Source: Laetmonice hystrix (Eukaryota). Taken from it: 64,000 nt of DNA. The stretch covers positions 25,546,001-25,610,000 of the forward strand of contig OZ249436.1 in NCBI GenBank assembly GCA_965235115.1, in the 5' to 3' direction. The notes under the pieces were generated by a model. The model did no database searches, was not told the origin of the DNA, and saw only the letters and a list, made by a program, of their open reading frames with translations. The position numbers were made by a program, and so were the translations under genes. This document shows positions 1 through 64,000 of this stretch, one piece after another. Position 1 is the first letter of the stretch; each line of letters begins with the position of its first letter.

Positions 1-3000
1 TAACAGCTTAACGCACCTTGTAAAATTTGTTCAAGTGCGTAAAAATGCGTGTCCACCTCCACATACTTTAAAAATCACTATACCCACCCAGCGACATCCA
101 CTCTAATACACGCCTAAAAGGAACTTCACTGTCCCATTTGATTCTCCAGCACGTATAGGATGTTTCAAGTAACATTCATCCACGGTCTGGCCCAATAACG
201 TGCAACAAGGCATAGTAAGTCAATGCGAGCTCGCATGTCAAACCTAACCCGCCCCCCAGCACATGAGCTGAAAATATTCAAATAGCTTGAAAACTAGAAT
301 ATAGCTTTGCTTAATACCATTATACCATCAACTCGCATTACAGGCCTAATGCGAAGCTCCCAGCCTAAAACGAGTTTCCAATTAATTTAAAGTTAACAAG
401 ATGCACTAATAATCGATTCCAAGCCTAATTAGGCCATTGCTAGTTGGATAACCAAATCTCATACAAAATACACCCTCCCGGCAGATGACCTGAGAATATT
501 CAACTCTTATGTCCGATATATCCCTGTCCGCTTAGTAGCACCCAGCCGGGCCCCCATTTTGACATTGCAACACCAATACAGCAAGTGCCCAGCTAACAGC
601 ACAAATAACAGGATTCAGGGCTTCCTACCACGTTACAAGTCACAATAGATTGCTGCCTGTCGTAAAAATATACCAGACCATTTTAAAAAGTCACAGAACC
701 CCAATCCGGCCCTAATATGTCACTCCCAGTACCAATAGACGCTGGAAGCACCATCAACTGAAATTCAGGCCTAGAACCCACCTCTCTCTACCAATATCAT
801 GCACCTAGTCCGTATACGAGGTTGTAATTTACTTTAATCAACGGGCTGCGCCGCAGCAACCCACTCTGGTCTTTGCAATCTTTTTCAATATGCGTTAACA
901 TTTGTGACCAGCTCAACGCGCCTTGTAAAATTTTTCAAAGTGCGTAAAAGTGTGTGTCCACCCCGACACGCTTTCCAAACCACTATACCCACCGAGCGAC
1001 ATCCACTCAAATACAGGCTTCGACCGATCCTCACTGTGCCAATAATCCGCCACAAGGCAAATTCAGTCAATGCAAGCTGGAAAATCGAATGTCAAACCTA
1101 ATGCTCCCCCCCCCCAGCACGTTAACTGAAAATAATCAACTAGCTTGAAAACTAGAATATAGCTTTGTTTAGCTAACAATCTACTCTCCCAGCGCCATCA
1201 ACTCGCATACAGGCGTAAAAGCAAACGCACTGCCCCATATAATGCTCCCAGCCTAAAGCGATGTTGCAATTAATTTACAATTAACAAGATGCACTAGTAA
1301 TCCGATCCAAGCCTAATTACGTCATTGCTAGTTTCATAACCAAATCTCACAGAAAATACCCCACCCGGGCACATAACCTGAAAATATTCAACTTTTATCT
1401 CCAATGTATCCCTGTGCACCTAGTAGCACCCAAGCGGGCCCAATTTTGACATTCCAACACAAATACCGCAAATAGCCGCCTAATGGCACAAAAAACTTTC
1501 TACCCCGTTGCAAGTCACATTAGCTTGCTGCTTGTCGTAAAAAATGGTGCAGACCATTTCTAAAGTCACAGTACCCCACTCCCGGCCTAATATTACGTTT
1601 CAGTATCCATATACGCTGCAAGCGGCAGGAACTCGAATACAGGCCTAAAAGTAACCCCAGTCTAGCAATATCATACTCCCATGCCATATACGAGCTTGTA
1701 ATTATCTTTAATTAATGGGCTCCGCAGCACCAACCCACTGCATTAACATTTGTTTAACAGCTTAACGCACCTTGTAAAATTTGTTCAAGTGCGTAAAAAT
1801 GCGTGTCCACCTCCACATACTTTAAAAATCACTATACCCACCCAGCGACATCAACTCTAATACACGCCTAAAAGGAACTTCACTGTCCCATTTGATTCTC
1901 CAGCACGTATAGGATGTTTCAAGTAACATTCATCCACGGTCTGGCCCAATAACGTGCAACAAGGCATAGTAAGTCAATGCGAGCTCGCATGTCAAACCTA
2001 ACCCGCCCCCCAGCACATGAGCTGAAAATATTCAAATAGCTTGAAAACTAGAATATAGCTTTGCTTAATACCATTATACCATCAACTCGCATTACAGGCC
2101 TAATACGAAGATCCCAGCCTAAAACGAGTTTCCAATTAATTTAAAGTTAACAAGATGCACTAATAATCGATTCCAAGCCTAATTAGGCCATTGCTAGTTG
2201 GATAACAAAATCTCATACAAAATACACCCTCCCGGCAGATGACCTGAGAATATTCAACTCTTATGTCCGATATATCCCTGTCCGCTTAGTAGCACCCAGC
2301 CGGGCCCCCATTTTGACATTGCAACACCAATACAGCAAGTGCCCAGCTAACAGCACAAATAACAGGATTCAGGGCTTCCTACCACGTTACAAGTCACAAT
2401 AGATTGCTGCCTGTCGTAAAAATATACCAGACCATTTTAAAAAGTCACAGAACCCCAATCCGGCCCTAATATGTCACTCCCAGTACCAATAGACGCTGGA
2501 AGCACCATCAACTGAAATTCAGGCCTAGAACCCACCTCTCTCTACCAATATCATGCACCTAGTCCGTATACGAGGTTGTAATTTACTTTAATCAACGGGC
2601 TGCGCCGCAGCAACCCACTCTGGTCTTTGCAATCTTTTTCAATATGCGTTAACATTTGTGACCAGCTCAACGCGCCTTGTAAAATTTTTCTAAGTGCGTA
2701 AAAGTGTGTGTCCACCCCGACACGCTTTCCAAACCACTATACCCACCGAGCGACATCCACTCAAATACAGGCTTCGACCGATCCTCACTGTGCCAATAAT
2801 CCGCCACAAGGCAAATTCAGTCAATGCAAGCTGGAAAATCGAATGTCAAACCTAATGCTCCCCCCCCCCAGCACGTTAACTGAAAATAATCAACTAGCTT
2901 GAAAACTAGAATATAGCTTTGTTTAGCTAACAATCTACTCTCCCAGCGCCATCAACTCGCATACAGGCGTAAAAGCAAACGCACTGCCCCATATAATGCT

Positions 3001-6000
3001 CCCAGCCTAAAGCGATGTTGCAATTAATTTACAATTAACAAGATGCACTAGTAATCCGATCCAAGCCTAATTACGTCATTGCTAGTTTCATAACCAAATC
3101 TCACAGAAAATACCCCACCCGGGCACATAACCTGAAAATATTCAACTTTTATCTCCAATGTATCCCTGTGCACCTAGTAGCACCCAAGCGGGCCCAATTT
3201 TGACATTCCAACACAAATACCGCAAATAGCCGCCTAATGGCACAAAAAACTTTCTACCCCGTTGCAAGTCACATTAGCTTGCTGCTTGTCGTAAAAAATG
3301 GTGCAGACCATTTCTAAAGTCACAGTACCCCACTCCCGGCCTAATATTACGTTTCAGTATCCATATACGCTGCAAGCGGCAGGAACTCGAATACAGGCCT
3401 AAAAGTAACCCCAGTCTAGCAATATCATACTCCCATGCCATATACGAGCTTGTAATTATCTTTAATTAATGGGCTCCGCAGCACCAACCCACTGCATTAA
3501 CATTTGTTTAACAGCTTAACGCACCTTGTAAAATTTGTTCAAGTGCGTAAAAATGCGTGTCCACCTCCACATACTTTAAAAATCACTATACCCACCCAGC
3601 GACATCAACTCTAATACACGCCTAAAAGGAACTTCACTGTCCCATTTGATTCTCCAGCACGTATAGGATGTTTCAAGTAACATTCATCCACGGTCTGGCC
3701 CAATAACGTGCAACAAGGCATAGTAAGTCAATGCGAGCTCGCATGTCAAACCTAACCCGCCCCCCAGCACATGAGCTGAAAATATTCAAATAGCTTGAAA
3801 ACTAGAATATAGCTTTGCTTAATACCATTATACCATCAACTCGCATTACAGGCCTAATACGAAGATCCCAGCCTAAAACGAGTTTCCAATTAATTTAAAG
3901 TTAACAAGATGCACTAATAATCGATTCCAAGCCTAATTAGGCCATTGCTAGTTGGATAACAAAATCTCATACAAAATACACCCTCCCGGCAGATGACCTG
4001 AGAATATTCAACTCTTATGTCCGATATATCCCTGTCCGCTTAGTAGCACCCAGCCGGGCCCCCATTTTGACATTGCAACACCAATACAGCAAGTGCCCAG
4101 CTAACAGCACAAATAACAGGATTCAGGGCTTCCTACCACGTTACAAGTCACAATAGATTGCTGCCTGTCGTAAAAATATACCAGACCATTTTAAAAAGTC
4201 ACAGAACCCCAATCCGGCCCTAATATGTCACTCCCAGTACCAATAGACGCTGGAAGCACCATCAACTGAAATTCAGGCCTAGAACCCACCTCTCTCTACT
4301 AATATCATGCACCTAGTCCGTATACGAGGTTGTAATTTACTTTAATCAACGGGCTGCGCCGCAGCAACCCACTCTGGTCTTTGCAATCTTTTTCAATATG
4401 CGTTAACATTTGTGACCAGCTCAACGCGCCTTGTAAAATTTTTCAAAGTGCGTAAAAGTGTGTGTCCACCCTGACACGCTTTCCAAACCACTATACCCAC
4501 CGAGCGACATCCACTCAAATACAGGCTTCGACCGATCCTCACTGTGCCAATAATCCGCCACAAGGCAAATTCAGTCAATGCAAGATGGAAAATCGAATGT
4601 CACACCTAATGCTTCCCCCCCCCCAGCACGTTAACTGAAAATAATCAACTAGCTTGAAAACTAGAATATAGCTTTGTTTAGCTAACAATCTACTCTCCCA
4701 GCGCCATCAACTCGCATACAGGCGTAAAAGCAAACGCACTGCCCCATATAATGCTCCCAGCCTAAAACGATGTTGCAATTAATTTAAAATTAACAAGATG
4801 CACTAGTCATCCGATCCAAGCCTAATTACGTCATTGCTAGTTTCATAACCAAATCTCACAGAAAATACCCCACCCGGGCACATAACCTGAAAATATTCAA
4901 CTTTTATCTCCAATGTATCCCTGTGCACCTAGTAGCACCCAAGCGAGCCCAATTTTGACATTCCAACACAAATGCCGCAAATACCCGCCTAATGGCACAA
5001 AAAACTTTCTACCCCGTTGCAAGTCACATTAGCTTGCTGCTTGTCGTAAAAAATGGTGCAGACCATTTCTAAAGTCACAGTACCCCACTCCCGGCCTAAT
5101 ATTACGTTTGAGTATCCATATACGCTGCAAGCGGCAGGAACTCGAATACAGGCCTAAAAGTAACCCCAGTCTAGCAATATCATACTCCCATGCCATATAC
5201 GAGCTTGTAATTATCTTTAATTAATGGGCTCCGCAGCACCAACCCACTGCATTAACATTTGTTTACCAGCTTAACGCACCTTGTAAAATTTTTTCAAGTG
5301 CGTAAAAATGCGTGTCCACCTCCACATACTTTAAAAATCACTATACCCACCCAGCGACATCCACTCTAATACACGCCTAAAAGGAACTTCACTGTCCCAT
5401 TTGATTCTCCAGCCCGTATAGGATGTTTCAAGTAACATTCATCCACGGTCTGGCCCAATAACGTGCAACAAGGCATAGTAAGTCAATGCGAGCTCGCATG
5501 TCAAACCTAACCCGCCCCCCAGCACATGAGCTGAAAATATTCAAATAGCTTGAAAACTAGAATATAGCTTTGCTTAATACCATTATACCATCAACTCGCA
5601 TTACAGGCCTAATGCGAAGCTCCCAGCCTAAAACGAGTTTCCAATTAATTTAAAGTTAACAAGATGCACTAATAATCGATTCCAAGCCTAATTAGGCCAT
5701 TGCTAGTTGGATAACCAAATCTCATACAAAATACACCCTCCCGGCAGATGACCTGAGAATATTCAACTCTTATGTCCGATATATCCCTGTCCACTTAGTA
5801 GCACCCAGCCGGGCCCCCATTTTGACATTGCAACACCAATACAGCAAGTGCCCAGCTAACAGCACAAATAACAGGATTCAGGGCTTCCTACCACGTTACA
5901 AGTCACAATAGATTGCTGCCTGTCGTAAAAATATACCAGACCATTTTAAAAAGTCACAGAACCCCAATCCGGCCCTAATATGTCACTCCCAGTACCAATA

Positions 6001-8509
6001 GACGCTGGAAGCACCATCAACTGAAATTCAGGCCTAGAACCCACCTCTCTCTACCAATATCATGCACCTAGTCCGTATACGAGGTTGTAATTTACTTTAA
6101 TCAACGGGCTGCGCCGCAGCAACCCACTCTGGTCTTTGCAATCTTTTTCAATATGCGTTAACATTTGTGACCAGCTCAACGCGCCTTGTAAAATTTTTCA
6201 AAGTGCGTAAAAGTGTGTGTCCACCCCGACACGCTTTCCAAACCACTATACCCACCGAGCGACATCCACTCAAATACAGGCTTCGACCGATCCTCACTGT
6301 GCCAATAATCCGCCACAAGGCAAATTCAGTCAATGCAAGCTGGAAAATCGAATGTCACACCTAATGCTTCCCCCCCCAGCACGTTAACTGAAAATAATCA
6401 ACTAGCTTGAAAACTAGAATATAGCTTTGTTTAGCTAACAATCTACTCTCCCAGCGCCATCAACTCGCATACAGGCGTAAAAGCAAACGCACTGCCCCAT
6501 ATAATGCTCCCAGCCTAAAACGATGTTGCAATTAATTTAAAATTAACAAGATGCACTAGTAATCCGATCCAAGCTTAATTACGTCATTGCTAGTTTCATA
6601 ATCAAATCTCACAGAAAATACCCCACCCGGGCAGATAACCTGAAAATATTCAACTTTTATCTCCAATGTATCCCTGTGCACCTAGTAGCACACAAGCGGG
6701 CCCAATTTGACATTCCAACACAAATACCGCAAATACCCGCCTAATGGCACAAAAAACTTTCTACCCCGTTGCAAGTCACATTAGCTTGCTGCTTGTCGTA
6801 AAAAATGGTGCAGACCATTTCTAAAGTCACAGTATCCCACTCGCGGCCTAATATTACGTTTGAGTATCCATATACGCTGCAAGCGGCAGGAACTCGAATA
6901 CAGGCCTAAAAGTAACCCCAGTCTAGCAATATCATACTCCCATGCCATATACGAGCTTGTAATTATCTTTAATTAATGGGCTCCGCAGCACCAACCCACT
7001 CCATTAACATTTGTTTACCAGCTTAGCGCACCTTGTAAAATTTGTTCAAGTGCGTAAAAATGCGTGTCCACCTCCACATACTTTAAAAATCACTATACCC
7101 ACCCAGCGACATCCACTCTAATACACGCCTAAAAGGAACTTCACTGTCCCATTTGATTCTCCAGCACGTATAGGATGTTTCAAGTAACATTCATCCACGG
7201 TCTGGCCCAATAACGTGCAACAAGGCATAGTAAGTCAATGCGAGCTCGCATGTCAAACCTAACCCGCCCCCCCACCACATGAGCTGAAAATATTCAAATA
7301 GCTTGAAAACTAGAATATAGCTTTGCTTAATACCATTATACCATCAACTCGCATTACAGGCCTAATGCGAAGCTCCCAGCCTAAAACGAGTTTCCAATTA
7401 ATTTAAAGTTAACAAGATGCACTAATAATCGATTCCAAGCCTAATTAGGTAATTGCTAGTTGGATAACCAAATCTCATACAAAATACACCCTCCCGGCAG
7501 ATGACCTGAGAATATTCAACTCTTATGTCCGATATATCCCTGTCCGCTTAGTAGCACCCAGCCGGGCCCCCATTTTGACATTGCAACACCAATACAGCAA
7601 GTGCCCAGCTAACAGCACAAATAACAGGATTCAGGGCTTCCTACCACGTTACAAGTCACAATAGATTGCTGCCTGTCGTAAAAATATACCAGACCATTTT
7701 AAAAAGTCACAGAACCCCAATCCGGCCCTAATATGGCACTCCCAGTACCAATAGACGCTGGAAGCACCATCAACTGAAATTCAGGCCTAGAACCCACCTC
7801 TCTCTACCAATATCATGCACCTAGTCCGTATACGAGGTTGTAATTTACTTTAATCAACGGGCTGCGCCGCAGCAACCCACTCTGGTCTTTGCAATCTTTT
7901 TCAATATGCGTTAACATTTGTGACCAGCTCAACGCGCCTTGTAAAATTTTTCAAAGTGCGTAAAAGTGTGTGTCCACCCCGACACGCTTTCCAAACCACT
8001 ATACCCACCGAGCGACATCCACTCAAATACAGGCTTCGACCGATCCTCACTGTGCCAATAATCCGCCACAAGGCAAATTCAGTCAATGCAAGCTGGAAAA
8101 TCGAATGTCAAACCTAATGCTCCCCCCCCCCCAGCACGTTAACTGAAAATAATCAACTAGCTTGAAAACTAGAATATAGCTTTGTTTAGCTAACAATCTA
8201 CTCTCCCAGCGCCATCAACTCGCATACAGGCGTAAAAGCAAACGCACTGCCCCATATAATGCTCCCAGCCTAAAGCGATGTTGCAATTAATTTAAAATTA
8301 ACAAGATGCACTAGTAATCCGATCCAAGCCTAATTACGTCATTGCTAGTTTCATAACCAAATCTCACAGAAAATACCCCACCCGGGCACATAACCTGAAA
8401 ATATTCAACTTTTATCTCCAATGTATCCCTGTGCACCTAGTAGCACCCAAGCGGGCCCAATTTTGACATTCCAACACAAATACCGCAAATAGCCGCCTAA
8501 TGGCACAAA
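1..8509. repeat. Satellite array, ~1754-bp dimeric unit (monomer A ~906 bp + monomer B ~848 bp), segment 1
   Basis: TTAACATTTG monomer starts at 1743 (A), 2649 (B) and 3497 (A) give the 1754-bp period. A and B are colinear but clearly diverged, while equivalent monomers in different units differ by only a few SNPs. Confidence 0.98.
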
Positions 8510-8810
8510 TCCGAGCTCGGCGCCAAAGAGCCGGGATCATTTATGGAGGAGAAACGAGGGGTTTGCGTAGGTATATTAGTATAGGTACTCGCACATATGT
8601 ATCTAGGACCCATGTCGTGTGCTCAGTATGTATTGTCGAGGTAATGTAAACAATAGCTGTACTCCCGTTAACCACCATCTTGGTTCTCGCCTCTCGCGCG
8701 GTCTGGGTCGGAAATGACGAAGGCGACTTGGGAGACGATCCGGAGGGTATAAATACAACCGAGCAGAAGAGTCGAGTTCTCTACCTTTGGAAGCTTCGTG
8801 GAAATCAGAC
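8510..8810 (+). repeat. Element 1 repeat A1 (copy A2 at 13989-14289)
   Basis: 301-bp direct repeat TCCGAGCTCGG...GAAATCAGAC; the two copies look identical by eye. Confidence 0.97.
8748..8755 (+). promoter_or_regulatory. Candidate TATA box (TATAAATA) in repeat A of element 1
   Basis: GGGTATAAATAC lies near the 3' end of A1, where a + strand transcript of such an element would be expected to start. Motif match only. Confidence 0.4.
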
Positions 8811-10370
8811 TGATTCGTTCCCCACACATCGGGTGAGTTCGTTCTATGGTTGGGACTTCGTTTCAAGTATACGGTGGAACGTGGTTTGTCGACTGTTTCT
8901 TATATTTGCCTTGTGTTTGACACCTATATGCAGGTGTTATGTCTAAAACAGTTCCAGTTATTCGTCTTTCGAGGCTGTATTATAGACCGGTACCCAGTAT
9001 TTATGTGTGTCTGAAATAGTCACATGCAGTGTTGCAGCACGCACAGTCGCTTCCACGTGGTCGACCTGACCTTTGTGGTTCGGGCTCGGCTAGCCTACTT
9101 GAAGCTCCTGGTAGACAATTTGTGTTACGAGTTTGTAGTTATTTTAGTTCACCACACATTGAGGGCGACTGACGACGTCGGCGGTGCTATGTTGTGTAAT
9201 TTTGTGTACGTATTTGTCCCAGAATGGTAGTGGGGGTACGATAATTTCAGTTTTGTTTTACCGTGGTTTACTCCGTGTTGAGTAGGGTAATAGCGTTCGG
9301 TACCAAGGTTGAGCTTATAGGCCTACAACGGTTTGTCCTGCCACGTGGTGTATCATGGTGGGGGTAGGCTCGTAAAAGTGTGAGGTAGGCCTACATTGTC
9401 GTGGAGTTGGTGTTTTTCGCTAGTCCTCACTATGTGGGGTTGAAGGTTGGTAGAAGTTATGTTGTGTCCTTCGGTGGTTTGGGACTTGACCAGTGAACTG
9501 CTGTAACTTGACACGCCGGGTGTTCTTTAATTTATCTAGTCCCGTCTTATATAGGCGTTTACTGCTGCTCCTAATTGCAACAGTTGGTATGGTTTTCGAA
9601 GTGCCCTCCCTAGATTATGTTAAATACAGTGTTTATCGCTTGGCGGCAATGCTTCTTGCCGTTTGCTTGGGGTGCTTTTTGGATGTGGGTATGCTGCGCT
9701 GGTATTCGAGCGGTATGTGGTGCTGTTATTCGGGTAGAAGTATTTATTTACGGTGGACAGATTAATCTGGATGTATTGGCACCAGCTTTAACCTGATAAG
9801 CTTTGGAGATGGTTTGATGAATGTAATTTTACCTGACTTGTTGGACTCTAATTTAGTGTCGCTGATAATTTTCTTTCTCTTGTAGCCAACGAGTGGCTTA
9901 TCCCTGATATTATATCTGGATCTGGACAGGTGCCCCTCACTGTTCAGTGTGGTTCATTGATGCAGTCGCATGGTAGGGGGATTTCGTCAATGTTATTTTC
10001 TATGTAGTAGTTTGGTATTCACTCCTTGTGGTTGCTTTGTTTTGAGTCTATCCATTTGTAAGTATTTGATTTTGTATTTTTGAGTTTAGTTGTCCCCTGA
10101 ACCTTACTAGGCAGACTACCTGTCCCTCTGTTTCAGGATTTACATCATTTAATCTAATTGCCCCTGATTAATAGGCGTGTAGATTTAGCTACCACCTCAT
10201 CTGAAAGTTTTTGTCGTTTAAGTATTTTGCCAATAGTTTGTAGACCCACCCCACCCCACCCTTCCTCGTGTTAGTGAGGTGTGTGTGTGTGTTGGAGGAG
10301 GGGTGTGGGGGGGGTGTTGTGTTTACGAATAACGGGGCTCTGCTGATGTGGGCTTAATGTGGTGTAACAT

Positions 10371-11090
10371 ACGGTGTGTGGTCCCTTCGGTTCCGCTTTC
10401 CCTTGTGGTTGTGTTAACTTGGTTGGGGGATGGGGCCGTGTTCCGTGGGGTTGACGGTGTGTGGTCCCTTCGGTTCCGCTTTCCCTTGTGGTTGTGTTAA
10501 CTTGGTTGGGGGATGGGGCCGTGTTCCGTGGGGTTGACGGTGTGTGGTCCCTTCGGTTCCGCCTTCCCTTGTGGTTGTGTTAACTTGGTTGGGGGATGGG
10601 GCCGTGTTCCGTGGGGTTGACGGTGTGTGGTCCCTTCGGTTCCGCTTTCCCTTGTGGTTGTGTTAACTTGGTTGGGGGATGGGGCCGTGTTCCGTGGGGT
10701 TGACGGTGTGTGGTCCCTTCGGTTCCGCTTTCCCTTGTGGTTGTGTTAACTTGGTTGGGGGATGGGGCCGTGTTCCGTGGGGTTGACGGTGTGTGGTCCC
10801 TTCGGTTCCGCCTTCCCTTGTGGTTGTGTTAACTTGGTTGGGGGATGGGGCCGTGTTCCGTGGGGTTGACGGTGTGTGGTCCCTTCGGTTCCGCCTTCCC
10901 TTGTGGTTGTGTTAACTTGGTTAGGGGATGGGGCCGTGTTCCGTGGGGTTGACGGTGTGTGGTCCCTTCGGTTCCGCCTTCCCTTGTGGTTGTGTTAACT
11001 TGGTTGGGGGGTGGTGTCGTGTTCCGTGGGGTTCTGTCCTCCCTTGATAGGATTACCTTGGGGTCGACGGTGTGGTCCCTTCGGTTCCGT
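10371..11090. repeat. 83-bp G/T-rich minisatellite inside element 1 (7 full copies plus a degenerate tail)
   Basis: ACGGTGTGTGGTCCC starts at 10371, 10454, 10537, 10620, 10703, 10786, 10869 and 10952. Confidence 0.96.
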
Positions 11091-11948
11091 CATCCCCGTT
11101 ATATTACAAGTTGTTTTACGGCAGATGTGCCTGGTTTCCGCAGGCTGCCACATCCTTTGGTGCATTGTACTTCTAGTCCCCATGATGGGTGATCGATGGG
11201 TACCTATGTATATGGATGCGAGGGGATGTCCCCTCCGCTCTGCCTTTTTCGAGGATTAGAGCTGAATCTTTATTTTCTTGTTTTAAAGTTGTTTAAGAAG
11301 TCATTTTAGGTCGGTAGGTTGTTAGTAAGTCAGGTCACTTCTACTGTATTTTATTGTGTACTATGTGTTTACGCTTTTTGGATCTGCCTCGCCTTCGGGC
11401 TATGGTGGGACCGTCTGCACTTAAATATCTTGTTCATTAACTTTGTAAATTATCTTGTCAAATTTTCAATGTACTATTTTGTTAATTTGGTAATATTAGG
11501 TATCTTCGATAAAATTATTAACAATGTTAGTCAGGGTTGTCACCTTAGTTAAATGTTGCCTATTTAGTTTTTACTCTGTGTTGAGGGCTATAATTATATT
11601 ATATATTTATCGTCATTTCGTCTTATAATTATATTATATATTTATCGTCATTTCGTCTAACTATATAATTTCAATGTTAACTATAAAGGTAATAAGTATT
11701 ATCGTATTTTTGGATGATTAATTTGATTTGTCATAATGTATAAGGGGAATTTATGCAATTTTTTGATATTGAGTTGATTGTATTTGTCATAGGGCAGTAA
11801 CTATTATTCCTCTGCCAGATGTTTCTTCGGTCTTTTGTTATTTTCCATTTTAGGTGGACGACAGGCTGAGCATATGGCTTTGGTGCATGGGTCGTGGGAC
11901 GTATTCTATATTTACACATTCATTTGTACTGATAATGAGCTGATGGAA

Positions 11949-12952
11949 GGCTGAGTATGTGTCTTTGGTAGACTTTGGAGGTTTACTGATGTGGGTAAGG
12001 TCAATTCCCCGTGTTTTGAACCTGTGATGTTGTTCGAAGGCTGAGTGTTGATTTATATTATTCAAGGTTCGGTATGGTTCAGAGGTTGTTTGGTTTAGAG
12101 GTTCCTTTAGCTACCATCTCTATGGAATGTGTTTCTTGTAGGTATGTGGAATACTTGCCGCGTAGAGGCTTAACCCATGTTTGTGGTTGGTCTCGGATAT
12201 CAAGGCCTTTAACTTGTTCATGTGGTTATTATGTGTATAGGCTTAACCCATGTTTGTGGTTGGTCTCGGATATCAAGGCCTTTAACTTGTTCATATGATT
12301 CTGTGGTTATTATGTGTATGTGATGTGGTTATGTGGTTATTATGTGTGTGTATATACGGAGATCAGTTATCTTTTTAAGTTTTGGGAAACCTCCCGGGCC
12401 CAAGAGGTCCGTTGTGGATGTACTCCCAAGCGTGAAGCGTTTCCACGGTTTTTGACTACGACTTTCATGGTTCCTGATACGTTTGGCTGAGTATGTGTCT
12501 TCGGTTGACTTTGGAGGTTTACTGATGTGGGTAAGTCAATTCCCCGTGTTTTGAACCTGTGATGTTGTTCGAAGGGCTGAGTGTCGAATTATATTATTCA
12601 AGGTTCGGTATGGTTCAGAGGTTGTTTTGGTTTAGATGTTCCTTTAGCTACCATCTCTATGGAATGTATTTCTTGTAGGTATGTGGAATACTTGCCGCGT
12701 ATAGGCTTAACCCATGTTTGTGGTTGGTCTCGGATATCAAGGCATTTAACTTGTTCATGTGATCCTGTGGTTATTATGTGTATGTGATGTGGTTATTATG
12801 TGTATGTGTATATACGGAGATCAGTTATCTTTTTTAAGTTTTGGGAAACCTCCCGGGCCCAAGAGATCCGATGTTGGATGTATGTTGGACTCCCAAGCGT
12901 GAACCGATTCCACGGTTCTTGACTACGACTTTCATGGTTCCTGCTACGTTTG
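11949..12952. repeat. ~0.5-kb imperfect tandem duplication inside element 1
   Basis: GGCTGAGTATGTGTCTT... starts at ~11949 and ~12486, and both copies end ...GACTACGACTTTCATGGTTCCTG.TACGTTTG. The first copy has an extra ~70-bp internal duplication. Confidence 0.9.
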
Positions 12953-13712
12953 CGCGTCCTTCACCTCCAGTATTTGTTATTCCAGTAGTCTTCCCTTTTT
13001 ACGTTACCTTATGCTTACGTTACGATCCGTGTATCATTAAGTGTTGGGCTCTGTAGCTGTCTGGTGGGTACTAGTTTGGTACCGTACAAAGTGGTAGGTA
13101 AGTGCTCGGGGGCGGCTAGATAGACGACGCGTTGAAGGAGGTGGATGAAGTAAGCTTTAATTGGAATGTTGTCCGGTGCAGTGACGAGGCAGCTTTGTCG
13201 CCCGGTTCAGTGACGAGGAAGTTTGGATTGTTGCCCGGTTCGGTTATTTATTATTAAATATTTATAGTATGGTCCCAGGTGGTAGAATGGGATACCGTCA
13301 CGTTTTCCCACCAGTTTCTCAGTCTATCACAATTTCCCAGGATAAGTAAGTATGGTGTAATGGAGTTTAATGGTGGGTGCTTCCTGTTTGGTCAAGCAGC
13401 TGGGTGTTATAACTTGTTAACCTGACGTTATGATGTTGACTCCAAGGATCTAAGGTCTTCTTCCGTATGTCTTATGATTCAAAGCCTTGATATGCTTGTT
13501 GCAGGTACACCAGATGCCCCTAATCGGACTGGATGATGATGGGTTCCGCTATCCGTTCGTTCAGGCCAGGAGATGATCTGTGCCTAATTTCCAAGTTGTG
13601 TCTGACGGTGATGCGTAGATTTGGCTCCTGGGGCGGTGTCAGCGGGTCGCGTTGGGAGTCTTTTCCCCTGCCTTCTTTGGTGGCTCCAGCTTCATCTTCG
13701 ATTCCGCTTAGT

Positions 13713-13985
13713 GGCATTGTCTCCACCTAATAAGGCATTACTATACCTATATCTATGTATTTTGGACTATGTATTTCCATATAATGTATTATCGGTTATG
13801 TATTATATTACTATAGTATTGTTATGTTGTTACATATATCAGTTACACCTTATATAGATTTATCATTTACCATATTATAATGTTTGTAGAGTCCCCCATT
13901 GCATGGGGTGATCAACGGGTTACTATGTATGTGAATAAAATGTAACCTACAGCAAAGCATTCCCGTTCTCCGAGTTTGACTGCAT
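13713..13985 (+). repeat. Element 1 repeat B1 (copy B2 at 14452-14724)
   Basis: 273-bp direct repeat GGCATTGTCTCC...GAGTTTGACTGCAT, with AATAAA about 50 bp before its end (13934; 14673 in B2). Confidence 0.97.
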
Positions 13986-14724
13986 AAATCCGAGCTCGGC
14001 GCCAAAGAGCCGGGATCATTTATGGAGGAGAAACGAGGGGTTTGCGTAGGTATATTAGTATAGGTACTCGCACATATGTATCTAGGACCCATGTCGTGTG
14101 CTCAGTATGTATTGTCGAGGTAATGTAAACAATAGCTGTACTCCCGTTAACCACCATCTTGGTTCTCGCCTCTCGCGCGGTCTGGGTCGGAAATGACGAA
14201 GGCGACTTGGGAGACGATCCGGAGGGTATAAATACAACCGAGCAGAAGAGTCGAGTTCTCTACCTTTGGAAGCTTCGTGGAAATCAGACGGCCCACCTCC
14301 GCCCCGACTCCTCCATGTTTCAACGCCTTTGCCTGGTTTAAATTATGTTTTTATGTAGACCTACTGGGTTTGGCTTGGGGTCAGCATGGCTGCCCGAGTT
14401 CTTTTCTCAGTTTGGTTGGATAGGGATGTATTTGGGTTCCTGGATGTTGTGGGCATTGTCTCCACCTAATAAGGCATTACTATACCTATATCTATGTATT
14501 TTGGACTATGTATTTCCATATAATGTATTATCGGTTATGTATTATATTACTATAGTATTGTTATGTTGTTACATATATCAGTTACACCTTATATAGATTT
14601 ATCATTTACCATATTATAATGTTTGTAGAGTCCCCCATTGCATGGGGTGATCAACGGGTTACTATGTATGTGAATAAAATGTAACCTACAGCAAAGCATT
14701 CCCGTTCTCCGAGTTTGACTGCAT

Positions 14725-17700
14725 AAAAAACTTTCTACCCCGTTGCAAGTCACATTAGCTTGCTGCTTGTCGTAAAAAATGGTGCAGACCATTTCTAAAG
14801 TCACAGTACCCCACTCCCGGCCTAATATTACGTTTCAGTATCCATATACGCTGCAAGCGGCAGGAACTCGAATACAGGCCTAAAAGTAACCCCAGTCTAG
14901 CAATATCATACTCCCATGCCATATACGAGCTTGTAATTATCTTTAATTAATGGGCTCCGCAGCACCAACCCACTGCATTAACATTTGTTTAACAGCTTAA
15001 CGCACCTTGTAAAATTTGTTCAAGTGCGTAAAAATGCGTGTGCACCTCCACATACTTTAGAAATCACTATACCCACCCAGCGACATCCACTCTAATACAC
15101 GCCTAAAAGGAACTTCACTGTCCCATTTGATTCTCCAGCACGTATAGGATGTTTCAAGTAACATTCATCCACGGTCTGGCCCAATAACGTGCAACAAGGC
15201 ATAGTAAGTCAATGCGAGCTCGCATGTCAAACCTAACCCGCCCCCCAGCACATGAGCTGAAAATATTCAAATAGCTTGAAAACTAGAATATAGCTTTGCT
15301 TAATACCATTATACCATCAACTCGCATTACAGGCCTAATGCGAAGCTCCCAGCCTAAAACGAGTTTCCAATTAATTTAAAGTTAACAAGATGCACTAATA
15401 ATCGATTCCAAGCCTAATTAGGCCATTGCTAGTTGGATAACAAAATCTCATACAAAATACACCCTCCCGGCAGATGACCTGAGAATATTCAACTCTTATG
15501 TCCGATATATCCCTGTCCGCTTAGTAGCACCCAGCCGGGCCCCCATTTTGACATTGCAACACCAATACAGCAAGTGCCCAGCTAACAGCACAAATAACAG
15601 GATTCAGGGCTTCCTACCACGTTACAAGTCACAATAGATTGCTGCCTGTCGTAAAAATATACCAGACCATTTTAAAAAGTCACAGAACCCCAATCCGGCC
15701 CTAGTATGTCACTCCCAGTACCAATAGACGCTGGAAGCACCATCAACTGAAATTCAGGCCTAGAACCCACCTCTCTCTACCAATATCATGCACCTAGTCC
15801 GTATACGAGGTTGTAATTTACTTTAATCAACGGGCTGCGCCGCAGCAACCCACTCTGGTCTTTGCAATCTTTTTCAATATGCGTTAACATTTGTGACCAG
15901 CTCAACGCGCCTTGTAAAATTTTTCAAAGTGCGTAAAAGTGTGTGTCCACCCCGACACGCTTTCCAAACCACTATACCCACTGAGCGACATCCACTCAAA
16001 TACAGGCTTCGACCGATCCTCACTGTGCCAATAATCCGCCACAAGGCAAATTCAGTCAATGCAAGCTGGAAAATCGAATGTCAAACCTAATGCTCCCCCC
16101 CCCCCAGCACGTTAACTGAAAATAATCAACTAGCTTGAAAACTAGAATATAGCTTTGTTTAGCTAACAATCTACTCTCCCAGCGCCATCAACTCGCATAC
16201 AGGCGTAAAAGCAAACGCACTGCCCCATATAATGCTCCCAGCCTAAAACGATGTTGCAATTAATTTAAAATTAACAAGATGCACTAGTCATCCGATCCAA
16301 GCCTAATTACGTCATTGCTAGTTTCATAACCAAATCTCACAGAAAATACCCCACCCGGGCACATAACCTGAAAATATTCAACTTTTATCTCCAATGTATC
16401 CCTGTGCACCTAGTAGCACCCAAGCGAGCCCAATTTTGACATTCCAACACAAATGCCGCAAATACCCGCCTAATGGCACAAAAAACTTTCTACCCCGTTG
16501 CAAGTCACATTAGCTTGCTGCTTGTCGTAAAAAATGGTGCAGACCATTTCTAAAGTCACAGTACCCCACTCCCGGCCTAATATTACGTTTGAGTATCCAT
16601 ATACGCTGCAAGCGGCAGGAACTCGAATACAGGCCTAAAAGTAACCCCAGTCTAGCAATATCATACTCCCATGCCATATACGAGCTTGTAATTATCTTTA
16701 ATTAATGGGCTCCGCAGCACCAACCCACTGCATTAACATTTGTTTACCAGCTTAACGCACCTTGTAAAATTTTTTCAAGTGCGTAAAAATGCGTGTCCAC
16801 CTCCACATACTTTAAAAATCACTATACCCACCCAGCGACATCCACTCTAATACACGCCTAAAAGGAACTTCACTGTCCCATTTGATTCTCCAGCCCGTAT
16901 AGGATGTTTCAAGTAACATTCATCCACGGTCTGGCCCAATAACGTGCAACAAGGCATAGTAAGTCAATGCGAGCTCGCATGTCAAACCTAACCCGCCCCC
17001 CAGCACATGAGCTGAAAATATTCAAATAGCTTGAAAACTAGAATATAGCTTTGCTTAATACCATTATACCATCAACTCGCATTACAGGCCTAATGCGAAG
17101 CTCCCAGCCTAAAACGAGTTTCCAATTAATTTAAAGTTAACAAGATGCACTAATAATCGATTCCAAGCCTAATTAGGCCATTGCTAGTTGGATAACAAAA
17201 TCTCATACAAAATACACCCTCCCGGCAGATGACCTGAGAATATTCAACTCTTATGTCCGATATATCCCTGTCCGCTTAGTAGCACCCAGCCGGGCCCCCA
17301 TTTTGACATTGCAACACCAATACAGCAAGTGCCCAGCTAACAGCACAAATAACAGGATTCAGGGCTTCCTACCACGTTACAAGTCACAATAGATTGCTGC
17401 CTGTCGTAAAAATATACCAGACCATTTTAAAAAGTCACAGAACCCCAATCCGGCCCTAGTATGTCACTCCCAGTACCAATAGACGCTGGAAGCACCATCA
17501 ACTGAAATTCAGGCCTAGAACCCACCTCTCTCTACCAATATCATGCACCTAGTCCGTATACGAGGTTGTAATTTACTTTAATCAACGGGCTGCGCCGCAG
17601 CAACCCACTCTGGTCTTTGCAATCTTTTTCAATATGCGTTAACATTTGTGACCAGCTCAACGCGCCTTGTAAAATTTTTCAAAGTGCGTAAAAGTGTGTG

Positions 17701-20700
17701 TCCACCCCGACACGCTTTCCAAACCACTATACCCACCGAGCGACATCCACTCAAATACAGGCTTCAACCGATCCTCACTGTGCCAATAATCCGCCACAAG
17801 GCAAATTCAGTCAATGCAAGCTGGAAAATCGAATGTCAAACCTAATGCTCCCCCCCCCCAGCACGTTAACTGAAAATAATCAACTAGCTTGAAAACTAGA
17901 ATATAGCTTTGTTTAGGTAACAATCTACTCTCCCAGCGCCATCAACTCGCATACAGGCGTAAAAGCAAACGCACTGCCCCATATAATGCTCCCAGCCTAA
18001 AACGATGTTGCAATTAATTTAAAATTAACAAGATGCACTAGTCATCCGATCCAAGCCTAATTACGTCATTGCTAGTTTCATAACCAAATCTCACAGATAA
18101 TACCCCACCCGGGCACATAACCTGAAAATATTCAACTTTTATCTCCAATGTATCCCTGTGCACCTAGTAGCACCCAAGCGAGCCCAATTTTGACATTCCA
18201 ACACAAATGCCGCAAATACCCGCCTAATGGCACAAAAAACTTTCTACCCCGTTGCAAGTCACATTAGCTTGCTGCTTGTCGTAAAAAATGGTGCAGACCA
18301 TTTCTAAAGTCACAGTACCCCACTCCCGGCCTAATATTACGTTTCAGTATCCATATACGCTGCAAGCGGCAGGAACTCGAATACAGGCCTAAAAGTAACC
18401 CCAGTCTAGCAATATCATACTCCCATGCCATATACGAGCTTGTAATTATCTTTAATTAATGGGCTCCGCAGCACCAACCCACTGCATTAACATTTGTTTA
18501 ACAGCTTAACGCACCTTGTAAAATTTGTTCAAGTGCGTAAAAATGCGTGTGCACCTCCACATACTTTAGAAATCACTATACCCACCCAGCGACATCCACT
18601 CTAATACACGCCTAAAAGGAACTTCACTGTCCCATTTGATTCTCCAGCACGTATAGGATGTTTCAAGTAACATTCATCCACGGTCTGGCCCAATAACGTG
18701 CAACAAGGCATAGTAAGTCAATGCGAGCTCGCATGTCAAACCTAACCCGCCCCCCAGCACATGAGCTGAAAATATTCAAATAGCTTGAAAACTAGAATAT
18801 AGCTTTGCTTAATACCATTATACCATCAACTCGCATTACAGGCCTAATGCGAAGCTCCCAGCCTAAAACGAGTTTCCAATTAATTTAAAGTTAACAAGAT
18901 GCACTAATAATCGATTCCAAGCCTAATTAGGCCATTGCTAGTTGGATAACAAAATCTCATACAAAATACACCCTCCCGGCAGATGACCTGAGAATATTCA
19001 ACTCTTATGTCCGATATATCCCTGTCCGCTTAGTAGCACCCAGCCGGGCCCCCATTTTGACATTGCAACACCAATACAGCAAGTGCCCAGCTAACAGCAC
19101 AAATAACAGGATTCAGGGCTTCCTACCACGTTACAAGTCACAATAGATTGCTGCCTGTCGTAAAAATATACCAGACCATTTTAAAAAGTCACAGAACCCC
19201 AATCCGGCCCTAGTATGTCACTCCCAGTACCAATAGACGCTGGAAGCACCATCAACTGAAATTCAGGCCTAGAACCCACCTCTCTCTACCAATATCATGC
19301 ACCTAGTCCGTATACGAGGTTGTAATTTACTTTAATCAACGGGCTGTGCCGCAGCAACCCACTCTGGTCTTTGCAATCTTTTTCAATATGCGTTAACATT
19401 TGTGACCAGCTCAACGCGCCTTGTAAAATTTTTCAAAGTGCGTAAAAGTGTGTGTCCACCCCGACACGCTTTCCAAACCACTATACCCACTGAGCGACAT
19501 CCACTCAAATACAGGCTTCGACCGATCCTCACTGTGCCAATAATCCGCCACAAGGCAAATTCAGTCAATGCAAGCTGGAAAATCGAATGTCAAACCTAAT
19601 GCTCCCCCCCCCCCAGCACGTTAACTGAAAATAATCAACTAGCTTGAAAACTAGAATATAGCTTTGTTTAGCTAACAATCTACTCTCCCAGCGCCATCAA
19701 CTCGCATACAGGCGTAAAAGCAAACGCACTGCCCCATATAATGCTCCCAGCCTAAAACGATGTTGCAATTAATTTAAAATTAACAAGATGCACTAGTCAT
19801 CCGATCCAAGCCTAATTACGTCATTGCTAGTTTCATAACCAAATCTCACAGAAAATACCCCACCCGGGCACATAACCTGAAAATATTCAACTTTTATCTC
19901 CAATGTATCCCTGTGCACCTAGTAGCACCCAAGCGAGCCCAATTTTGACATTCCAACACAAATGCCGCAAATACCCGCCTAATGGCACAAAAAACTTTCT
20001 ACCCCGTTGCAAGTCACATTAGCTTGCTGCTTGTCGTAAAAAATGGTGCAGACCATTTCTAAAGTCACAGTACCCCACTCCCGGCCTAATATTACGTTTG
20101 AGTATCCATATACGCTGCAAGCGGCAGGAACTCGAATACAGGCCTAAAAGTAACCCCAGTCTAGCAATATCATACTCCCATGCCATATACGAGCTTGTAA
20201 TTATCTTTAATTAATGGGCTCCGCAGCACCAACCCACTGCATTAACATTTGTTTACCAGCTTAACGCACCTTGTAAAATTTTTTCAAGTGCGTAAAAATG
20301 CGTGTCCACCTCCACATACTTTAAAAATCACTATACCCACCCAGCGACATCCACTCTAATACACGCCTAAAAGGAACTTCACTGTCCCATTTGATTCTCC
20401 AGCCCGTATAGGATGTTTCAAGTAACATTCATCCACGGTCTGGCCCAATAACGTGCAACAAGGCATAGTAAGTCAATGCGAGCTCGCATGTCAAACCTAA
20501 CCCGCCCCCCAGCACATGAGCTGAAAATATTCAAATAGCTTGAAAACTAGAATATAGCTTTGCTTAATACCATTATACCATCAACTCGCATTACAGGCCT
20601 AATGCGAAGCTCCCAGCCTAAAACGAGTTTCCAATTAATTTAAAGTTAACAAGATGCACTAATAATCGATTCCAAGCCTAATTAGGCCATTGCTAGTTGG

Positions 20701-23700
20701 ATAACCAAATCTCATACAAAATACACCCTCCCGGCAGATGACCTGAGAATATTCAACTCTTATGTCCGATATATCCCTGTCCGCTTAGTAGCACCCAGCC
20801 GGGCCCCCATTTTGACATTGCAACACCAATACAGCAAGTGCCCAGCTAACAGCACAAATAACAGGATTCAGGGCTTCCTACCACGTTACAAGTCACAATA
20901 GATTGCTGCCTGTCGTAAAAATATACCAGACCATTTTAAAAAGTCACAGAACCCCAATCAGGCCCTAATATGTCACTCCCAGTACCAATAGACGCTGGAA
21001 GCACCATCAACTGAAATTCAGGCCTAGAACCCACCTCTCTCTACCAATATCATGCACCTAGTCCGTATACGAGGTTGTAATTTACTTTAATCAACGGGCT
21101 GCGCCGCAGCAACCCACTCTGGTCTTTGCAATCTTTTTCAATATGCGTTAACATTTGTGACCAGCTCAACGCGCCTTGTAAAATTTTTCAAAGTGCGTAA
21201 AAGTGTGTGTCCACCCCGACACGCTTTCCAAACCACTATACCCACCGAGCGACATCCACTCAAATACAGGCTTCAACCGATCCTCACTGTGCCAATAATC
21301 CGCCACAAGGCAAATTCAGTCAATGCAAGCTGGAAAATCGAATGTCAAACCTAATGCTCCCCCCCCCCAGCACGTTAACTGAAAATAATCAACTAGCTTG
21401 AAAACTAGAATATAGCTTTGTTTAGGTAACAATCTACTCTCCCAGCGCCATCAACTCGCATACAGGCGTAAAAGCAAACGCACTGCCCCATATAATGCTC
21501 CCAGCCTAAAACGATGTTGCAATTAATTTAAAATTAACAAGATGCACTAGTCATCCGATCCAAGCCTAATTACGTCATTGCTAGTTTCATAACCAAATCT
21601 CACAGATAATACCCCACCCGGGCACATAACCTGAAAATATTCAACTTTTATCTCCAATGTATCCCTGTGCACCTAGTAGCACCCAAGCGAGCCCAATTTT
21701 GACATTCGAACACAAATGCCGCAAATACCCGCCTAATGGCACAAAAAACTTTCTACCCCGTTGCAAGTCACATTAGCTTGCTGCTTGTCGTAAAAAATGG
21801 TGCAGACCATTTCTAAAGTCACAGTACCCCACTCCCGGCCTAATATTACGTTTGAGTATCCATATACGCTGCAAGCGGCAGGAACTCGAATACAGGCCTA
21901 AAAGTAACCCCAGTCTAGCAATATCATACTCCCATGCCATATACGAGCTTGTAATTATCTTTAATTAATGGGCTCCGCAGCACCAACCCACTGCATTAAC
22001 ATTTGTTTACCAGCTTAACGCACCTTGTAAAATTTTTTAAAGTGCGTAAAAATGCGTGTCCACCTCCACATACTTTAAAAATCACTATACCCACCCAGCG
22101 ACATCCACTCTAATACACGCCTAAAAGGAACTTCACTGTCCCATTTGATTCTCCAGCCCGTATAGGATGTTTCAAGTAACATTCATCCACGGTCTGGCCC
22201 AATAACGTGCAACAAGGCATAGTAAGTCAATGCGAGCTCGCATGTCAAACCTAACCCGCCCCCCAGCACATGAGCTGAAAATATTCAAATAGCTTGAAAA
22301 CTAGAATATAGCTTTGCTTAATACCATTATACCATCAACTCGCATTACAGGCCTAATGCGAAGCTCCCAGCCTAAAACGAGTTTCCAATTAATTTAAAGT
22401 TAACAAGATGCACTAATAATCGATTCCAAGCCTAATTAGGTAATTGCTAGTTGGATAACCAAATCTCATACAAAATACACCCTCCCGGCAGATGACCTGA
22501 GAATATTCAACTCTTATGTCCGATATATCCCTGTCCGCTTAGTAGCACCCAGCCGGGCCCCCATTTTGACATTGCAACACCAATACAGCAAGTGCCCAGC
22601 TAACAGCACAAATAACAGGATTCAGGGCTTCCTACCACGTTACAAGTCACAATAGATTGCTGCCTGTCGTAAAAATATACCAGACCATTTTAAAAAGTCA
22701 CAGAACCCCAATCCGGCCCTAATATGGCACTCCCAGTACCAATAGACGCTGGAAGCACCATCAACTGAAATTCAGGCCTAGAACCCACCTCTCTCTACCA
22801 ATATCATGCACCTAGTCCGTATACGAGGTTGTAATTTACTTTAATCAACGGGCTGCGCCGCAGCAACCCACTCTGGTCTTTGCAATCTTTTTCAATATGC
22901 GTTAACATTTGTGACCAGCTCAACGCGCCTTGTAAAATTTTTCAAAGTGCGTAAAAGTGTGTGTCCACCCCGACACGCTTTCCAAACCACTATACCCACC
23001 GAGCGACATCCACTCAAATACAGGCTTCGACCGATCCTCACTGTGCCAATAATCCGCCACAAGGCAAATTCAGTCAATGCAAGCTGGAAAATCGAATGTC
23101 ACACCTAATGCTTCCCCCCCCCCCCCCAGCACGTTAACTGAAAATAATCAACTAGCTTGAAAACTAGAATATAGCTTTGTTTAGCTAACAATCTACTCTC
23201 CCAGCGCCATCAACTCGCATACAGGCGTAAAAGCAAACGCACTGCCCCATATAATGCTCCCAGCCTAAAACGATGTTGCAATTAATTTAAAATTAACAAG
23301 ATGCACTAGTAATCCGATCCAAGCTTAATTACGTCATTGCTAGTTTCATAATCAAATCTCACAGAAAATACCCCACCCGGGCAGATAACCTGAAAATATT
23401 CAACTTTTATCTCCAATGTATCCCTGTGCACCTAGTAGCACACAAGCGGGCCCAATTTGACATTCCAACACAAATACCGCAAATACCCGCCTAATGGCAC
23501 AAAAAACTTTCTACCCCGTTGCAAGTCACATTAGCTTGCTGCTTGTCGTAAAAAATGGTGCAGACCATTTCTAAAGTCACAGTACCCCACTCCCGGCCTA
23601 ATATTACGTTTCAGTATCCATATACGCTGCAAGCGGCAGGAACTCGAATACAGGCCTAAAAGTAACCCCAGTCTAGCAATATCATACTCCCATGCCATAT

Positions 23701-26700
23701 ACGAGCTTGTAATTATCTTTAATTAATGGGCTCCGCAGCACCAACCCACTGCATTAACATTTGTTTAACAGCTTAACGCACCTTGTAAAATTTGTTCAAG
23801 TGCGTAAAAATGCGTGTCCACCTCCACATACTTTAAAAATCACTATACCCACCCAGCGACATCCACTCTAATACACGCCTAAAAGGAACTTCACTGTCCC
23901 ATTTGATTCTCCAGCACGTATAGGATGTTTCAAGTAACATTCATCCACGGTCTGGCCCAATAACGTGCAACAAGGAATAGTAAGTCAATGCGAGCTCGCA
24001 TGTCAAACCTAACCCGCCCCCCAGCACATGAGCTGAAAATATTCAAATAGCTTGAAAACTAGAATATAGCTTTGCTTAATACCATTATACCATCAACTCG
24101 CATTACAGGCCTAATGCGAAGCTCCCAGCCTAAAACGAGTTTCCAATTAATTTAAAGTTAACAAGATGCACTAATAATCGATTCCAAGCCTAATTAGGCC
24201 ATTGCTAGTTGGATAACAAAATCTCATACAAAATACACCCTCCCGGCAGATGACCTGAGAATATTCAACTCTTATGTCCGATATATCCCTGTCTGCTTAG
24301 TAGCACCCAGCCGGGCCCCCATTTTGACATTGCAACACCAATACAGCAAGTGCCCAGCTAACAGCACAAATAACAGGATTCAGGGCTTCCTACCACGTTA
24401 CAAGTCACAATAGATTGCTGCCTGTCGTAAAAATATACCAGACCATTTTAAAAAGTCACAGAACCCCAATCCGGCCCTAGTATGTCACTCCCAGTACCAA
24501 TAGACGCTGGAAGCACCATCAACTGAAATTCAGGCCTAGAACCCACCTCTCTCTACCAATATCATGCACCTAGTCCGTATACGAGGTTGTAATTTACTTT
24601 AATCAACGGGCTGCGCCGCAGCAACCCACTCTGGTCTTTGCAATCTTTTTCAATATGCGTTAACATTTGTGACCAGCTCAACGCGCCTTGTAAAATTTTT
24701 CAAAGTGCGTAAAAGTGTGTGTCCACCCCGACACGCTTTCCAAACCACTATACCCACCGAGCGACATCCACTCAAATACAGGCTTCGACCGATCCTCACT
24801 GTGCCAATAATCCGCCACAAGGCAAATTCAGTCAATGCAAGCTGGAAAATCGAATGTCAAACCTAATGCTCCCCCCCCAGCACGTTAACTGAAAATAATC
24901 AACTAGCTTGAAAACTAGAATATAGCTTTGTTTAGCTAACAATCTACTCTCCCAGCGCCATCAACTCGCATACAGGCGTAAAAGCAAACGCACTGCCCCA
25001 TATAATGCTCCCAGCCTAAAACGATGTTGCAATTAATTTAAAATTAACAAGATGCACTAGTAATCCGATCCAAGCTTAATTACGTCATTGCTAGTTTCAT
25101 AATCAAATCTCACAGAAAATACCCCACCCGGGCAGATAACCTGAAAATATTCAACTTTTATCTCCAATGTATCCCTGTGCACCTAGTAGCACACAAGCGG
25201 GCCCAATTTGACATTCCAACACAAATACCGCAAATACCCGCCTAATGGCACAAAAAACTTTCTACCCCGTTGCAAGTCACATTAGCTTGCTGCTTGTCGT
25301 AAAAAATGGTGCAGACCATTTCTAAAGTCACAGTATCCCACTCGTGGCCTAATATTACGTTTGAGTATCCATATACGCTGCAAGCGGCAGGAACTCGAAT
25401 ACAGGCCTAAAAGTAACCCCAGTCTAGCAATATCATACTCCCATGCCATATACGAGCTTGTAATTATCTTTAATTAATGGGCTCCGCAGCACCAACCCAC
25501 TGCATTAACATTTGTTTAACAGCTTAACGCACCTTGTAAAATTTGTTCAAGTGCGTAAAAATGCGTGTCCACCTCCACATACTTTAAAAATCACTATACC
25601 CACCCAGCGACATCCACTCTAATACACGCCTAAAAGGAACTTCACTGTCCCATTTGATTCTCCAGCACGTATAGGATGTTTCAAGTAACATTCATCCACG
25701 GTCTGGCCCAATAACGTGCAACAAGGAATAGTAAGTCAATGCGAGCTCGCATGTCAAACCTAACCCGCCCCCCAGCACATGAGCTGAAAATATTCAAATA
25801 GCTTGAAAACTAGAATATAGCTTTGCTTAATACCATTATACCATCAACTCGCATTACAGGCCTAATGCGAAGCTCCCAGCCTAAAACGAGTTTCCAATTA
25901 ATTTAAAGTTAACAAGATGCACTAATAATCGATTCCAAGCCTAATTAGGCCATTGCTAGTTGGATAACAAAATCTCATACAAAATACACCCTCCCGGCAG
26001 ATGACCTGAGAATATTCAACTCTTATGTCCGATATATCCCTGTCCGCTTAGTAGCACCCAGCCGGGCCCCCATTTTGACATTGCAACACCAATACAGCAA
26101 GTGCCCAGCTAACAGCACAAATAACAGGATTCAGGGCTTCCTACCACGTTACAAGTCACAATAGATTGCTGCCTGTCGTAAAAATATACCAGACCATTTT
26201 AAAAAGTCACAGAACCCCAATCCGGCCCTAGTATGTCACTCCCAGTACCAATAGACGCTGGAAGCACCATCAACTGAAATTCAGGCCTAGAACCCACCTC
26301 TCTCTACCAATATCATGCACCTAGTCCGTATACGAGGTTGTAATTTACTTTAATCAACGGGCTGCGCCGCAGCAACCCACTCTGGTCTTTGCAATCTTTT
26401 TCAATATGCGTTAACATTTGTGACCAGCTCAACGCGCCTTGTAAAATTTTTCAAAGTGCGTAAAAGTGTGTGTCCACCCCGACACGCTTTCCAAACCACT
26501 ATACCCACCGAGCGACATCCACTCAAATACAGGCTTCGACCGATCCTCACTGTGCCAATAATCCGCCACAAGGCAAATTCAGTCAATGCAAGCTGGAAAA
26601 TCGAATGTCAAACCTAATGCTCCCCCCCAGCACGTTAACTGAAAATAATCAACTAGCTTGAAAACTAGAATATAGCTTTGTTTAGCTAACAATCTACTCT

Positions 26701-29335
26701 CCCAGCGCCATCAACTCGCATACAGGCGTAAAAGCAAACGCACTGCCCCATATAATGCTCCCAGCCTAAAGCGATGTTGCAATTAATTTAAAATTAACAA
26801 GATGCACTAGTAATCCGATCCAAGCCTAATTACGTCATTGCTAGTTTCATAACCAAATCTCACAGAAAATACCCCACCCGGGCACATAACCTGAAAATAT
26901 TCAACTTTTATCTCCAATGTATCCCTGTGCACCTAGTAGCACCCAAGCGGGCCCAATTTTGACATTCCAACACAAATACCGCAAATAGCCGCCTAATGGC
27001 ACAAAAAACTTTCTACCCCGTTGCAAGTCACATTAGCTTGCTGCTTGTCGTAAAAAATGGTGCAGACCATTTCTAAAGTCACAGTACCCCACTCCCGGCC
27101 TAATATTACGTTTCAGTATCCATATACGCTGCAAGCGGCAGGAACTCGAATACAGGCCTAAAAGTAACCCCAGTCTAGCAATATCATACTCCCATGCCAT
27201 ATACGAGCTTGTAATTATCTTTAATTAATGGGCTCCGCAGCACCAACCCACTGCATTAACATTTGTTTAACAGCTTAACGCACCTTGTAAAATTTGTTCA
27301 AGTGCGTAAAAATGCGTGTCCACCTCCACATACTTTAAAAATCACTATACCCACCCAGCGACATCCACTCTAATACACGCCTAAAAGGAACTTCACTGTC
27401 CCATTTGATTCTCCAGCACGTATAGGATGTTTCAAGTAACATTCATCCACGGTCTGGCCCAATAACGTGCAACAAGGAATAGTAAGTCAATGCGAGCTCG
27501 CATGTCAAACCTAACCCGCCCCCCACCACATGAGCTGAAAATATTCAAATAGCTTGAAAACTAGAATATAGCTTTGCTTAATACCATTATACCATCAACT
27601 CGCATTACAGGCCTAATGCGAAGCTCCCAGCCTAAAACGAGTTTCCAATTAATTTAAAGTTAACAAGATGCACTAATAATCGATTCCAAGCCTAATTAGG
27701 CCATTGCTAGTTGGATAACAAAATCTCATACAAAATACACCCTCCCGGCAGATGACCTGAGAATATTCAACTCTTATGTCCGATATATCCCTGTCCGCTT
27801 AGTAGCACCCAGCCGGGCCCCCATTTTGACATTGCAACACCAATACAGCAAGTGCCCAGCTAACAGCACAAATAACAGGATTCAGGGCTTCCTACCACGT
27901 TACAAGTCACAATAGATTGCTGCCTGTCGTAAAAATATACCAGACCATTTTAAAAAGTCACAGAACCCCAATCCGGCCCTAGTATGTCACTCCCAGTACC
28001 AATAGACGCTGGAAGCACCATCAACTGAAATTCAGGCCTAGAACCCACCTCTCTCTACCAATATCATGCACCTAGTCCGTATACGAGGTTGTAATTTACT
28101 TTAATCAACGGGCTGCGCCGCAGCAACCCACTCTGGTCTTTGCAATCTTTTTCAATATGCGTTAACATTTGTGACCAGCTCAACGCGCCTTGTAAAATTT
28201 TTCAAAGTGCGTAAAAGTGTGTGTCCACCCCGACACGCTTTCCAAACCACTATACCCACCGAGCGACATCCACTCAAATACAGGCTTCGACCGATCCTCA
28301 CTGTGCCAATAATCCGCCACAAGGCAAATTCAGTCAATGCAAGCTGGAAAATCGAATGTCAAACCTAATGCTCCCCCCCCCCAGCACGTTAACTGAAAAT
28401 AATCAACTAGCTTGAAAACTAGAATATAGCTTTGTTTAGCTAACAATCTACTCTCCCAGCGCCATCAACTCGCATACAGGCGTAAAAGCAAACGCACTGC
28501 CCCATATAATGCTCCCAGCCTAAAGCGATGTTGCAATTAATTTAAAATTAACAAGATGCACTAGTAATCCGATCCAAGCCTAATTACGTCATTGCTAGTT
28601 TCATAACCAAATCTCACAGAAAATACCCCACCCGGGCACATAACCTGAAAATATTCAACTTTTATCTCCAATGTATCCCTGTGCACCTAGTAGCACCCAA
28701 GCGGGCCCAATTTTGACATTCCAACACAAATACCGCAAATAGCCGCCTAATGGCACAAAAAACTTTCTACCCCGTTGCAAGTCACATTAGCTTGCTGCTT
28801 GTCGTAAAAAATGGTGCAGACCATTTCTAAAGTCACAGTACCCCACTCCCGGCCTAATATTACGTTTCAGTATCCATATACGCTGCAAGCGGCAGGAACT
28901 CGAATACAGGCCTAAAAGTAACCCCAGTCTAGCAATATCATACTCCCATGCCATATACGAGCTTGTAATTATCTTTAATTAATGGGCTCCGCAGCACCAA
29001 CCCACTGCATTAACATTTGTTTAACAGCTTAACGCACCTTGTAAAATTTGTTCAAGTGCGTAAAAATGCGTGTCCACCTCCACATACTTTAAAAATCACT
29101 ATACCCACCCAGCGACATCCACTCTAATACACGCCTAAAAGGAACTTCACTGTCCCATTTGATTCTCCAGCACGTATAGGATGTTTCAAGTAACATTCAT
29201 CCACGGTCTGGCCCAATAACGTGCAACAAGGCATAGTAAGTCAATGCGAGCTCGCATGTCAAACCTAACCCGCCCCCCAGCACATGAGCTGAAAATATTC
29301 AAATAGCTTGAAAACTAGAATATAGCTTTGCTTAA
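14725..29335. repeat. Satellite array, ~1754-bp unit, segment 2
   Basis: Same A/B dimer, continuing in phase after element 1. Confidence 0.98.
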
Positions 29336-29907
29336 AGGGAAATGTGAGTGTTCGACTCCACCACTAGAATTTTCAAAATATTTTTATGGGGGATAGCCTT
29401 TGTCCTTAGGAGTACAAAGAAACAAAAAAAATCATATGTCACCGAATTAGATTTTTTTATACAGGCCTCCGTAAAAAATGGGTCCTTACTATAGGTTTCA
29501 ATGGGGAAAACAGGAATTTTTAGACATTTTGTCTAATAGTTAAAAAATGACCACCAATTTTCTCCTGAAACTCGGTGACAAGATAAAGTGGATCAAGACT
29601 AATAGTTTAAAACAAAAAAAATTGGGGGTCACCGAATCAACAAAAAAGTTACAGCCTGCCAAACAGTCAGTGCCTTGGTAAAACACGGGTCTTAACTATA
29701 GCATTCAATGGAGTAGACAGGTTCTGGCACACAGTTTGGTTCATTTTTTAAAAAATACTACTGATTTCCAGATCAAACTAGTTGACTGCATAAATAAGCC
29801 AAACAGTTTTCTTTTAAAGCTCACTACGCGGCGCTTTGAATACTCACATTTTCCCCGTGGTACCAACGCGGCTCACTAGGTGGCGCTTTAAACACTCACA
29901 TTTCCCT
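29336..29907. mobile_element. 572-bp non-autonomous DNA transposon (MITE), Kolobok-like
   Basis: TTAA is duplicated (29332-29335 and 29908-29911; single in other monomers). Perfect 17-bp TIR AGGGAAATGTGAGTGTT / AACACTCACATTTCCCT. Purine-purine 5' termini with a TTAA TSD fit Kolobok rather than piggyBac. Confidence 0.85.
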
Positions 29908-30202
29908 TTAATACCATTATACCATCAACTCGCATTACAGGCCTAATGCGAAGCTCCCAGCCTAAAACGAGTTTCCAATTAATTTAAAGTTAACAAGATG
30001 CACTAATAATCGATTCCAAGCCTAATTAGGCCATTGCTAGTTGGATAACCAAATCTCATACAAAATACACCCTCCCGGCAGATGACCTGAGAATATTCAA
30101 CTCTTATGTCCGATATATCCCTGTCCGCTTAGTAGCACCCAGCCGGGCCCCCATTTTGACATTGCAACACCAATACAGCAAGTGCCCAGCTAACAGCACA
30201 AA
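29908..30202. repeat. Satellite monomer A fragment between the MITE and element 2
   Basis: In-phase monomer A sequence TTAATACCATT...ACAGCACAAA. Confidence 0.97.
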
Positions 30203-30424
30203 GGCACGTTGTAACCGAAGGTTCAACGAATTTTATGCAGGAAAACACGAGAGGCCTACTGTCTGAATCAGTGCCGTCATGGCAACAACTTTCTGGGTCA
30301 TGTGTTGAATAATTATGTCACGCCGAATCCCATCATGCATCATGCCGCAACCGGTTGACGACCGTGACGTTGTCCTTGAATCTTCCCACTTTCTTCAAGA
30401 CACGCAGGGTAACGGTTTTCAGTG
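30203..30424 (+). repeat. Element 2 repeat A1 (copy A2 at 36738-36959)
   Basis: 222-bp direct repeat GGCACGTTGTAACC...GGTTTTCAGTG. Confidence 0.97.
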
Positions 30425-31354
30425 GCAACGGTCGCATTTTATCACTCTCAATCGTCTTAATTTTAGTTCATCCGAGGTTGAGTTTCTAGTCACGTCTTTA
30501 TAAAATGGTCACCCGTCTTTTGTACTTGCTTTCATTTTCTAGGCATAGTCTGTTGGCCTAGGTTTAGCCATCTTTATATCTCCTAGGAGTTAGGCCTAGG
30601 CTAAGCAAAATGGCGTCTGGGTACGTCTTGATTCTTACTCTTAGTGACAGCATTCATCTTCGTCGTCCTGTCACAGATACCCAAGGAGTTTAGTTCTAGA
30701 GTGAATCCGAATTTAACGTCACCGTTAGTTCTTTACTATCGGGGTAGATCTAGATCTAGTGAATGTGGCTGTAGTTTTGTTATAGACTAGATCTAGTTGA
30801 TTGATAATGATACTGATAGTGATAGACACTAGTCACTAGGCTAGTCAGGCTAGCCGGTCTAACTGGATCGACTTGTCTTATGTCATGAATTTGATACTTA
30901 GCCTGAGCCTACATTAGCGTTTAATCTAACGACGTTAGTTATGACTATATCTACTACTACTAGTTTAGAATCTAGTAACCTCGTTAGTCACTTATTGACT
31001 TAGTGTTTGACGTTGGCTCTGAGGACGGGTGGCTACGTGTCGTGTCTATTAAAATGCCATTGAATTTTGTCGTGCGGGAGTAGATCTACAAGAGTGACCG
31101 TTTTGTTTTCATCCATCATTCTGATTGGTTATTTCCTATTGCCAATGTTTCCCTACACATGTAAATTATTGTATAAATGCTACCTTAACCTGATATATTA
31201 CTACATTAAATTCATTCTATTGGCCACGGTTTCTTTATACATCATTATTGATACATTACAATTTACAGCATATTTGTGAATGATGATTGATATGTATCCC
31301 GTATATTGTACATTACGGGGCCTGTTTAATTAATCTGGCTACGTGTGTTGTATA

Positions 31355-33660
31355 TATTTTTTATTGCTACATTATACACCTTATGATTGCTATATTTAGA
31401 CCTTATTGGGAGACCATTTGGTTCTCTTTATTATTGGTCACATTTTATTACGATTGATATTAATGGGATTTAGATCCCTTATTTTTGTGTTGGGCTCTGT
31501 CATCGAGAGACTATACTGCTTTCTCTTTGATCAGTAGTTCCAATTTTCTTTTCAGTCTTTATATGTTTATTATTGCTACAGTATACACCTTATTATTGCA
31601 GACCTTATTGGGAGACCGTTTGGTTCTCTTCATTATTGGTCACATTTTATTATTTTTGATATTAATGGGATTTATATCCCGTATATTTTTGCGTTGGGCT
31701 CTGTCATCGAGAGACTATACTGTTTTCTCTTTGATCAGTAGTTCCAATTTTCTTTTCAGTCTTTATATGTTTATTATTGCTACATTATACACCTTATTAC
31801 TGCTATAGACCTTATCGGGAGACCGTTTGGTTCTCTTCATTATTGGTCACATTTTATTATGATTGATAAAAATGGGATTTACCGGTATATCCCGTATTTT
31901 TGTGTTGGGCTCTGTCATCGAGAGACTATCATGTTTTCTCTTTGATCAGTAGTTCCAATTTTCTTTTCAGTCTTTATATGTTTATTATTGCTACATTATA
32001 CACCTTATTATTGCTATAGACCTTATTGGGAGACCGTTTGGTTCTCTTCATTATTGGTCACATTTTATTATGATTGATATTAATGGGATTTATATCCCGT
32101 ATATATTTTTGCGTTGGGCTCTGTCATCGAGAGACTATACTGTTTTCTCTTTGATCAGTAGTTCCAATTTTCTTTCCAGTCTTTATATGTTTGTTATTGC
32201 TACATTATACACCTTATTATTGCTATAGACCTTATTGGGAGACCGTTTGGTTCTCTTCATTATTGGTCACATTTTATTATGATTGATATTAATGGGATTT
32301 ATATCCCGTATTTTTGTGTTGGGCTCTGTCATCGAGAGACTATCATGTTTTCTCTTTGATCAGCAGTTCAAATTTTCTTTTCATTCTTTATATGTTTGTT
32401 ATTGCTACATTATACACCTTATTATTGCTATAGACCTTATTGGGAGACCGTTTGGTTCTCTTCATTATTGTTCACATTTTATTATGATTGATTGATATTA
32501 ATGGGATTTATATCCCGCATATATATTTTTGTGTTGGGCTCTGTCATCGAGAGACTATCATATTTTCTCTTTGATCAGTAGTTCCAATTTTCTTTTCAGT
32601 CTTTATATTCTTTATTATTGCTATATTATACACCTTATTAAATATTGCTATATTTAGACCTTATTGGGAGACCGTTTGGTTCTCTTCATTATTGGTCACA
32701 TTTTATTATGATTGATTGATATTAATGGGATTTATATCCCGCATATATATTTTTGTGTTGGGCTCTGTCATCGAGAGACTATCATATTTTCTCTTTGATC
32801 AGTAGTTCCAATTTTCTTTTCAGTCTTTATATTTTTATTATTGCTATATTATACACCTTATTATTGCTATATTTAGACCTTATTGGGAGACCGTTTGGTT
32901 CTCTTCATTATTGGTCACATTTTATTATGATTGATTGATATTAATGGGATTTATATCCCGCATATATATTTTTGTGTTGGACTCTGTCATAGAGAGACTA
33001 TAATGTTTTCTCTTTGATCAGTAGTTCCAGTTTTCTTTTCAGTCTTTATATTTTTATTATCGCTACATTATACACCTTATTATTGCTATATTTAGACCTT
33101 ATTGGGAGACCGTTTGGTTCTCTTCATTATTGGTCACATTTTATTATTATGATTGGAATTAATGGGATTTATATCCCGTATATATTTTTGTGTTGGGCTC
33201 TGTCATTGAGAGACTATCATATTTTCTCTTTGATCAGCAGTTCCAATTTTCTTTTTAGTCTTTATATTTTTATTATTGCTACATTATACACATTATTAAT
33301 GCTGTATTTAGACCTTATTGGGAGACCGTTTGGTTCTCTTCATTATTGGTCACATTTTATTATGATTGATATTAATGGGATTTATATCCCGTATTTTGTG
33401 TTGGGCTCTGTCATCAAGAGACTATCATGTTTTCTCTTTGATCAGTAGTTCCAACTTTCTATTCAGTCTTTATATTATTATTATGGCTACATTATACACT
33501 TTGTTATTGCTATATTTAGACCTTATTGGGAGACCGTTTGGTTCTCTTCATTATTGGTCACATTTGATTATGATTGATATTAATGGGATTTATATCTCGT
33601 ATATATTTTTGTGTTGGGCTCTGTCATCGGGAAACTATCGGGTTTTCTCTTTGATCAGCA
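31355..33660. repeat. T-rich ~205-225-bp tandem array (about 11 copies) inside element 2
   Basis: TTTTG(T/C)GTTGGGCTCTGTCATCGAGAGACTAT (or a close variant) recurs at ~31483, 31687, 31899, 32107, 32312, 32527, 32752, 32971, 33186, 33395 and 33607. Confidence 0.95.
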
Positions 33661-33661
33661 G

Positions 33662-34480
33662 CTTATGCTGGATTATCACCCCCTTCTCATGTCTGGCTCA
33701 CATTTAGTTTACCCGATTGATTTTGTTTCAATACTTTGTTTTTGCTTTGATGATACAATATATTATTCTATTGGCCTGATATGACATTGAGAGATCGTTG
33801 GGCTTATGCGAGATTAGCAGCCTTTCTCATGTCTGGCTCACATTTTAGCCAATTGATTTTTGTTTCAATACTTTGTGTTTGCTTCGGCGATACAATATAT
33901 TATTGCTTTTGTCCTGATATGACATTAAGAGATCGTTGGGCTTATCCTGGATTAGCAGCCCTTCTCTGAGTTCTCATGTCTGGCTCACATTTACCCAATT
34001 GATTTTGTTTCAATACTTTGTGTTTGCTTCGGCGATACAATATATTATTGCTATTGGCCTGATATGACATTAAGAGATCGTTGGCCTTATGCTGGATTAG
34101 CAGCCCCTTCTCATGTCTGGCTCACATTTACCCAATTGATTTTGTTTCAATACTTTGTGTTTGCTTCGGCGATACAATATATTATTGCTATTGCCCTGAT
34201 ATGACATTAAGAGATCGTTGGGCTTATGCTGGATTAGCGGCCCCTTCTTATGTCTGGCTCACATTTACCCAATTGATTTGTTTCAATTCATATTATATTA
34301 CCTCAGTTGATGTGATATATTCACGATACATAGACTCTTTTATTGAGATATTATACTTTGTCTCTGCTTCAGTGATTCAATATATTTACTTGATATTGGC
34401 CTCATATGACATTGACTGAGGGATCGTTGGGCTTATGCTAAATTAGCAGCCCTTCTCATGTCTGGCTCATATTTACCCAA
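33662..34480. repeat. ~140-bp tandem array (about 5 copies plus a degenerate one) inside element 2
   Basis: GCTTATGCTGGATTAGCAGCC..TTCTCATGTCTGGCTCACATTT recurs at ~33662, 33802, 33940, 34085, 34222 and 34431. Confidence 0.9.
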
Positions 34481-36174
34481 CTGATTTATTTCACTTCATA
34501 CTGTATTACTTTACTTCATTACTGTTGATGTGACATGTACACGATACATAGTCTTTTTATTGAGATTATATAATATACTTTGTCTTTGCTTCAGTGATGC
34601 AATATTATATTTACTTGATATTGGCCTCATATGACATACCAGTCCCAAATTTTCAGTCTCTTAATATTTATATTATTATAATTTTTGCTTCAGTGATACA
34701 ACATTATAGTTAATTGATATAGGCCACTGCATATATGCCAATGCCAATGAAAGATCGTTGGGATTCGACTGTCCTGAGTTTGCAGCCCATCTAGGATCTG
34801 GCTCACATTTAACCATTTTGTTTACGTTGCAATTACATCGAGTGATGTGATGCGTTCACGACATAAATGTTGTATTCACTGTTAGGCTCAGCCATTGAGA
34901 GACCATCGAGTGTTCTGTTGGATCAGTGCGACAGCAGTTCAAATGTTCAGTCTCTTTTACATTTATTTTACTTTTTGCTGCTTCAGAGATACATTATTAT
35001 AATATTAACAATATTTTGTTGGCCGTATATGCCATTGGGAGATCGTGGGTTTCCCCTGGATTAGCAGCCTATCAGTATCACATGTGTGCCTAACATTTGA
35101 TTTACGTCCAATTTATATTATATTACATTTATGTTATTATACATATGTATTATTATTACATGTAAACCATGGTTTTTCGCCACTGATTGACATATCATCT
35201 AGGCTTATCTCTATCATCAAATTCGTAGATATCAGTTTAATTTCATAATCGTATATTACGTAACGATTTACATTATGCTAAATGAATTATTCAGTATAAT
35301 ATTATACTTGCCCTATACGGCCAATGTTATACACAACATGAATTATTCAATCTGGGCGTTTTGTCATTGACTTTGGCTCTACAATGAGCCCTTCAATTCA
35401 ATCAACTTCAATGAGCGGGTTGTTACCCTGGCCATGTTCCCTTGTACGGCTTCTGTTCATGATGGCGACTACACGATGGAGGTCCAAGCCCAAGCTCCCA
35501 CGGAATTCTCCGATCTCCATGCCCCCATGCAAGAGGGAGCGTCTCATTATGGGTCAAGCGGAACCGGGTCGGCCTCAACTATTTCGCAAGGATTCGCGGC
35601 TGGTGTCCAGACGGTTCCCATTTACGACTGTTCAGGGAGGTTGGAGATAGGAGTTCGGCCCGGCCTGAGCCTCGACTGGGTACTCCAAGTCTCTTCCAGA
35701 CCATTCTTGCTGTGGCCAGATGCAGTGGTGCAAGAGCAGATCTACGTGTGTGATCTGTATGATCATATAATATTAGCAAAGAATGCTTTTCACCAACAAT
35801 CGCGGTGTCTCCTTGAAACTCCGTATGGACGCTTCAGTTAAAATGGGATTTGGAGCGGTTTTTCGGATCTGACTAGATAATAGGCCTAGTCGGTGTCCAT
35901 CTTCGTTGGATCGACAAGATGTTTTTATTGGAGCTATACCTCCATTCTTTTTGCAGTTGCCCTGTGTGGGGAATATGTTTGAAACTCCATGGTTGAGTTT
36001 CATACCATAATATTTGTGACACAATCATTAACTCAACTTGACCTTCAAAGAATCAAGGAAACAAGGGAAAGCGGATGATTTGCATCGGTTGCAGAATAGG
36101 CGTTTCATTTCCCTGCATCCCTGCACTGTGTGTTGTGGGTGGCTCCACCTGCTTGTTCCAAGCAGGTTAGTGGC

Positions 36175-36734
36175 CTGCGTCGCCACTCACATTTAACTGT
36201 TCAACACATTCTTAACCCTTTAACACATATTTTTTAACGATAATGTTCCTATTTTTAGATTTGGGAACATAGACATTAATGGTTTCGAGACGGTGCAGTG
36301 TGGACTCACTGTCAAGAGTAATACCAATTCATGGACATTTAGTTATTGGTACCGTTAGTTGTAATTTTCTACCATATCTATTCCCATGACAATGCAGTGT
36401 GGGCTCATTGTCAAAAATGGGACATTAATGGTTTCGAGACGGTGCAGTGAGGGCTCACTGTCAAGAGTAATACCAATTCATGGACATTTACTTATTGTTA
36501 CCGTTAGTTGTAATTTTCTACCATATCTATTCCCATGACAATGCAGTGTGGGCTCATTGTCAAGAATGGGATGGTGACACCCTTTCTGTTCAGAAATAAC
36601 CTAATTGTCCTAAACCTTTAATTAATGTTGGACACGTGCAGTGTGGGCTCACTGTCCAACTTATATTTTTAATATTATAATAAACGGGTGTTGCCCAAAT
36701 AACAACATTATCTGTTTCCGAGTGTTGCCTGCAT
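36175..36734 (+). repeat. Element 2 repeat B1 (copy B2 at 37006-37565), with an internal ~149-bp tandem duplication
   Basis: 560-bp direct repeat CTGCGTCGCCAC...GTTGCCTGCAT. GACATTAATGGTTTCGAG occurs at 36272 and 36421; AATAAA at 36679. Confidence 0.97.
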
Positions 36735-37565
36735 AAAGGCACGTTGTAACCGAAGGTTCAACGAATTTTATGCAGGAAAACACGAGAGGCCTACTGTCTG
36801 AATCAGTGCCGTCATGGCAACAACTTTCTGGGTCATGTGTTGAATAATTATGTCACGCCGAATCCCATCATGCATCATGCCGCAACCGGTTGACGACCGT
36901 GACGTTGTCCTTGAATCTTCCCACTTTCTTCAAGACACGCAGGGTAACGGTTTTCAGTGCCTCCACCGCCCCACCTGCCGCCTTAGGCCATCTGTTTGAT
37001 GGGCTCTGCGTCGCCACTCACATTTAACTGTTCAACACATTCTTAACCCTTTAACACATATTTTTTAACGATAATGTTCCTATTTTTAGATTTGGGAACA
37101 TAGACATTAATGGTTTCGAGACGGTGCAGTGTGGACTCACTGTCAAGAGTAATACCAATTCATGGACATTTACTTATTGTTACCGTTAGTTGTAATTTTC
37201 TACCATATCTATTCCCATGACAATGCAGTGTGGGCTCATTGTCAAAAATGGGACATTAATGGTTTCGAGACGGTGCAGTGAGGGCTCACTGTCAAGAGTA
37301 ATACCAATTCATGGACATTTACTTATTGTTACCGTTAGTTGTAATTTTCTACCATATCTATTCCCATGACAATGCAGTGTGGGCTCATTGTCAAGAATGG
37401 GATGGTGACACCCTTTCTGTTCAGAAATAACCTAATTGTCCTAAACCTTTAATTAATGTTGGACACGTGCAGTGTGGGCTCACTGTCCAACTTATATTTT
37501 TAATATTATAATAAACGGGTGTTGCCCAAATAACAACATTATCTGTTTCCGAGTGTTGCCTGCAT

Positions 37566-40500
37566 AAATAACAGGATTCAGGGCTTCCTACCACGTTACA
37601 AGTCACAATAGATTGCTGCCTGTCGTAAAAATATACCAGACCATTTTAAAAAGTCACAGAACCCCAATCCGGCCCTAATATGTCACTCCCAGTACCAATA
37701 GACGCTGGAAGCACCATCAACTGAAATTCAGGCCTAGAACCCACCTCTCTCTACCAATATCATGCACCTAGTCCGTATACGAGGTTGTAATTTACTTTAA
37801 TCAACGGGCTGCGCCGCAGCAACCCACTCTGGTCTTTGCAATCTTTTTCAATATGCGTTAACATTTGTGACCAGCTCAACGCGCCTTGTAAAATTTTTCA
37901 AAGTGCGTAAAAGTGTGTGTCCACCCCGACACGCTTTCCAAACCACTATACCCACCGAGCGACATCCACTCAAATACAGGCTTCGACCGATCCTCACTGT
38001 GCCAATAATCCGCCACAAGGCAAATTCAGTCAATGCAAGCTGGAAAATCGAATGTCACACCTAATGCTTCCCCCCCCCCCCCCAGCACGTTAACTGAAAA
38101 TAATCAACTAGCTTGAAAACTAGAATATAGCTTTGTTTAGCTAACAATCTACTCTCCCAGCGCCATCAACTCGCATACAGGCGTAAAAGCAAACGCACTG
38201 CCCCATATAATGCTCCCAGCCTAAAACGATGTTGCAATTAATTTAAAATTAACAAGATGCACTAGTCATCCGATCCAAGCCTAATTACGTCATTGCTAGT
38301 TTCATAACCAAATCTCACAGAAAATACCCCACCCGGGCACATAACCTGAAAATATTCAACTTTTATCTCCAATGTATCCCTGTGCACCTAGTAGCACCCA
38401 AGCGAGCCCAGTTTTGACATTCCAACACAAATGCCGCAAATACCCGCCTAATGGCACAAAAAACTTTCTACCCCGTTGCAAGTCACATTAGCTTGCTGCT
38501 TGTCGTAAAAAATGGTGCAGACCATTTCTAAAGTCACAGTACCCCACTCCCGGCCTAATATTACGTTTGAGTATCCATATACGCTGCAAGCGGCAGGAAC
38601 TCGAATACAGGCCTAAAAGTAACCCCAGTCTAGCAATATCATACTCCCATGCCATATACGAGCTTGTAATTATCTTTAATTAATGGGCTCCGCAGCACCA
38701 ACCCACTGCATTAACATTTGTTTACCAGCTTAACGCACCTTGTAAAATTTTTTCAAGTGCGTAAAAATGCGTGTCCACCTCCACATACTTTAAAAATCAC
38801 TATACCCACCCAGCGACATCCACTCTAATACACGCCTAAAAGGAACTTCACTGTCCCATTTGATTCTCCAGCCCGTATAGGATGTTTCAAGTAACATTCA
38901 TCCACGGTCTGACCCAATAACGTGCAACAAGGCATAGTAAGTCAATGCGAGCTCGCATGTCAAACCTAACCCGCCCCCCAGCACATGAGCTGAAAATATT
39001 CAAATAGCTTGAAAACTAGAATATAGCTTTGCTTAATACCATTATACCATCAACTCGCATTACAGGCCTAATGCGAAGCTCCCAGCCTAAAACGAGTTTC
39101 CAATTAATTTAAAGTTAACAAGATGCACTAATAATCGATTCCAAGCCTAATTAGGCCATTGCTAGTTGGATAACCAAATCTCATACAAAATACACCCTCC
39201 CGGCAGATGACCTGAGAATATTCAACTCTTATGTCCGATATATCCCTGTCCGCTTAGTAGCACCCAGCCGGGCCCCCATTTTGACATTGCAACACCAATA
39301 CAGCAAGTGCCCAGCTAACAGCACAAATAACAGGATTCAGGGCTTCCTACCACGTTACAAGTCACAATAGATTGCTGCCTGTCGTAAAAATATACCAGAC
39401 CATTTTAAAAAGTCACAGAACCCCAATCCGGCCCTAGTATGTCACTCCCAGTACCAATAGACGCTGGAAGCACCATCAACTGAAATTCAGGCCTAGAACC
39501 CACCTCTCTCTACCAATATCATGCACCTAGTCCATATACGAGGTTGTAATTTACTTTAATCAACGGGCTGCGCCGCAGCAACCCACTCTGGTCTTTGCAA
39601 TCTTTTTCAATATGCGTTAACATTTGTGACCAGCTCAACGCGCCTTGTAAAATTTTTCAAAGTGCGTAAAAGTGTGTGTCCACCCCGACACGCTTTCCAA
39701 ACCACTATACCCACCGAGCGACATCCACTCAAATACAGGCTTCGACCGATCCTCACTGTGCCAATAATCCGCCACAAGGCAAATTCAGTCAATGCAAGCT
39801 GGAAAATCGAATGTCAAACCTAATGCTCCCCCCCCCCCCCAGCACGTTAACTGAAAATAATCAACTAGCTTGAAAACTAGAATATAGCTTTGTTTAGCTA
39901 ACAATCTACTCTCCCAGCGCCATCAACTCGCATACAGGCGTAAAAGCAAACGCACTGCCCCATATAATGCTCCCAGCCTAAAGCGATGTTGCAATTAATT
40001 TAAAATTAACAAGATGCACTAGTAATCCGATCCAAGCCTAATTACGTCATTGCTAGTTTCATAACCAAATCTCACAGAAAATACCCCACCCGGGCACATA
40101 ACCTGAAAATATTCAACTTTTATCTCCAATGTATCCCTGTGTACCTAGTAGCACCCAAGCGGGCCCAATTTTGACATTCCAACACAAATACCGCAAATAG
40201 CCGCCTAATGGCACAAAAAACTTTCTACCCCGTTGCAAGTCACATTAGCTTGCTGCTTGTCGTAAAAAATGGTGCAGACCATTTCTAAAGTCACAGTACC
40301 CCACTCCCGGCCTAATATTACGTTTGAGTATCCATATACGCTGCAAGCGGCAGGAACTCGAATACAGGCCTAAAAGTAACCCCAGTCTAGCAATATCATA
40401 CTCCCATGCCATATACGAGCTTGTAATTATCTTTAATTAATGGGCTCCGCAGCACCAACCCACTGCATTAACATTTGTTTAACAGCTTAACGCACCTTGT

Positions 40501-43500
40501 AAAATTTGTTCAAGTGCGTAAAAATGCGTGTCCACCTCCACATACTTTAAAAATCACTATACCCACCCAGCGACATCCACTCTAATACACGCCTAAAAGG
40601 AACTTCACTGTCCCATTTGATTCTCCAGCACGTATAGGATGTTTCAAGTAACATTCATCCACGGTCTGGCCCAATAACGTGCAACAAGGCATAGTAAGTC
40701 AATGCGAGCTCGCATGTCAAACCTAACCCGCCCCCCAGCACATGAGCTGAAAATATTCAAATAGCTTGAAAACTAGAATATAGCTTTGCTTAATACCATT
40801 ATACCATCAACTCGCATTACAGGCCTAATGCGAAGCTCCCAGCCTAAAACGAGTTTCCAATTAATTTAAAGTTAACAAGATGCACTAATAATCGATTCCA
40901 AGCCTAATTAGGCCATTGCTAGTTGGATAACCAAATCTCATACAAAATACACCCTCCGGGCAGATGACCTGAGAATATTCAACTCTTATGTCCGATATAT
41001 CCCTGTCCGCTTAGTAGCACCCAGCCGGGCCCCCATTTTGACATTGCAACACCAATACAGCAAGTGCCCAGCTAACAGCACAAATAACAGGATTCAGGGC
41101 TTCCTACCACGTTACAAGTCACAATAGATTGCTGCCTGTCGTAAAAATATACCAGACCATTTTAAAAAGTCACAGAACCCCAATCCGGCCCTAATATGTC
41201 ACTCCCAGTACCAATAGACGCTGGAAGCACCATCAACTGAAATTCAGGCCTAGAACCCACCTCTCTCTACCAATATCATGCACCTAGTCCGTATACGAGG
41301 TTGTAATTTACTTTAATCAACGGGCTGCGCCGCAGCAACCCACTCTGGTCTTTGCAATCTTTTTCAATATGCGTTAACATTTGTGACCAGCTCAACGCGC
41401 CTTGTAAAATATTTCAAACTGCGTAAAAGTGTGTGTCCACCCCGACACGCTTTCCAAACCACTATACCCACCGAGCGACATCCACTCAAATACAGGCTTC
41501 GACCGATCCTCACTGTGCCAATAATCCGCCACAAGGCAAATTCAGTCAATGCAAGCTGGAAAATCGAATGTCAAACCTAATGCTCCCCCCCCCAGCACGT
41601 TAACTGAAAATAATCAACTAGCTTGAAAACTAGAATATAGCTTTGTTTAGCTAACAATCTACTCTCCCAGCGCCATCAACTCGCATACAGGCGTAAAAGC
41701 AAACGCACTGCCCCAGCCTAAAGCGATGTTGCAATTAATTTAAAATTAACAAGATGCACTAGTAATCCGATCCAAGCTTAATTACGTCATTGCTAGTTTC
41801 ATAATCAAATCTCACAGAAAATACCCCACTCGGGCAGATAACCTGAAAATATTCAACTTTAATCTCCAATGTATCCCTGTGCACCTAGTAGCACACAAGC
41901 GGGCCCAATTTTGACATTCCAACACAAATACCGCAAATACCCGCCTAATGGCACAAAAAACTTTCTACCCCGTTGCAAGTCACATTAGCTTGCTGCTTGT
42001 CGTAAAAAATGGTGCAGACCATTTCTAAAGTCACAGTACCCCACTCCCGGCCTAATATTACGTTTGAGTATCCATATACGCTGCAAGCGGCAGGAACTCG
42101 AATACAGGCCTAAAAGTAACCCCAGTCTAGCAATATCATACTCCCATGCCATATACGAGCTTGTAATTATCTTTAATTAATGGGCTCCGCAGCACCAACC
42201 CACTGCATTAACATTTGTTTACCAGCTTAGCGCACCTTGTAAAATTTTTTCAAGTGCGTAAAAATGCGTGTCCACCTCCACATACTTTAAAAATCACTAT
42301 ACCCACCCAGCGACATCCACTCTAATACACGCCTATAAGGAACTTCACTGTCCCATTTGATTCTCCAGCACGTATAGGATGTTTCAAGTAACATTCATCC
42401 ACGGTCTGGCCCAATAACGTGCAACAAGGCATAGTAAGTCAATGTGAGCTCGCATGTCAAACCTAACCCGCCCCCCAGCACATGAGCTGTAAATATTCAA
42501 ATAGCTTGAAAACTAGAATATAGCTTTGCTTAATACCATTATACCATCAACTCGCATTACAGGCCTAATGCGAAGCTCCCAGGCTAAAACGAGTTTCCAA
42601 TTAATTTAAAGTTAACAAGATGCACTAATAATCGATTCCAAGCCTAATTAGGCCATTGCTAGTTGGATAACGAAATCTCATACAAAATACACCCTCCCGG
42701 CAGATGACCTGAGAATATTCAACTCTTATGTCCGATATATCCCTGTCCGCTTAGTAGCACCCAGCCGGGCCCCCATTTTGACATTGCAACACCAATACAG
42801 CAAGTGCCCAGCTAACAGCACAAATAACAGGATTCAGGGCTTCCTACCACGTTACAAGTCACAATAGATTGCTGCCTGTCGTAAAAATATACCAGACCAT
42901 TTTAAAAAGTCACAGAACCCCAATCCGGCCCTAATATGTCACTCCCAGTACCAATAGACGCTGGAAGCACCATCAACTAAAATTCAGGCCTAGAACCCAC
43001 CTCTCTCTACCAATATCATGCACCTAGTCCGTATACGAGGTTGTAATTTACTTTAATCAACGGGCTGCGCCGCAGCAACCCACTCTGGTCTTTGCAATCT
43101 TTTTCAATATGCGTTAACATTTGTGACCAGCTCAACGCGCCTTGTAAAATTTTTCAAACTGCGTAAAAGTGTGTGTCCACCCCGACACGCTTTCCAAACC
43201 ATTATACCCACCGAGCGACATCCACTCAAACACAGGCTTCGACCGATCCTCACTGTGCCAATAATCCGCCACAAGGCAAATTCAGTCAATGCAAGCTGGA
43301 AAATCGAATGTCAAACCTAATGCTCCCCCCTACCCCAGCACGTTAACTGAAAATAATCAACTAGCTTGAAAACTAGAATATAGCTTTGTTTAGCTAACAA
43401 TCTACTCTCCCAGCGCCATCAACTCGCATACAGGCGTATAAGCAAACGCACTGCCCCATATAATGCTCCCAGCCTAAAACGATGTTGCAATTAATTTAAA

Positions 43501-43517
43501 ATTAACAAGATGCACTA
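37566..43517. repeat. Satellite array, ~1754-bp unit, segment 3
   Basis: In-phase continuation after element 2. Confidence 0.98.
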
Positions 43518-44614
43518 TAATCCTGCACCAAGTTTTGGGAACTAAAAACTTAGTTTTTTCAACATCGGCGCATTAAAACCCTTCTCGTGACGCGGAATCT
43601 CAGTCAATTACTTAAGGAATGGTAGCAAATAAAACTAGAGACTGCAGGCTATTTATCAGTCTAAAAATTACACCAGGTTGCTAAGTTATAATTTCTACAG
43701 AGGTGTTTGAAAAACGTATAAGTTTCTCAAAAAGTCGCAAAACTCATGACCTTTCGAGATTCGAGCTTTTGTCACGCAAAATCTGTCCCGACGACCTGTA
43801 CAAAAAAGTACCCAGAATTATTCCCCACATCGTAAGGTCTCCATGGATACCTTTCTTTTAGCGAGATTCCTTATAGTTTTGAATACAGCGAGCTTTGTTT
43901 GGAAATTTATAAGTTCCCAAAACTTTGATAATGACGTTAAATATCACAATAGACAGCCAGGCTCCAATCTAAGCTGTGTAGGATCAGAGGCCTACAGTGA
44001 TGTTTACGGAGGTATTATAATGCTATAATTTTCTGAGACTATCTACTGACCTTCGAAGTCTCTGCTTCTGTAGTATTTTAATCCATCTTTTAATAAAACG
44101 AGAGCTAGACAGCAAAATAGTGCAGTCTACGTTAGTCGTCACGACTGTGCCGCACGTCCTATCTATGACGTCACAGCCACAGTTGACTTAACGAGGCACG
44201 CACTGTCTTTTTGTCAGTGAAACATTGTAATATTATGTATCAAAATACGTAGTTAACTATTCTATGATGTCACAAGTGACAATGAAAGCACAAACAGATC
44301 GAACCCAGGCTATAAAATTGTAGCCAATGCAGATTATGAGGACGTTATCGCCGGCCAGTCTCTGACCCAAGCGATGACAACGAACGTGTTGACGGCTCTA
44401 CCAGCCCAAGACACCCGGCCAGTACACTGGTTTTTGAGCAGCAGCGCTCTAAAATAACACCTTCTAACTATAAAATAATGATTTACTTTTATAACATTCG
44501 GGTTTGCATAAATATTAAGACTAACTGCCCATACTATTATCACCTAGAACGATATAATAACTAGACACGTTGTGGCGATACCACAATTGATCCCATCCCC
44601 GGGGAGTCACGTGA

Positions 44615-45095
44615 TATATGACATGTTCTGAGTAGGGTAAACTATGGCTCGATCTTGCACAGTTAATGACCTATAAGCTTTAGAAGATGCCAATGACGTA
44701 ATTATGAGGTGACACGTCATACTATGTAATGAATCTTGGTCTCAAATGAAAGAGCATGTAGGCTATATGACTTCCTATTACTGTTTAATAGTAACTATAG
44801 CTCTAACTTCTACCATTTACAAGTTATAGCCCTGAGAAAAATACCTAAAAAAATGTCAAGTGAAAGATCATATATGACTTCCTATTAGGGTTAAATGGTA
44901 ACCATTGCTCTATCTTGAATGGTTTAGGATTTAGAAACCTTCGAAGATGTCAATGGCATCATTATGACATAATAATGATACATTACATCATAAATCTTGG
45001 TGTCAATTGAAAGAGCATACAATGTATATGACTTCCTATTCCTGTTCAATAGTAACCATGGCTCCATCTTGCACCGTTTACAAGTTATAGGCTGA
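44615..45095. repeat. Degenerate core tandem repeats of the HINE (about 4 copies, ~110-155-bp spacing)
   Basis: ATATGACTTCCTATT...AATAGTAAC.ATGGCTC.ATCTTG-like motif at ~44616, 44765, 44872 and 45026; one copy at ~47863 in the inner element. Confidence 0.7.
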
Positions 45096-46631
45096 AGAAA
45101 TAATGATAACATCATAACGTCATGCTCCTCCCGCAGGCATGCACAGATCCAGGTATCGAGGTTCTTTGCTGGAATTTAGAAGGTCAAAAAACGCTATTTC
45201 TGGAGATAGATGTAAAGTTTCTCAAAGTATTTAAGGCGCGTGTCGGTAGACCCCATTCTCCGCCAGAACATAGATTCTTTTTCCCTTCAACACGGAACGA
45301 ACAGGTGCAAAGCATTCCGGCTATTTTCAACTAGTTGAGTGATGAATCCACAAAATATAATGCCCTAAAATGGCCCTAAAAGGCGGAAAATCGTTTTATA
45401 AGAGCTTTTAATTTTTTAAGATTTCCCGAGACCCCTCTGCTGAAAATCCTGGACCCGTGGCTAGCCTAACAATAATTTTTTGTCAATTCTTCAAAAAGAA
45501 AGAGTGGGGGTATAGAGGGATGTGCCCACGCCGGGCGGCGCCGGGCGGCGCCACCCGGCACCGATTTTAGCCGCCTGGCACAAAACTAAAATGGTTTAAG
45601 TGCTGCCCGGCAGGAATTTTTATCAGGCCTATCATCTGAAAAAATATCTCCCCATCTGCACCCCTTGCCAACTGAAAACCTTGCGCCTTCGCTGCTAGCG
45701 GAAAACTACCGCCCGGCACTCATTTTTTTCTGGGCGCATCTGCCCATGGCAAGTTGACTTGTGCACTGAAAAGTGCTTTCCTATATATTTTAGTATTATA
45801 CAAAAATGATAGCCTCATAACATAACAGTTCAATGTGTCTAATTACAGTGCTAATTTTCTCTTCACCCTTGTTAACATTTCTTCTTGGTAGTAGAGTCGT
45901 CGCTTGAGTTTTGAAGCTTTTATTCCTGAGGCACACGGTTGTCCCGCTTCGACCAATATGTCACTAGGCAGTCAGTGTCTATATGTTCCTCATAGACAAA
46001 TCTATATCTCTGTCCTTTCTCTGCTCCTTCTCCCCTAGTCTCTCTCTCTGTCTCTTGGTGCTCTCATATATCCCCTCGTTCCCGTTTTTGCCCCAGTCCC
46101 AGTTTAAAGGATGGTCACTGGTCATTGGCCGGTGGCCCACGTCCAATTAACTGACCGCCCCCTGACCGGCTCCTCTGATTGAGAGCTGCCGCCCTATGGC
46201 TGGCATGTTATATGACTGAGAAGGTACCTCTTCTATAAACAGTCCTTAAGTATTTCTCACAGAGCGTTCCCCTTCTCCCTTCCGCAGACCCGCTCAAGTG
46301 ATTGCTGCATCTATTGTGTGTGCTGCTCGCCAGGACGACTGCATACCTGTCTACTGTGCACACCGTTCGTTCACTTCTATCTCTCGCCATTTAGCCAACA
46401 CGTAGTCATACATCATGAAACTTTACCAATAGGTGCGAATGTCATCCACACCAGACTGTTGGCTCAGGCTAAACCAAGTGCAGCTGACCAAAAGCTTGTC
46501 GTGTCACTTGAACTCCACAACCAACAATCAGTAGTATTGTTTTATTCAGCTCTCCTACATAAGATTCAAAAACAAATGCATTAGGCAGTTACACCTACAG
46601 TTCAAAGGCACAGCTAAGTCAGTTCTGAATA

Positions 46632-46838
46632 CAGGTATATCGCCCATGATAACTTAAACTCCACGAAATTTGGTGGAAAGGAAAGATTCATGGCCCTGAC
46701 CTTATCCCTAACCCCTAACCCCTAACCCCAGTTCCTACACCTCCCCAAAACATATCCCTACCCTACCCCTATCCCTGATATTAACCCTAACCCCTGCCCA
46801 AACATTTCGTGGAAAGTTATCATGGGGGATAGAACCTG
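46632..46838. mobile_element. 207-bp MITE with a 4-bp AATA TSD and a CCCTAA-like interior
   Basis: AATA at 46628-46631 and 46839-46842. ~40-bp imperfect TIR CAGGT..TATC.CCCATGATAACTT...CCACGAAAT. The empty site GTTCTG-AATA-CACAATCA is visible in the paralogous region at ~48971-48988. Confidence 0.88.
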
Positions 46839-47806
46839 AATACACAATCATATTCCTCCCTCACTGGGAGGGAGGGGGAGTAGGCCGGCCGGCCGGCCCT
46901 TATCACCAGCACTTACGTAACTCTCTCCCGGCCTGGCCAGGGACCGGCGGCCGCATCACAGTGGGAGATCTGTGTATTCAGAGATGCCAACAGTCAGACG
47001 GCAAAAATATTATTGTGAAGACTATACCCATTAAAACTTACAATTCTGGCCATATTACCTTTCCAAAACAAGAACTAAACAGCCAGTGGTATACCTGAAT
47101 CTATACACTTTGTAATTGTTGTATTTGTATATGGCTATCTTAAACAGGTTTAAGGTAGAGCCTGTCAACGTCAGATTACATTATTTCATCATAAATAAAA
47201 AAGATATTGGTAAATTTATGAAAAGAAATATGCAAAGTGATCAATCGTCAATAGCAGCACATATCTATTGACCAAATACACGATTCCTATATGACTAAAG
47301 CAGTTTTAGAAAAAAATGTCAAAAGTGACAAACTTCAAAGTCACGTGGTTCGGTAAAAATAGGTCAAATCGCTAATCCTTGGAATCGTATTGTGAACCTT
47401 TCGTTAGAGAGTGTTTCTGCCGAATATTGTCGAATTTTACCAAAAAATAGAAAAGGAGAAGCAATTTAACTGATTTGTGACCAATGACCCAGTTCACCCT
47501 AAGGTCAAAGGTCAAAGGTCAAATCAAGACTCAAATTGAGGCAGCACCTATGGCCGATTATGAGGCCATGACGGGTTTTTAAAAAAATTCCCAATATGAG
47601 CTTAAAAATGGCTTCAATTTTCATAATACGTTTGACGTCATCACGTTATGACGTGACGTCACATGACGTCAGGATTCGATGCCTGACCATACTTCGTCAT
47701 TGTCAAGATGTGTGCCAAATTTCATTTCGATATTTTGAAAATTGACTGAGATAGACATACAAGTTTACTACTACTACTACTACTACTACAACTACGACGC
47801 CAAAAA

Positions 47807-50028
47807 CTAGACACGTTGTGGCGATACCACAATAGATCCCATCCCCGGGGAGTCACGTGATATATGACTTCCTATTCCTGTTCAATAGTAACCATGGCTC
47901 AATCTTTCACCGTTTACGAGTTGGAGGCTTAGGAAAATAATCTTAATATCATTATAATCTCATACGTCATGATCCTGCTTTCATGCCGGCTCAGATCCAG
48001 TACCGCAAGAAAGGAGGGGCACCAAAGGTGCAAGGCAAACATGGGCGCGGGGGGGGGACTTGAATTTAGAAAGTCAAAGAACGTTACTTCTGGAGCTAGA
48101 TGTGAAGTTTCTCAAAGTATTTCAGGCGCATGTAGGGGTCCGGGGGTTGGACCCCCTCTCCTGCTCCCCCAGAGCATAGATTCATTTTTCCTTAGATTCA
48201 GCGGGACACCATCGAACGAACAGGTGCAAAGCATTCTGCCTATTTTAAACTGGTTGAGTGATGAATAGGCCTACAAAAAATATAGTGCACTAAATGGGTC
48301 CATAAAAGGCTTCTAATTTAAAAAAAAAAACATTTTGGCGACCACCCTGCTGAAAATCCTAGATACGTGGCTGTATTTAGACCTAGCCTAACAATAATGT
48401 CAATTCTTTAAAAAGAAAGAGTGCAGATACGCCCCTGACATGTCGAAAGGGATCATAGATATCTACTGCATGGTATATCTACCTATTTTGATATTAATCA
48501 TTGTGGAAGGATACATTAAAATCGTAATTATATATCTAGAGACTCTGATTGCCAAGCAATACAGGTAGGTCCCATTTCCCGAATGGTTTTCTATCATTAC
48601 CTACATTTTTCTCTCATTTAATTATTGTCCCAACAATAGCGTCATTTCCATTCACATGGAAGTTACTAAGTATTCTTTTGACATTATGAAATATTATAGT
48701 CCTGATGGATTATATGGATTATACCCGTTACGGGCATCATGACAAATATCACAGACTCAAGAACAATAGGTGCGAATGCCATCCACACCAGGCTGTTGGC
48801 TCACGCTGAAACCAAGTGCAGCTGGCCAAAAGTTTGCCGTGTCTCTTGAACTCCACAGCCAACAATCAGTAGTAGCCTAGTGTTTTATTCAGCTCTCCTA
48901 TGTAAGATTTAAAAACAAATGCATGGAGACAGTAACACAGTTCAAAGGCACAGCTAATTCAGTTATGTCAGTTCTGAATACACAATCATCCTCCACCAAA
49001 CCGACCCTGACTGGGAGGGAGGGGGCGGAGTCACAACCCGCCTGCCGACCCGGCCGCCTGGCCGGCCCTTATCACCAGCGCTTACGTAACCCTCTGCCGA
49101 CCCTGGCTCTGGCCTCCCAGCAGGTGATTTGTGTATTCAGAGATGCCACCTGTCAGAGTGTAAAAATATTATAGTGAAGACTATACCCATTAAAACTTAC
49201 AATTCTGGCCATATTACCTTTCCAAAACAAGAACTAAACAGTCAGTGGTATACCTGAATCTATACACTTTGTAATTGTTGTATTTGTATATGGCTATCTT
49301 AAACAGGTTTAAGGTAGAGCCTGTCAACGTCAGATTACATTATTTCATCATAAATAAAAAAGATATTGGTAAATTTATGAAAAGAAATATGCAAAGTGAC
49401 CAATCGTCAATAGCAGCACATATCTAGTGACCAAATACACGATTCCTATATGACTAAAGCAGTTTTAGAAAAAAATGTCAAAAGTGACAAACTTCAAAGT
49501 CACGTGGTTCGGCGAAAATAGGTCAAATCGCTAATCCTTGGAATCGTATTGTGAACCTTTCGTTAGAGAGTGTTTTTGCCGAATATTGTCGAATTTTACC
49601 AAAAAATAGAGAAGGAGAAGCAATTTAACCGATTTGTGACCAATGACCCAGTTCACCCTAACGTCAAAGGTCAAAGGTCAAATCAAGACTCAAATTGAGG
49701 CAGCACCTTTGGCCGATTATGAGGGCATGGCGGGTTTTTAAAAAAAATTCCCAATATGAGCTTAAAAATGGCTTCAATTTTCATAATACGTTTGACGTCA
49801 TCACGTCATGACGTGACGTTACATGACGTCAGGATTCGATGCCTGACCATACTTTGTCATTGTCAAGATGTGTGCCAAATTTCATTTTGATATTTTGAAA
49901 ATTGACTGAGATAGACATACAAGTTTACTACTACTACTACTACTACTACAACTACGACGCCAAAAATAATACAGAAGACGAAACCACACAATTTCTAAAT
50001 CCCATCCCCTCCGTAGGGGATGGGATAA
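47807..50028 (-). mobile_element. Second HINE copy nested in the first
   Basis: Starts CTAGACACGTTGTGGCGATACCACAA like 44561 and ends with the same palindrome (49999-50026). It interrupts the outer copy at GCCAAAAA|TAATACAG, a sequence seen intact at ~49959-49974. Confidence 0.75.
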
Positions 50029-50165
50029 TAATACAGAAGACGAAACCACACAATTTCTAAATCCCATCCCCTCCGTAGGGGATGGGATAATTAACATGTT
50101 CTGGGGTTTCAAGTGGGGGTTGAACTGGATGACCTCCCAAGTTCCCAATTTACGGTGCAGGACTA

Positions 50166-53100
50166 TAGTAATCCGATCCAAGCCTAATTACGTCATTGCT
50201 AGTTTCATAACCAAATCTCACAGAAAATACCCCACCCGGGCACATAACCTGAAAATATTCAACTTTTATCTCCAATGTATCCCTGTGCACCTAGTAGCAC
50301 CCAAGCGGGCCCAATTTTGACATTCCAACACAAATACCGCAAATACCCGCCTAATGGCACAAAAAACTTTCAACCCCGTTGCAAGTCACATTAGCTTGCT
50401 GCTTGCCGTAAAAAATGGTGCAGACCATTTCTAAAGTCACAGTACCCCACTCCCGGCCTAATATTACATTTCAGTATCCATATACGCTGCAAGCGGCAGG
50501 AACTCGAATACAGGCCTAAAAGTAACCCCAGTCTAGCAATATCATACTCCCATGCCATATACGAGCTTGTAATTATCTTTAATTAATGGGCTCCGCAGCA
50601 CCAACCCACTGCATTAACATTTGTTTAACAGCTTAACGCACCTTGTAAAATTTGTTCAAGTGCGTAAAAATGCGTGTCCACCTCCACATACTTTAAAAAT
50701 CACTATACCCACCCAGCGACATCCACTCTAATACACGCCTAAAAGGAACTTCACTGTCCCATTTGATTCTCCAGCACGTATAGGATGTTTCAAGTAACAT
50801 TCATCCACGGTCTGGCCCAATAACGTGCAACAAGGCATAGTAAGTCAATGCGAGCTCGCATGTCAAACCTAACCCGCCCCCCAGCACATGAGCTGAAAAT
50901 ATTCAAATAGCTTGAAAACTAGAATATAGCTTTGCTTAATACCATTATACCATCAACTCGCATTACAGGCCTAATACGAAGCTCCCAGCATAAAACGAGT
51001 TTCTAATTAATTTAAAGTTAACAAGATGCACTAATAATCGATTCCAAGCCTAATTAGGCCATTGCTAGTTGGATAACCAAATCTCATACAAAATACACCC
51101 TCCCGGCAGATGACCTGAGAATATTCAACTCTTATGTCCGATATATCCCTGTCCGCTTAGTAGCACCCAGCCGGGCCCTATTTTTGACATTGCAACACCA
51201 ATACAGCAAGTGCCCAGCTAACAGCACAAATAACAGGATTCAGGGCTTCCTACCACGTTACAAGTCACAATAGATTGCTGCCTGTCGTAAAAATATACCA
51301 GACCATTTTAAAAAGTCACAGAACCCCAATCCGGCCCTAATATGTCACTCCCAGTACGAATACACGCTGGAAGCACCATCAACTGAAATTCAGGCCTAGA
51401 ACCCACCTCTCTCTACCAATATCATGCACCTAGTCCGTATACGAGGTTGTAATTTACTTTAATTAACGGGCTGCGCCGCAGCAACCCACTCTGGTCTTTG
51501 CAATCTTTTTCAATATGCGTTAACATTTGTGACCAGCTCAACGCGCCTTGTAAAATTTTTCAAAGTGCGTAAAAGTGTGTGTCCACCCCGACACGCTTTC
51601 CAAACCACTATACCCACCGAGCGACATCCACTCAAATACAGGCTTCGACTGATCCTCACTGTGCCAATAATCCGCCACAAGGCGAATTCAGTCAATGCAA
51701 GCTGGAAAATCGAATGTCACACCTAATGCTTCCCCCCCCCAGCACGTTAACTGAAAATAATCAACTAGCTTGAAAACTAGAATATAGCTTTGTTTAGCTA
51801 ACAATCTACTCTCCCAGCGCCATCAACTCGCATACAGGCGTAAAAGCAAACGCACTGCCCCATATAATGCTCCCAGCCTAAAACGATGTTGCAATTAATT
51901 TAAAATTAACAAGATGCACTAGTAATCCGATCCAAGCCTAATTACGTCATTGCTAGTTTCATAACCAAATCTCACAGAAAATACCCCACCCGGGCACATA
52001 ACCTGAAAATATTCAACTTTTATCTCCAATGTATCCCTGTGCACCTAGTAGCACCCAAGCGGGCCCAATTTTGACATTCCAACACAAATACCGCAAATAC
52101 CCGCCTAATGGCACAAGAAACTTTCTACCCCGTTGCAAGTCACATTAGCTTGCTGCTTGTCGTAAAAAATGGTGCAGACCATTTCTAAAGTCACAGTACC
52201 CCACTCCCGGCCTAATATTACGTTTCAGTATCCATATACGCTGCAAGCGGCAGGAACTCGAATACAGGCCTAAAAGTAACCCCAGTCTAGCAATATCATA
52301 CTCCCATGCCATATACGAGCTTGTAATTATCTTTAATTAATGGGCTCCGCAGCACCAACCCACTGCATTAACATTTGTTTACCAGCTTAACGCACCTTGT
52401 AAAATTTTTTCAAGTGCGTAAAAATGCGTGTCCACCTCCACATACTTTAAAAATCACTATACCCACCCAGCGACATCCACTCTAATACACGCCTAAAAGG
52501 AACTTCACTGTCCCATTTGATTCTCCAGCCCGTATAGGATGTTTCAAGTAACATTCATCCACGGTCTGAGCCAATACCCTGCAACAAGGCAGAGTAAGTC
52601 AATGCGAGCTCGCATGTTAAACCTAACCCGCCCCCAGCACATGAGCTGAAAATATTCAAATAGCTTGAAAACTAGAATATAGCGTTGCTTAATACCATTA
52701 TACCGCATTACAGGCCTAATGCGAAGCTACCAGCCTAAAACGAGGTTCCAATTAATTTAAAATTAACAAGATGCACTAATAATCGACTCCAAGCCTAATT
52801 AGGCCATTGCTAGTTGGATAACCAAATCTCATACAAAATACACCCTCCCGGGAGATGACCTGAGAATATTCAACTCTTATGTCCGATATATCCCTGTCCG
52901 CTTAGTAGCACCCAGCCGGGCCCCCATTTTGACATTGCAACACCAATACAGCAAGTGCCCAGCTAACAGCACAAATAACAGGATTCAGGGCTTCCTACCA
53001 CGTTACAAGTCACAATTGATTGCTGCCTGTCGTAAAAATATACCAGCCATTTTTATAAGTCACAGAACCCCAATCCGGCCCTAATATGTCACTCCCAGTA

Positions 53101-56100
53101 CCAATAAACGCTGAAAGCACCATCAACTGAAATCCAGGCCTAGAACCCACCTCTCTCTACCAATATCATGCACCTAGTCCGTATACGAGGTTGTAATTTA
53201 CTTTAATCAACGGGCTGCGCCGCAGCAACCCACTCTGGTTTTTGCAATATTTTTCAATATGCATTAACATAAATGACCAGCTCAACGCGCCTTGTAAAAT
53301 TTTTCAAAGTGCGTAAAAGTGTGTGTCCACCCCTACACGCTTTCCAAACCACTATACCCACCGAGCGACATCCACTCAAATACAGGCTTCGACCGATTCT
53401 CACTGTGCCAATAATCCGCCACAAGGCAAATTCAGTCAATGCAAGCTGGAAAATCGAATGTCAAACCTAATACTCCCCCCCCCCAGCACATTAACTGAAA
53501 ATAATCAACTAGCTTGAAAACTAGAATATAGCTTTGTTTAGCTAACAATCTACTCTCCCAGCGCCATCAACTCGCATACAGGCGTAAAAGCAAACGCACT
53601 GCCCCATATAATGCTCCCAGCCTAAAACGATGTTGCAATTAATTTAAAATTAACAAGATGCACTAGTCATCCGATCCAAGCCTAATTACGTCATTGCTAG
53701 TTTCATAACCAAATCTCACAGAAAATACCCCACCCGGGCACATAACCTGAAAATATTCAACTTTTATCTCCAATGTATCCCTGTGCACCTAGTAGCACCC
53801 AAGCGAGCCCAATTTTGACATTCCAACACAAATACCGCAAATACCCGCCTAATGGCACAAAAAACTTTCTACCCCGTTGCAAGTCACATTAGCTTGCTGC
53901 TTGTCGTAAAAAATGGTGCAGACCATTTCTAAAGTCACAGTACCCCACTCCCGGCCTAATATTACGTTTCAGTATCCATATACGCTGCAAGCGGCAGGAA
54001 CTCGAATACAGGCCTAAAAGTAACCCCAGTCTAGCAATATCATACTCCCATGCCATATACGAGCTTGTAATTATCTTTAATTAATGGGCTCCGCAGCACC
54101 AACCCACTGCATTAACATTTTTTGTTTACCAGCTTAGCGCACCTTGTAAAATTTTTTCAAGTGCGTAAAAATGCGTGTCCACCTCCACATACTTTAAAAA
54201 TCACTATACCCACCCAGCGACATCCACTCTAATACACGCCTAAAAGGAACTTCACTGTCCCATTTGATTCTCCAGCACGTATAGGATGTTTCAATTAACA
54301 TTCATCCACGGTCTGGCCCAATAACGTGCAACAAGGCATAGTAAGTCAATGCGAGCTCGCATGTCAAACCTAACCCGCCCCCCAGCACATGAGCTAAAAA
54401 TATTCAAATAGCTTGAAAACTAGAATATAGCTTTGCTTAATACCATTATACCATCAACTCGCATTACAGGCCTAATGCGAAGCTCCCAGCCTAAAACGAG
54501 TTTCCAATTAATTTAGAGTTAACAAGATGCACTAATAATCGATTCCAAGCCTAATTAGGCCATTGCTAGTTGGATAACCAAATCTCATACAAAATACACC
54601 CTCCCGGCAGATGACCTGAGAATATTCAACTCTTATGTCCGATATATCCCTGTCCGCTTAGTAGCACCCAGCCGGGCCCCCATTTTGACATTGCAACACC
54701 AATACAGCAAGTGCCCAGCTAACAGCACAAATAACAGGATTCAGGGCTTCCTACCACGTTACAAGTCACAATAGATTGCTGCCTGTCGTAAAAATATACC
54801 AGACCATTTTAAAAAGTCACAGAACCCCAATCCGGCCCTAATATGTCACTCCCAGTACCAATACACGCTGGAAGCACCATCAACTGAAATTCAGGCCTAG
54901 AACCCACCTCTCTCTACCAATATCATGCACCTAATCCGTATACGAGGTTGTAATTTACTTTAATCAACGGGCTGTGCCGCAGCAACCCACTCTGGTCTTT
55001 GCAATCTTTTTCAATATGCGTTAACATTTGTGACCAGCTCAACGCGCCTTGTAAAATTTTTCAAAGTGCGTAAAAGTGTGTGTCCACCCCGACACGCTTT
55101 CCAAACCACTATACCCACCGAGCGACATCCACTCAAATACAGGCTTCGACCGATCCTCACTGTGCCAATAATCCGCCACAAGGCAAATTCAGTCAATGCA
55201 AGCTGGAAAATCGAATGTCAAACCTAATGCTCCCCCCCCCCCCCCAGCACGTTAACTGAAAATAATCAACTAGCTTGAAAACTAGAATATAGCTTTGTTT
55301 AGCTAACAATCTACTCTCCCAGCGCCATCAACTCGCATACAGGCGTAAAAGCAAACGCACTGCCCCATATAATGCTCCCAGCCTAAAACGATGTTGCAAT
55401 TAATTTAAAATTAACAAGATGCACTAGTAATCCGATCCAAGCCTAATTACGTCATTGCTAGTTTCATAACCAAATCTCACAGAAAATACCCCACCCGGGC
55501 ACATAACCTGAAAATATTCAACTTTTATCTCCAATGTATCCCTGTGCACCTAGTAGCACCCAAGCGGGCCCAATTTTGACATTCCAACACAAATACCGCA
55601 AATACCCGCCTAATGGCACAAAAAACTTTCTACCCCGTTGCAAGTCACATTAGCTTGCTGCTTGTCGTAAAAAATGGTGCAGACCATTTCTAAAGTCACA
55701 GTACCCCACTCCCGGCCTAATATTACGTTTCAGTATCCATATACGCTGCAAGCGGCAGGAACTCGAATACAGGCCTAAAAGTAACCCCAGTCTAGCAATA
55801 TCATACTCCCATGCCATATACGAGCTTGTAATTATCTTTAATTAATGGGCTCCGCAGCACCAACCCACTGCATTAACATTTGTTTACCAGCTTAACGCAC
55901 CTTGTAAAATTTGTTCAAGTGCGTAAAAATGCGTGTCCACCTCCACATACTTTAAAAATCACTATACCCACCCAGCGACATCCACTCTAATACACGCCTA
56001 AAAGGAACTTCACTGTCCCATTTGATTCTCCAGCACGTATAGGATGTTTCAAGTAACATTCATCCACGGTCTGGCCCAATAACGTGCAACAAGGCATAGT

Positions 56101-59100
56101 AAGTCAATGCGAGCTCGCATGTCAAACCTAACCTGCCCCCCAGCACATGAGCTGAAAATATTCAAATAGCTTGAAAACTAGAATATAGCTTTGCTTAATA
56201 CCATTATACCATCAACTCGCATTACAGGCCTAATGCGAAGCTCCCAGCCTAAAACGAGTTTCCAATTAATTTAGAGTTAACAAGATGCACTAATAATCGA
56301 TTCCAAGCCTAATTAGGCCATTGCTAGTTGGATAACCAAATCTCATACAAAATACACCCTCCCGGCAGATGACCTGAGAATATTCAACTCTTATGTCCGA
56401 TATATCCCTGTCCGCTTAGTAGCACCCAGCCGGGCCCCCATTTTGACATTGCAACACCAATACAGCAAGTGCCCAGCTAACAGCACAAATAACAGGATTC
56501 AGGGCTTCCTACCACGTTACAAGTCACAATAGATTGCTGCCTGTCGTAAAAATATACCAGACCATTTTAAAAAGTCACAGAACCCCAATCCGGCCCTAAT
56601 ATGTCACTCCCAGTACCAATACACGCTGGAAGCACCATCAACTGAAATTCAGGCCTAGAACCCACCTCTCTCTACCAATATCATGCACCTAGTCCGTATA
56701 CGAGGTTGTAATTTACTTTAATCAACGGGCTGTGCCGCAGCAACCCACTCTGGTCTTTGCAATCTTTTTCAATATGCGTTAACATTTGTGACCAGCTCAA
56801 CGCGCCTTGTAAAATTTTTCAAAGTGCGTAAAAGTGTGTGTCCACCCCGACACGCTTTCCAAACCACTATACCCACCGAGCGACATCCACTCAAATACAG
56901 GCTTCGACCGATCCTCACTGTGCCAATAATCCGCCACAAGGCAAATTCAGTCAATGCAAGCTGGAAAATCGAATGTCAAACCTAATGCTCCCCCCCCCCA
57001 GCACGTTAACTGAAAATAATCAACTAGCTTGAAAACTAGAATATAGCTTTGTTTAGCTAACAATCTACTCTCCCAGCGCCATCAACTCGCATACAGGCGT
57101 AAAAGCAAACGCACTGCCCCATATAATGCTCCCAGCCTAAAACGATGTTGCAATTAATTTAAAATTAACAAGATGCACTAGTAATCCGATCCAAGCCTAA
57201 TTACGTCATTGCTAGTTTCATAACCAAATCTCACAGAAAATACCCCACCCGGGCACATAACCTGAAAATATTCAACTTTTATCTCCAATGTATCCCTGTG
57301 CACCTAGTAGCACCCAAGCGGGCCCAATTTTGACATTCCAACACAAATACCGCAAATACCCGCCTAATGGCACAAAAAACGTTCTACCCCGTTGCAAGTC
57401 ACATTAGCTTGCTGCTTGTCGTAAAAAATGGTGCAGACCATTTCTAAAGTCACAGTACCCCACTCCCGGCCTAATATTACGTTTCAGTATCCATATACGC
57501 TGCAAGCGGCAGGAACTCGAATACAGGCCTAAAAGTAACCCCAGTCTAGCAATATCATACTCCCATGCCATATACCAGCTTGTAATTATCTTTAATTAAT
57601 GGGCTCCGCAGCACCAACCCACTGCATTAACATTTGTTTACCAGCTTAGCGCACCTTGTAAAATTTTTTCAAGTGCGTAAAAATGCGTGTCCACCTCCAC
57701 ATACTTTAAAAATCACTATACCCACCCAGCGACATCCACTCTAATACACGCCTAAAAGGAACTTCACTGTCCCATTTGATTCTCCAGCACGTATAGGATG
57801 TTTCAAGTAACATTCATCCACGGTCTGGCCCAATAACGTGCAACAAGGCATAGTAAGTCAATGCGAGCTCGCATGTCAAACCTAACCCGCCCCCCAGCAC
57901 ATGAGCTGAAAATATTCAAATAGCTTGAAAACTAGAATATAGCTTTGCTTAATACCATTATACCATCAACTCGCATTACAGGCCTAATGCGAAGCTCCCA
58001 GCCTAAAACGAGTTTCCAATTAATTTAAAGTTAACAAGATGCACTAATAATCGATTCCAAGCCTAATTAGGCCATTGCTAGTTGGATAACCAAATCTCAT
58101 ACAAAATACACCCTCCCGGCAGATGACCTGAGAATATTCAACTCTTATGTCCGATATATCCCTGTCCGCTTAGTAGCACCCAGCCGTGCCCCCATTTTGA
58201 CATTGAAACACCAATACAGCAAGTGCCCAGCTAACAGCACAAATAACAGGATTCAGGGCTTCCTACCACGTTACAAGTCACAATAGATTGCTGCCTGTCG
58301 TAAAAATATACCAGACCATTTTAAAAAGTCACAGAACCCCAATCCGGCCCTAATATGTCACTCCCAGTACCAATACACGCTGGAAGCACCATCAACTGAA
58401 ATTCACACCTAGAACCCACCTCTCTCTACCAATATCATGCACCTAGTCCGTATACGAGGTTGTAATTTACTTTAATCAACGGGCTGCGCCGCAGCAACCC
58501 ACTCTGGTCTTTGCAATCTTTTTCAATATGCGTTAACATTTGTGACCAGCTCAACGCGCCTTGTAAAATTTTTCAAAGTGCGTAAAAGTGTGTGTCCACC
58601 CCGACACGCTTTCCAAACCACTATACCCACCAAGCGACATCCACTCAAATACAGGCTTCGACCGATCCTCACTGTGCCAATAATCCGCCACAAGGCAAAT
58701 TCAGTCAATGCAAGCTGGAAAATCGAATGTCAAACCTAATGCTCCCGCCCCCAGCACGTTAACTGAAAATAATCAACTAGCTTGAAAACTAGAATATAGC
58801 TTTGTTTAGCTAACAATCTACTCTCCCAGCGCCATCAACTCGCATACAGGCGTAAAAGCAAACGCACTGCCCCATATAATGCTCCCAGCCTAAAACGATG
58901 TTGCAATTAATTTAAAATTAACAAGATGCACTAGTAATCCGATCCAAGCCTAATTACGTCATCGCTAGTTTCATAACCAAATCTCACAGAAAATACCCCA
59001 CCCGGGCACATAACCTGAAAATATTCAACTTTTATCTCCAATGTATCCCTGTGCACCTAGTAGCACCCAAGCGGGCCCAATTTTGACATTCCAACACAAA

Positions 59101-62100
59101 TACCGCAAATACCCGCCTAATGGCACAAAAAACTTTCTACCCCGTTGCAAGTCACATTAGCTTGCTGCTTGTCGTAAAAAATGGTGCAGACCATTTCTAA
59201 AGTCACAGTACCCCACTCCCGGCCTAATATTACGTTTCAGTATCCATATACGCTGCAAGCGGCAGGAACTCGAATACAGGCCTAAAAGTAACCCCAGTCT
59301 AGCAATATCATACTCCCATGCCATATACGAGCTTGTAATTATCTTTAATTAATGGGCTCCGCAGCACCAACCCACTGCATTAACATTTGTTTACCAGCTT
59401 AACGCACCTTGTAAAATTTGTTCAAGTGCGTAAAAATGCGTGTCCACCTCCACATACTTTAAAAATCACTATACCCACCCAGCGACATCCACTCTAATAC
59501 ACGCCTAAAAGGAACTTCACTGTCCCATTTGATTCTCCAGCACGTATAGGATGTTTCAAGTAACATTCATCCACGGTCTGGCCCAATAACGTGCAACAAG
59601 GCATAGTAAGTCAATGCGAGCTCGCATGTCAAACCTAACCCGCCCCCCAGCACATGAGCTGAAAATATTCAAATAGCTTGAAAACTAGAATATAGCTTTG
59701 CTTAATACCATTATACCATCAACTCGCATTACAGGCCTAATGCGAAGCTCCCAGCCTAAAACGAGTTTCCAATTAATTTAAAGTTAACAAGATGCACTAA
59801 TAATCGATTCCAAGCCTAATTAGGCCATTGCTAGTTGGATAACCAAATCTCATACAAAATACACCCTCCCGGCAGATGACCTGAGAATATTCAACTCTTA
59901 TGTCCGATATATCCCTGTCCGCTTAGTAGCACCCAGCCGGGCCCCCATTTTGACATTGCAACACCAATACAGCAAGTGCCCAGCTAACAGCACAAATAAC
60001 AGGATTCAGGGCTTCCTACCACGTTACAAGTCACAATAGATTGCTGCCTGTCGTAAAAATATACCAGACCATTTTAAAAAGTCACAGAACCCCAATCCGG
60101 CCCTAATATGTCACTCCCAGTACCAATAGACGCTGGAAGCACCATCAACTGAAATTACGGCCTAGAACCCACCTCTCTCTACCAATATCATGCACCTAGT
60201 CCGTATACGAGGTTGTAATTTACTTTAATCAACGAGCTGCGCCGCAGCAACCCACTCTGGTCTTTGCAATCTTTTTCAATATGCGTTAACATTTGTGACC
60301 AGCTCAACGCGCCTTGTAAAATTTTTCAAAGTGCGTAAAAGTGTGTGTCCACCCCGACACGCTTTCCAAACCACTATACCCACCGAGCGACATCCACTCA
60401 AATACAGGCTTCGACCGATCCTCACTGTGCCAATAATCCGCCACAAGGCAAATTCAGTCAATGCAAGCTGGAAAATCGAATGTCAAACCTAATACTCCCC
60501 CCCCCAGCACGTTAACTGAAAATAATCAACTAGCTTGAAAACTAGAATATAGCTTTGTTTAGCTAACAATCTACTCTCCCAGCGCCATCAACTCGCATAC
60601 AGGCGTAAAAGCAAACGCACTGCCCCATATAATGCTCCCAGCCTAAAACGATGTTGCAATTAATTTAAAATTAACAAGATGCACTAGTAATCCGATCCAA
60701 GCTTAATTACGTCATTGCTAGTTTCATAACCGAATCTCACAGAAAATACCCCACCCGGGCATATAACCTGAAAATATTCAACTTTTATCTCCAATGTATC
60801 CCTGTGCACCTAGTAGCACCCAAGCGGGCCCAATTTTGACATTCCAACACAAATACCGCAAATACCCGCCTAATGGCACAAAAAACGTTCTACCCCGTTG
60901 CAAGTCACATTAGCTTGCTGCTTGTCGTAAAAAAATGGTGCAGACCATTTCTAAAGTCACAGTACCCCACTCCCGGCCTAATATTACGTTTCAGTATCCA
61001 TATACGCTGCAAGCGGCAGGAACTCGAATACAGGCCTAAAAGTAACCCCAGTCTAGCAATATCATACTCCCATGCCATATACCAGCTTGTAATTATCTTT
61101 AATTAATGGGCTCCGCAGCACCAACCCACTGCATTAACATTTGTTTACCAGCTTAGCGCACCTTGTAAAATTTTTTCAAGTGCGTAAAAATGCGTGTCCA
61201 CCTCCACATACTTTAAAAATCACTATACCCACCCAGCGACATCCACTCTAATACACGCCTAAAAGGAACTTCACTGTCCCATTTGATTCTCCAGCACGTA
61301 TAGGATGTTTCAAGTAACATTCATCCACGGTCTGGCCCAATAACGTGCAACAAGGCATAGTAAGTCAATGCGAGCTCGCATGTCAAACCTAACCCGCCCC
61401 CCAGCACATGAGCTGAAAATATTCAAATAGCTTGAAAACTAGAATATAGCTTTGCTTAATACCATTATACCATCAACTCGCATTACAGGCCTAATGCGAA
61501 GCTCCCAGCCTAAAACGAGTTTCCAATTAATTTAAAGTTAACAAGATGCACTAATAATCGATTCCAAGCCTAATTAGGCCATTGCTAGTTGGATAACCAA
61601 ATCTCATACAAAATACACCCTCCCGGCAGATGACCTGAGAATATTCAACTCTTATGTCCGATATATCCCTGTCCGCTTAGTAGCACCCAGCCGTGCCCCC
61701 ATTTTGACATTGAAACACCAATACAGCAAGTGCCCAGCTAACAGCACAAATAACAGGATTCAGGGCTTCCTACCACGTTACAAGTCACAATAGATTGCTG
61801 CCTGTCGTAAAAATATACCAGACCATTTTAAAAAGTCACAGAACCCCAATCCGGCCCTAATATGTCACTCCCAGTACCAATACACGCTGGAAGCACCATC
61901 AACTGAAATTCACACCTAGAACCCACCTCTCTCTACCAATATCATGCACCTAGTCCGTATACGAGGTTGTAATTTACTTTAATCAACGGGCTGCGCCGCA
62001 GCAACCCACTCTGGTCTTTGCAATCTTTTTCAATATGCGTTAACATTTGTGACCAGCTCAACGCGCCTTGTAAAATTTTTCAAAGTGCGTAAAAGTGTGT

Positions 62101-64000
62101 GTCCACCCCGACACGCTTTCCAAACCACTATACCCACCGAGCGACATCCACTCAAATACAGGCTTCGACCGATCCTCACTGTGCCAATAATCCGCCACAA
62201 GGCAAATTCAGTCAATGCAAGCTGGAAAATCGAATGTCAAACCTAATGCTCCCGCCCCCAGCACGTTAACTGAAAATAATCAACTAGCTTGAAAACTAGA
62301 ATATAGCTTTGTTTAGCTAACAATCTACTCTCCCAGCGCCATCAACTCGCATACAGGCGTAAAAGCAAACGCACTGCCCCATATAATGCTCCCAGCCTAA
62401 AACGATGTTGCAATTAATTTAAAATTAACAAGATGCACTAGTAATCCGATCCAAGCCTAATTACGTCATTGCTAGTTTCATAACCAAATCTCACAGAAAA
62501 TACCCCACCCGGGCACATAACCTGAAAATATTCAACTTTTATCTCCAATGTATCCCTGTGCACCTAGTAGCACCCAAGCGGGCCCAATTTTGACATTCCA
62601 ACACAAATACCGCAAATACCCGCCTAATGGCACAAAAAACTTTCTACCCCGTTGCAAGTCACATTAGCTTGCTGCTTGCCGTAAAAAATGGTGCAGACCA
62701 TTTCTAAAGTCACAGTACCCCACTCCCGGCCTAATATTACGTTTCAGTATCCATATACGCTGCAAGCGGCAGGAACTCGAATACAGGCCTAAAAGTAACC
62801 CCTGTCTAGCAATATCATACTCCTATGCCATATACGAGCTTGTAATTATCTTTAATTAATGGGCTCCGCAGCACCAACCCACTGCATTAACATTTGTTTA
62901 CCAGCTTAACGCACCTTGTAAAATTTTTTCAAGTGCGTAAAAATGCGTGTCCACCTCCACATACTTTAAAAATCACTATACCCACCCAGCGACATCCACT
63001 CTAATACACGCCTAAAAGGAACTTCACTGTCCCATTTGATTCTCCAGCACGTATAGGATGTTTCAAGTAACATTCATCCACGGTCTGGCCCAATAACGTG
63101 CAACAAGGCATAGTAAGTCAATGCGAGCTCGCATGTCAAACCTAACCCGCCCCCCAGCACATGAGCTGAAAATATTCAAATAGCTTGAAAACTAGAATAT
63201 AGCTTTGCTTAATACCATTATACCATCAACTCGCATTACAGGCCTAATGCGAAGCTCCCAGCCTAAAACGAGTTTCCAATTAATTTAGAGTTAACAAGAT
63301 GCACTAATAATCGATTCCAAGCCTAATTAGGCCATTGCTAGTTGGATAACCAAATCTCATGGACTTCTCCAGCACGTATAGGATGTTTCAAGTAACATTC
63401 ATCCACGGTCTGGCCCAATAACGTGCAACAAGGCATAGTAAGTCAATGCGAGCTCGCATGTCAAACCTAACCCGCCCCCCAGCACATGAGCTGAAAATAT
63501 TCAAATAGCTTGAAAACTAGAATATAGCTTTGCTTAATACCATTATACCATCAACTCGCATTACAGGCCTAATGCGAAGGTCCCAGCCTAAAACGAGTTT
63601 CCAATTAATTTAAAGTTAACAAGATGCACTAATAATCGATTCCAAGCCTAATTAGGCCATTGCTAGTTGGATAACCAAATCTCATACAAAATACACCCTC
63701 CCGGCAGATGACCTGAGAATATTCAACTCTTATGTCCGATATATCCCTGTCCGCTTAGTAGCACCCAGCCGTGCCCCCATTTTGACATTGAAACACCAAT
63801 ACAGCAAGTGCCCAGCTAACAGCACAAATAACAGGATTCAGGGCTTCCTACCACGTTACAAGTCACAATAGATTGCTGCCTGTCGTAAAAATATACCAGA
63901 CCATTTTAAAAAGTCACAGAACCCCAATCCGGCCCTAATATGTCACTCCCAGTACCAATACACGCTGGAAGCACCATCAACTGAAATTCACACCTAGAAC
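50166..64000. repeat. Satellite array, ~1754-bp unit, segment 4 (runs off the window)
   Basis: In-phase continuation after the TA-flanked element; includes a 321-bp internal duplication at 63040-63685. Confidence 0.98.

Follow-up and report, generated by a model that had tools for sequence, protein, structure and literature searches.

Two insertions in a satellite array, E1 and E2, are young non-autonomous Ngaro-type retrotransposons from families with tens of copies each, scattered over the genome, and a two-part hairpin is predicted by folding at every junction between B and A repeats that we located, in 15/15 junctions of this genome and in 5/5 families of other organisms. The form of this hairpin suggests, with a probability that we put a little above even, that the B/A junction is an att site used as a folded strand, comparable to integron attC and to the site of CTXphi. 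Both elements lie on the + strand of the window, by which we mean the whole stretch of 64,000 nucleotides that was analysed. The host satellite, a 1754-bp dimer of two ~70%-identical monomers, spans the window (1..64000, + strand) as part of an array at ~24.3-25.65 Mb of contig C1.

Repeat comparison showed that the two elements share the split direct repeat architecture A1..B1-A2-spacer-B2. In E1 the left half of the target, in monomer B (8497..8509), ends in the AAA core, the empty site reading AAA/AAACT-TT. Repeat A1 (8510..8810), which in the computed fold contributes the returning arm and inner stem to the junction hairpin, recurs as A2 (13989..14289; 99.7% identity) and B1 (13713..13985) recurs as B2 (14452..14724; 100%), the latter with the AAA core of the right junction extending to 14727. 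The interior of E1 (8811..13712) is non-coding, contains a minisatellite of eight 83-bp units (10371-11033) and gave no detectable remnant of an Ngaro protein; the unique spacer (14290..14451) begins with a C-rich tract. The target of E2 lies in monomer A at what we call site A, a hot spot of family 2 (left half 30190..30202), and is followed by A1 (30203..30424), which is matched by A2 (36738..36959; 99.6%), as is B1 (36175..36734) by B2 (37006..37565; 99.6%), with the AAA core extending to 37568. A C-rich tract again opens the unique spacer (36960..37005). The interior of E2 (30425..36174) is homologous to an intact autonomous element, N2, and holds tandem arrays of 219-bp and 137-bp units as well as a decayed hydrolase start (about 30570-30720), a gag remnant (about 35460-35630) and an RNase H remnant (about 35720-36120). 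TGG opens most B repeats, a conceivable site of tRNA priming.

The left junctions read GGCAC-AAA-A1 in E1 and AGCAC-AAA-A1 in E2, both internal B1/A2 junctions read CTGCAT-AAA, and the right junctions are CTGCAT-AAA-AAACTT and CTGCAT-AAA-TAACAG, respectively. Excision of either element in silico restores an exact empty satellite monomer with no target site duplication (TSD), and a public contig jumps over 30199-37566 (E2) with 3 ambiguous letters. The two insertion sites align between the monomers (601 maps to 1488). A preliminary description of this DNA had proposed two unrelated split-repeat elements at paralogous AAA sites that had entered by crossover within the shared AAA; the repeat and junction coordinates bear this out, as does the exact empty monomer. 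Its further view that E1 and E2 are unrelated and hence independent agrees with a BLAST comparison of the two, which gave no significant match (best E 0.14) and no shared interior. An inverted internal complementary region was found in neither E1 nor E2.

The split repeats and the absent TSD, together with the partner elements that we found, support the DIRS-order (Ngaro) identity and the non-autonomous nature that had been suggested for both families. The sought partner with reverse transcriptase (RT) and tyrosine recombinase (YR) exists in the form of two intact autonomous Ngaro elements, N1 and N2, which have open frames for a hydrolase, a gag-like protein, RT and YR and use the same AAA core. 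Pfam supports the YR, RT and hydrolase of N1; a Pfam scan of its four frames detected no methyltransferase domain, and there is no extra long frame in N1 or N2. Absence of the methyltransferase sets Ngaro apart from PAT and DIRS1. The nearest homologues with a named source belong to oysters, lancelets, a scallop and a snail, and no relative was found in viral contigs. A Penelope-like or Crypton identity is ruled out, the partners bearing RT plus YR. Whereas the first 12 stretches downstream of YR genes matched neither E1 nor E2, the partner element was found among a second set of 15; 13 of these 27 stretches have no B1/B2 pair and so stand outside the junction test.

E2 is 81% identical to N2 across the last 1.4 kb and, judged from this homology, is a deletion relative of that autonomous element. 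The ends of E1 are common to two YR-linked families (L139 and L142, whose partner status comes from the YR link and the ends), a weaker partner link than that of E2 with N2. N1 was rejected as a direct partner, having no DNA similarity to E1 or E2 and no protein remnant in E1; a 10.7-kb family-1 copy has other DNA inside, and the portion examined contained no match to an N1 protein. The autonomous elements of the same genome would thus mobilise both elements in trans, E2 because of its direct homology to intact N2 and E1 because of its shared ends, and from the RT of the partners we infer movement via an RNA intermediate. In a structure comparison the YR came closest to Cre (TM about 0.70), and the integron integrase entry 2a3v ranked 48; with a Cre-like YR in place of an IntI-family integrase, membership among the integrons was rejected.

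Both families are dispersed genome-wide and insert at a short A-rich target, AAA-N5-TT. The last A of the AAA is invariant in 26/26 left ends of family 1 and in 36/36 and 20/20 of family 2. Among the family-1 targets, 22/26 show T at +6 and 23/26 show it at +7, and TT occupies +6/+7 in 10/14 ends of YR-linked elements; family 2 is weak on this half, with both T in 7/26. When the family-1 motif was trained on 24 non-satellite sites, three independently used satellite sites ranked 1, 2 and 3 of 3508 positions. The E1 site is the third of these, and the chance of E1 and E2 coinciding is therefore ~1 in 56 under the measured motif; the figure of ~1 in 875 given earlier becomes 1 in 1754 for uniform insertion once strand is included. 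The recognition site GCA(C/T)AAA of the preliminary description did not hold up: it precedes 1/26 left ends of family 1, 5/36 of family 2 and 0/20 of a further family-2 set, the five family-2 cases all being at satellite site A, and it occurs at none of the non-satellite insertion sites examined.

The junction hairpin has a constant layout: an outer stem that ends at the crossover (AAA/TTT), an asymmetric bubble corresponding to the unpaired spacer, an inner stem and a variable loop. At the B1/A2 junction of E1 (13980..14027) the outer stem reaches to AAA (13986-13988) and is followed by a 6/4 bubble and the inner stem (-13.2 kcal/mol, z -2.5); in E2 (36728..36776) a 10-bp outer stem reaches to AAA (36735-36737), with a 4/3 bubble before the inner stem (-14.9 kcal/mol, z -4.3). 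According to the computed fold and geometry, the returning strand copies the AAA-N5-TT spacing of the target. This register was present in 15/15 junctions against 83/2923 other 70-mers, by a test devised after the junctions were seen. For 13 of the 15 junctions no more than 15 of 300 shuffles did as well, and control sequences at the border of B2 and flank had z >= -1.0 in 13/15. Two loci, L175 and L186, were left out, their B2 being cut by the contig end. The 5/5 families of other organisms with junctions located by repeats fold alike. Across the 20 junctions, with pairing partners picked by optimisation, stem letters change while pairing is kept, the arms stand 23-40 nt apart, and in 17/20 a T is paired 6 nt back. 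The sense strand gives the better fold in 13/15 junctions here and in 5/5 elsewhere; YR cleavage polarity predicts the sense strand as the substrate. A loose blind scan of metagenome loci for the hairpin was not significant (19/57 against 13.0 expected by chance), and a strict scan gave 8/57 against 1.8, some hits being of low complexity, with settings that were tuned on this genome and recover only 9/15 of the training junctions. A literature search without access to the main Ngaro papers found neither a junction hairpin nor an extended AAA-N5-TT target described.

These data can be accommodated in the following model. Reverse transcription, as in the known model, would rebuild the B/A junction, which would fold on the sense strand with its outer stem ending at AAA/TTT, its asymmetric bubble and its inner stem as a presumed functional structure. 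A Cre-like tyrosine recombinase could then bind both the folded junction and a genomic AAA-N5-TT and exchange a single strand pair at AA^A or AAA^, and replication or repair would complete the insertion, by analogy with attC x attI and CTXphi. Since a single-strand exchange would be finished in this way, only 1-3 bases of homology would be needed and no TSD would arise; junction and target are homologous over just 1-3 bases, beside one cut. Several observations weigh against a folded-DNA reading. The same hairpin would form in RNA, the G-T pairs of the sense strand (15, vs 6 A-C pairs) point to RNA no less than to sense DNA, and the DIRS-1 cDNA observed is antisense and mostly linear (in the part of PMC7192593 that we cite). 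The ranking of the YR, with Cre first and the integron integrase far below, speaks against an attC-like reading.

The excess of G-T pairs is also what one would expect if the hairpin served RNA folding, template switching, priming or closure of the cDNA circle and the textbook DIRS model, a double-stranded circle with a 3-bp junction, were enough. The B1/A2 junction falls within the transcript, the YR is Cre-like, and the 3-bp junction model is published (in the parts concerned of PMC3266345 and PMC7192593). That model leaves unexplained the precise end of the outer stem at the crossover and the AAA-N5-TT spacing that the folded form has in common with the target. The unfolded junction has no fixed second arm at +6/+7, and a two-strand exchange over a non-homologous spacer should at times put the donor spacer in the right flank, where we found it in 0/52 cases. 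We consider it rather unlikely, if far from negligible. YR sites normally contain inverted repeats, and the two inverted arms might be bound by protein in double-stranded DNA, as accessory sites or as sites that form a cruciform. The structure could also be extruded from a circle under supercoiling, and our data would be the same for this and for a single strand. The variable arm spacing argues for structure over fixed binding sites, as do the inner-stem letters that vary between families with pairing retained, and we regard such binding sites as improbable. The folded single strand is our preferred reading of the junction.

The satellite plays a smaller part than was first thought. Specific insertion into it had been claimed, and this is contradicted by 24/25 other family-1 copies and 47/55 other family-2 copies that lie outside. 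The multi-copy landing pad fails as a specific target; what stands of it is a satellite enrichment of family 2 and a hot spot at site A with at least 3 independent insertions. Satellite arrays gather or keep family-2 copies about tenfold over expectation, by insertion bias or retention, with 8/55 left ends against about 1% of the genome or, with duplicates collapsed, 6/52 events against ~1.1% (p 3e-5; 0.005 if the satellite makes up 3%). The 8/55 count stands without L041 (no left end retrieved) and L153-L155 (chosen by position), with the reservation that L155 forms the right end of L090, and L108 was excluded from the satellite count (match of 21 nt, right flank non-satellite). Family 1 shows no enrichment (1/25, p 0.25).

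The enrichment of family 2, the independent filling of site A in the window, in L043 and in the L032 group, with the nearest relatives of the window copy and of L043 each lying outside the satellite, and an intact Ngaro element in the same array would all suit a recombinase that recognises GCAYAAA and uses the satellite as a dedicated landing pad for several families. Such a system would hardly leave family 1 unenriched, most family-2 copies outside, all examined non-satellite sites devoid of GCAYAAA and 1757 exact site-A copies empty against 5 filled right junctions. Insertions also use seven distinct satellite positions on both strands, the mean motif weight of the satellite lies below background (0.29-0.49 vs 0.89-0.95), and on C1 all copies are confined to the last 0.27 Mb of the ~1.35-Mb array. 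We hold this explanation to be very improbable and, as a site-specific system, largely refuted. That clustering at the array edge would fit retention, tandem duplication and gene conversion with zero insertion bias, as would the 3-4 nt differences in 2.6 kb and common flanks of L032, L041 and L042, the twins L153 and L154 that lie 9.5 kb apart, and the unrelated TIR elements that are also abundant in the window. The excess nevertheless persists with duplicates collapsed and is absent from family 1, and 17-26 nt separate L043, the window copy and the L032 group from one another; retention alone has a considerable but minority probability. Our best explanation, which we judge somewhat probable, is that the satellite is not targeted specifically but has a few good sites for the motif in each monomer, and these would account for most repeat hits within it. 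The motif places site A only at rank 45-67 and leaves its at least 3 insertions unexplained; family 2 favours this site in addition, perhaps because CAGCACAAA matches 7/9 bases of the donor arm.

Taken together, our analysis leads us to propose, tentatively and at slightly less than even probability, that the integration of Ngaro elements, and perhaps of the whole DIRS order, resembles that of integron cassettes and CTXphi, with a recombinase that acts on a folded single-strand site imitating a degenerate AAA-N5-TT target and exchanges one strand pair, and that one family also prefers a megabase satellite niche. The standing DIRS model assumes a double-stranded circle although the cDNA seen is single-stranded, and the substrate and specificity of the DIRS-order recombinase are described as untested to date (excerpts of PMC7192593). 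Folded-strand recombination has so far been described for integrons and CTXphi (excerpts of PMC4792948). If the proposal were correct it would also occur in animals, as a eukaryotic structure-specific single-strand integration with a Cre-like enzyme, 1-3 bases of homology and no duplication, and in DIRS1 the internal complementary region could take the place of the hairpin as the source of the paired strand. The junction hairpin and the AAA-N5-TT target are two short, well-defined substrates on which the proposal can be tested directly, and the hairpin could aid the annotation of element ends. The satellite claim is reduced to a family-specific bias with precedents.

Among relatives, kangaroo of Volvox has split direct repeats and belongs to the PAT lineage, and TOC1 of Chlamydomonas is presumably a non-autonomous member of that lineage with split direct repeats and a unique spacer. 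Described Ngaro elements, in excerpts of PMC9210276, PMC8547959 and PMC4157794, share with ours the A1..B1-A2-B2 layout, the order of gag, RT/RH and YR, the lack of a TSD, an SGNH/GDSL hydrolase and solo repeat units; E1 and E2 differ in being non-coding, and the hydrolase stands ahead of gag in N1 and N2 but after YR in amphibian Ngaro. DIRS1-like elements (parts of PMC3266345 and PMC7192593) likewise integrate via a common trinucleotide, listed as AAA/TTT for XtDIRS2 and XtDIRS3, and have single-stranded cDNA intermediates, and DIRS-1 accumulates in centromeres; they differ in their inverted termini and internal complementary region, and in the published model the circle is made double-stranded before integration. 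Bias to a repeat has precedents in TATE of trypanosomatids, a YR retroelement at one position of a tandem repeat, where SIRE represents an A2-B2 solo unit (excerpts of PMC6681497), and in the Cafeteria Ngaro elements of EMALEs, which favour a repeat compartment (excerpts of PMC8547959), whereas most copies here lie outside the repeat and the families are not repeat-specific. Integron attC x attI (sections of PMC2727003 and PMC4792948) resembles the junction in its single strand exchange and in its folded single-strand site, where ~3 bases (AAC/GTT) are conserved, the central spacer is unpaired, one arm has extra bases and the loop varies, but integrons are bacterial DNA cassettes with no RT and with an IntI that has a special I2 domain; the resemblance is functional and not one of membership. 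CTXphi attP(+)/XerC (sections of PMC4246890) shares a folded single-stranded site with homology only beside one cut, resolution by replication and irreversibility after integration, and differs in its host XerCD, its one long dif site and the ~90 nt between its arms, whereas the Ngaro elements described here have an element-encoded recombinase and a degenerate target.

The satellite of the window consists of 1754-bp dimers of two monomers about 70% alike, and is interrupted by four inserts. Two of them, E1 (8510-14724) and E2 (30203-37565), are each built as A1-interior-B1-AAA-A2-spacer-B2 with a within-element repeat identity of 99.6-100%, and both are placed immediately 3' of AAA at monomer positions that align with each other (site B for E1, site A for E2). 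Excision of either element in silico restored the empty monomer free of duplication; a public contig is the empty-site form with 3 ambiguous letters. The preliminary description of the repeats, the aligned AAA sites and the absence of duplication on removal was exact, and the two elements look unrelated, as it stated, comparison of E1 with E2 giving no significant similarity. The window also holds a 572-bp element with terminal inverted repeats and TTAA flanks (29336-29907), presumably Kolobok-like, whose satellite position is also occupied by a family-2 copy (L090; families 1 and 2 being the relatives of E1 and E2) and, in a diverged array, by a family-1 copy (L120). A 6.6-kb composite insert (43518-50165) with inverted ends and TA at either side contains an internal duplication of 925 bp as well as short runs of TAACCC, and at 63040-63685 the satellite carries a 325-bp tandem duplication. 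The same satellite family forms megabase arrays at 24.3-25.65 Mb of the window's contig and at ~8.6-10.0 Mb of another, C18, the array sequences of the two contigs being 74-86% alike.

The tyrosine recombinase (YR) partner that had been sought is present, with at least 94 YR matches in the genome. N1, an intact autonomous Ngaro element on the minus strand (L121, 2687-9792), lies in the same array 2.7 kb right of the window, and has open frames for a hydrolase, a gag-like protein, RT and YR, split repeats and the AAA core of E1 and E2; a second N1 copy lies on C18 outside the satellite. N2 (8180 bp, contig C20) has the same four frames. The YR carries the catalytic motifs, is closest to Cre and belongs to a clade widespread among marine invertebrates. 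N2 and E2 share their last 1.4 kb (81% identity), repeat A (86%) and a 219-bp array (85-88%), and degraded parts of the hydrolase, gag and RNase H persist in E2, which is thus related by deletion to an N2-like element. No protein remnant was found in E1, and its junction is shared with L139 and L142, two families linked to a YR. Both window elements are new non-autonomous members of Ngaro. In nearly every family a C-rich tract follows A2 on its 3' side (window 14292-14305 and 36960-36975; L121, L125, L126, L129, L132, L134, L138-L143, L148, L159 and L174) and B repeats start mostly with TGG or GG, both being candidate priming or template-switch signals. Many copies (L153, L154 and single A starts) resemble solo A-spacer-B units, much as SIRE relates to VIPER, and tandem B-A-B-A ends occur at L143, L146, L159 and L174.

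The genome (627 Mb, 35 contigs) was searched for both families. For family 1 there were 40 scored matches from 570 candidates, and we examined 30 right ends and 25 of the 39 listed non-window left ends; for family 2 we examined 30 right-end loci (29 yielded flank), 35 of 39 non-window left ends and 20 single starts out of 95 listed. The base just 5' of A1 is A in 26/26 family-1, 36/36 family-2 and 20/20 further family-2 ends, and the second base in 26/26, 30/36 and 16/20. AAA is kept at 52/52 right ends while position -2 deviates in 3/26 family-2 left ends, placing the crossover at AA^A or AAA^ and bearing out the proposed exchange within AAA without duplication. Downstream, T stands at +6 and +7 in 22/26 and 23/26 family-1 targets, in 13/26 and 15/26 family-2 targets, and as TT at both in 10/14 YR-linked element ends. 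The target is AAA|N5-TT. The GCAYAAA recognition site that had been proposed is not supported, as it occurs at 1/26 family-1 ends, 5/36 family-2 ends (all five at site A) and 0/20 further family-2 ends.

The satellite was put forward as a landing pad for several families. It amounts to ~8086 motif hits or ~7 Mb (hits multiplied by monomer length), 1.1% of the assembly, and among the ends examined it holds 1/25 family-1 and 8/55 family-2 copies. Family 1 is not enriched (1/25; p 0.25). Family 2 is, with 6/52 events once likely duplicates are merged (p 3e-5 for a satellite share of 1.1%, 0.005 for 3%). As the satellite lies below background in motif weight, this excess points to chromatin, local bias or retention. 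In the array on the window's contig, all copies of either family are confined to the final 0.27 Mb. Of a satellite-targeting system there remain the family-2 bias and one hot spot, site A. Dispersal of the families, element identity and target motif, taken jointly, are in our view practically certain.

Could the motif alone account for the shared position of E1 and E2? Over the 3508 strand positions of the dimer, a matrix built from 24 family-1 sites outside the satellite gives the N1 site its top rank, followed by the L090/L120 site and, in third place, the E1 site; under this matrix two families would meet at the same or a paralogous site with a chance of ~1 in 56, which replaces the earlier estimate of roughly 1 in 875. 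The 11 satellite events, of which four are at site A or B, are spread over seven positions and both strands. A purely motif-based reading is countered by site A, which ranks merely 45-67 yet was filled independently at least three times: E2, L043 and the L032 group differ from one another at 17-26 nt over 2.6 kb, whereas non-satellite relatives differ from E2 at 6 nt and from L043 at 4 nt. Site A is a genuine minor hot spot; 1757 exact copies of the site are empty, against 5 filled right junctions. It shares 7/9 bases with the donor arm, a match that may underlie the preference.

The finding worth pursuing is a hairpin in register with the junction core. We folded the B1/A2 junctions of E1, E2, N1 and 12 families with a locatable B1/B2 pair, the pair being located in 14/27 YR-downstream stretches. 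In these 15 junctions the B end pairs with a copy 23-40 nt inside A, giving an outer stem that ends at the core trinucleotide, a bubble whose 5' side is usually longer by 1-3 bases, an inner stem and a loop. In 13/15 junctions no more than 15 of 300 shuffled sequences reached the stability of the fold, and B2/flank controls gave z >= -1.0 in 13/15. A register test, devised after the junctions had been seen, was passed by 15/15 junctions and by 83/2923 other 70-mers. Where the core is ATG, TAT or TAA instead (L126, L131, L231, L235), the hairpin stays in register with the core of the family concerned. Among 57 usable loci on metagenome contigs from other organisms, 8 had repeats and six (five families) allowed the junction to be placed, and 5/5 families fold alike (z -1.0 to -6.9). 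Blind scans of the metagenome loci were weaker, giving 19/57 against 13.0 expected with a loose rule and 8/57 against 1.8 with a rule tuned on this genome. The bases at positions -4 to -9 and those of the inner stem differ among the 20 junctions while pairing is kept; the 300 pairing cells, with partners optimised, comprise 253 Watson-Crick, 15 G-T, 6 A-C and 26 other. Two outer pairs changed on both sides among six junctions of related sequence, a result that carries no probability because of that relatedness. Counting back along the returning strand, a T partner stands at the 6th base in 17/20 and at the 7th in 13/20, so that the folded junction mimics AAA-N5-TT.

These folds are computed, and for their function we lean slightly towards a folded recombination site: the recombinase would act on the folded sense strand of the junction, and one strand pair would be exchanged between it and the target. 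This fits with a target homology of just 1-3 bases, with the donor spacer being found in 0/52 right flanks, with the sense strand folding better than the antisense (13/15 junctions here, 5/5 metagenome families) and with YR polarity, in which cleavage at the 5' edge of the overlap corresponds here to the sense strand. Against a folded site, the same hairpin is expected in RNA, the enzyme is not IntI-like, the DIRS-1 cDNA observed is antisense and mostly linear (PMC7192593), and a double-stranded circle extruding a cruciform would give an indistinguishable picture.

Split repeats, a trinucleotide junction and the lack of a TSD are textbook features (PMC3266345, PMC7192593, PMC9210276, PMC4157794, PMC13465315), and repeat-biased YR retroelements are known from TATE in telomeric repeats (PMC6681497), Ngaro in EMALEs (PMC8547959) and DIRS-1 in centromeres. 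In N1 (L121, 8797-9420) and N2 (L151, 5858-6493) the frame for the GDSL/SGNH hydrolase lies ahead of gag, whereas in amphibian Ngaro it follows YR (PMC9210276). The literature searched, apart from the founding papers, gave no description of a Ngaro/PAT junction hairpin or extended target, and an earlier account may exist. Recombination of folded strands is itself known for attC (PMC2727003, PMC4792948) and CTXphi (PMC4246890).

Follow-up and report, generated by a model that had tools for sequence, protein, structure and literature searches.

TOC1 of Chlamydomonas reinhardtii is a retroelement with a spacer and an internal tandem array. It has been described as a non-autonomous, ~6-kb member of the DIRS order and a partner of TOC3 (PMC5613634, PMC9940879, bioRxiv 2022.08.29.505686), and the Toc elements, whose repeats run A1-B1-A2-B2, are placed in the PAT group (PMC4157794). 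In the published accounts the A1-B1A2-B2 arrangement defines Ngaro, PAT and VIPER (PMC9210276, PMC4157794, PMC6681497), and split repeats are reported to have arisen more than once (PMC4157794). Ngaro elements of Cafeteria and Xenopus are organised as A1-[ORFs]-B1A2B2 with 100% identical repeats of a size similar to those reported here (236/152 bp in DIRS-53_XT; PMC9210276, PMC8547959) and also occur as solo AB units (PMC8547959), and VIPER of Trypanosoma cruzi (A1..B1-A2-B2) is accompanied by SIRE, which consists of A2, ~30 bp and B2 (PMC6681497). DIRS-1-like elements recombine at a trinucleotide circle junction with no target duplication, the trinucleotides described including AAA, AAT, AAC and AAG (PMC3266345, PMC7192593). 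TOC1 was the sole element named as a non-autonomous DIRS in the literature searched, where large non-autonomous examples from animals seem to be little described.

The window analysed here is a 64,000-bp stretch of Laetmonice hystrix DNA, of which positions 8510-14724 (forward strand) hold an element with the order A1-body-B1-AAA-A2-spacer-B2. We consider this very probably to be a TOC1-like retroelement with split direct repeats, one that belongs to the tyrosine-recombinase (DIRS) order, is non-autonomous and depends on a Ngaro- or PAT-type helper to move. The original prediction had recognised the layout of PAT/Ngaro elements and a likeness to non-coding TOC1, and the descriptions cited above support both comparisons. 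It had also noticed two repeats present twice without differences, which alignment confirms: A1 (8510-8810) and A2 (13989-14289) have 0/301 mismatches, and B1 (13713-13985) and B2 (14452-14724) have 0/273. The letters adjoining each repeat copy differ and the borders are therefore exact, leaving a spacer of 162 bp between A2 and B2 (14290-14451), as first measured, with a C-rich start (14293-14305). A TATAAA in A1 (8748-8753) suggests a putative promoter at the 3' end of that repeat, and the B copies, of which B1 ends in TGCAT, carry AATAAA at 13934 and 14673.

The body (8811-13712) is non-coding, T/G-rich on the forward strand and has a splice-donor-like GTGAGT at 8833. The internal tandem repeats reported earlier are an 83-bp array of 8.0 copies with 98% matches (10371-11033), a 35-bp unit repeated twice (11589-11658) and a tandem duplication of ~0.5 kb (11949-12952) in which 437/466 aligned letters are identical. 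The longest ATG ORF encodes 83 aa, in agreement with the claim that none exceeds ~90 aa, and the longest frame between stops, 102 aa on the minus strand, runs into the 83-bp array. Six-frame Pfam searches of the element found no families in any of the six frames at E<=0.1, and specifically neither the Gag, RT/RH and YR ORFs of autonomous Ngaro, nor the Gag, RT/RH/MT and YR ORFs of autonomous PAT/TOC, nor a remnant of reverse transcriptase, RNase H or recombinase. A further Pfam search took in 36 ORFs: 27 from the 45 listed for this element, five from a second element described below and four from an insert at 43.5-50.2 kb. Six of these ORFs had weak matches, all below the cut-off. The element differs from Ngaro in having no Gag, RT/RH, recombinase or SGNH ORF, the truncated Ngaros described in the published accounts missing ORF1 only; from VIPER, which is coding and confined to kinetoplastids, in that the non-coding form here is full-length; and from TOC1, to which it is likened by description rather than by sequence, in its animal host and apparent 7-bp target.

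The host DNA is a satellite array extending through the window (1-64,000), composed of a 1754-bp dimer of 866- and 888-bp monomers that are alike in 622/939 columns, with units mostly 98-99.7% alike and a total of 43,209 bp without the four insertions in the window. Rfam and ARAGORN gave no matches in the window, which means that the satellite is no array of known RNA genes. Besides the elements treated here, another insert interrupts the array at 43.5-50.2 kb. The element at 8510-14724 cleanly interrupts a ~1.75-kb satellite unit, a setting absent from the original prediction, with the GCAC of the satellite preceding a left AAA core on the target side (8507-8509) and the unit continuing after a right AAA core (14725-14727). 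A third AAA at the B1/A2 boundary (13986-13988) is the predicted circle junction GCAT|AAA. The same core occurs only once in the empty site, where the joined left and right flanks match intact satellite units at 120/120 positions, for this element and for the second one alike. This combination of AAA at both ends and at B1/A2 with an intact empty site is the trace that a circle integrated by a tyrosine recombinase is expected to leave; integration at a trinucleotide core is described for such elements, and the published model predicts junctions of this kind (PMC7192593, PMC3266345). Together with the identical repeats, the intact empty site would also make the insertion recent, as originally proposed. 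DIRS-1-like elements differ in having terminal repeats that are inverted, plus an internal complementary region, for the repeats here are direct and the 64,000-bp window contains no inverted pairs of at least 40 bp.

A newly seen second element in the same array, unrelated to the first, has the same layout, a homologous target and three motifs in common with it (30203-37565, forward strand). Its A repeat lacks TATAAA. A1 lies at 30203-30424; B1 (36175-36734) is followed by AAA, A2 (36738-36959), a spacer (36960-37005) and B2 (37006-37565), B1 and B2 differing at 2 of 560 positions. The body is unrelated in sequence to that of 8510-14724, tblastx between the elements giving composition-driven matches only, and the insertion lies at the homologous GCAC|AAA in the other monomer. 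On the forward strand neither element has AATAAA outside B1 and B2, and the hexamer lies 52 and 56 nt upstream of the B end; because composition alone predicts few occurrences (0.62 and 2.4), only the position of the hexamers counts. Six-frame Pfam matched one of the six frames of the second element, with two matches below the cut-off. A 156-aa frame had no homolog and no usable Atlas match; two weak matches (E 3.5e-5 and 8.2e-5) were to repetitive proteins lacking any retroelement domain and were dismissed as noise.

The three common signals come from a comparison of these two elements only. The last ~22 nt of B are common to both. A 37-nt motif, GGTGGCTCCA-N19-TTAGTGGC, is found at B1 alone, on its 5' border (13679-13715, and 36138-36174 in the second element), agrees at 28/37 positions and is the best of 45.3 million window pairs. 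The C-rich spacer start resembles that of the second element in 11/13 letters; when pairing within each element was examined, the two spacer starts had no partner in common. The centre of the B1-border motif can be drawn as a hairpin (13688-13708) with a TTC loop on the forward strand and GAA on the minus strand. Covariation in the two hairpin sequences was not significant (72/500 shuffles), and modelling of the inner hairpin of 8510-14724 by itself showed it to be unstable (-0.6 kcal/mol, z 0.13). A ribozyme or tRNA primer site at this border was considered and dropped after comparison by eye with consensus features, Rfam giving nothing at the gathering score. Motif scans of viral contigs gave no matches, and those of metagenomes gave 63 loci, all of them lacking GCATAAA in the next 700 bases downstream; six of the 63 had some repeat of at least 80 bp, none in the split layout, and we take them as chance. 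Neither scan yielded a relative or autonomous partner. Since gene-less copies keep only what they need in cis, motifs that two unrelated families have in common at fixed positions make a short list of testable signals, and the three are candidates for poorly understood copying steps of such elements.

We propose that an autonomous element of Ngaro or PAT type, at another place in the genome, would supply the reverse transcriptase/RNase H and the recombinase. A forward-strand RNA would run from the A1 3' end past the B1 hexamer to the poly(A) site in B2, a transcript suggested by sequence signals, contigs being unable to show starts, ends or strand. The missing ends would then be recopied from the internal B1|A2 junction to give a circle, and this recopying would re-equalise A1 with A2 and B1 with B2. 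The third step is visible in the junctions, the enzyme being putative: the GCAT|AAA of the circle would recombine with the GCAC|AAA of the satellite, with crossover within AAA and integration without loss or true target duplication. More speculatively, the recombinase may read GCAY|AAA, beyond the trinucleotide, which could be why two unrelated families arrived at homologous positions of the satellite; the B-end motif may serve as the arm that it binds, and the hairpin at the B1 border and the C-rich start of the spacer may be signals for priming or strand transfer. A bolder version, which we offer tentatively and regard as somewhat unlikely, is an animal split-repeat lineage with a Crypton-like 7-bp GCAY|AAA recombinase site, in which several unrelated gene-less families of 6-8 kb home to one satellite position and have only minimal replication signals in common, and in which the B1-border hairpin, acting on minus-strand cDNA while this is single-stranded and having a GAA triloop and a G.A-paired internal loop, primes the second strand or ends a strand jump. 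If so, this hairpin would be a first candidate for the priming signals of the group; for DIRS-1, one account gives no primer as determined for reverse transcription (PMC7192593). A target beyond the trinucleotide would connect these retroelements with site choice of the Crypton type and would explain their build-up in satellite arrays.

Copies were followed over 12490-14451 in contigs of four runs (X1-X4) from one sample, which may be the source sample and so not independent of the assembly. The runs gave 613, 335, 555 and 31 contigs, many of them <99% alike, covering all 30 bins in each run, with pieces crossing the B1|A2 junction. The element is not single-copy, a state that had been named in advance as counting against the original reading; over this interval in the one sample it is multi-copy with fixed termini. 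Some contigs match up to 13988 and continue into other sequence, and contig ends or beginnings fall exactly at the internal AAA 13986-13988 (one record in X2, two in X4). At A positions 14117, 14121 and 14193 and at B position 13914 the window letter makes up only 0-23.5% of depth, yet both copies of the repeat carry it; X2 and X3 are almost without it at 14117 and 14121. In X1 window-type depth is ~4,000-4,400 over A, ~2,700 over the spacer and ~1,870-2,190 over the main body contigs, near the 2:1:1 expected for one unit, a ratio that holds in X1, summed contig depth being no copy number. Depth over the spacer exceeds that over the body 2.7-7.7-fold. It had been suggested that A-spacer-B occurring alone would make the locus a tandem of a long and a short element; spacer-bearing units do seem to outnumber the body, but this is no refutation because solo AB units are known in Ngaro, and SIRE, much like the putative A-spacer-B units here, corresponds to the A2-B2 region of VIPER.

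The alternative that survives best, improbable as we judge it, is that two Crypton-like DNA units with common termini, A-body-B being the long one and A-spacer-B the short one, came together when the second inserted at GCAT|AAA at the end of the first, with no RNA step. CryptonF-1_cRei follows the same logic, ending in CACCG and targeting CAYCG with one pyrimidine free (bioRxiv 10.1101/2022.05.23.493040), much as a GCAT|AAA donor is nearly identical to a GCAC|AAA target here; the excess of spacer-bearing units also fits, and the link of reverse transcriptase to the element is only putative. CryptonF-1_cRei is, however, a DNA transposon without long split repeats, and the minority letters common to both A copies, and likewise to both B copies, argue against independent units. 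The unrelated second element is also long-then-short, the border motif precedes B1 alone and the C-rich motif follows A2 alone, poly(A) hexamers are confined to B, and split-repeat elements are themselves expected to yield solo AB units. Less probable still is that an autonomous element left a relic here, dead, decayed or chimeric, which is immobile and has repeats equalised by gene conversion. At 13307, 13562 and 13654, in the 3' body, the window copy does lack the letter of the family majority, and the body has internal duplications, but no frame holds a coding remnant, the same body recurs at high depth with 0-3 differences in the main contigs, and the target is intact. An LTR-type element such as Troyka, for which 3-bp target duplications are reported in many invertebrates (PMC12440569), seen here as nested or partial LTRs, would account for AAA at both ends, yet is highly implausible as the ends are different repeats (A and B) with termini other than CG..CG or TG..CA and AAA is also internal at B1|A2 in both elements. 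An assembly artefact, which the satellite context and the lack of a contig spanning 12490-14451 among those listed might suggest, can be given equally little credence, as 30/30 bins are covered in four runs, contigs in 4/4 runs contain the internal duplication junction (12952 to 12490) as well as pieces over B1|A2, and the base-exact junctions recur in the second element.

The element at 8510-14724 (forward strand) consists of two repeats, A and B, each present twice, in the order A1, body, B1, AAA, A2, spacer, B2. A1 (8510-8810) and A2 (13989-14289) show 0/301 differences and B1 (13713-13985) and B2 (14452-14724) 0/273, and the letters adjoining each copy differ. The original prediction of difference-free 301-bp and 273-bp repeats, a 162-bp spacer between A2 and B2 and internal tandem repeats is borne out, the last being an 83-bp array of 8.0 units and a ~0.5-kb duplication in the body. 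It had also called the element non-coding, in agreement with the absence of Pfam matches in all six frames read through stops; the proposed ceiling of ~90 aa for open reading frames holds for ATG-initiated frames (83 aa) but not for stop-to-stop frames (102 aa, minus strand). The PAT/Ngaro layout it recognized is the A1-B1-A2-B2 layout that defines Ngaro, PAT and VIPER (PMC9210276, PMC4157794, PMC6681497, PMC13465315). Since split repeats are described as having evolved more than once (PMC4157794), the repeats alone cannot separate Ngaro from PAT. We consider it very probable that this is a non-autonomous split-direct-repeat retroelement of the DIRS order resembling TOC1 of Chlamydomonas reinhardtii; what the data show directly is how the element is laid out and joined at its exact junctions, that it is non-coding, that it exists in multiple variant copies, and that it shares motifs with a second element.

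The left end reads GCAC AAA followed by A1, the internal joint GCAT AAA followed by A2, and the right end GCAT AAA followed by satellite. Joined, the left and right flanks match intact satellite units (120/120), indicating that the empty site contributed a single AAA and the element's own B|A junction another. C remains on the target arm and T on B, which places the crossover within AAA. These junctions correspond to the integration model outlined for the DIRS order, in which the circle-junction trinucleotide recombines with the same genomic trinucleotide and comes to flank the insertion at either end (PMC7192593, PMC3266345).

A second element (30203-37565), in the same orientation, has the same A1-B1-A2-B2 layout, with A copies of 222 bp (0 mismatches), B copies of 560 bp (2 mismatches) and a 46-bp spacer; no BLASTN match between the two elements was found below E 0.13. 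Its body contains arrays of ~219 bp x 10.9 and 137 bp x 4.5, and B itself a 149-bp x 2 repeat. A 156-codon open frame in the 3' body (35371-35841) has a GC content above its surroundings, and no credible homolog of it was found. This element is inserted at GCAC|AAA in the other satellite monomer, at the aligned position, and the two insertion sites (unit positions 378 and 1245) are the only GCA.AAA of the satellite reference unit. GCA.AAA accounts for 50 of the satellite's 2,608 AAA/TTT starts; under an AAA-only rule the probability would thus be 1.9% for a single insertion and 3.7e-4 for the two together. The motif is derived from the elements' own junction, but n=2 and the pattern was noticed post hoc. 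CryptonF-1 is reported to behave likewise, ending in CACCG and targeting CAYCG (bioRxiv 2022.05.23.493040), its terminus near-matching its target as GCAT|AAA does GCAC|AAA here. There is roughly an even chance that the target is longer than AAA (GCAY|AAA); chromatin could instead favour one satellite position.

Several signals are common to both elements. Their B repeats can be aligned over the final 22 nt, and 0/20,000 random pairs scored as high. A further motif, 37 nt long and with its end at the 5' border of B1 (36138-36174 in the second element, whose B1 spans 36175-36734), is identical at 28/37 positions; no other of the 45,267,353 window pairs compares with it, and the motif is absent before B2. 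Each spacer opens with a C-rich 13-mer (11/13 identical), a likeness reached by 71/20,000 random pairs. On the plus strand each element has AATAAA in B1 and B2 and nowhere else, at a distance of 52 and 56 nt from the end of B, which, with TATAAA at 8748 in the first element, points to plus as the putative RNA strand; A of the second element lacks TATAAA. The B1-border motif contains a 9-pair hairpin, of whose pairs 3 are invariant, 3 differ between the elements at both partners and 3 are unpaired in the first element, a level of change that is not significant (reached by 72/500 shuffles). Read on the minus strand, the hairpin has a GAA loop, and each of its three open pairs is a G.A; tandem G.A pairs stabilise d(GNA)-type loops. 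Folded as DNA, the 73-nt regions gave z scores of -2.69 and -3.47 on the minus and -1.74 and -2.76 on the plus strand. d(GNA) loops are described as highly stable when closed by C:G, whereas closure by G:C costs them ~3 kcal/mol (PMC3201870); the first element has the favourable pair and the second the poor one. As DIRS-1 cDNA is linear and single-stranded, and no primer is reported to have been determined for it (PMC7192593), a hairpin role in cDNA would be a reasonable idea by analogy, if a rather doubtful one.

Contigs from four sequencing runs (X1 to X4) of one sample and study, possibly the source of the assembly, contain 0.69, 0.66, 0.63 and 0.26 of the first element's words. Alignment only to 12490-14451 (1,962/6,215 bases) recovered 613, 335, 555 and 31 contigs, of which roughly half or more were <99% alike. 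Depths of 1,872-2,230 for the main body contigs in X1 and X2 and ~20-90 for variant contigs suggest a family of tens of copies, contig depth being no copy number. Among the best-supported contigs, some follow the element up to 13988 and then pass into different sequence (X2 record 15, X4 record 29); the sole flank listed there differs from the window's satellite, indicating that the family is also inserted elsewhere; further contigs in this group start exactly at 13713 or 13986. In a single X1 contig (depth 78) the end of A (14279) is followed almost immediately by 13643, just upstream of the B1-border motif; this contig is possibly a mini-element retaining the motif or a spacer-to-body rearrangement. 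Among the loose contig ends at 14283-14344 are spacers that gain additional letters beyond 14316-14322, and in X2 the same spacer start is preceded by a different sequence; these are sister subfamilies.

Median spacer depth is 4.6, 2.7, 3.5 and 7.7-fold that of the body in the four runs, so A/spacer/B sequence exceeds what this body explains and would comprise solo units, sister families or a helper, the presumed autonomous Ngaro- or PAT-type partner supplying RT/RNase H and recombinase. The original prediction took A-spacer-B occurring alone to speak against a single element; this does not follow, and the excess is no refutation of the split-repeat reading, because Ngaro is described as also occurring in the form of solo AB units (PMC8547959) and SIRE as the A2-B2 region of VIPER (PMC6681497). 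Whether this is one unit or two is decided instead by the letters found in the repeats. At three positions in A (14117, 14121 and 14193) and one in B (13914), the window letter makes up 0-23.5% of depth per run, yet both A copies or both B copies of this element carry it. Window-type depth of A : spacer : body is near 2:1.3:1 in X1, a ratio not reproduced in X2 and X3, where the window letter is almost absent at two of the three A positions. In the one copy examined, the minority letters common to both repeats of a pair are what would be expected if the ends had been rebuilt from a single internal template, and gene conversion could instead account for them.

Under the proposed template-rebuilding mechanism, the element would be transcribed from A1 to B2, the helper would reverse-transcribe it and restore its ends from B1|A2, a circle would then form, and the recombinase would integrate it at GCAY|AAA. 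No helper, relative or coding remnant was found in Pfam frames, homolog searches or motif scans of viral contigs and metagenome sequences. In titles and abstract starts of mostly open-access literature, we found no description of gene-less split-repeat elements in animals, of a satellite target or of such motifs, and only TOC1 was mentioned as an element of non-autonomous DIRS kind. The element is real and well explained, and its TOC1-like kind is already known; the target and motifs common to the two elements provide a testable lead.

The surrounding satellite array has a 1754-bp dimeric unit of 866- and 888-bp monomers (622/939 alignment columns identical), with units mostly 98-99.7% alike (~99% unit identity), and is interrupted by four insertions within the 64-kb window, the first at 8510-14724. 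Its strand skew is strong (C/A-rich on plus), and the bodies of both split-repeat elements are biased oppositely (T/G). A 6.6-kb insertion (43518-50165) with duplicated TA, imperfect terminal inverted repeats, nested internal repeats (0.9 kb at 95%) and no Pfam match in its 4 longest frames has the appearance of a non-autonomous DNA transposon into which other repeats are incorporated. A 572-bp non-coding insertion (29336-29907) has duplicated TTAA and 17-bp terminal inverted repeats beginning AGGG; we take the purine-starting termini and TTAA to suggest a Kolobok-type rather than piggyBac-type origin. The satellite itself contains a 325-bp tandem duplication (63040-63685) with 4 extra letters at the joint.

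Follow-up and report, generated by a model that had tools for sequence, protein, structure and literature searches.

Two non-coding elements interrupt a satellite array

The window, that is the whole 64,000-nucleotide stretch of DNA that was analysed (C1:25546001-25610000 of the 627-Mb, 35-contig host genome that we searched), is mostly tandem satellite. The repeat of about 1754 bp is built from two related monomers of 888 and 866 bp that are about 62% alike, and its copies in the window are 98-100% identical. No ORF longer than 144 aa was found in the whole window, with ORFs called by the bacterial code. The array is interrupted four times, and two of these interruptions are the non-coding elements described here, Element 1 (E1, 8510..14727) and Element 2 (E2, 30203..37568), both on the + strand.

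E2 has the layout A1-internal-B1-A2-spacer-B2 and is inserted after a satellite GCACAAA, with no target duplication. Repeat A1 (30203..30424) is identical to A2 (36738..36959), and B1 (36175..36737) is 99.6% identical to B2 (37006..37568), which forms the right end and whose last bases are the donor TGCATAAA. A unique C-rich spacer (36960..37005) lies between A2 and B2. A decayed pol/recombinase remnant is found at 35720..36120, which at the DNA level is 70-87% identical to a coding relative's RT/RH and YR-start region.

E1 represents a second non-coding family with an E2-like layout, inserted after the GCACAAA of the other satellite monomer. It consists of A1 (8510..8810), B1 (13713..13988), A2 (13989..14289) and, at the right end, B2 (14452..14727). 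The 5′ neighbourhood of B1 (13609-13733) matches the YR end of two coding elements (L089/L090) at 70%. Over both elements the split direct repeats A1...B1-A2-B2 are 100% identical between A copies and 99.6-100% between B copies. Compared with empty satellite monomers, E1 and E2 show neither duplication nor loss, and the triplet AAA is common to the target and the junction.

Several smaller features were also seen. Internal minisatellites of E1 and E2 lie at 10371-11033, 31351-34287 and 36272-36571, with units of 83, ~219, 137 and 149 bp; the ~219-bp array is also present in the coding relative on C20. A C-rich tract opens the spacer after A2 (14290-14310 and 36960-36980, as well as in metagenome elements L257 and L272) and could be a priming tract. 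TATAAAT occurs near the 3′ end of the E1 A repeat (8748-8754 and 14227-14233, approximate positions, by eye), a possible TATA-like putative promoter.

Elsewhere in the window, a composite 6.6-kb insertion (43524-50165) carries internal duplicated repeats (46883-47806 versus 49052-49966, 95%) and ends that by eye resemble imperfect ~28-bp inverted repeats; it is probably a DNA transposon with nested repeats. A 572-bp non-satellite insertion (29336-29907) sits ahead of the satellite segment carrying E2 and contains a GCATAAA at 29788 without B context.

Element class and coding relatives

According to the definitions given in the cited parts of PMC9210276, PMC3783388 and PMC8547959, E1 and E2 are non-autonomous Ngaro-type retrotransposons of the DIRS order. 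They share with Ngaro the A1...B1-A2-B2 split direct repeats, the lack of target duplication and a 3-bp core common to the target, and their coding relatives in this genome encode gag, RT/RH and YR and gave no methyltransferase match. They differ in that the window copies are non-coding and filled with tandem repeats.

Searching the genome with the E2 junction gave a match of 86% identity on C20, which belongs to an 8.2-kb element with E2's repeats and three overlapping ORFs (354, 627 and 330 aa). The A, B and 5′ repeats of this element and of E2 are 80-88% alike. Its first ORF has no Pfam match and is read as gag-like from a terminal Cys/His cluster, its RT/RNase H ORF matches RVT_1 (E 1.7e-13) and the third encodes a recombinase. 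The gag, RT/RH and YR ORFs are absent from E1 and E2, and E2 retains decayed pol-region pieces of the C20 type. For E1 the genome yielded no near coding partner; L088-L090 come closest, at ~70%.

The catalytic residues R149, H257, R260, W283 and Y291 are invariant across 12 aligned recombinases of coding relatives. Against solved structures, all 17 matches were to Cre or Tre and none to IntI, with weak scores (E 0.005). A tree of the elements, built without reference Ngaro sequences, has a single split, between SDR and ITR/ICR elements (100/100). A methyltransferase (Dam) match was found in 0/5 pol ORFs scanned from SDR elements and in 1/2 from ITR/ICR elements (E 2e-5). Three loci (L117/L121/L122) were considered as PAT-like; having no methyltransferase match and falling on the SDR side of the tree, they were kept as short-repeat Ngaro-like. 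Viral contigs yielded no relative, and contigs from sequencing runs yielded just variant families already seen.

A few kb past the window, an intact Ngaro-type element of another family (L104, C1:25611900-25621899) has a satellite-like right flank. On another contig (C5:36673264-36711727) seven recombinase fragments stand in tandem at a spacing of 6.2-6.7 kb.

The B-A junction forms a predicted hairpin

An earlier note on this DNA had reported an inverted repeat where B1 meets A2, and its coordinates and sequences are right for both elements. In E2, CCTGCATAAA (36728-36737) is followed by a 29-nt insert and then by TTTATGCAGG (36767-36776). In E1, TGCATAAA (13981-13988) is followed by a 30-nt insert and by TTTATGGAG from 14019. 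The inner stems pair in both elements as that note described.

The full outer stem of E2 is formed by a 5′ arm at the end of B (36722..36737), with the crossover right after 36737, and a 3′ arm in A (36767..36783). The insert between them (36738..36766, the start of A) contains a 4-nt/3-nt internal loop and an inner stem (36742-36763) with an extrahelical base at 36747 and a GAA loop at 36752-36754. The E1 hairpin (13980..14027) has its 5′ arm up to 13988, the crossover after 13988, the insert at 13989-14018 and the 3′ arm from 14019, with one G-G mismatch.

In windows picked around the feature, the E2 junction folds as DNA at -19.3 kcal/mol (z -4.4), with 0/200 shuffles as good. The E1 fold is weaker, at z -1.9 over 96 nt (10/200 shuffles) and z -2.9 over 57 nt (1/200). 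Mean folding energies at the junction, left end and right end are -18.9, -8.5 and -5.5 for E2 and -14.1, -9.5 and -4.0 for E1. The proposal that the structure exists only across the junction is borne out for the outer stem, which needs B joined to A, and fails for the inner hairpin, which is contained entirely within A and is still present at the left end (-6.2 and -6.3 kcal/mol in the two elements). Genome-wide, the arm-gap-arm pattern gave 96+94 matches versus 5+4 for a reversed control, with palindromic matches counted twice.

The fold is conserved across diverged families

We examined 40 loci around recombinase genes, selected from 103 and 94 matches, of which 20 had usable direct repeats. 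Six near-copies (L097, L103, L104, L110, L111 and L122) were left out, and E1, E2, the C20 element and a third non-coding family were added, giving 18 junctions from as many families. Junction windows were taken from the repeats; six cut points were shifted by hand by 1-3 nt within ambiguous shared bases.

All in all, the 18 families have diverged in sequence and share a common fold: an outer stem with the crossover atop its 5′ arm, an internal loop and an inner stem-loop. Outer-stem positions are Watson-Crick paired in 144/162 cases, compared to 90.7±3.3 (maximum 103) in a shuffled null, and arms from the same family pair at 8.0 of 9 positions versus 5.75 of 9 for arms from different families. 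Sixteen of the 18 junctions fold at z <= -2.4; folding of L099 (z -1.3) and L121 (z -0.7) is no better than that of shuffles, and L091 and L107, read ungapped, pair at just 6/9 positions. The core is AAA/TTT in most families and TAA or TAT in three. Base -1 is paired in 16/18 families, so that the top of the stem coincides with the crossover, and in 18/18 the cut arm exceeds the other arm by 1-4 unpaired bases.

Within the seven-member E1/E2 clade, 5/13 pairs change on both sides and 0/500 shuffles reach the covariation score, a control inflated by kinship among the clade members; families and copies are related rather than independent. In the same seven sequences 95.6% of cells pair, against 27-47% in slid controls. 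The inner stem of the E2 clade has one bulged base, and its loops, C-GAA-G and C-GCA-G, loosely resemble GNA triloops, which are stable in DNA. The expectation of a fixed 29-30-bp spacing did not survive as a general rule: the insert measures 22-35 nt across the 18 families, with 29-30 confined to the E1/E2 clade.

In most families the antisense strand folds significantly as well. Wobble pairs had been considered as a guide to the strand, since minimum-energy folds have 22 G.T pairs on the sense and 7 on the antisense strand. A strand-neutral count nonetheless gives 11 G.T versus 9 A.C oppositions (expected ratio 1.3), so wobble pairs do not choose a strand.

The fold is not limited to this genome. 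From 80 metagenome loci we obtained 41 clusters with sequence past a related YR gene. A strict motif scan after the YR genes matched in 8/41 clusters (shuffles 0-1; coding-region control 2/41) and a relaxed one in 12/41 (null mean 4.2, maximum 7). The asymmetry of unpaired bases is weak in these matches, with 7 positive, 3 negative and 2 even. In L266 the B end, set by repeats alone, falls atop such a stem. Two metagenome elements (L257 and L272) that run from B-A into internal sequence were rejected as evidence for circles, as a collapsed short-read assembly can yield the same pattern, and short repeats in L250 and L294 were ruled not to be junctions.

One-sided insertion scars

To describe left borders we used the first 30 of 38 E1 matches and the first 30 of 38 E2 matches; 59 of these have an A start and one (L160) is incomplete. 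In an unforced reading, 59/59 of these left ends open with donor bases +1..+8. B does not stand ahead of A in any of the 59, which makes the number of permuted copies 0/59. Flanks are common to some of the copies. Counted once each, the left flanks number 55 and consist of target DNA, with A at -1 in 55, at -2 in 51, at -3 in 46 and at -5 in 34, and the donor GCATAAA closes 0/55 of them.

The right ends show the opposite arrangement. All 48 unique right ends retain donor TGCATAAA, again unforced (one of 20 additional right-end regions contained no end). In the right flanks, A or T is found at +1 in 45/48, T at +6 in 35/48 and T at +7 in 38/48; against a background of 0.29 the last two have p values of 4e-10 and 9e-13. 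Seventeen insertions of other families behave alike, with A/T at +1 in 16/17 and T at +6 and +7 in 11/17 and 12/17.

The target consensus is therefore AnAAA|W-N4-TT, a degenerate two-arm AA-N5-TT site whose 5-bp spacer is unlike the donor's spacer. Targets of this kind are ordinary DNA. The consensus implies an overlap on the right-hand side of AAA and cleavage of the sense strand. No overlap homology was found between donor and target, and a second-strand product is absent from the 59 left and 48 right ends. A cut on the antisense strand, with AAA as overlap homology, fits the junction bases equally well but not TT at +6/+7 and is disfavoured.

Satellite-specific targeting was rejected: the satellite or a relative of it matches just 2/30 E1 and 9/29 E2 left flanks, at several positions. 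Four E2 copies on C18 (L172, L174, L175 and L176) share one satellite-related left flank, which suggests one insertion amplified with its tandem array. Tandem units on C29, considered as permuted or circular forms, resemble instead an insertion near the B end followed by tandem duplication.

A mirror pattern in DIRS1-like elements

DIRS1-like elements share the 3-bp circular junction and have inverted instead of direct repeats. Among these ITR/ICR elements, 5/6 loci have an ICR-templated junction with a similar fold of stem, loop and inner stem, again with the crossover atop the stem (L114 is less clear; L112 and L119 are one family). The geometry and the scars are antisense here, with the crossover triplet atop the 5′ arm of the antisense strand. 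In one family, 16/16 left ends keep donor bases and 16/16 right ends turn to variable target at the cut. Read antisense, and with one nested copy excluded, the targets have T at +1 in 14/15 and, instead of TT at +6/+7, TT at +8/+9 (10/15 and 12/15).

As far as Table 3 of PMC3266345 goes, 18/28 elements match the junction at both ends and 2 are ambiguous, while 7/28 differ at the end triplet only, with the first base kept, and 1 at the start only; AcasDIRS1 goes the opposite way. The relevant part of PMC7192593 describes DIRS-1 cDNA as mostly linear and single-stranded, integrating after transformation, with a failed PCR for the circle junction; it cites antisense cDNA and retains the duplex-circle model.

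As a side observation, the left flank of L112, itself a DIRS1-like element, looks like the hairpin region at the right end of a different DIRS1-like family, which echoes DIRS self-insertion.

A candidate single-strand attachment site

The earlier note had taken the junction for a recombinase attachment site that integration splits. Both points agree with our data: the crossover lies atop the 5′ arm of the outer stem, the coding relatives have recombinases with intact catalytic residues, and the outer stem is divided at the crossover. The same note had suggested that the site might be used as a folded single strand. Covariation, one-sided scars and the absence of permuted copies favour this. 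We put at roughly 60% the probability that the B-A junction is an attC-like folded single-strand donor site at which one strand is exchanged, a reading drawn from the scars in the sequence.

In such a reaction, the outer and inner stems would be two recombinase-binding arms and the internal loop an unpaired spacer, for which no overlap homology would be needed. Only the sense strand would be cut, after AAA, and exchanged, and the cut arm's surplus of unpaired bases may select this strand. The product would then be resolved by replication or repair, as happens when integron attC recombines with attI or attG. Just the newly made B2-A1 junction would be available single-stranded, and splitting of the stem would make insertion one-way. 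For E1 and E2 the recombinase could be supplied in trans by coding relatives in the genome, and DIRS1-like elements would follow the same process on antisense cDNA.

The main competing explanation is a classical duplex circle, whose junction would recombine as a cruciform or as duplex arms with both strands exchanged and one product hidden by biased repair. Both strands do fold and a cruciform is expected to have identical hairpin geometry, so the fold itself suits this model. A duplex circle nevertheless has two identical B-A junctions, and with two equal junctions permuted copies would be expected about half the time, yet there are 0/59. Donor and target share no homology in the 5-bp overlap, and the 59 left and 48 right ends hold no second-strand product. 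Typical tyrosine-recombinase sites have a 6-8-bp spacer, whereas in duplex form the inverted arms here would be 22-35 bp apart. We regard the duplex circle as unlikely, even though the prevailing view of DIRS-order integration, in the parts of PMC7192593, PMC3266345 and PMC5633606 that treat it, is that a double-stranded circle recombines through a 3-bp match.

Rather improbable, in our judgement, is that the hairpin has its role at the RNA level or in reverse transcription (a template switch, priming or packaging) and that the 3-bp core alone suffices for integration. In both groups the orientation favoured is that of the element RNA (B1-A2 in Ngaro, the ICR in DIRS1-like elements), so RNA-level selection fits too. 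The gradient of matches at -1/-2/-3 (55, 51 and 46 of 55) also resembles primer annealing, and a hairpin at the 3′ end of DIRS-1 RNA serves as RT primer in a proposal by Poulter and Goodwin that PMC7192593 quotes. Against an RNA role stand a stem top that coincides with the crossover, base -1 being paired in 16/18 families, and a second target arm (TT at +6/+7) placed where the donor's inner stem begins. The scars also flip along when the layout changes strand with the element type, and the ends are precise, without duplication or deletion. Finally, a chance palindrome or by-product of the repeats' origin without current function is very improbable: short inverted repeats are common and E1 alone is modestly significant, but the hairpin recurs at an equal position in 18 families with compensatory changes, and in other organisms. 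Covariation and the pairing in 18 families largely refute this last explanation.

Taking up the folded single-strand donor again, we tentatively extend it, at a little under even odds, to all DIRS-order elements. These would integrate from folded single-stranded cDNA by one strand exchange into loose AA-N5/7-TT targets, as an independently evolved eukaryotic counterpart of attC. Split direct repeats on the one hand and inverted repeats with an ICR on the other would then be two ways to one hairpin, on opposite strands.

Relation to known systems

Neither the element class nor the 3-bp core is new. The conserved junction hairpin, the two-arm target consensus and the one-sided scars are undescribed in the Ngaro literature as far as the cited sources extend. 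A look-up of the term 'hairpin' gave no mention in the available text of PMC8547959, PMC9210276, PMC3266345, PMC6681497, PMC4157794 or PMC13465315, a single unrelated mention in that of PMC5633606 and, in that of PMC7192593, the DIRS-1 3′-end RT-primer proposal only. Our literature search found no conserved folded junction as an attachment site in the texts it covered; the founding DIRS/Ngaro papers and supplements may mention one. According to the corresponding section of PMC7192593, the specificity of DIRS-order enzymes has not been investigated experimentally.

With donor structure, cut position, strand and target consensus now specified, the mode of insertion becomes testable with oligonucleotides and one purified protein. 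To our knowledge, structure-specific single-strand recombination is known only from bacterial integrons and filamentous phages. If our reading is true, it operates in animal genomes as well, which would account for the missing permuted elements and for the integration of single-stranded DIRS-1 cDNA, and would offer an element-encoded eukaryotic single-strand integrase.

Integron attC sites, as presented in the cited part of PMC2727003, have two paired arms, an unpaired spacer, extra bases and a variable loop, and exchange one strand. The predicted fold shares the two arms, unpaired spacer, extra bases, variable loop and little sequence conservation. Another likeness is to attC x attG recombination, in which genomic targets are very short, loose motifs (10.1101/2022.09.11.507474, in the portion used here). 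The AAC/GTT R-box consensus of attC is different from the AAA core found here, the junction belongs to a eukaryotic retroelement with no integron platform, and the recombinase is Cre-like, not IntI. By analogy, the junction probably works like attC without being one, as both core and enzyme differ.

CTX phage relies on the host Xer recombinases (XerCD) and a fixed dif target, whereas the enzyme here is element-encoded and the targets are dispersed. The likeness is to the phage attP, a folded single-stranded donor with one strand exchange followed by replication (PMC3442271, relevant part); the corresponding donor here is read from the scars. From a duplex core of the loxP type the junction differs in that the donor arms lie 22-35 bp apart and the spacer of the target is unrelated to that of the donor.
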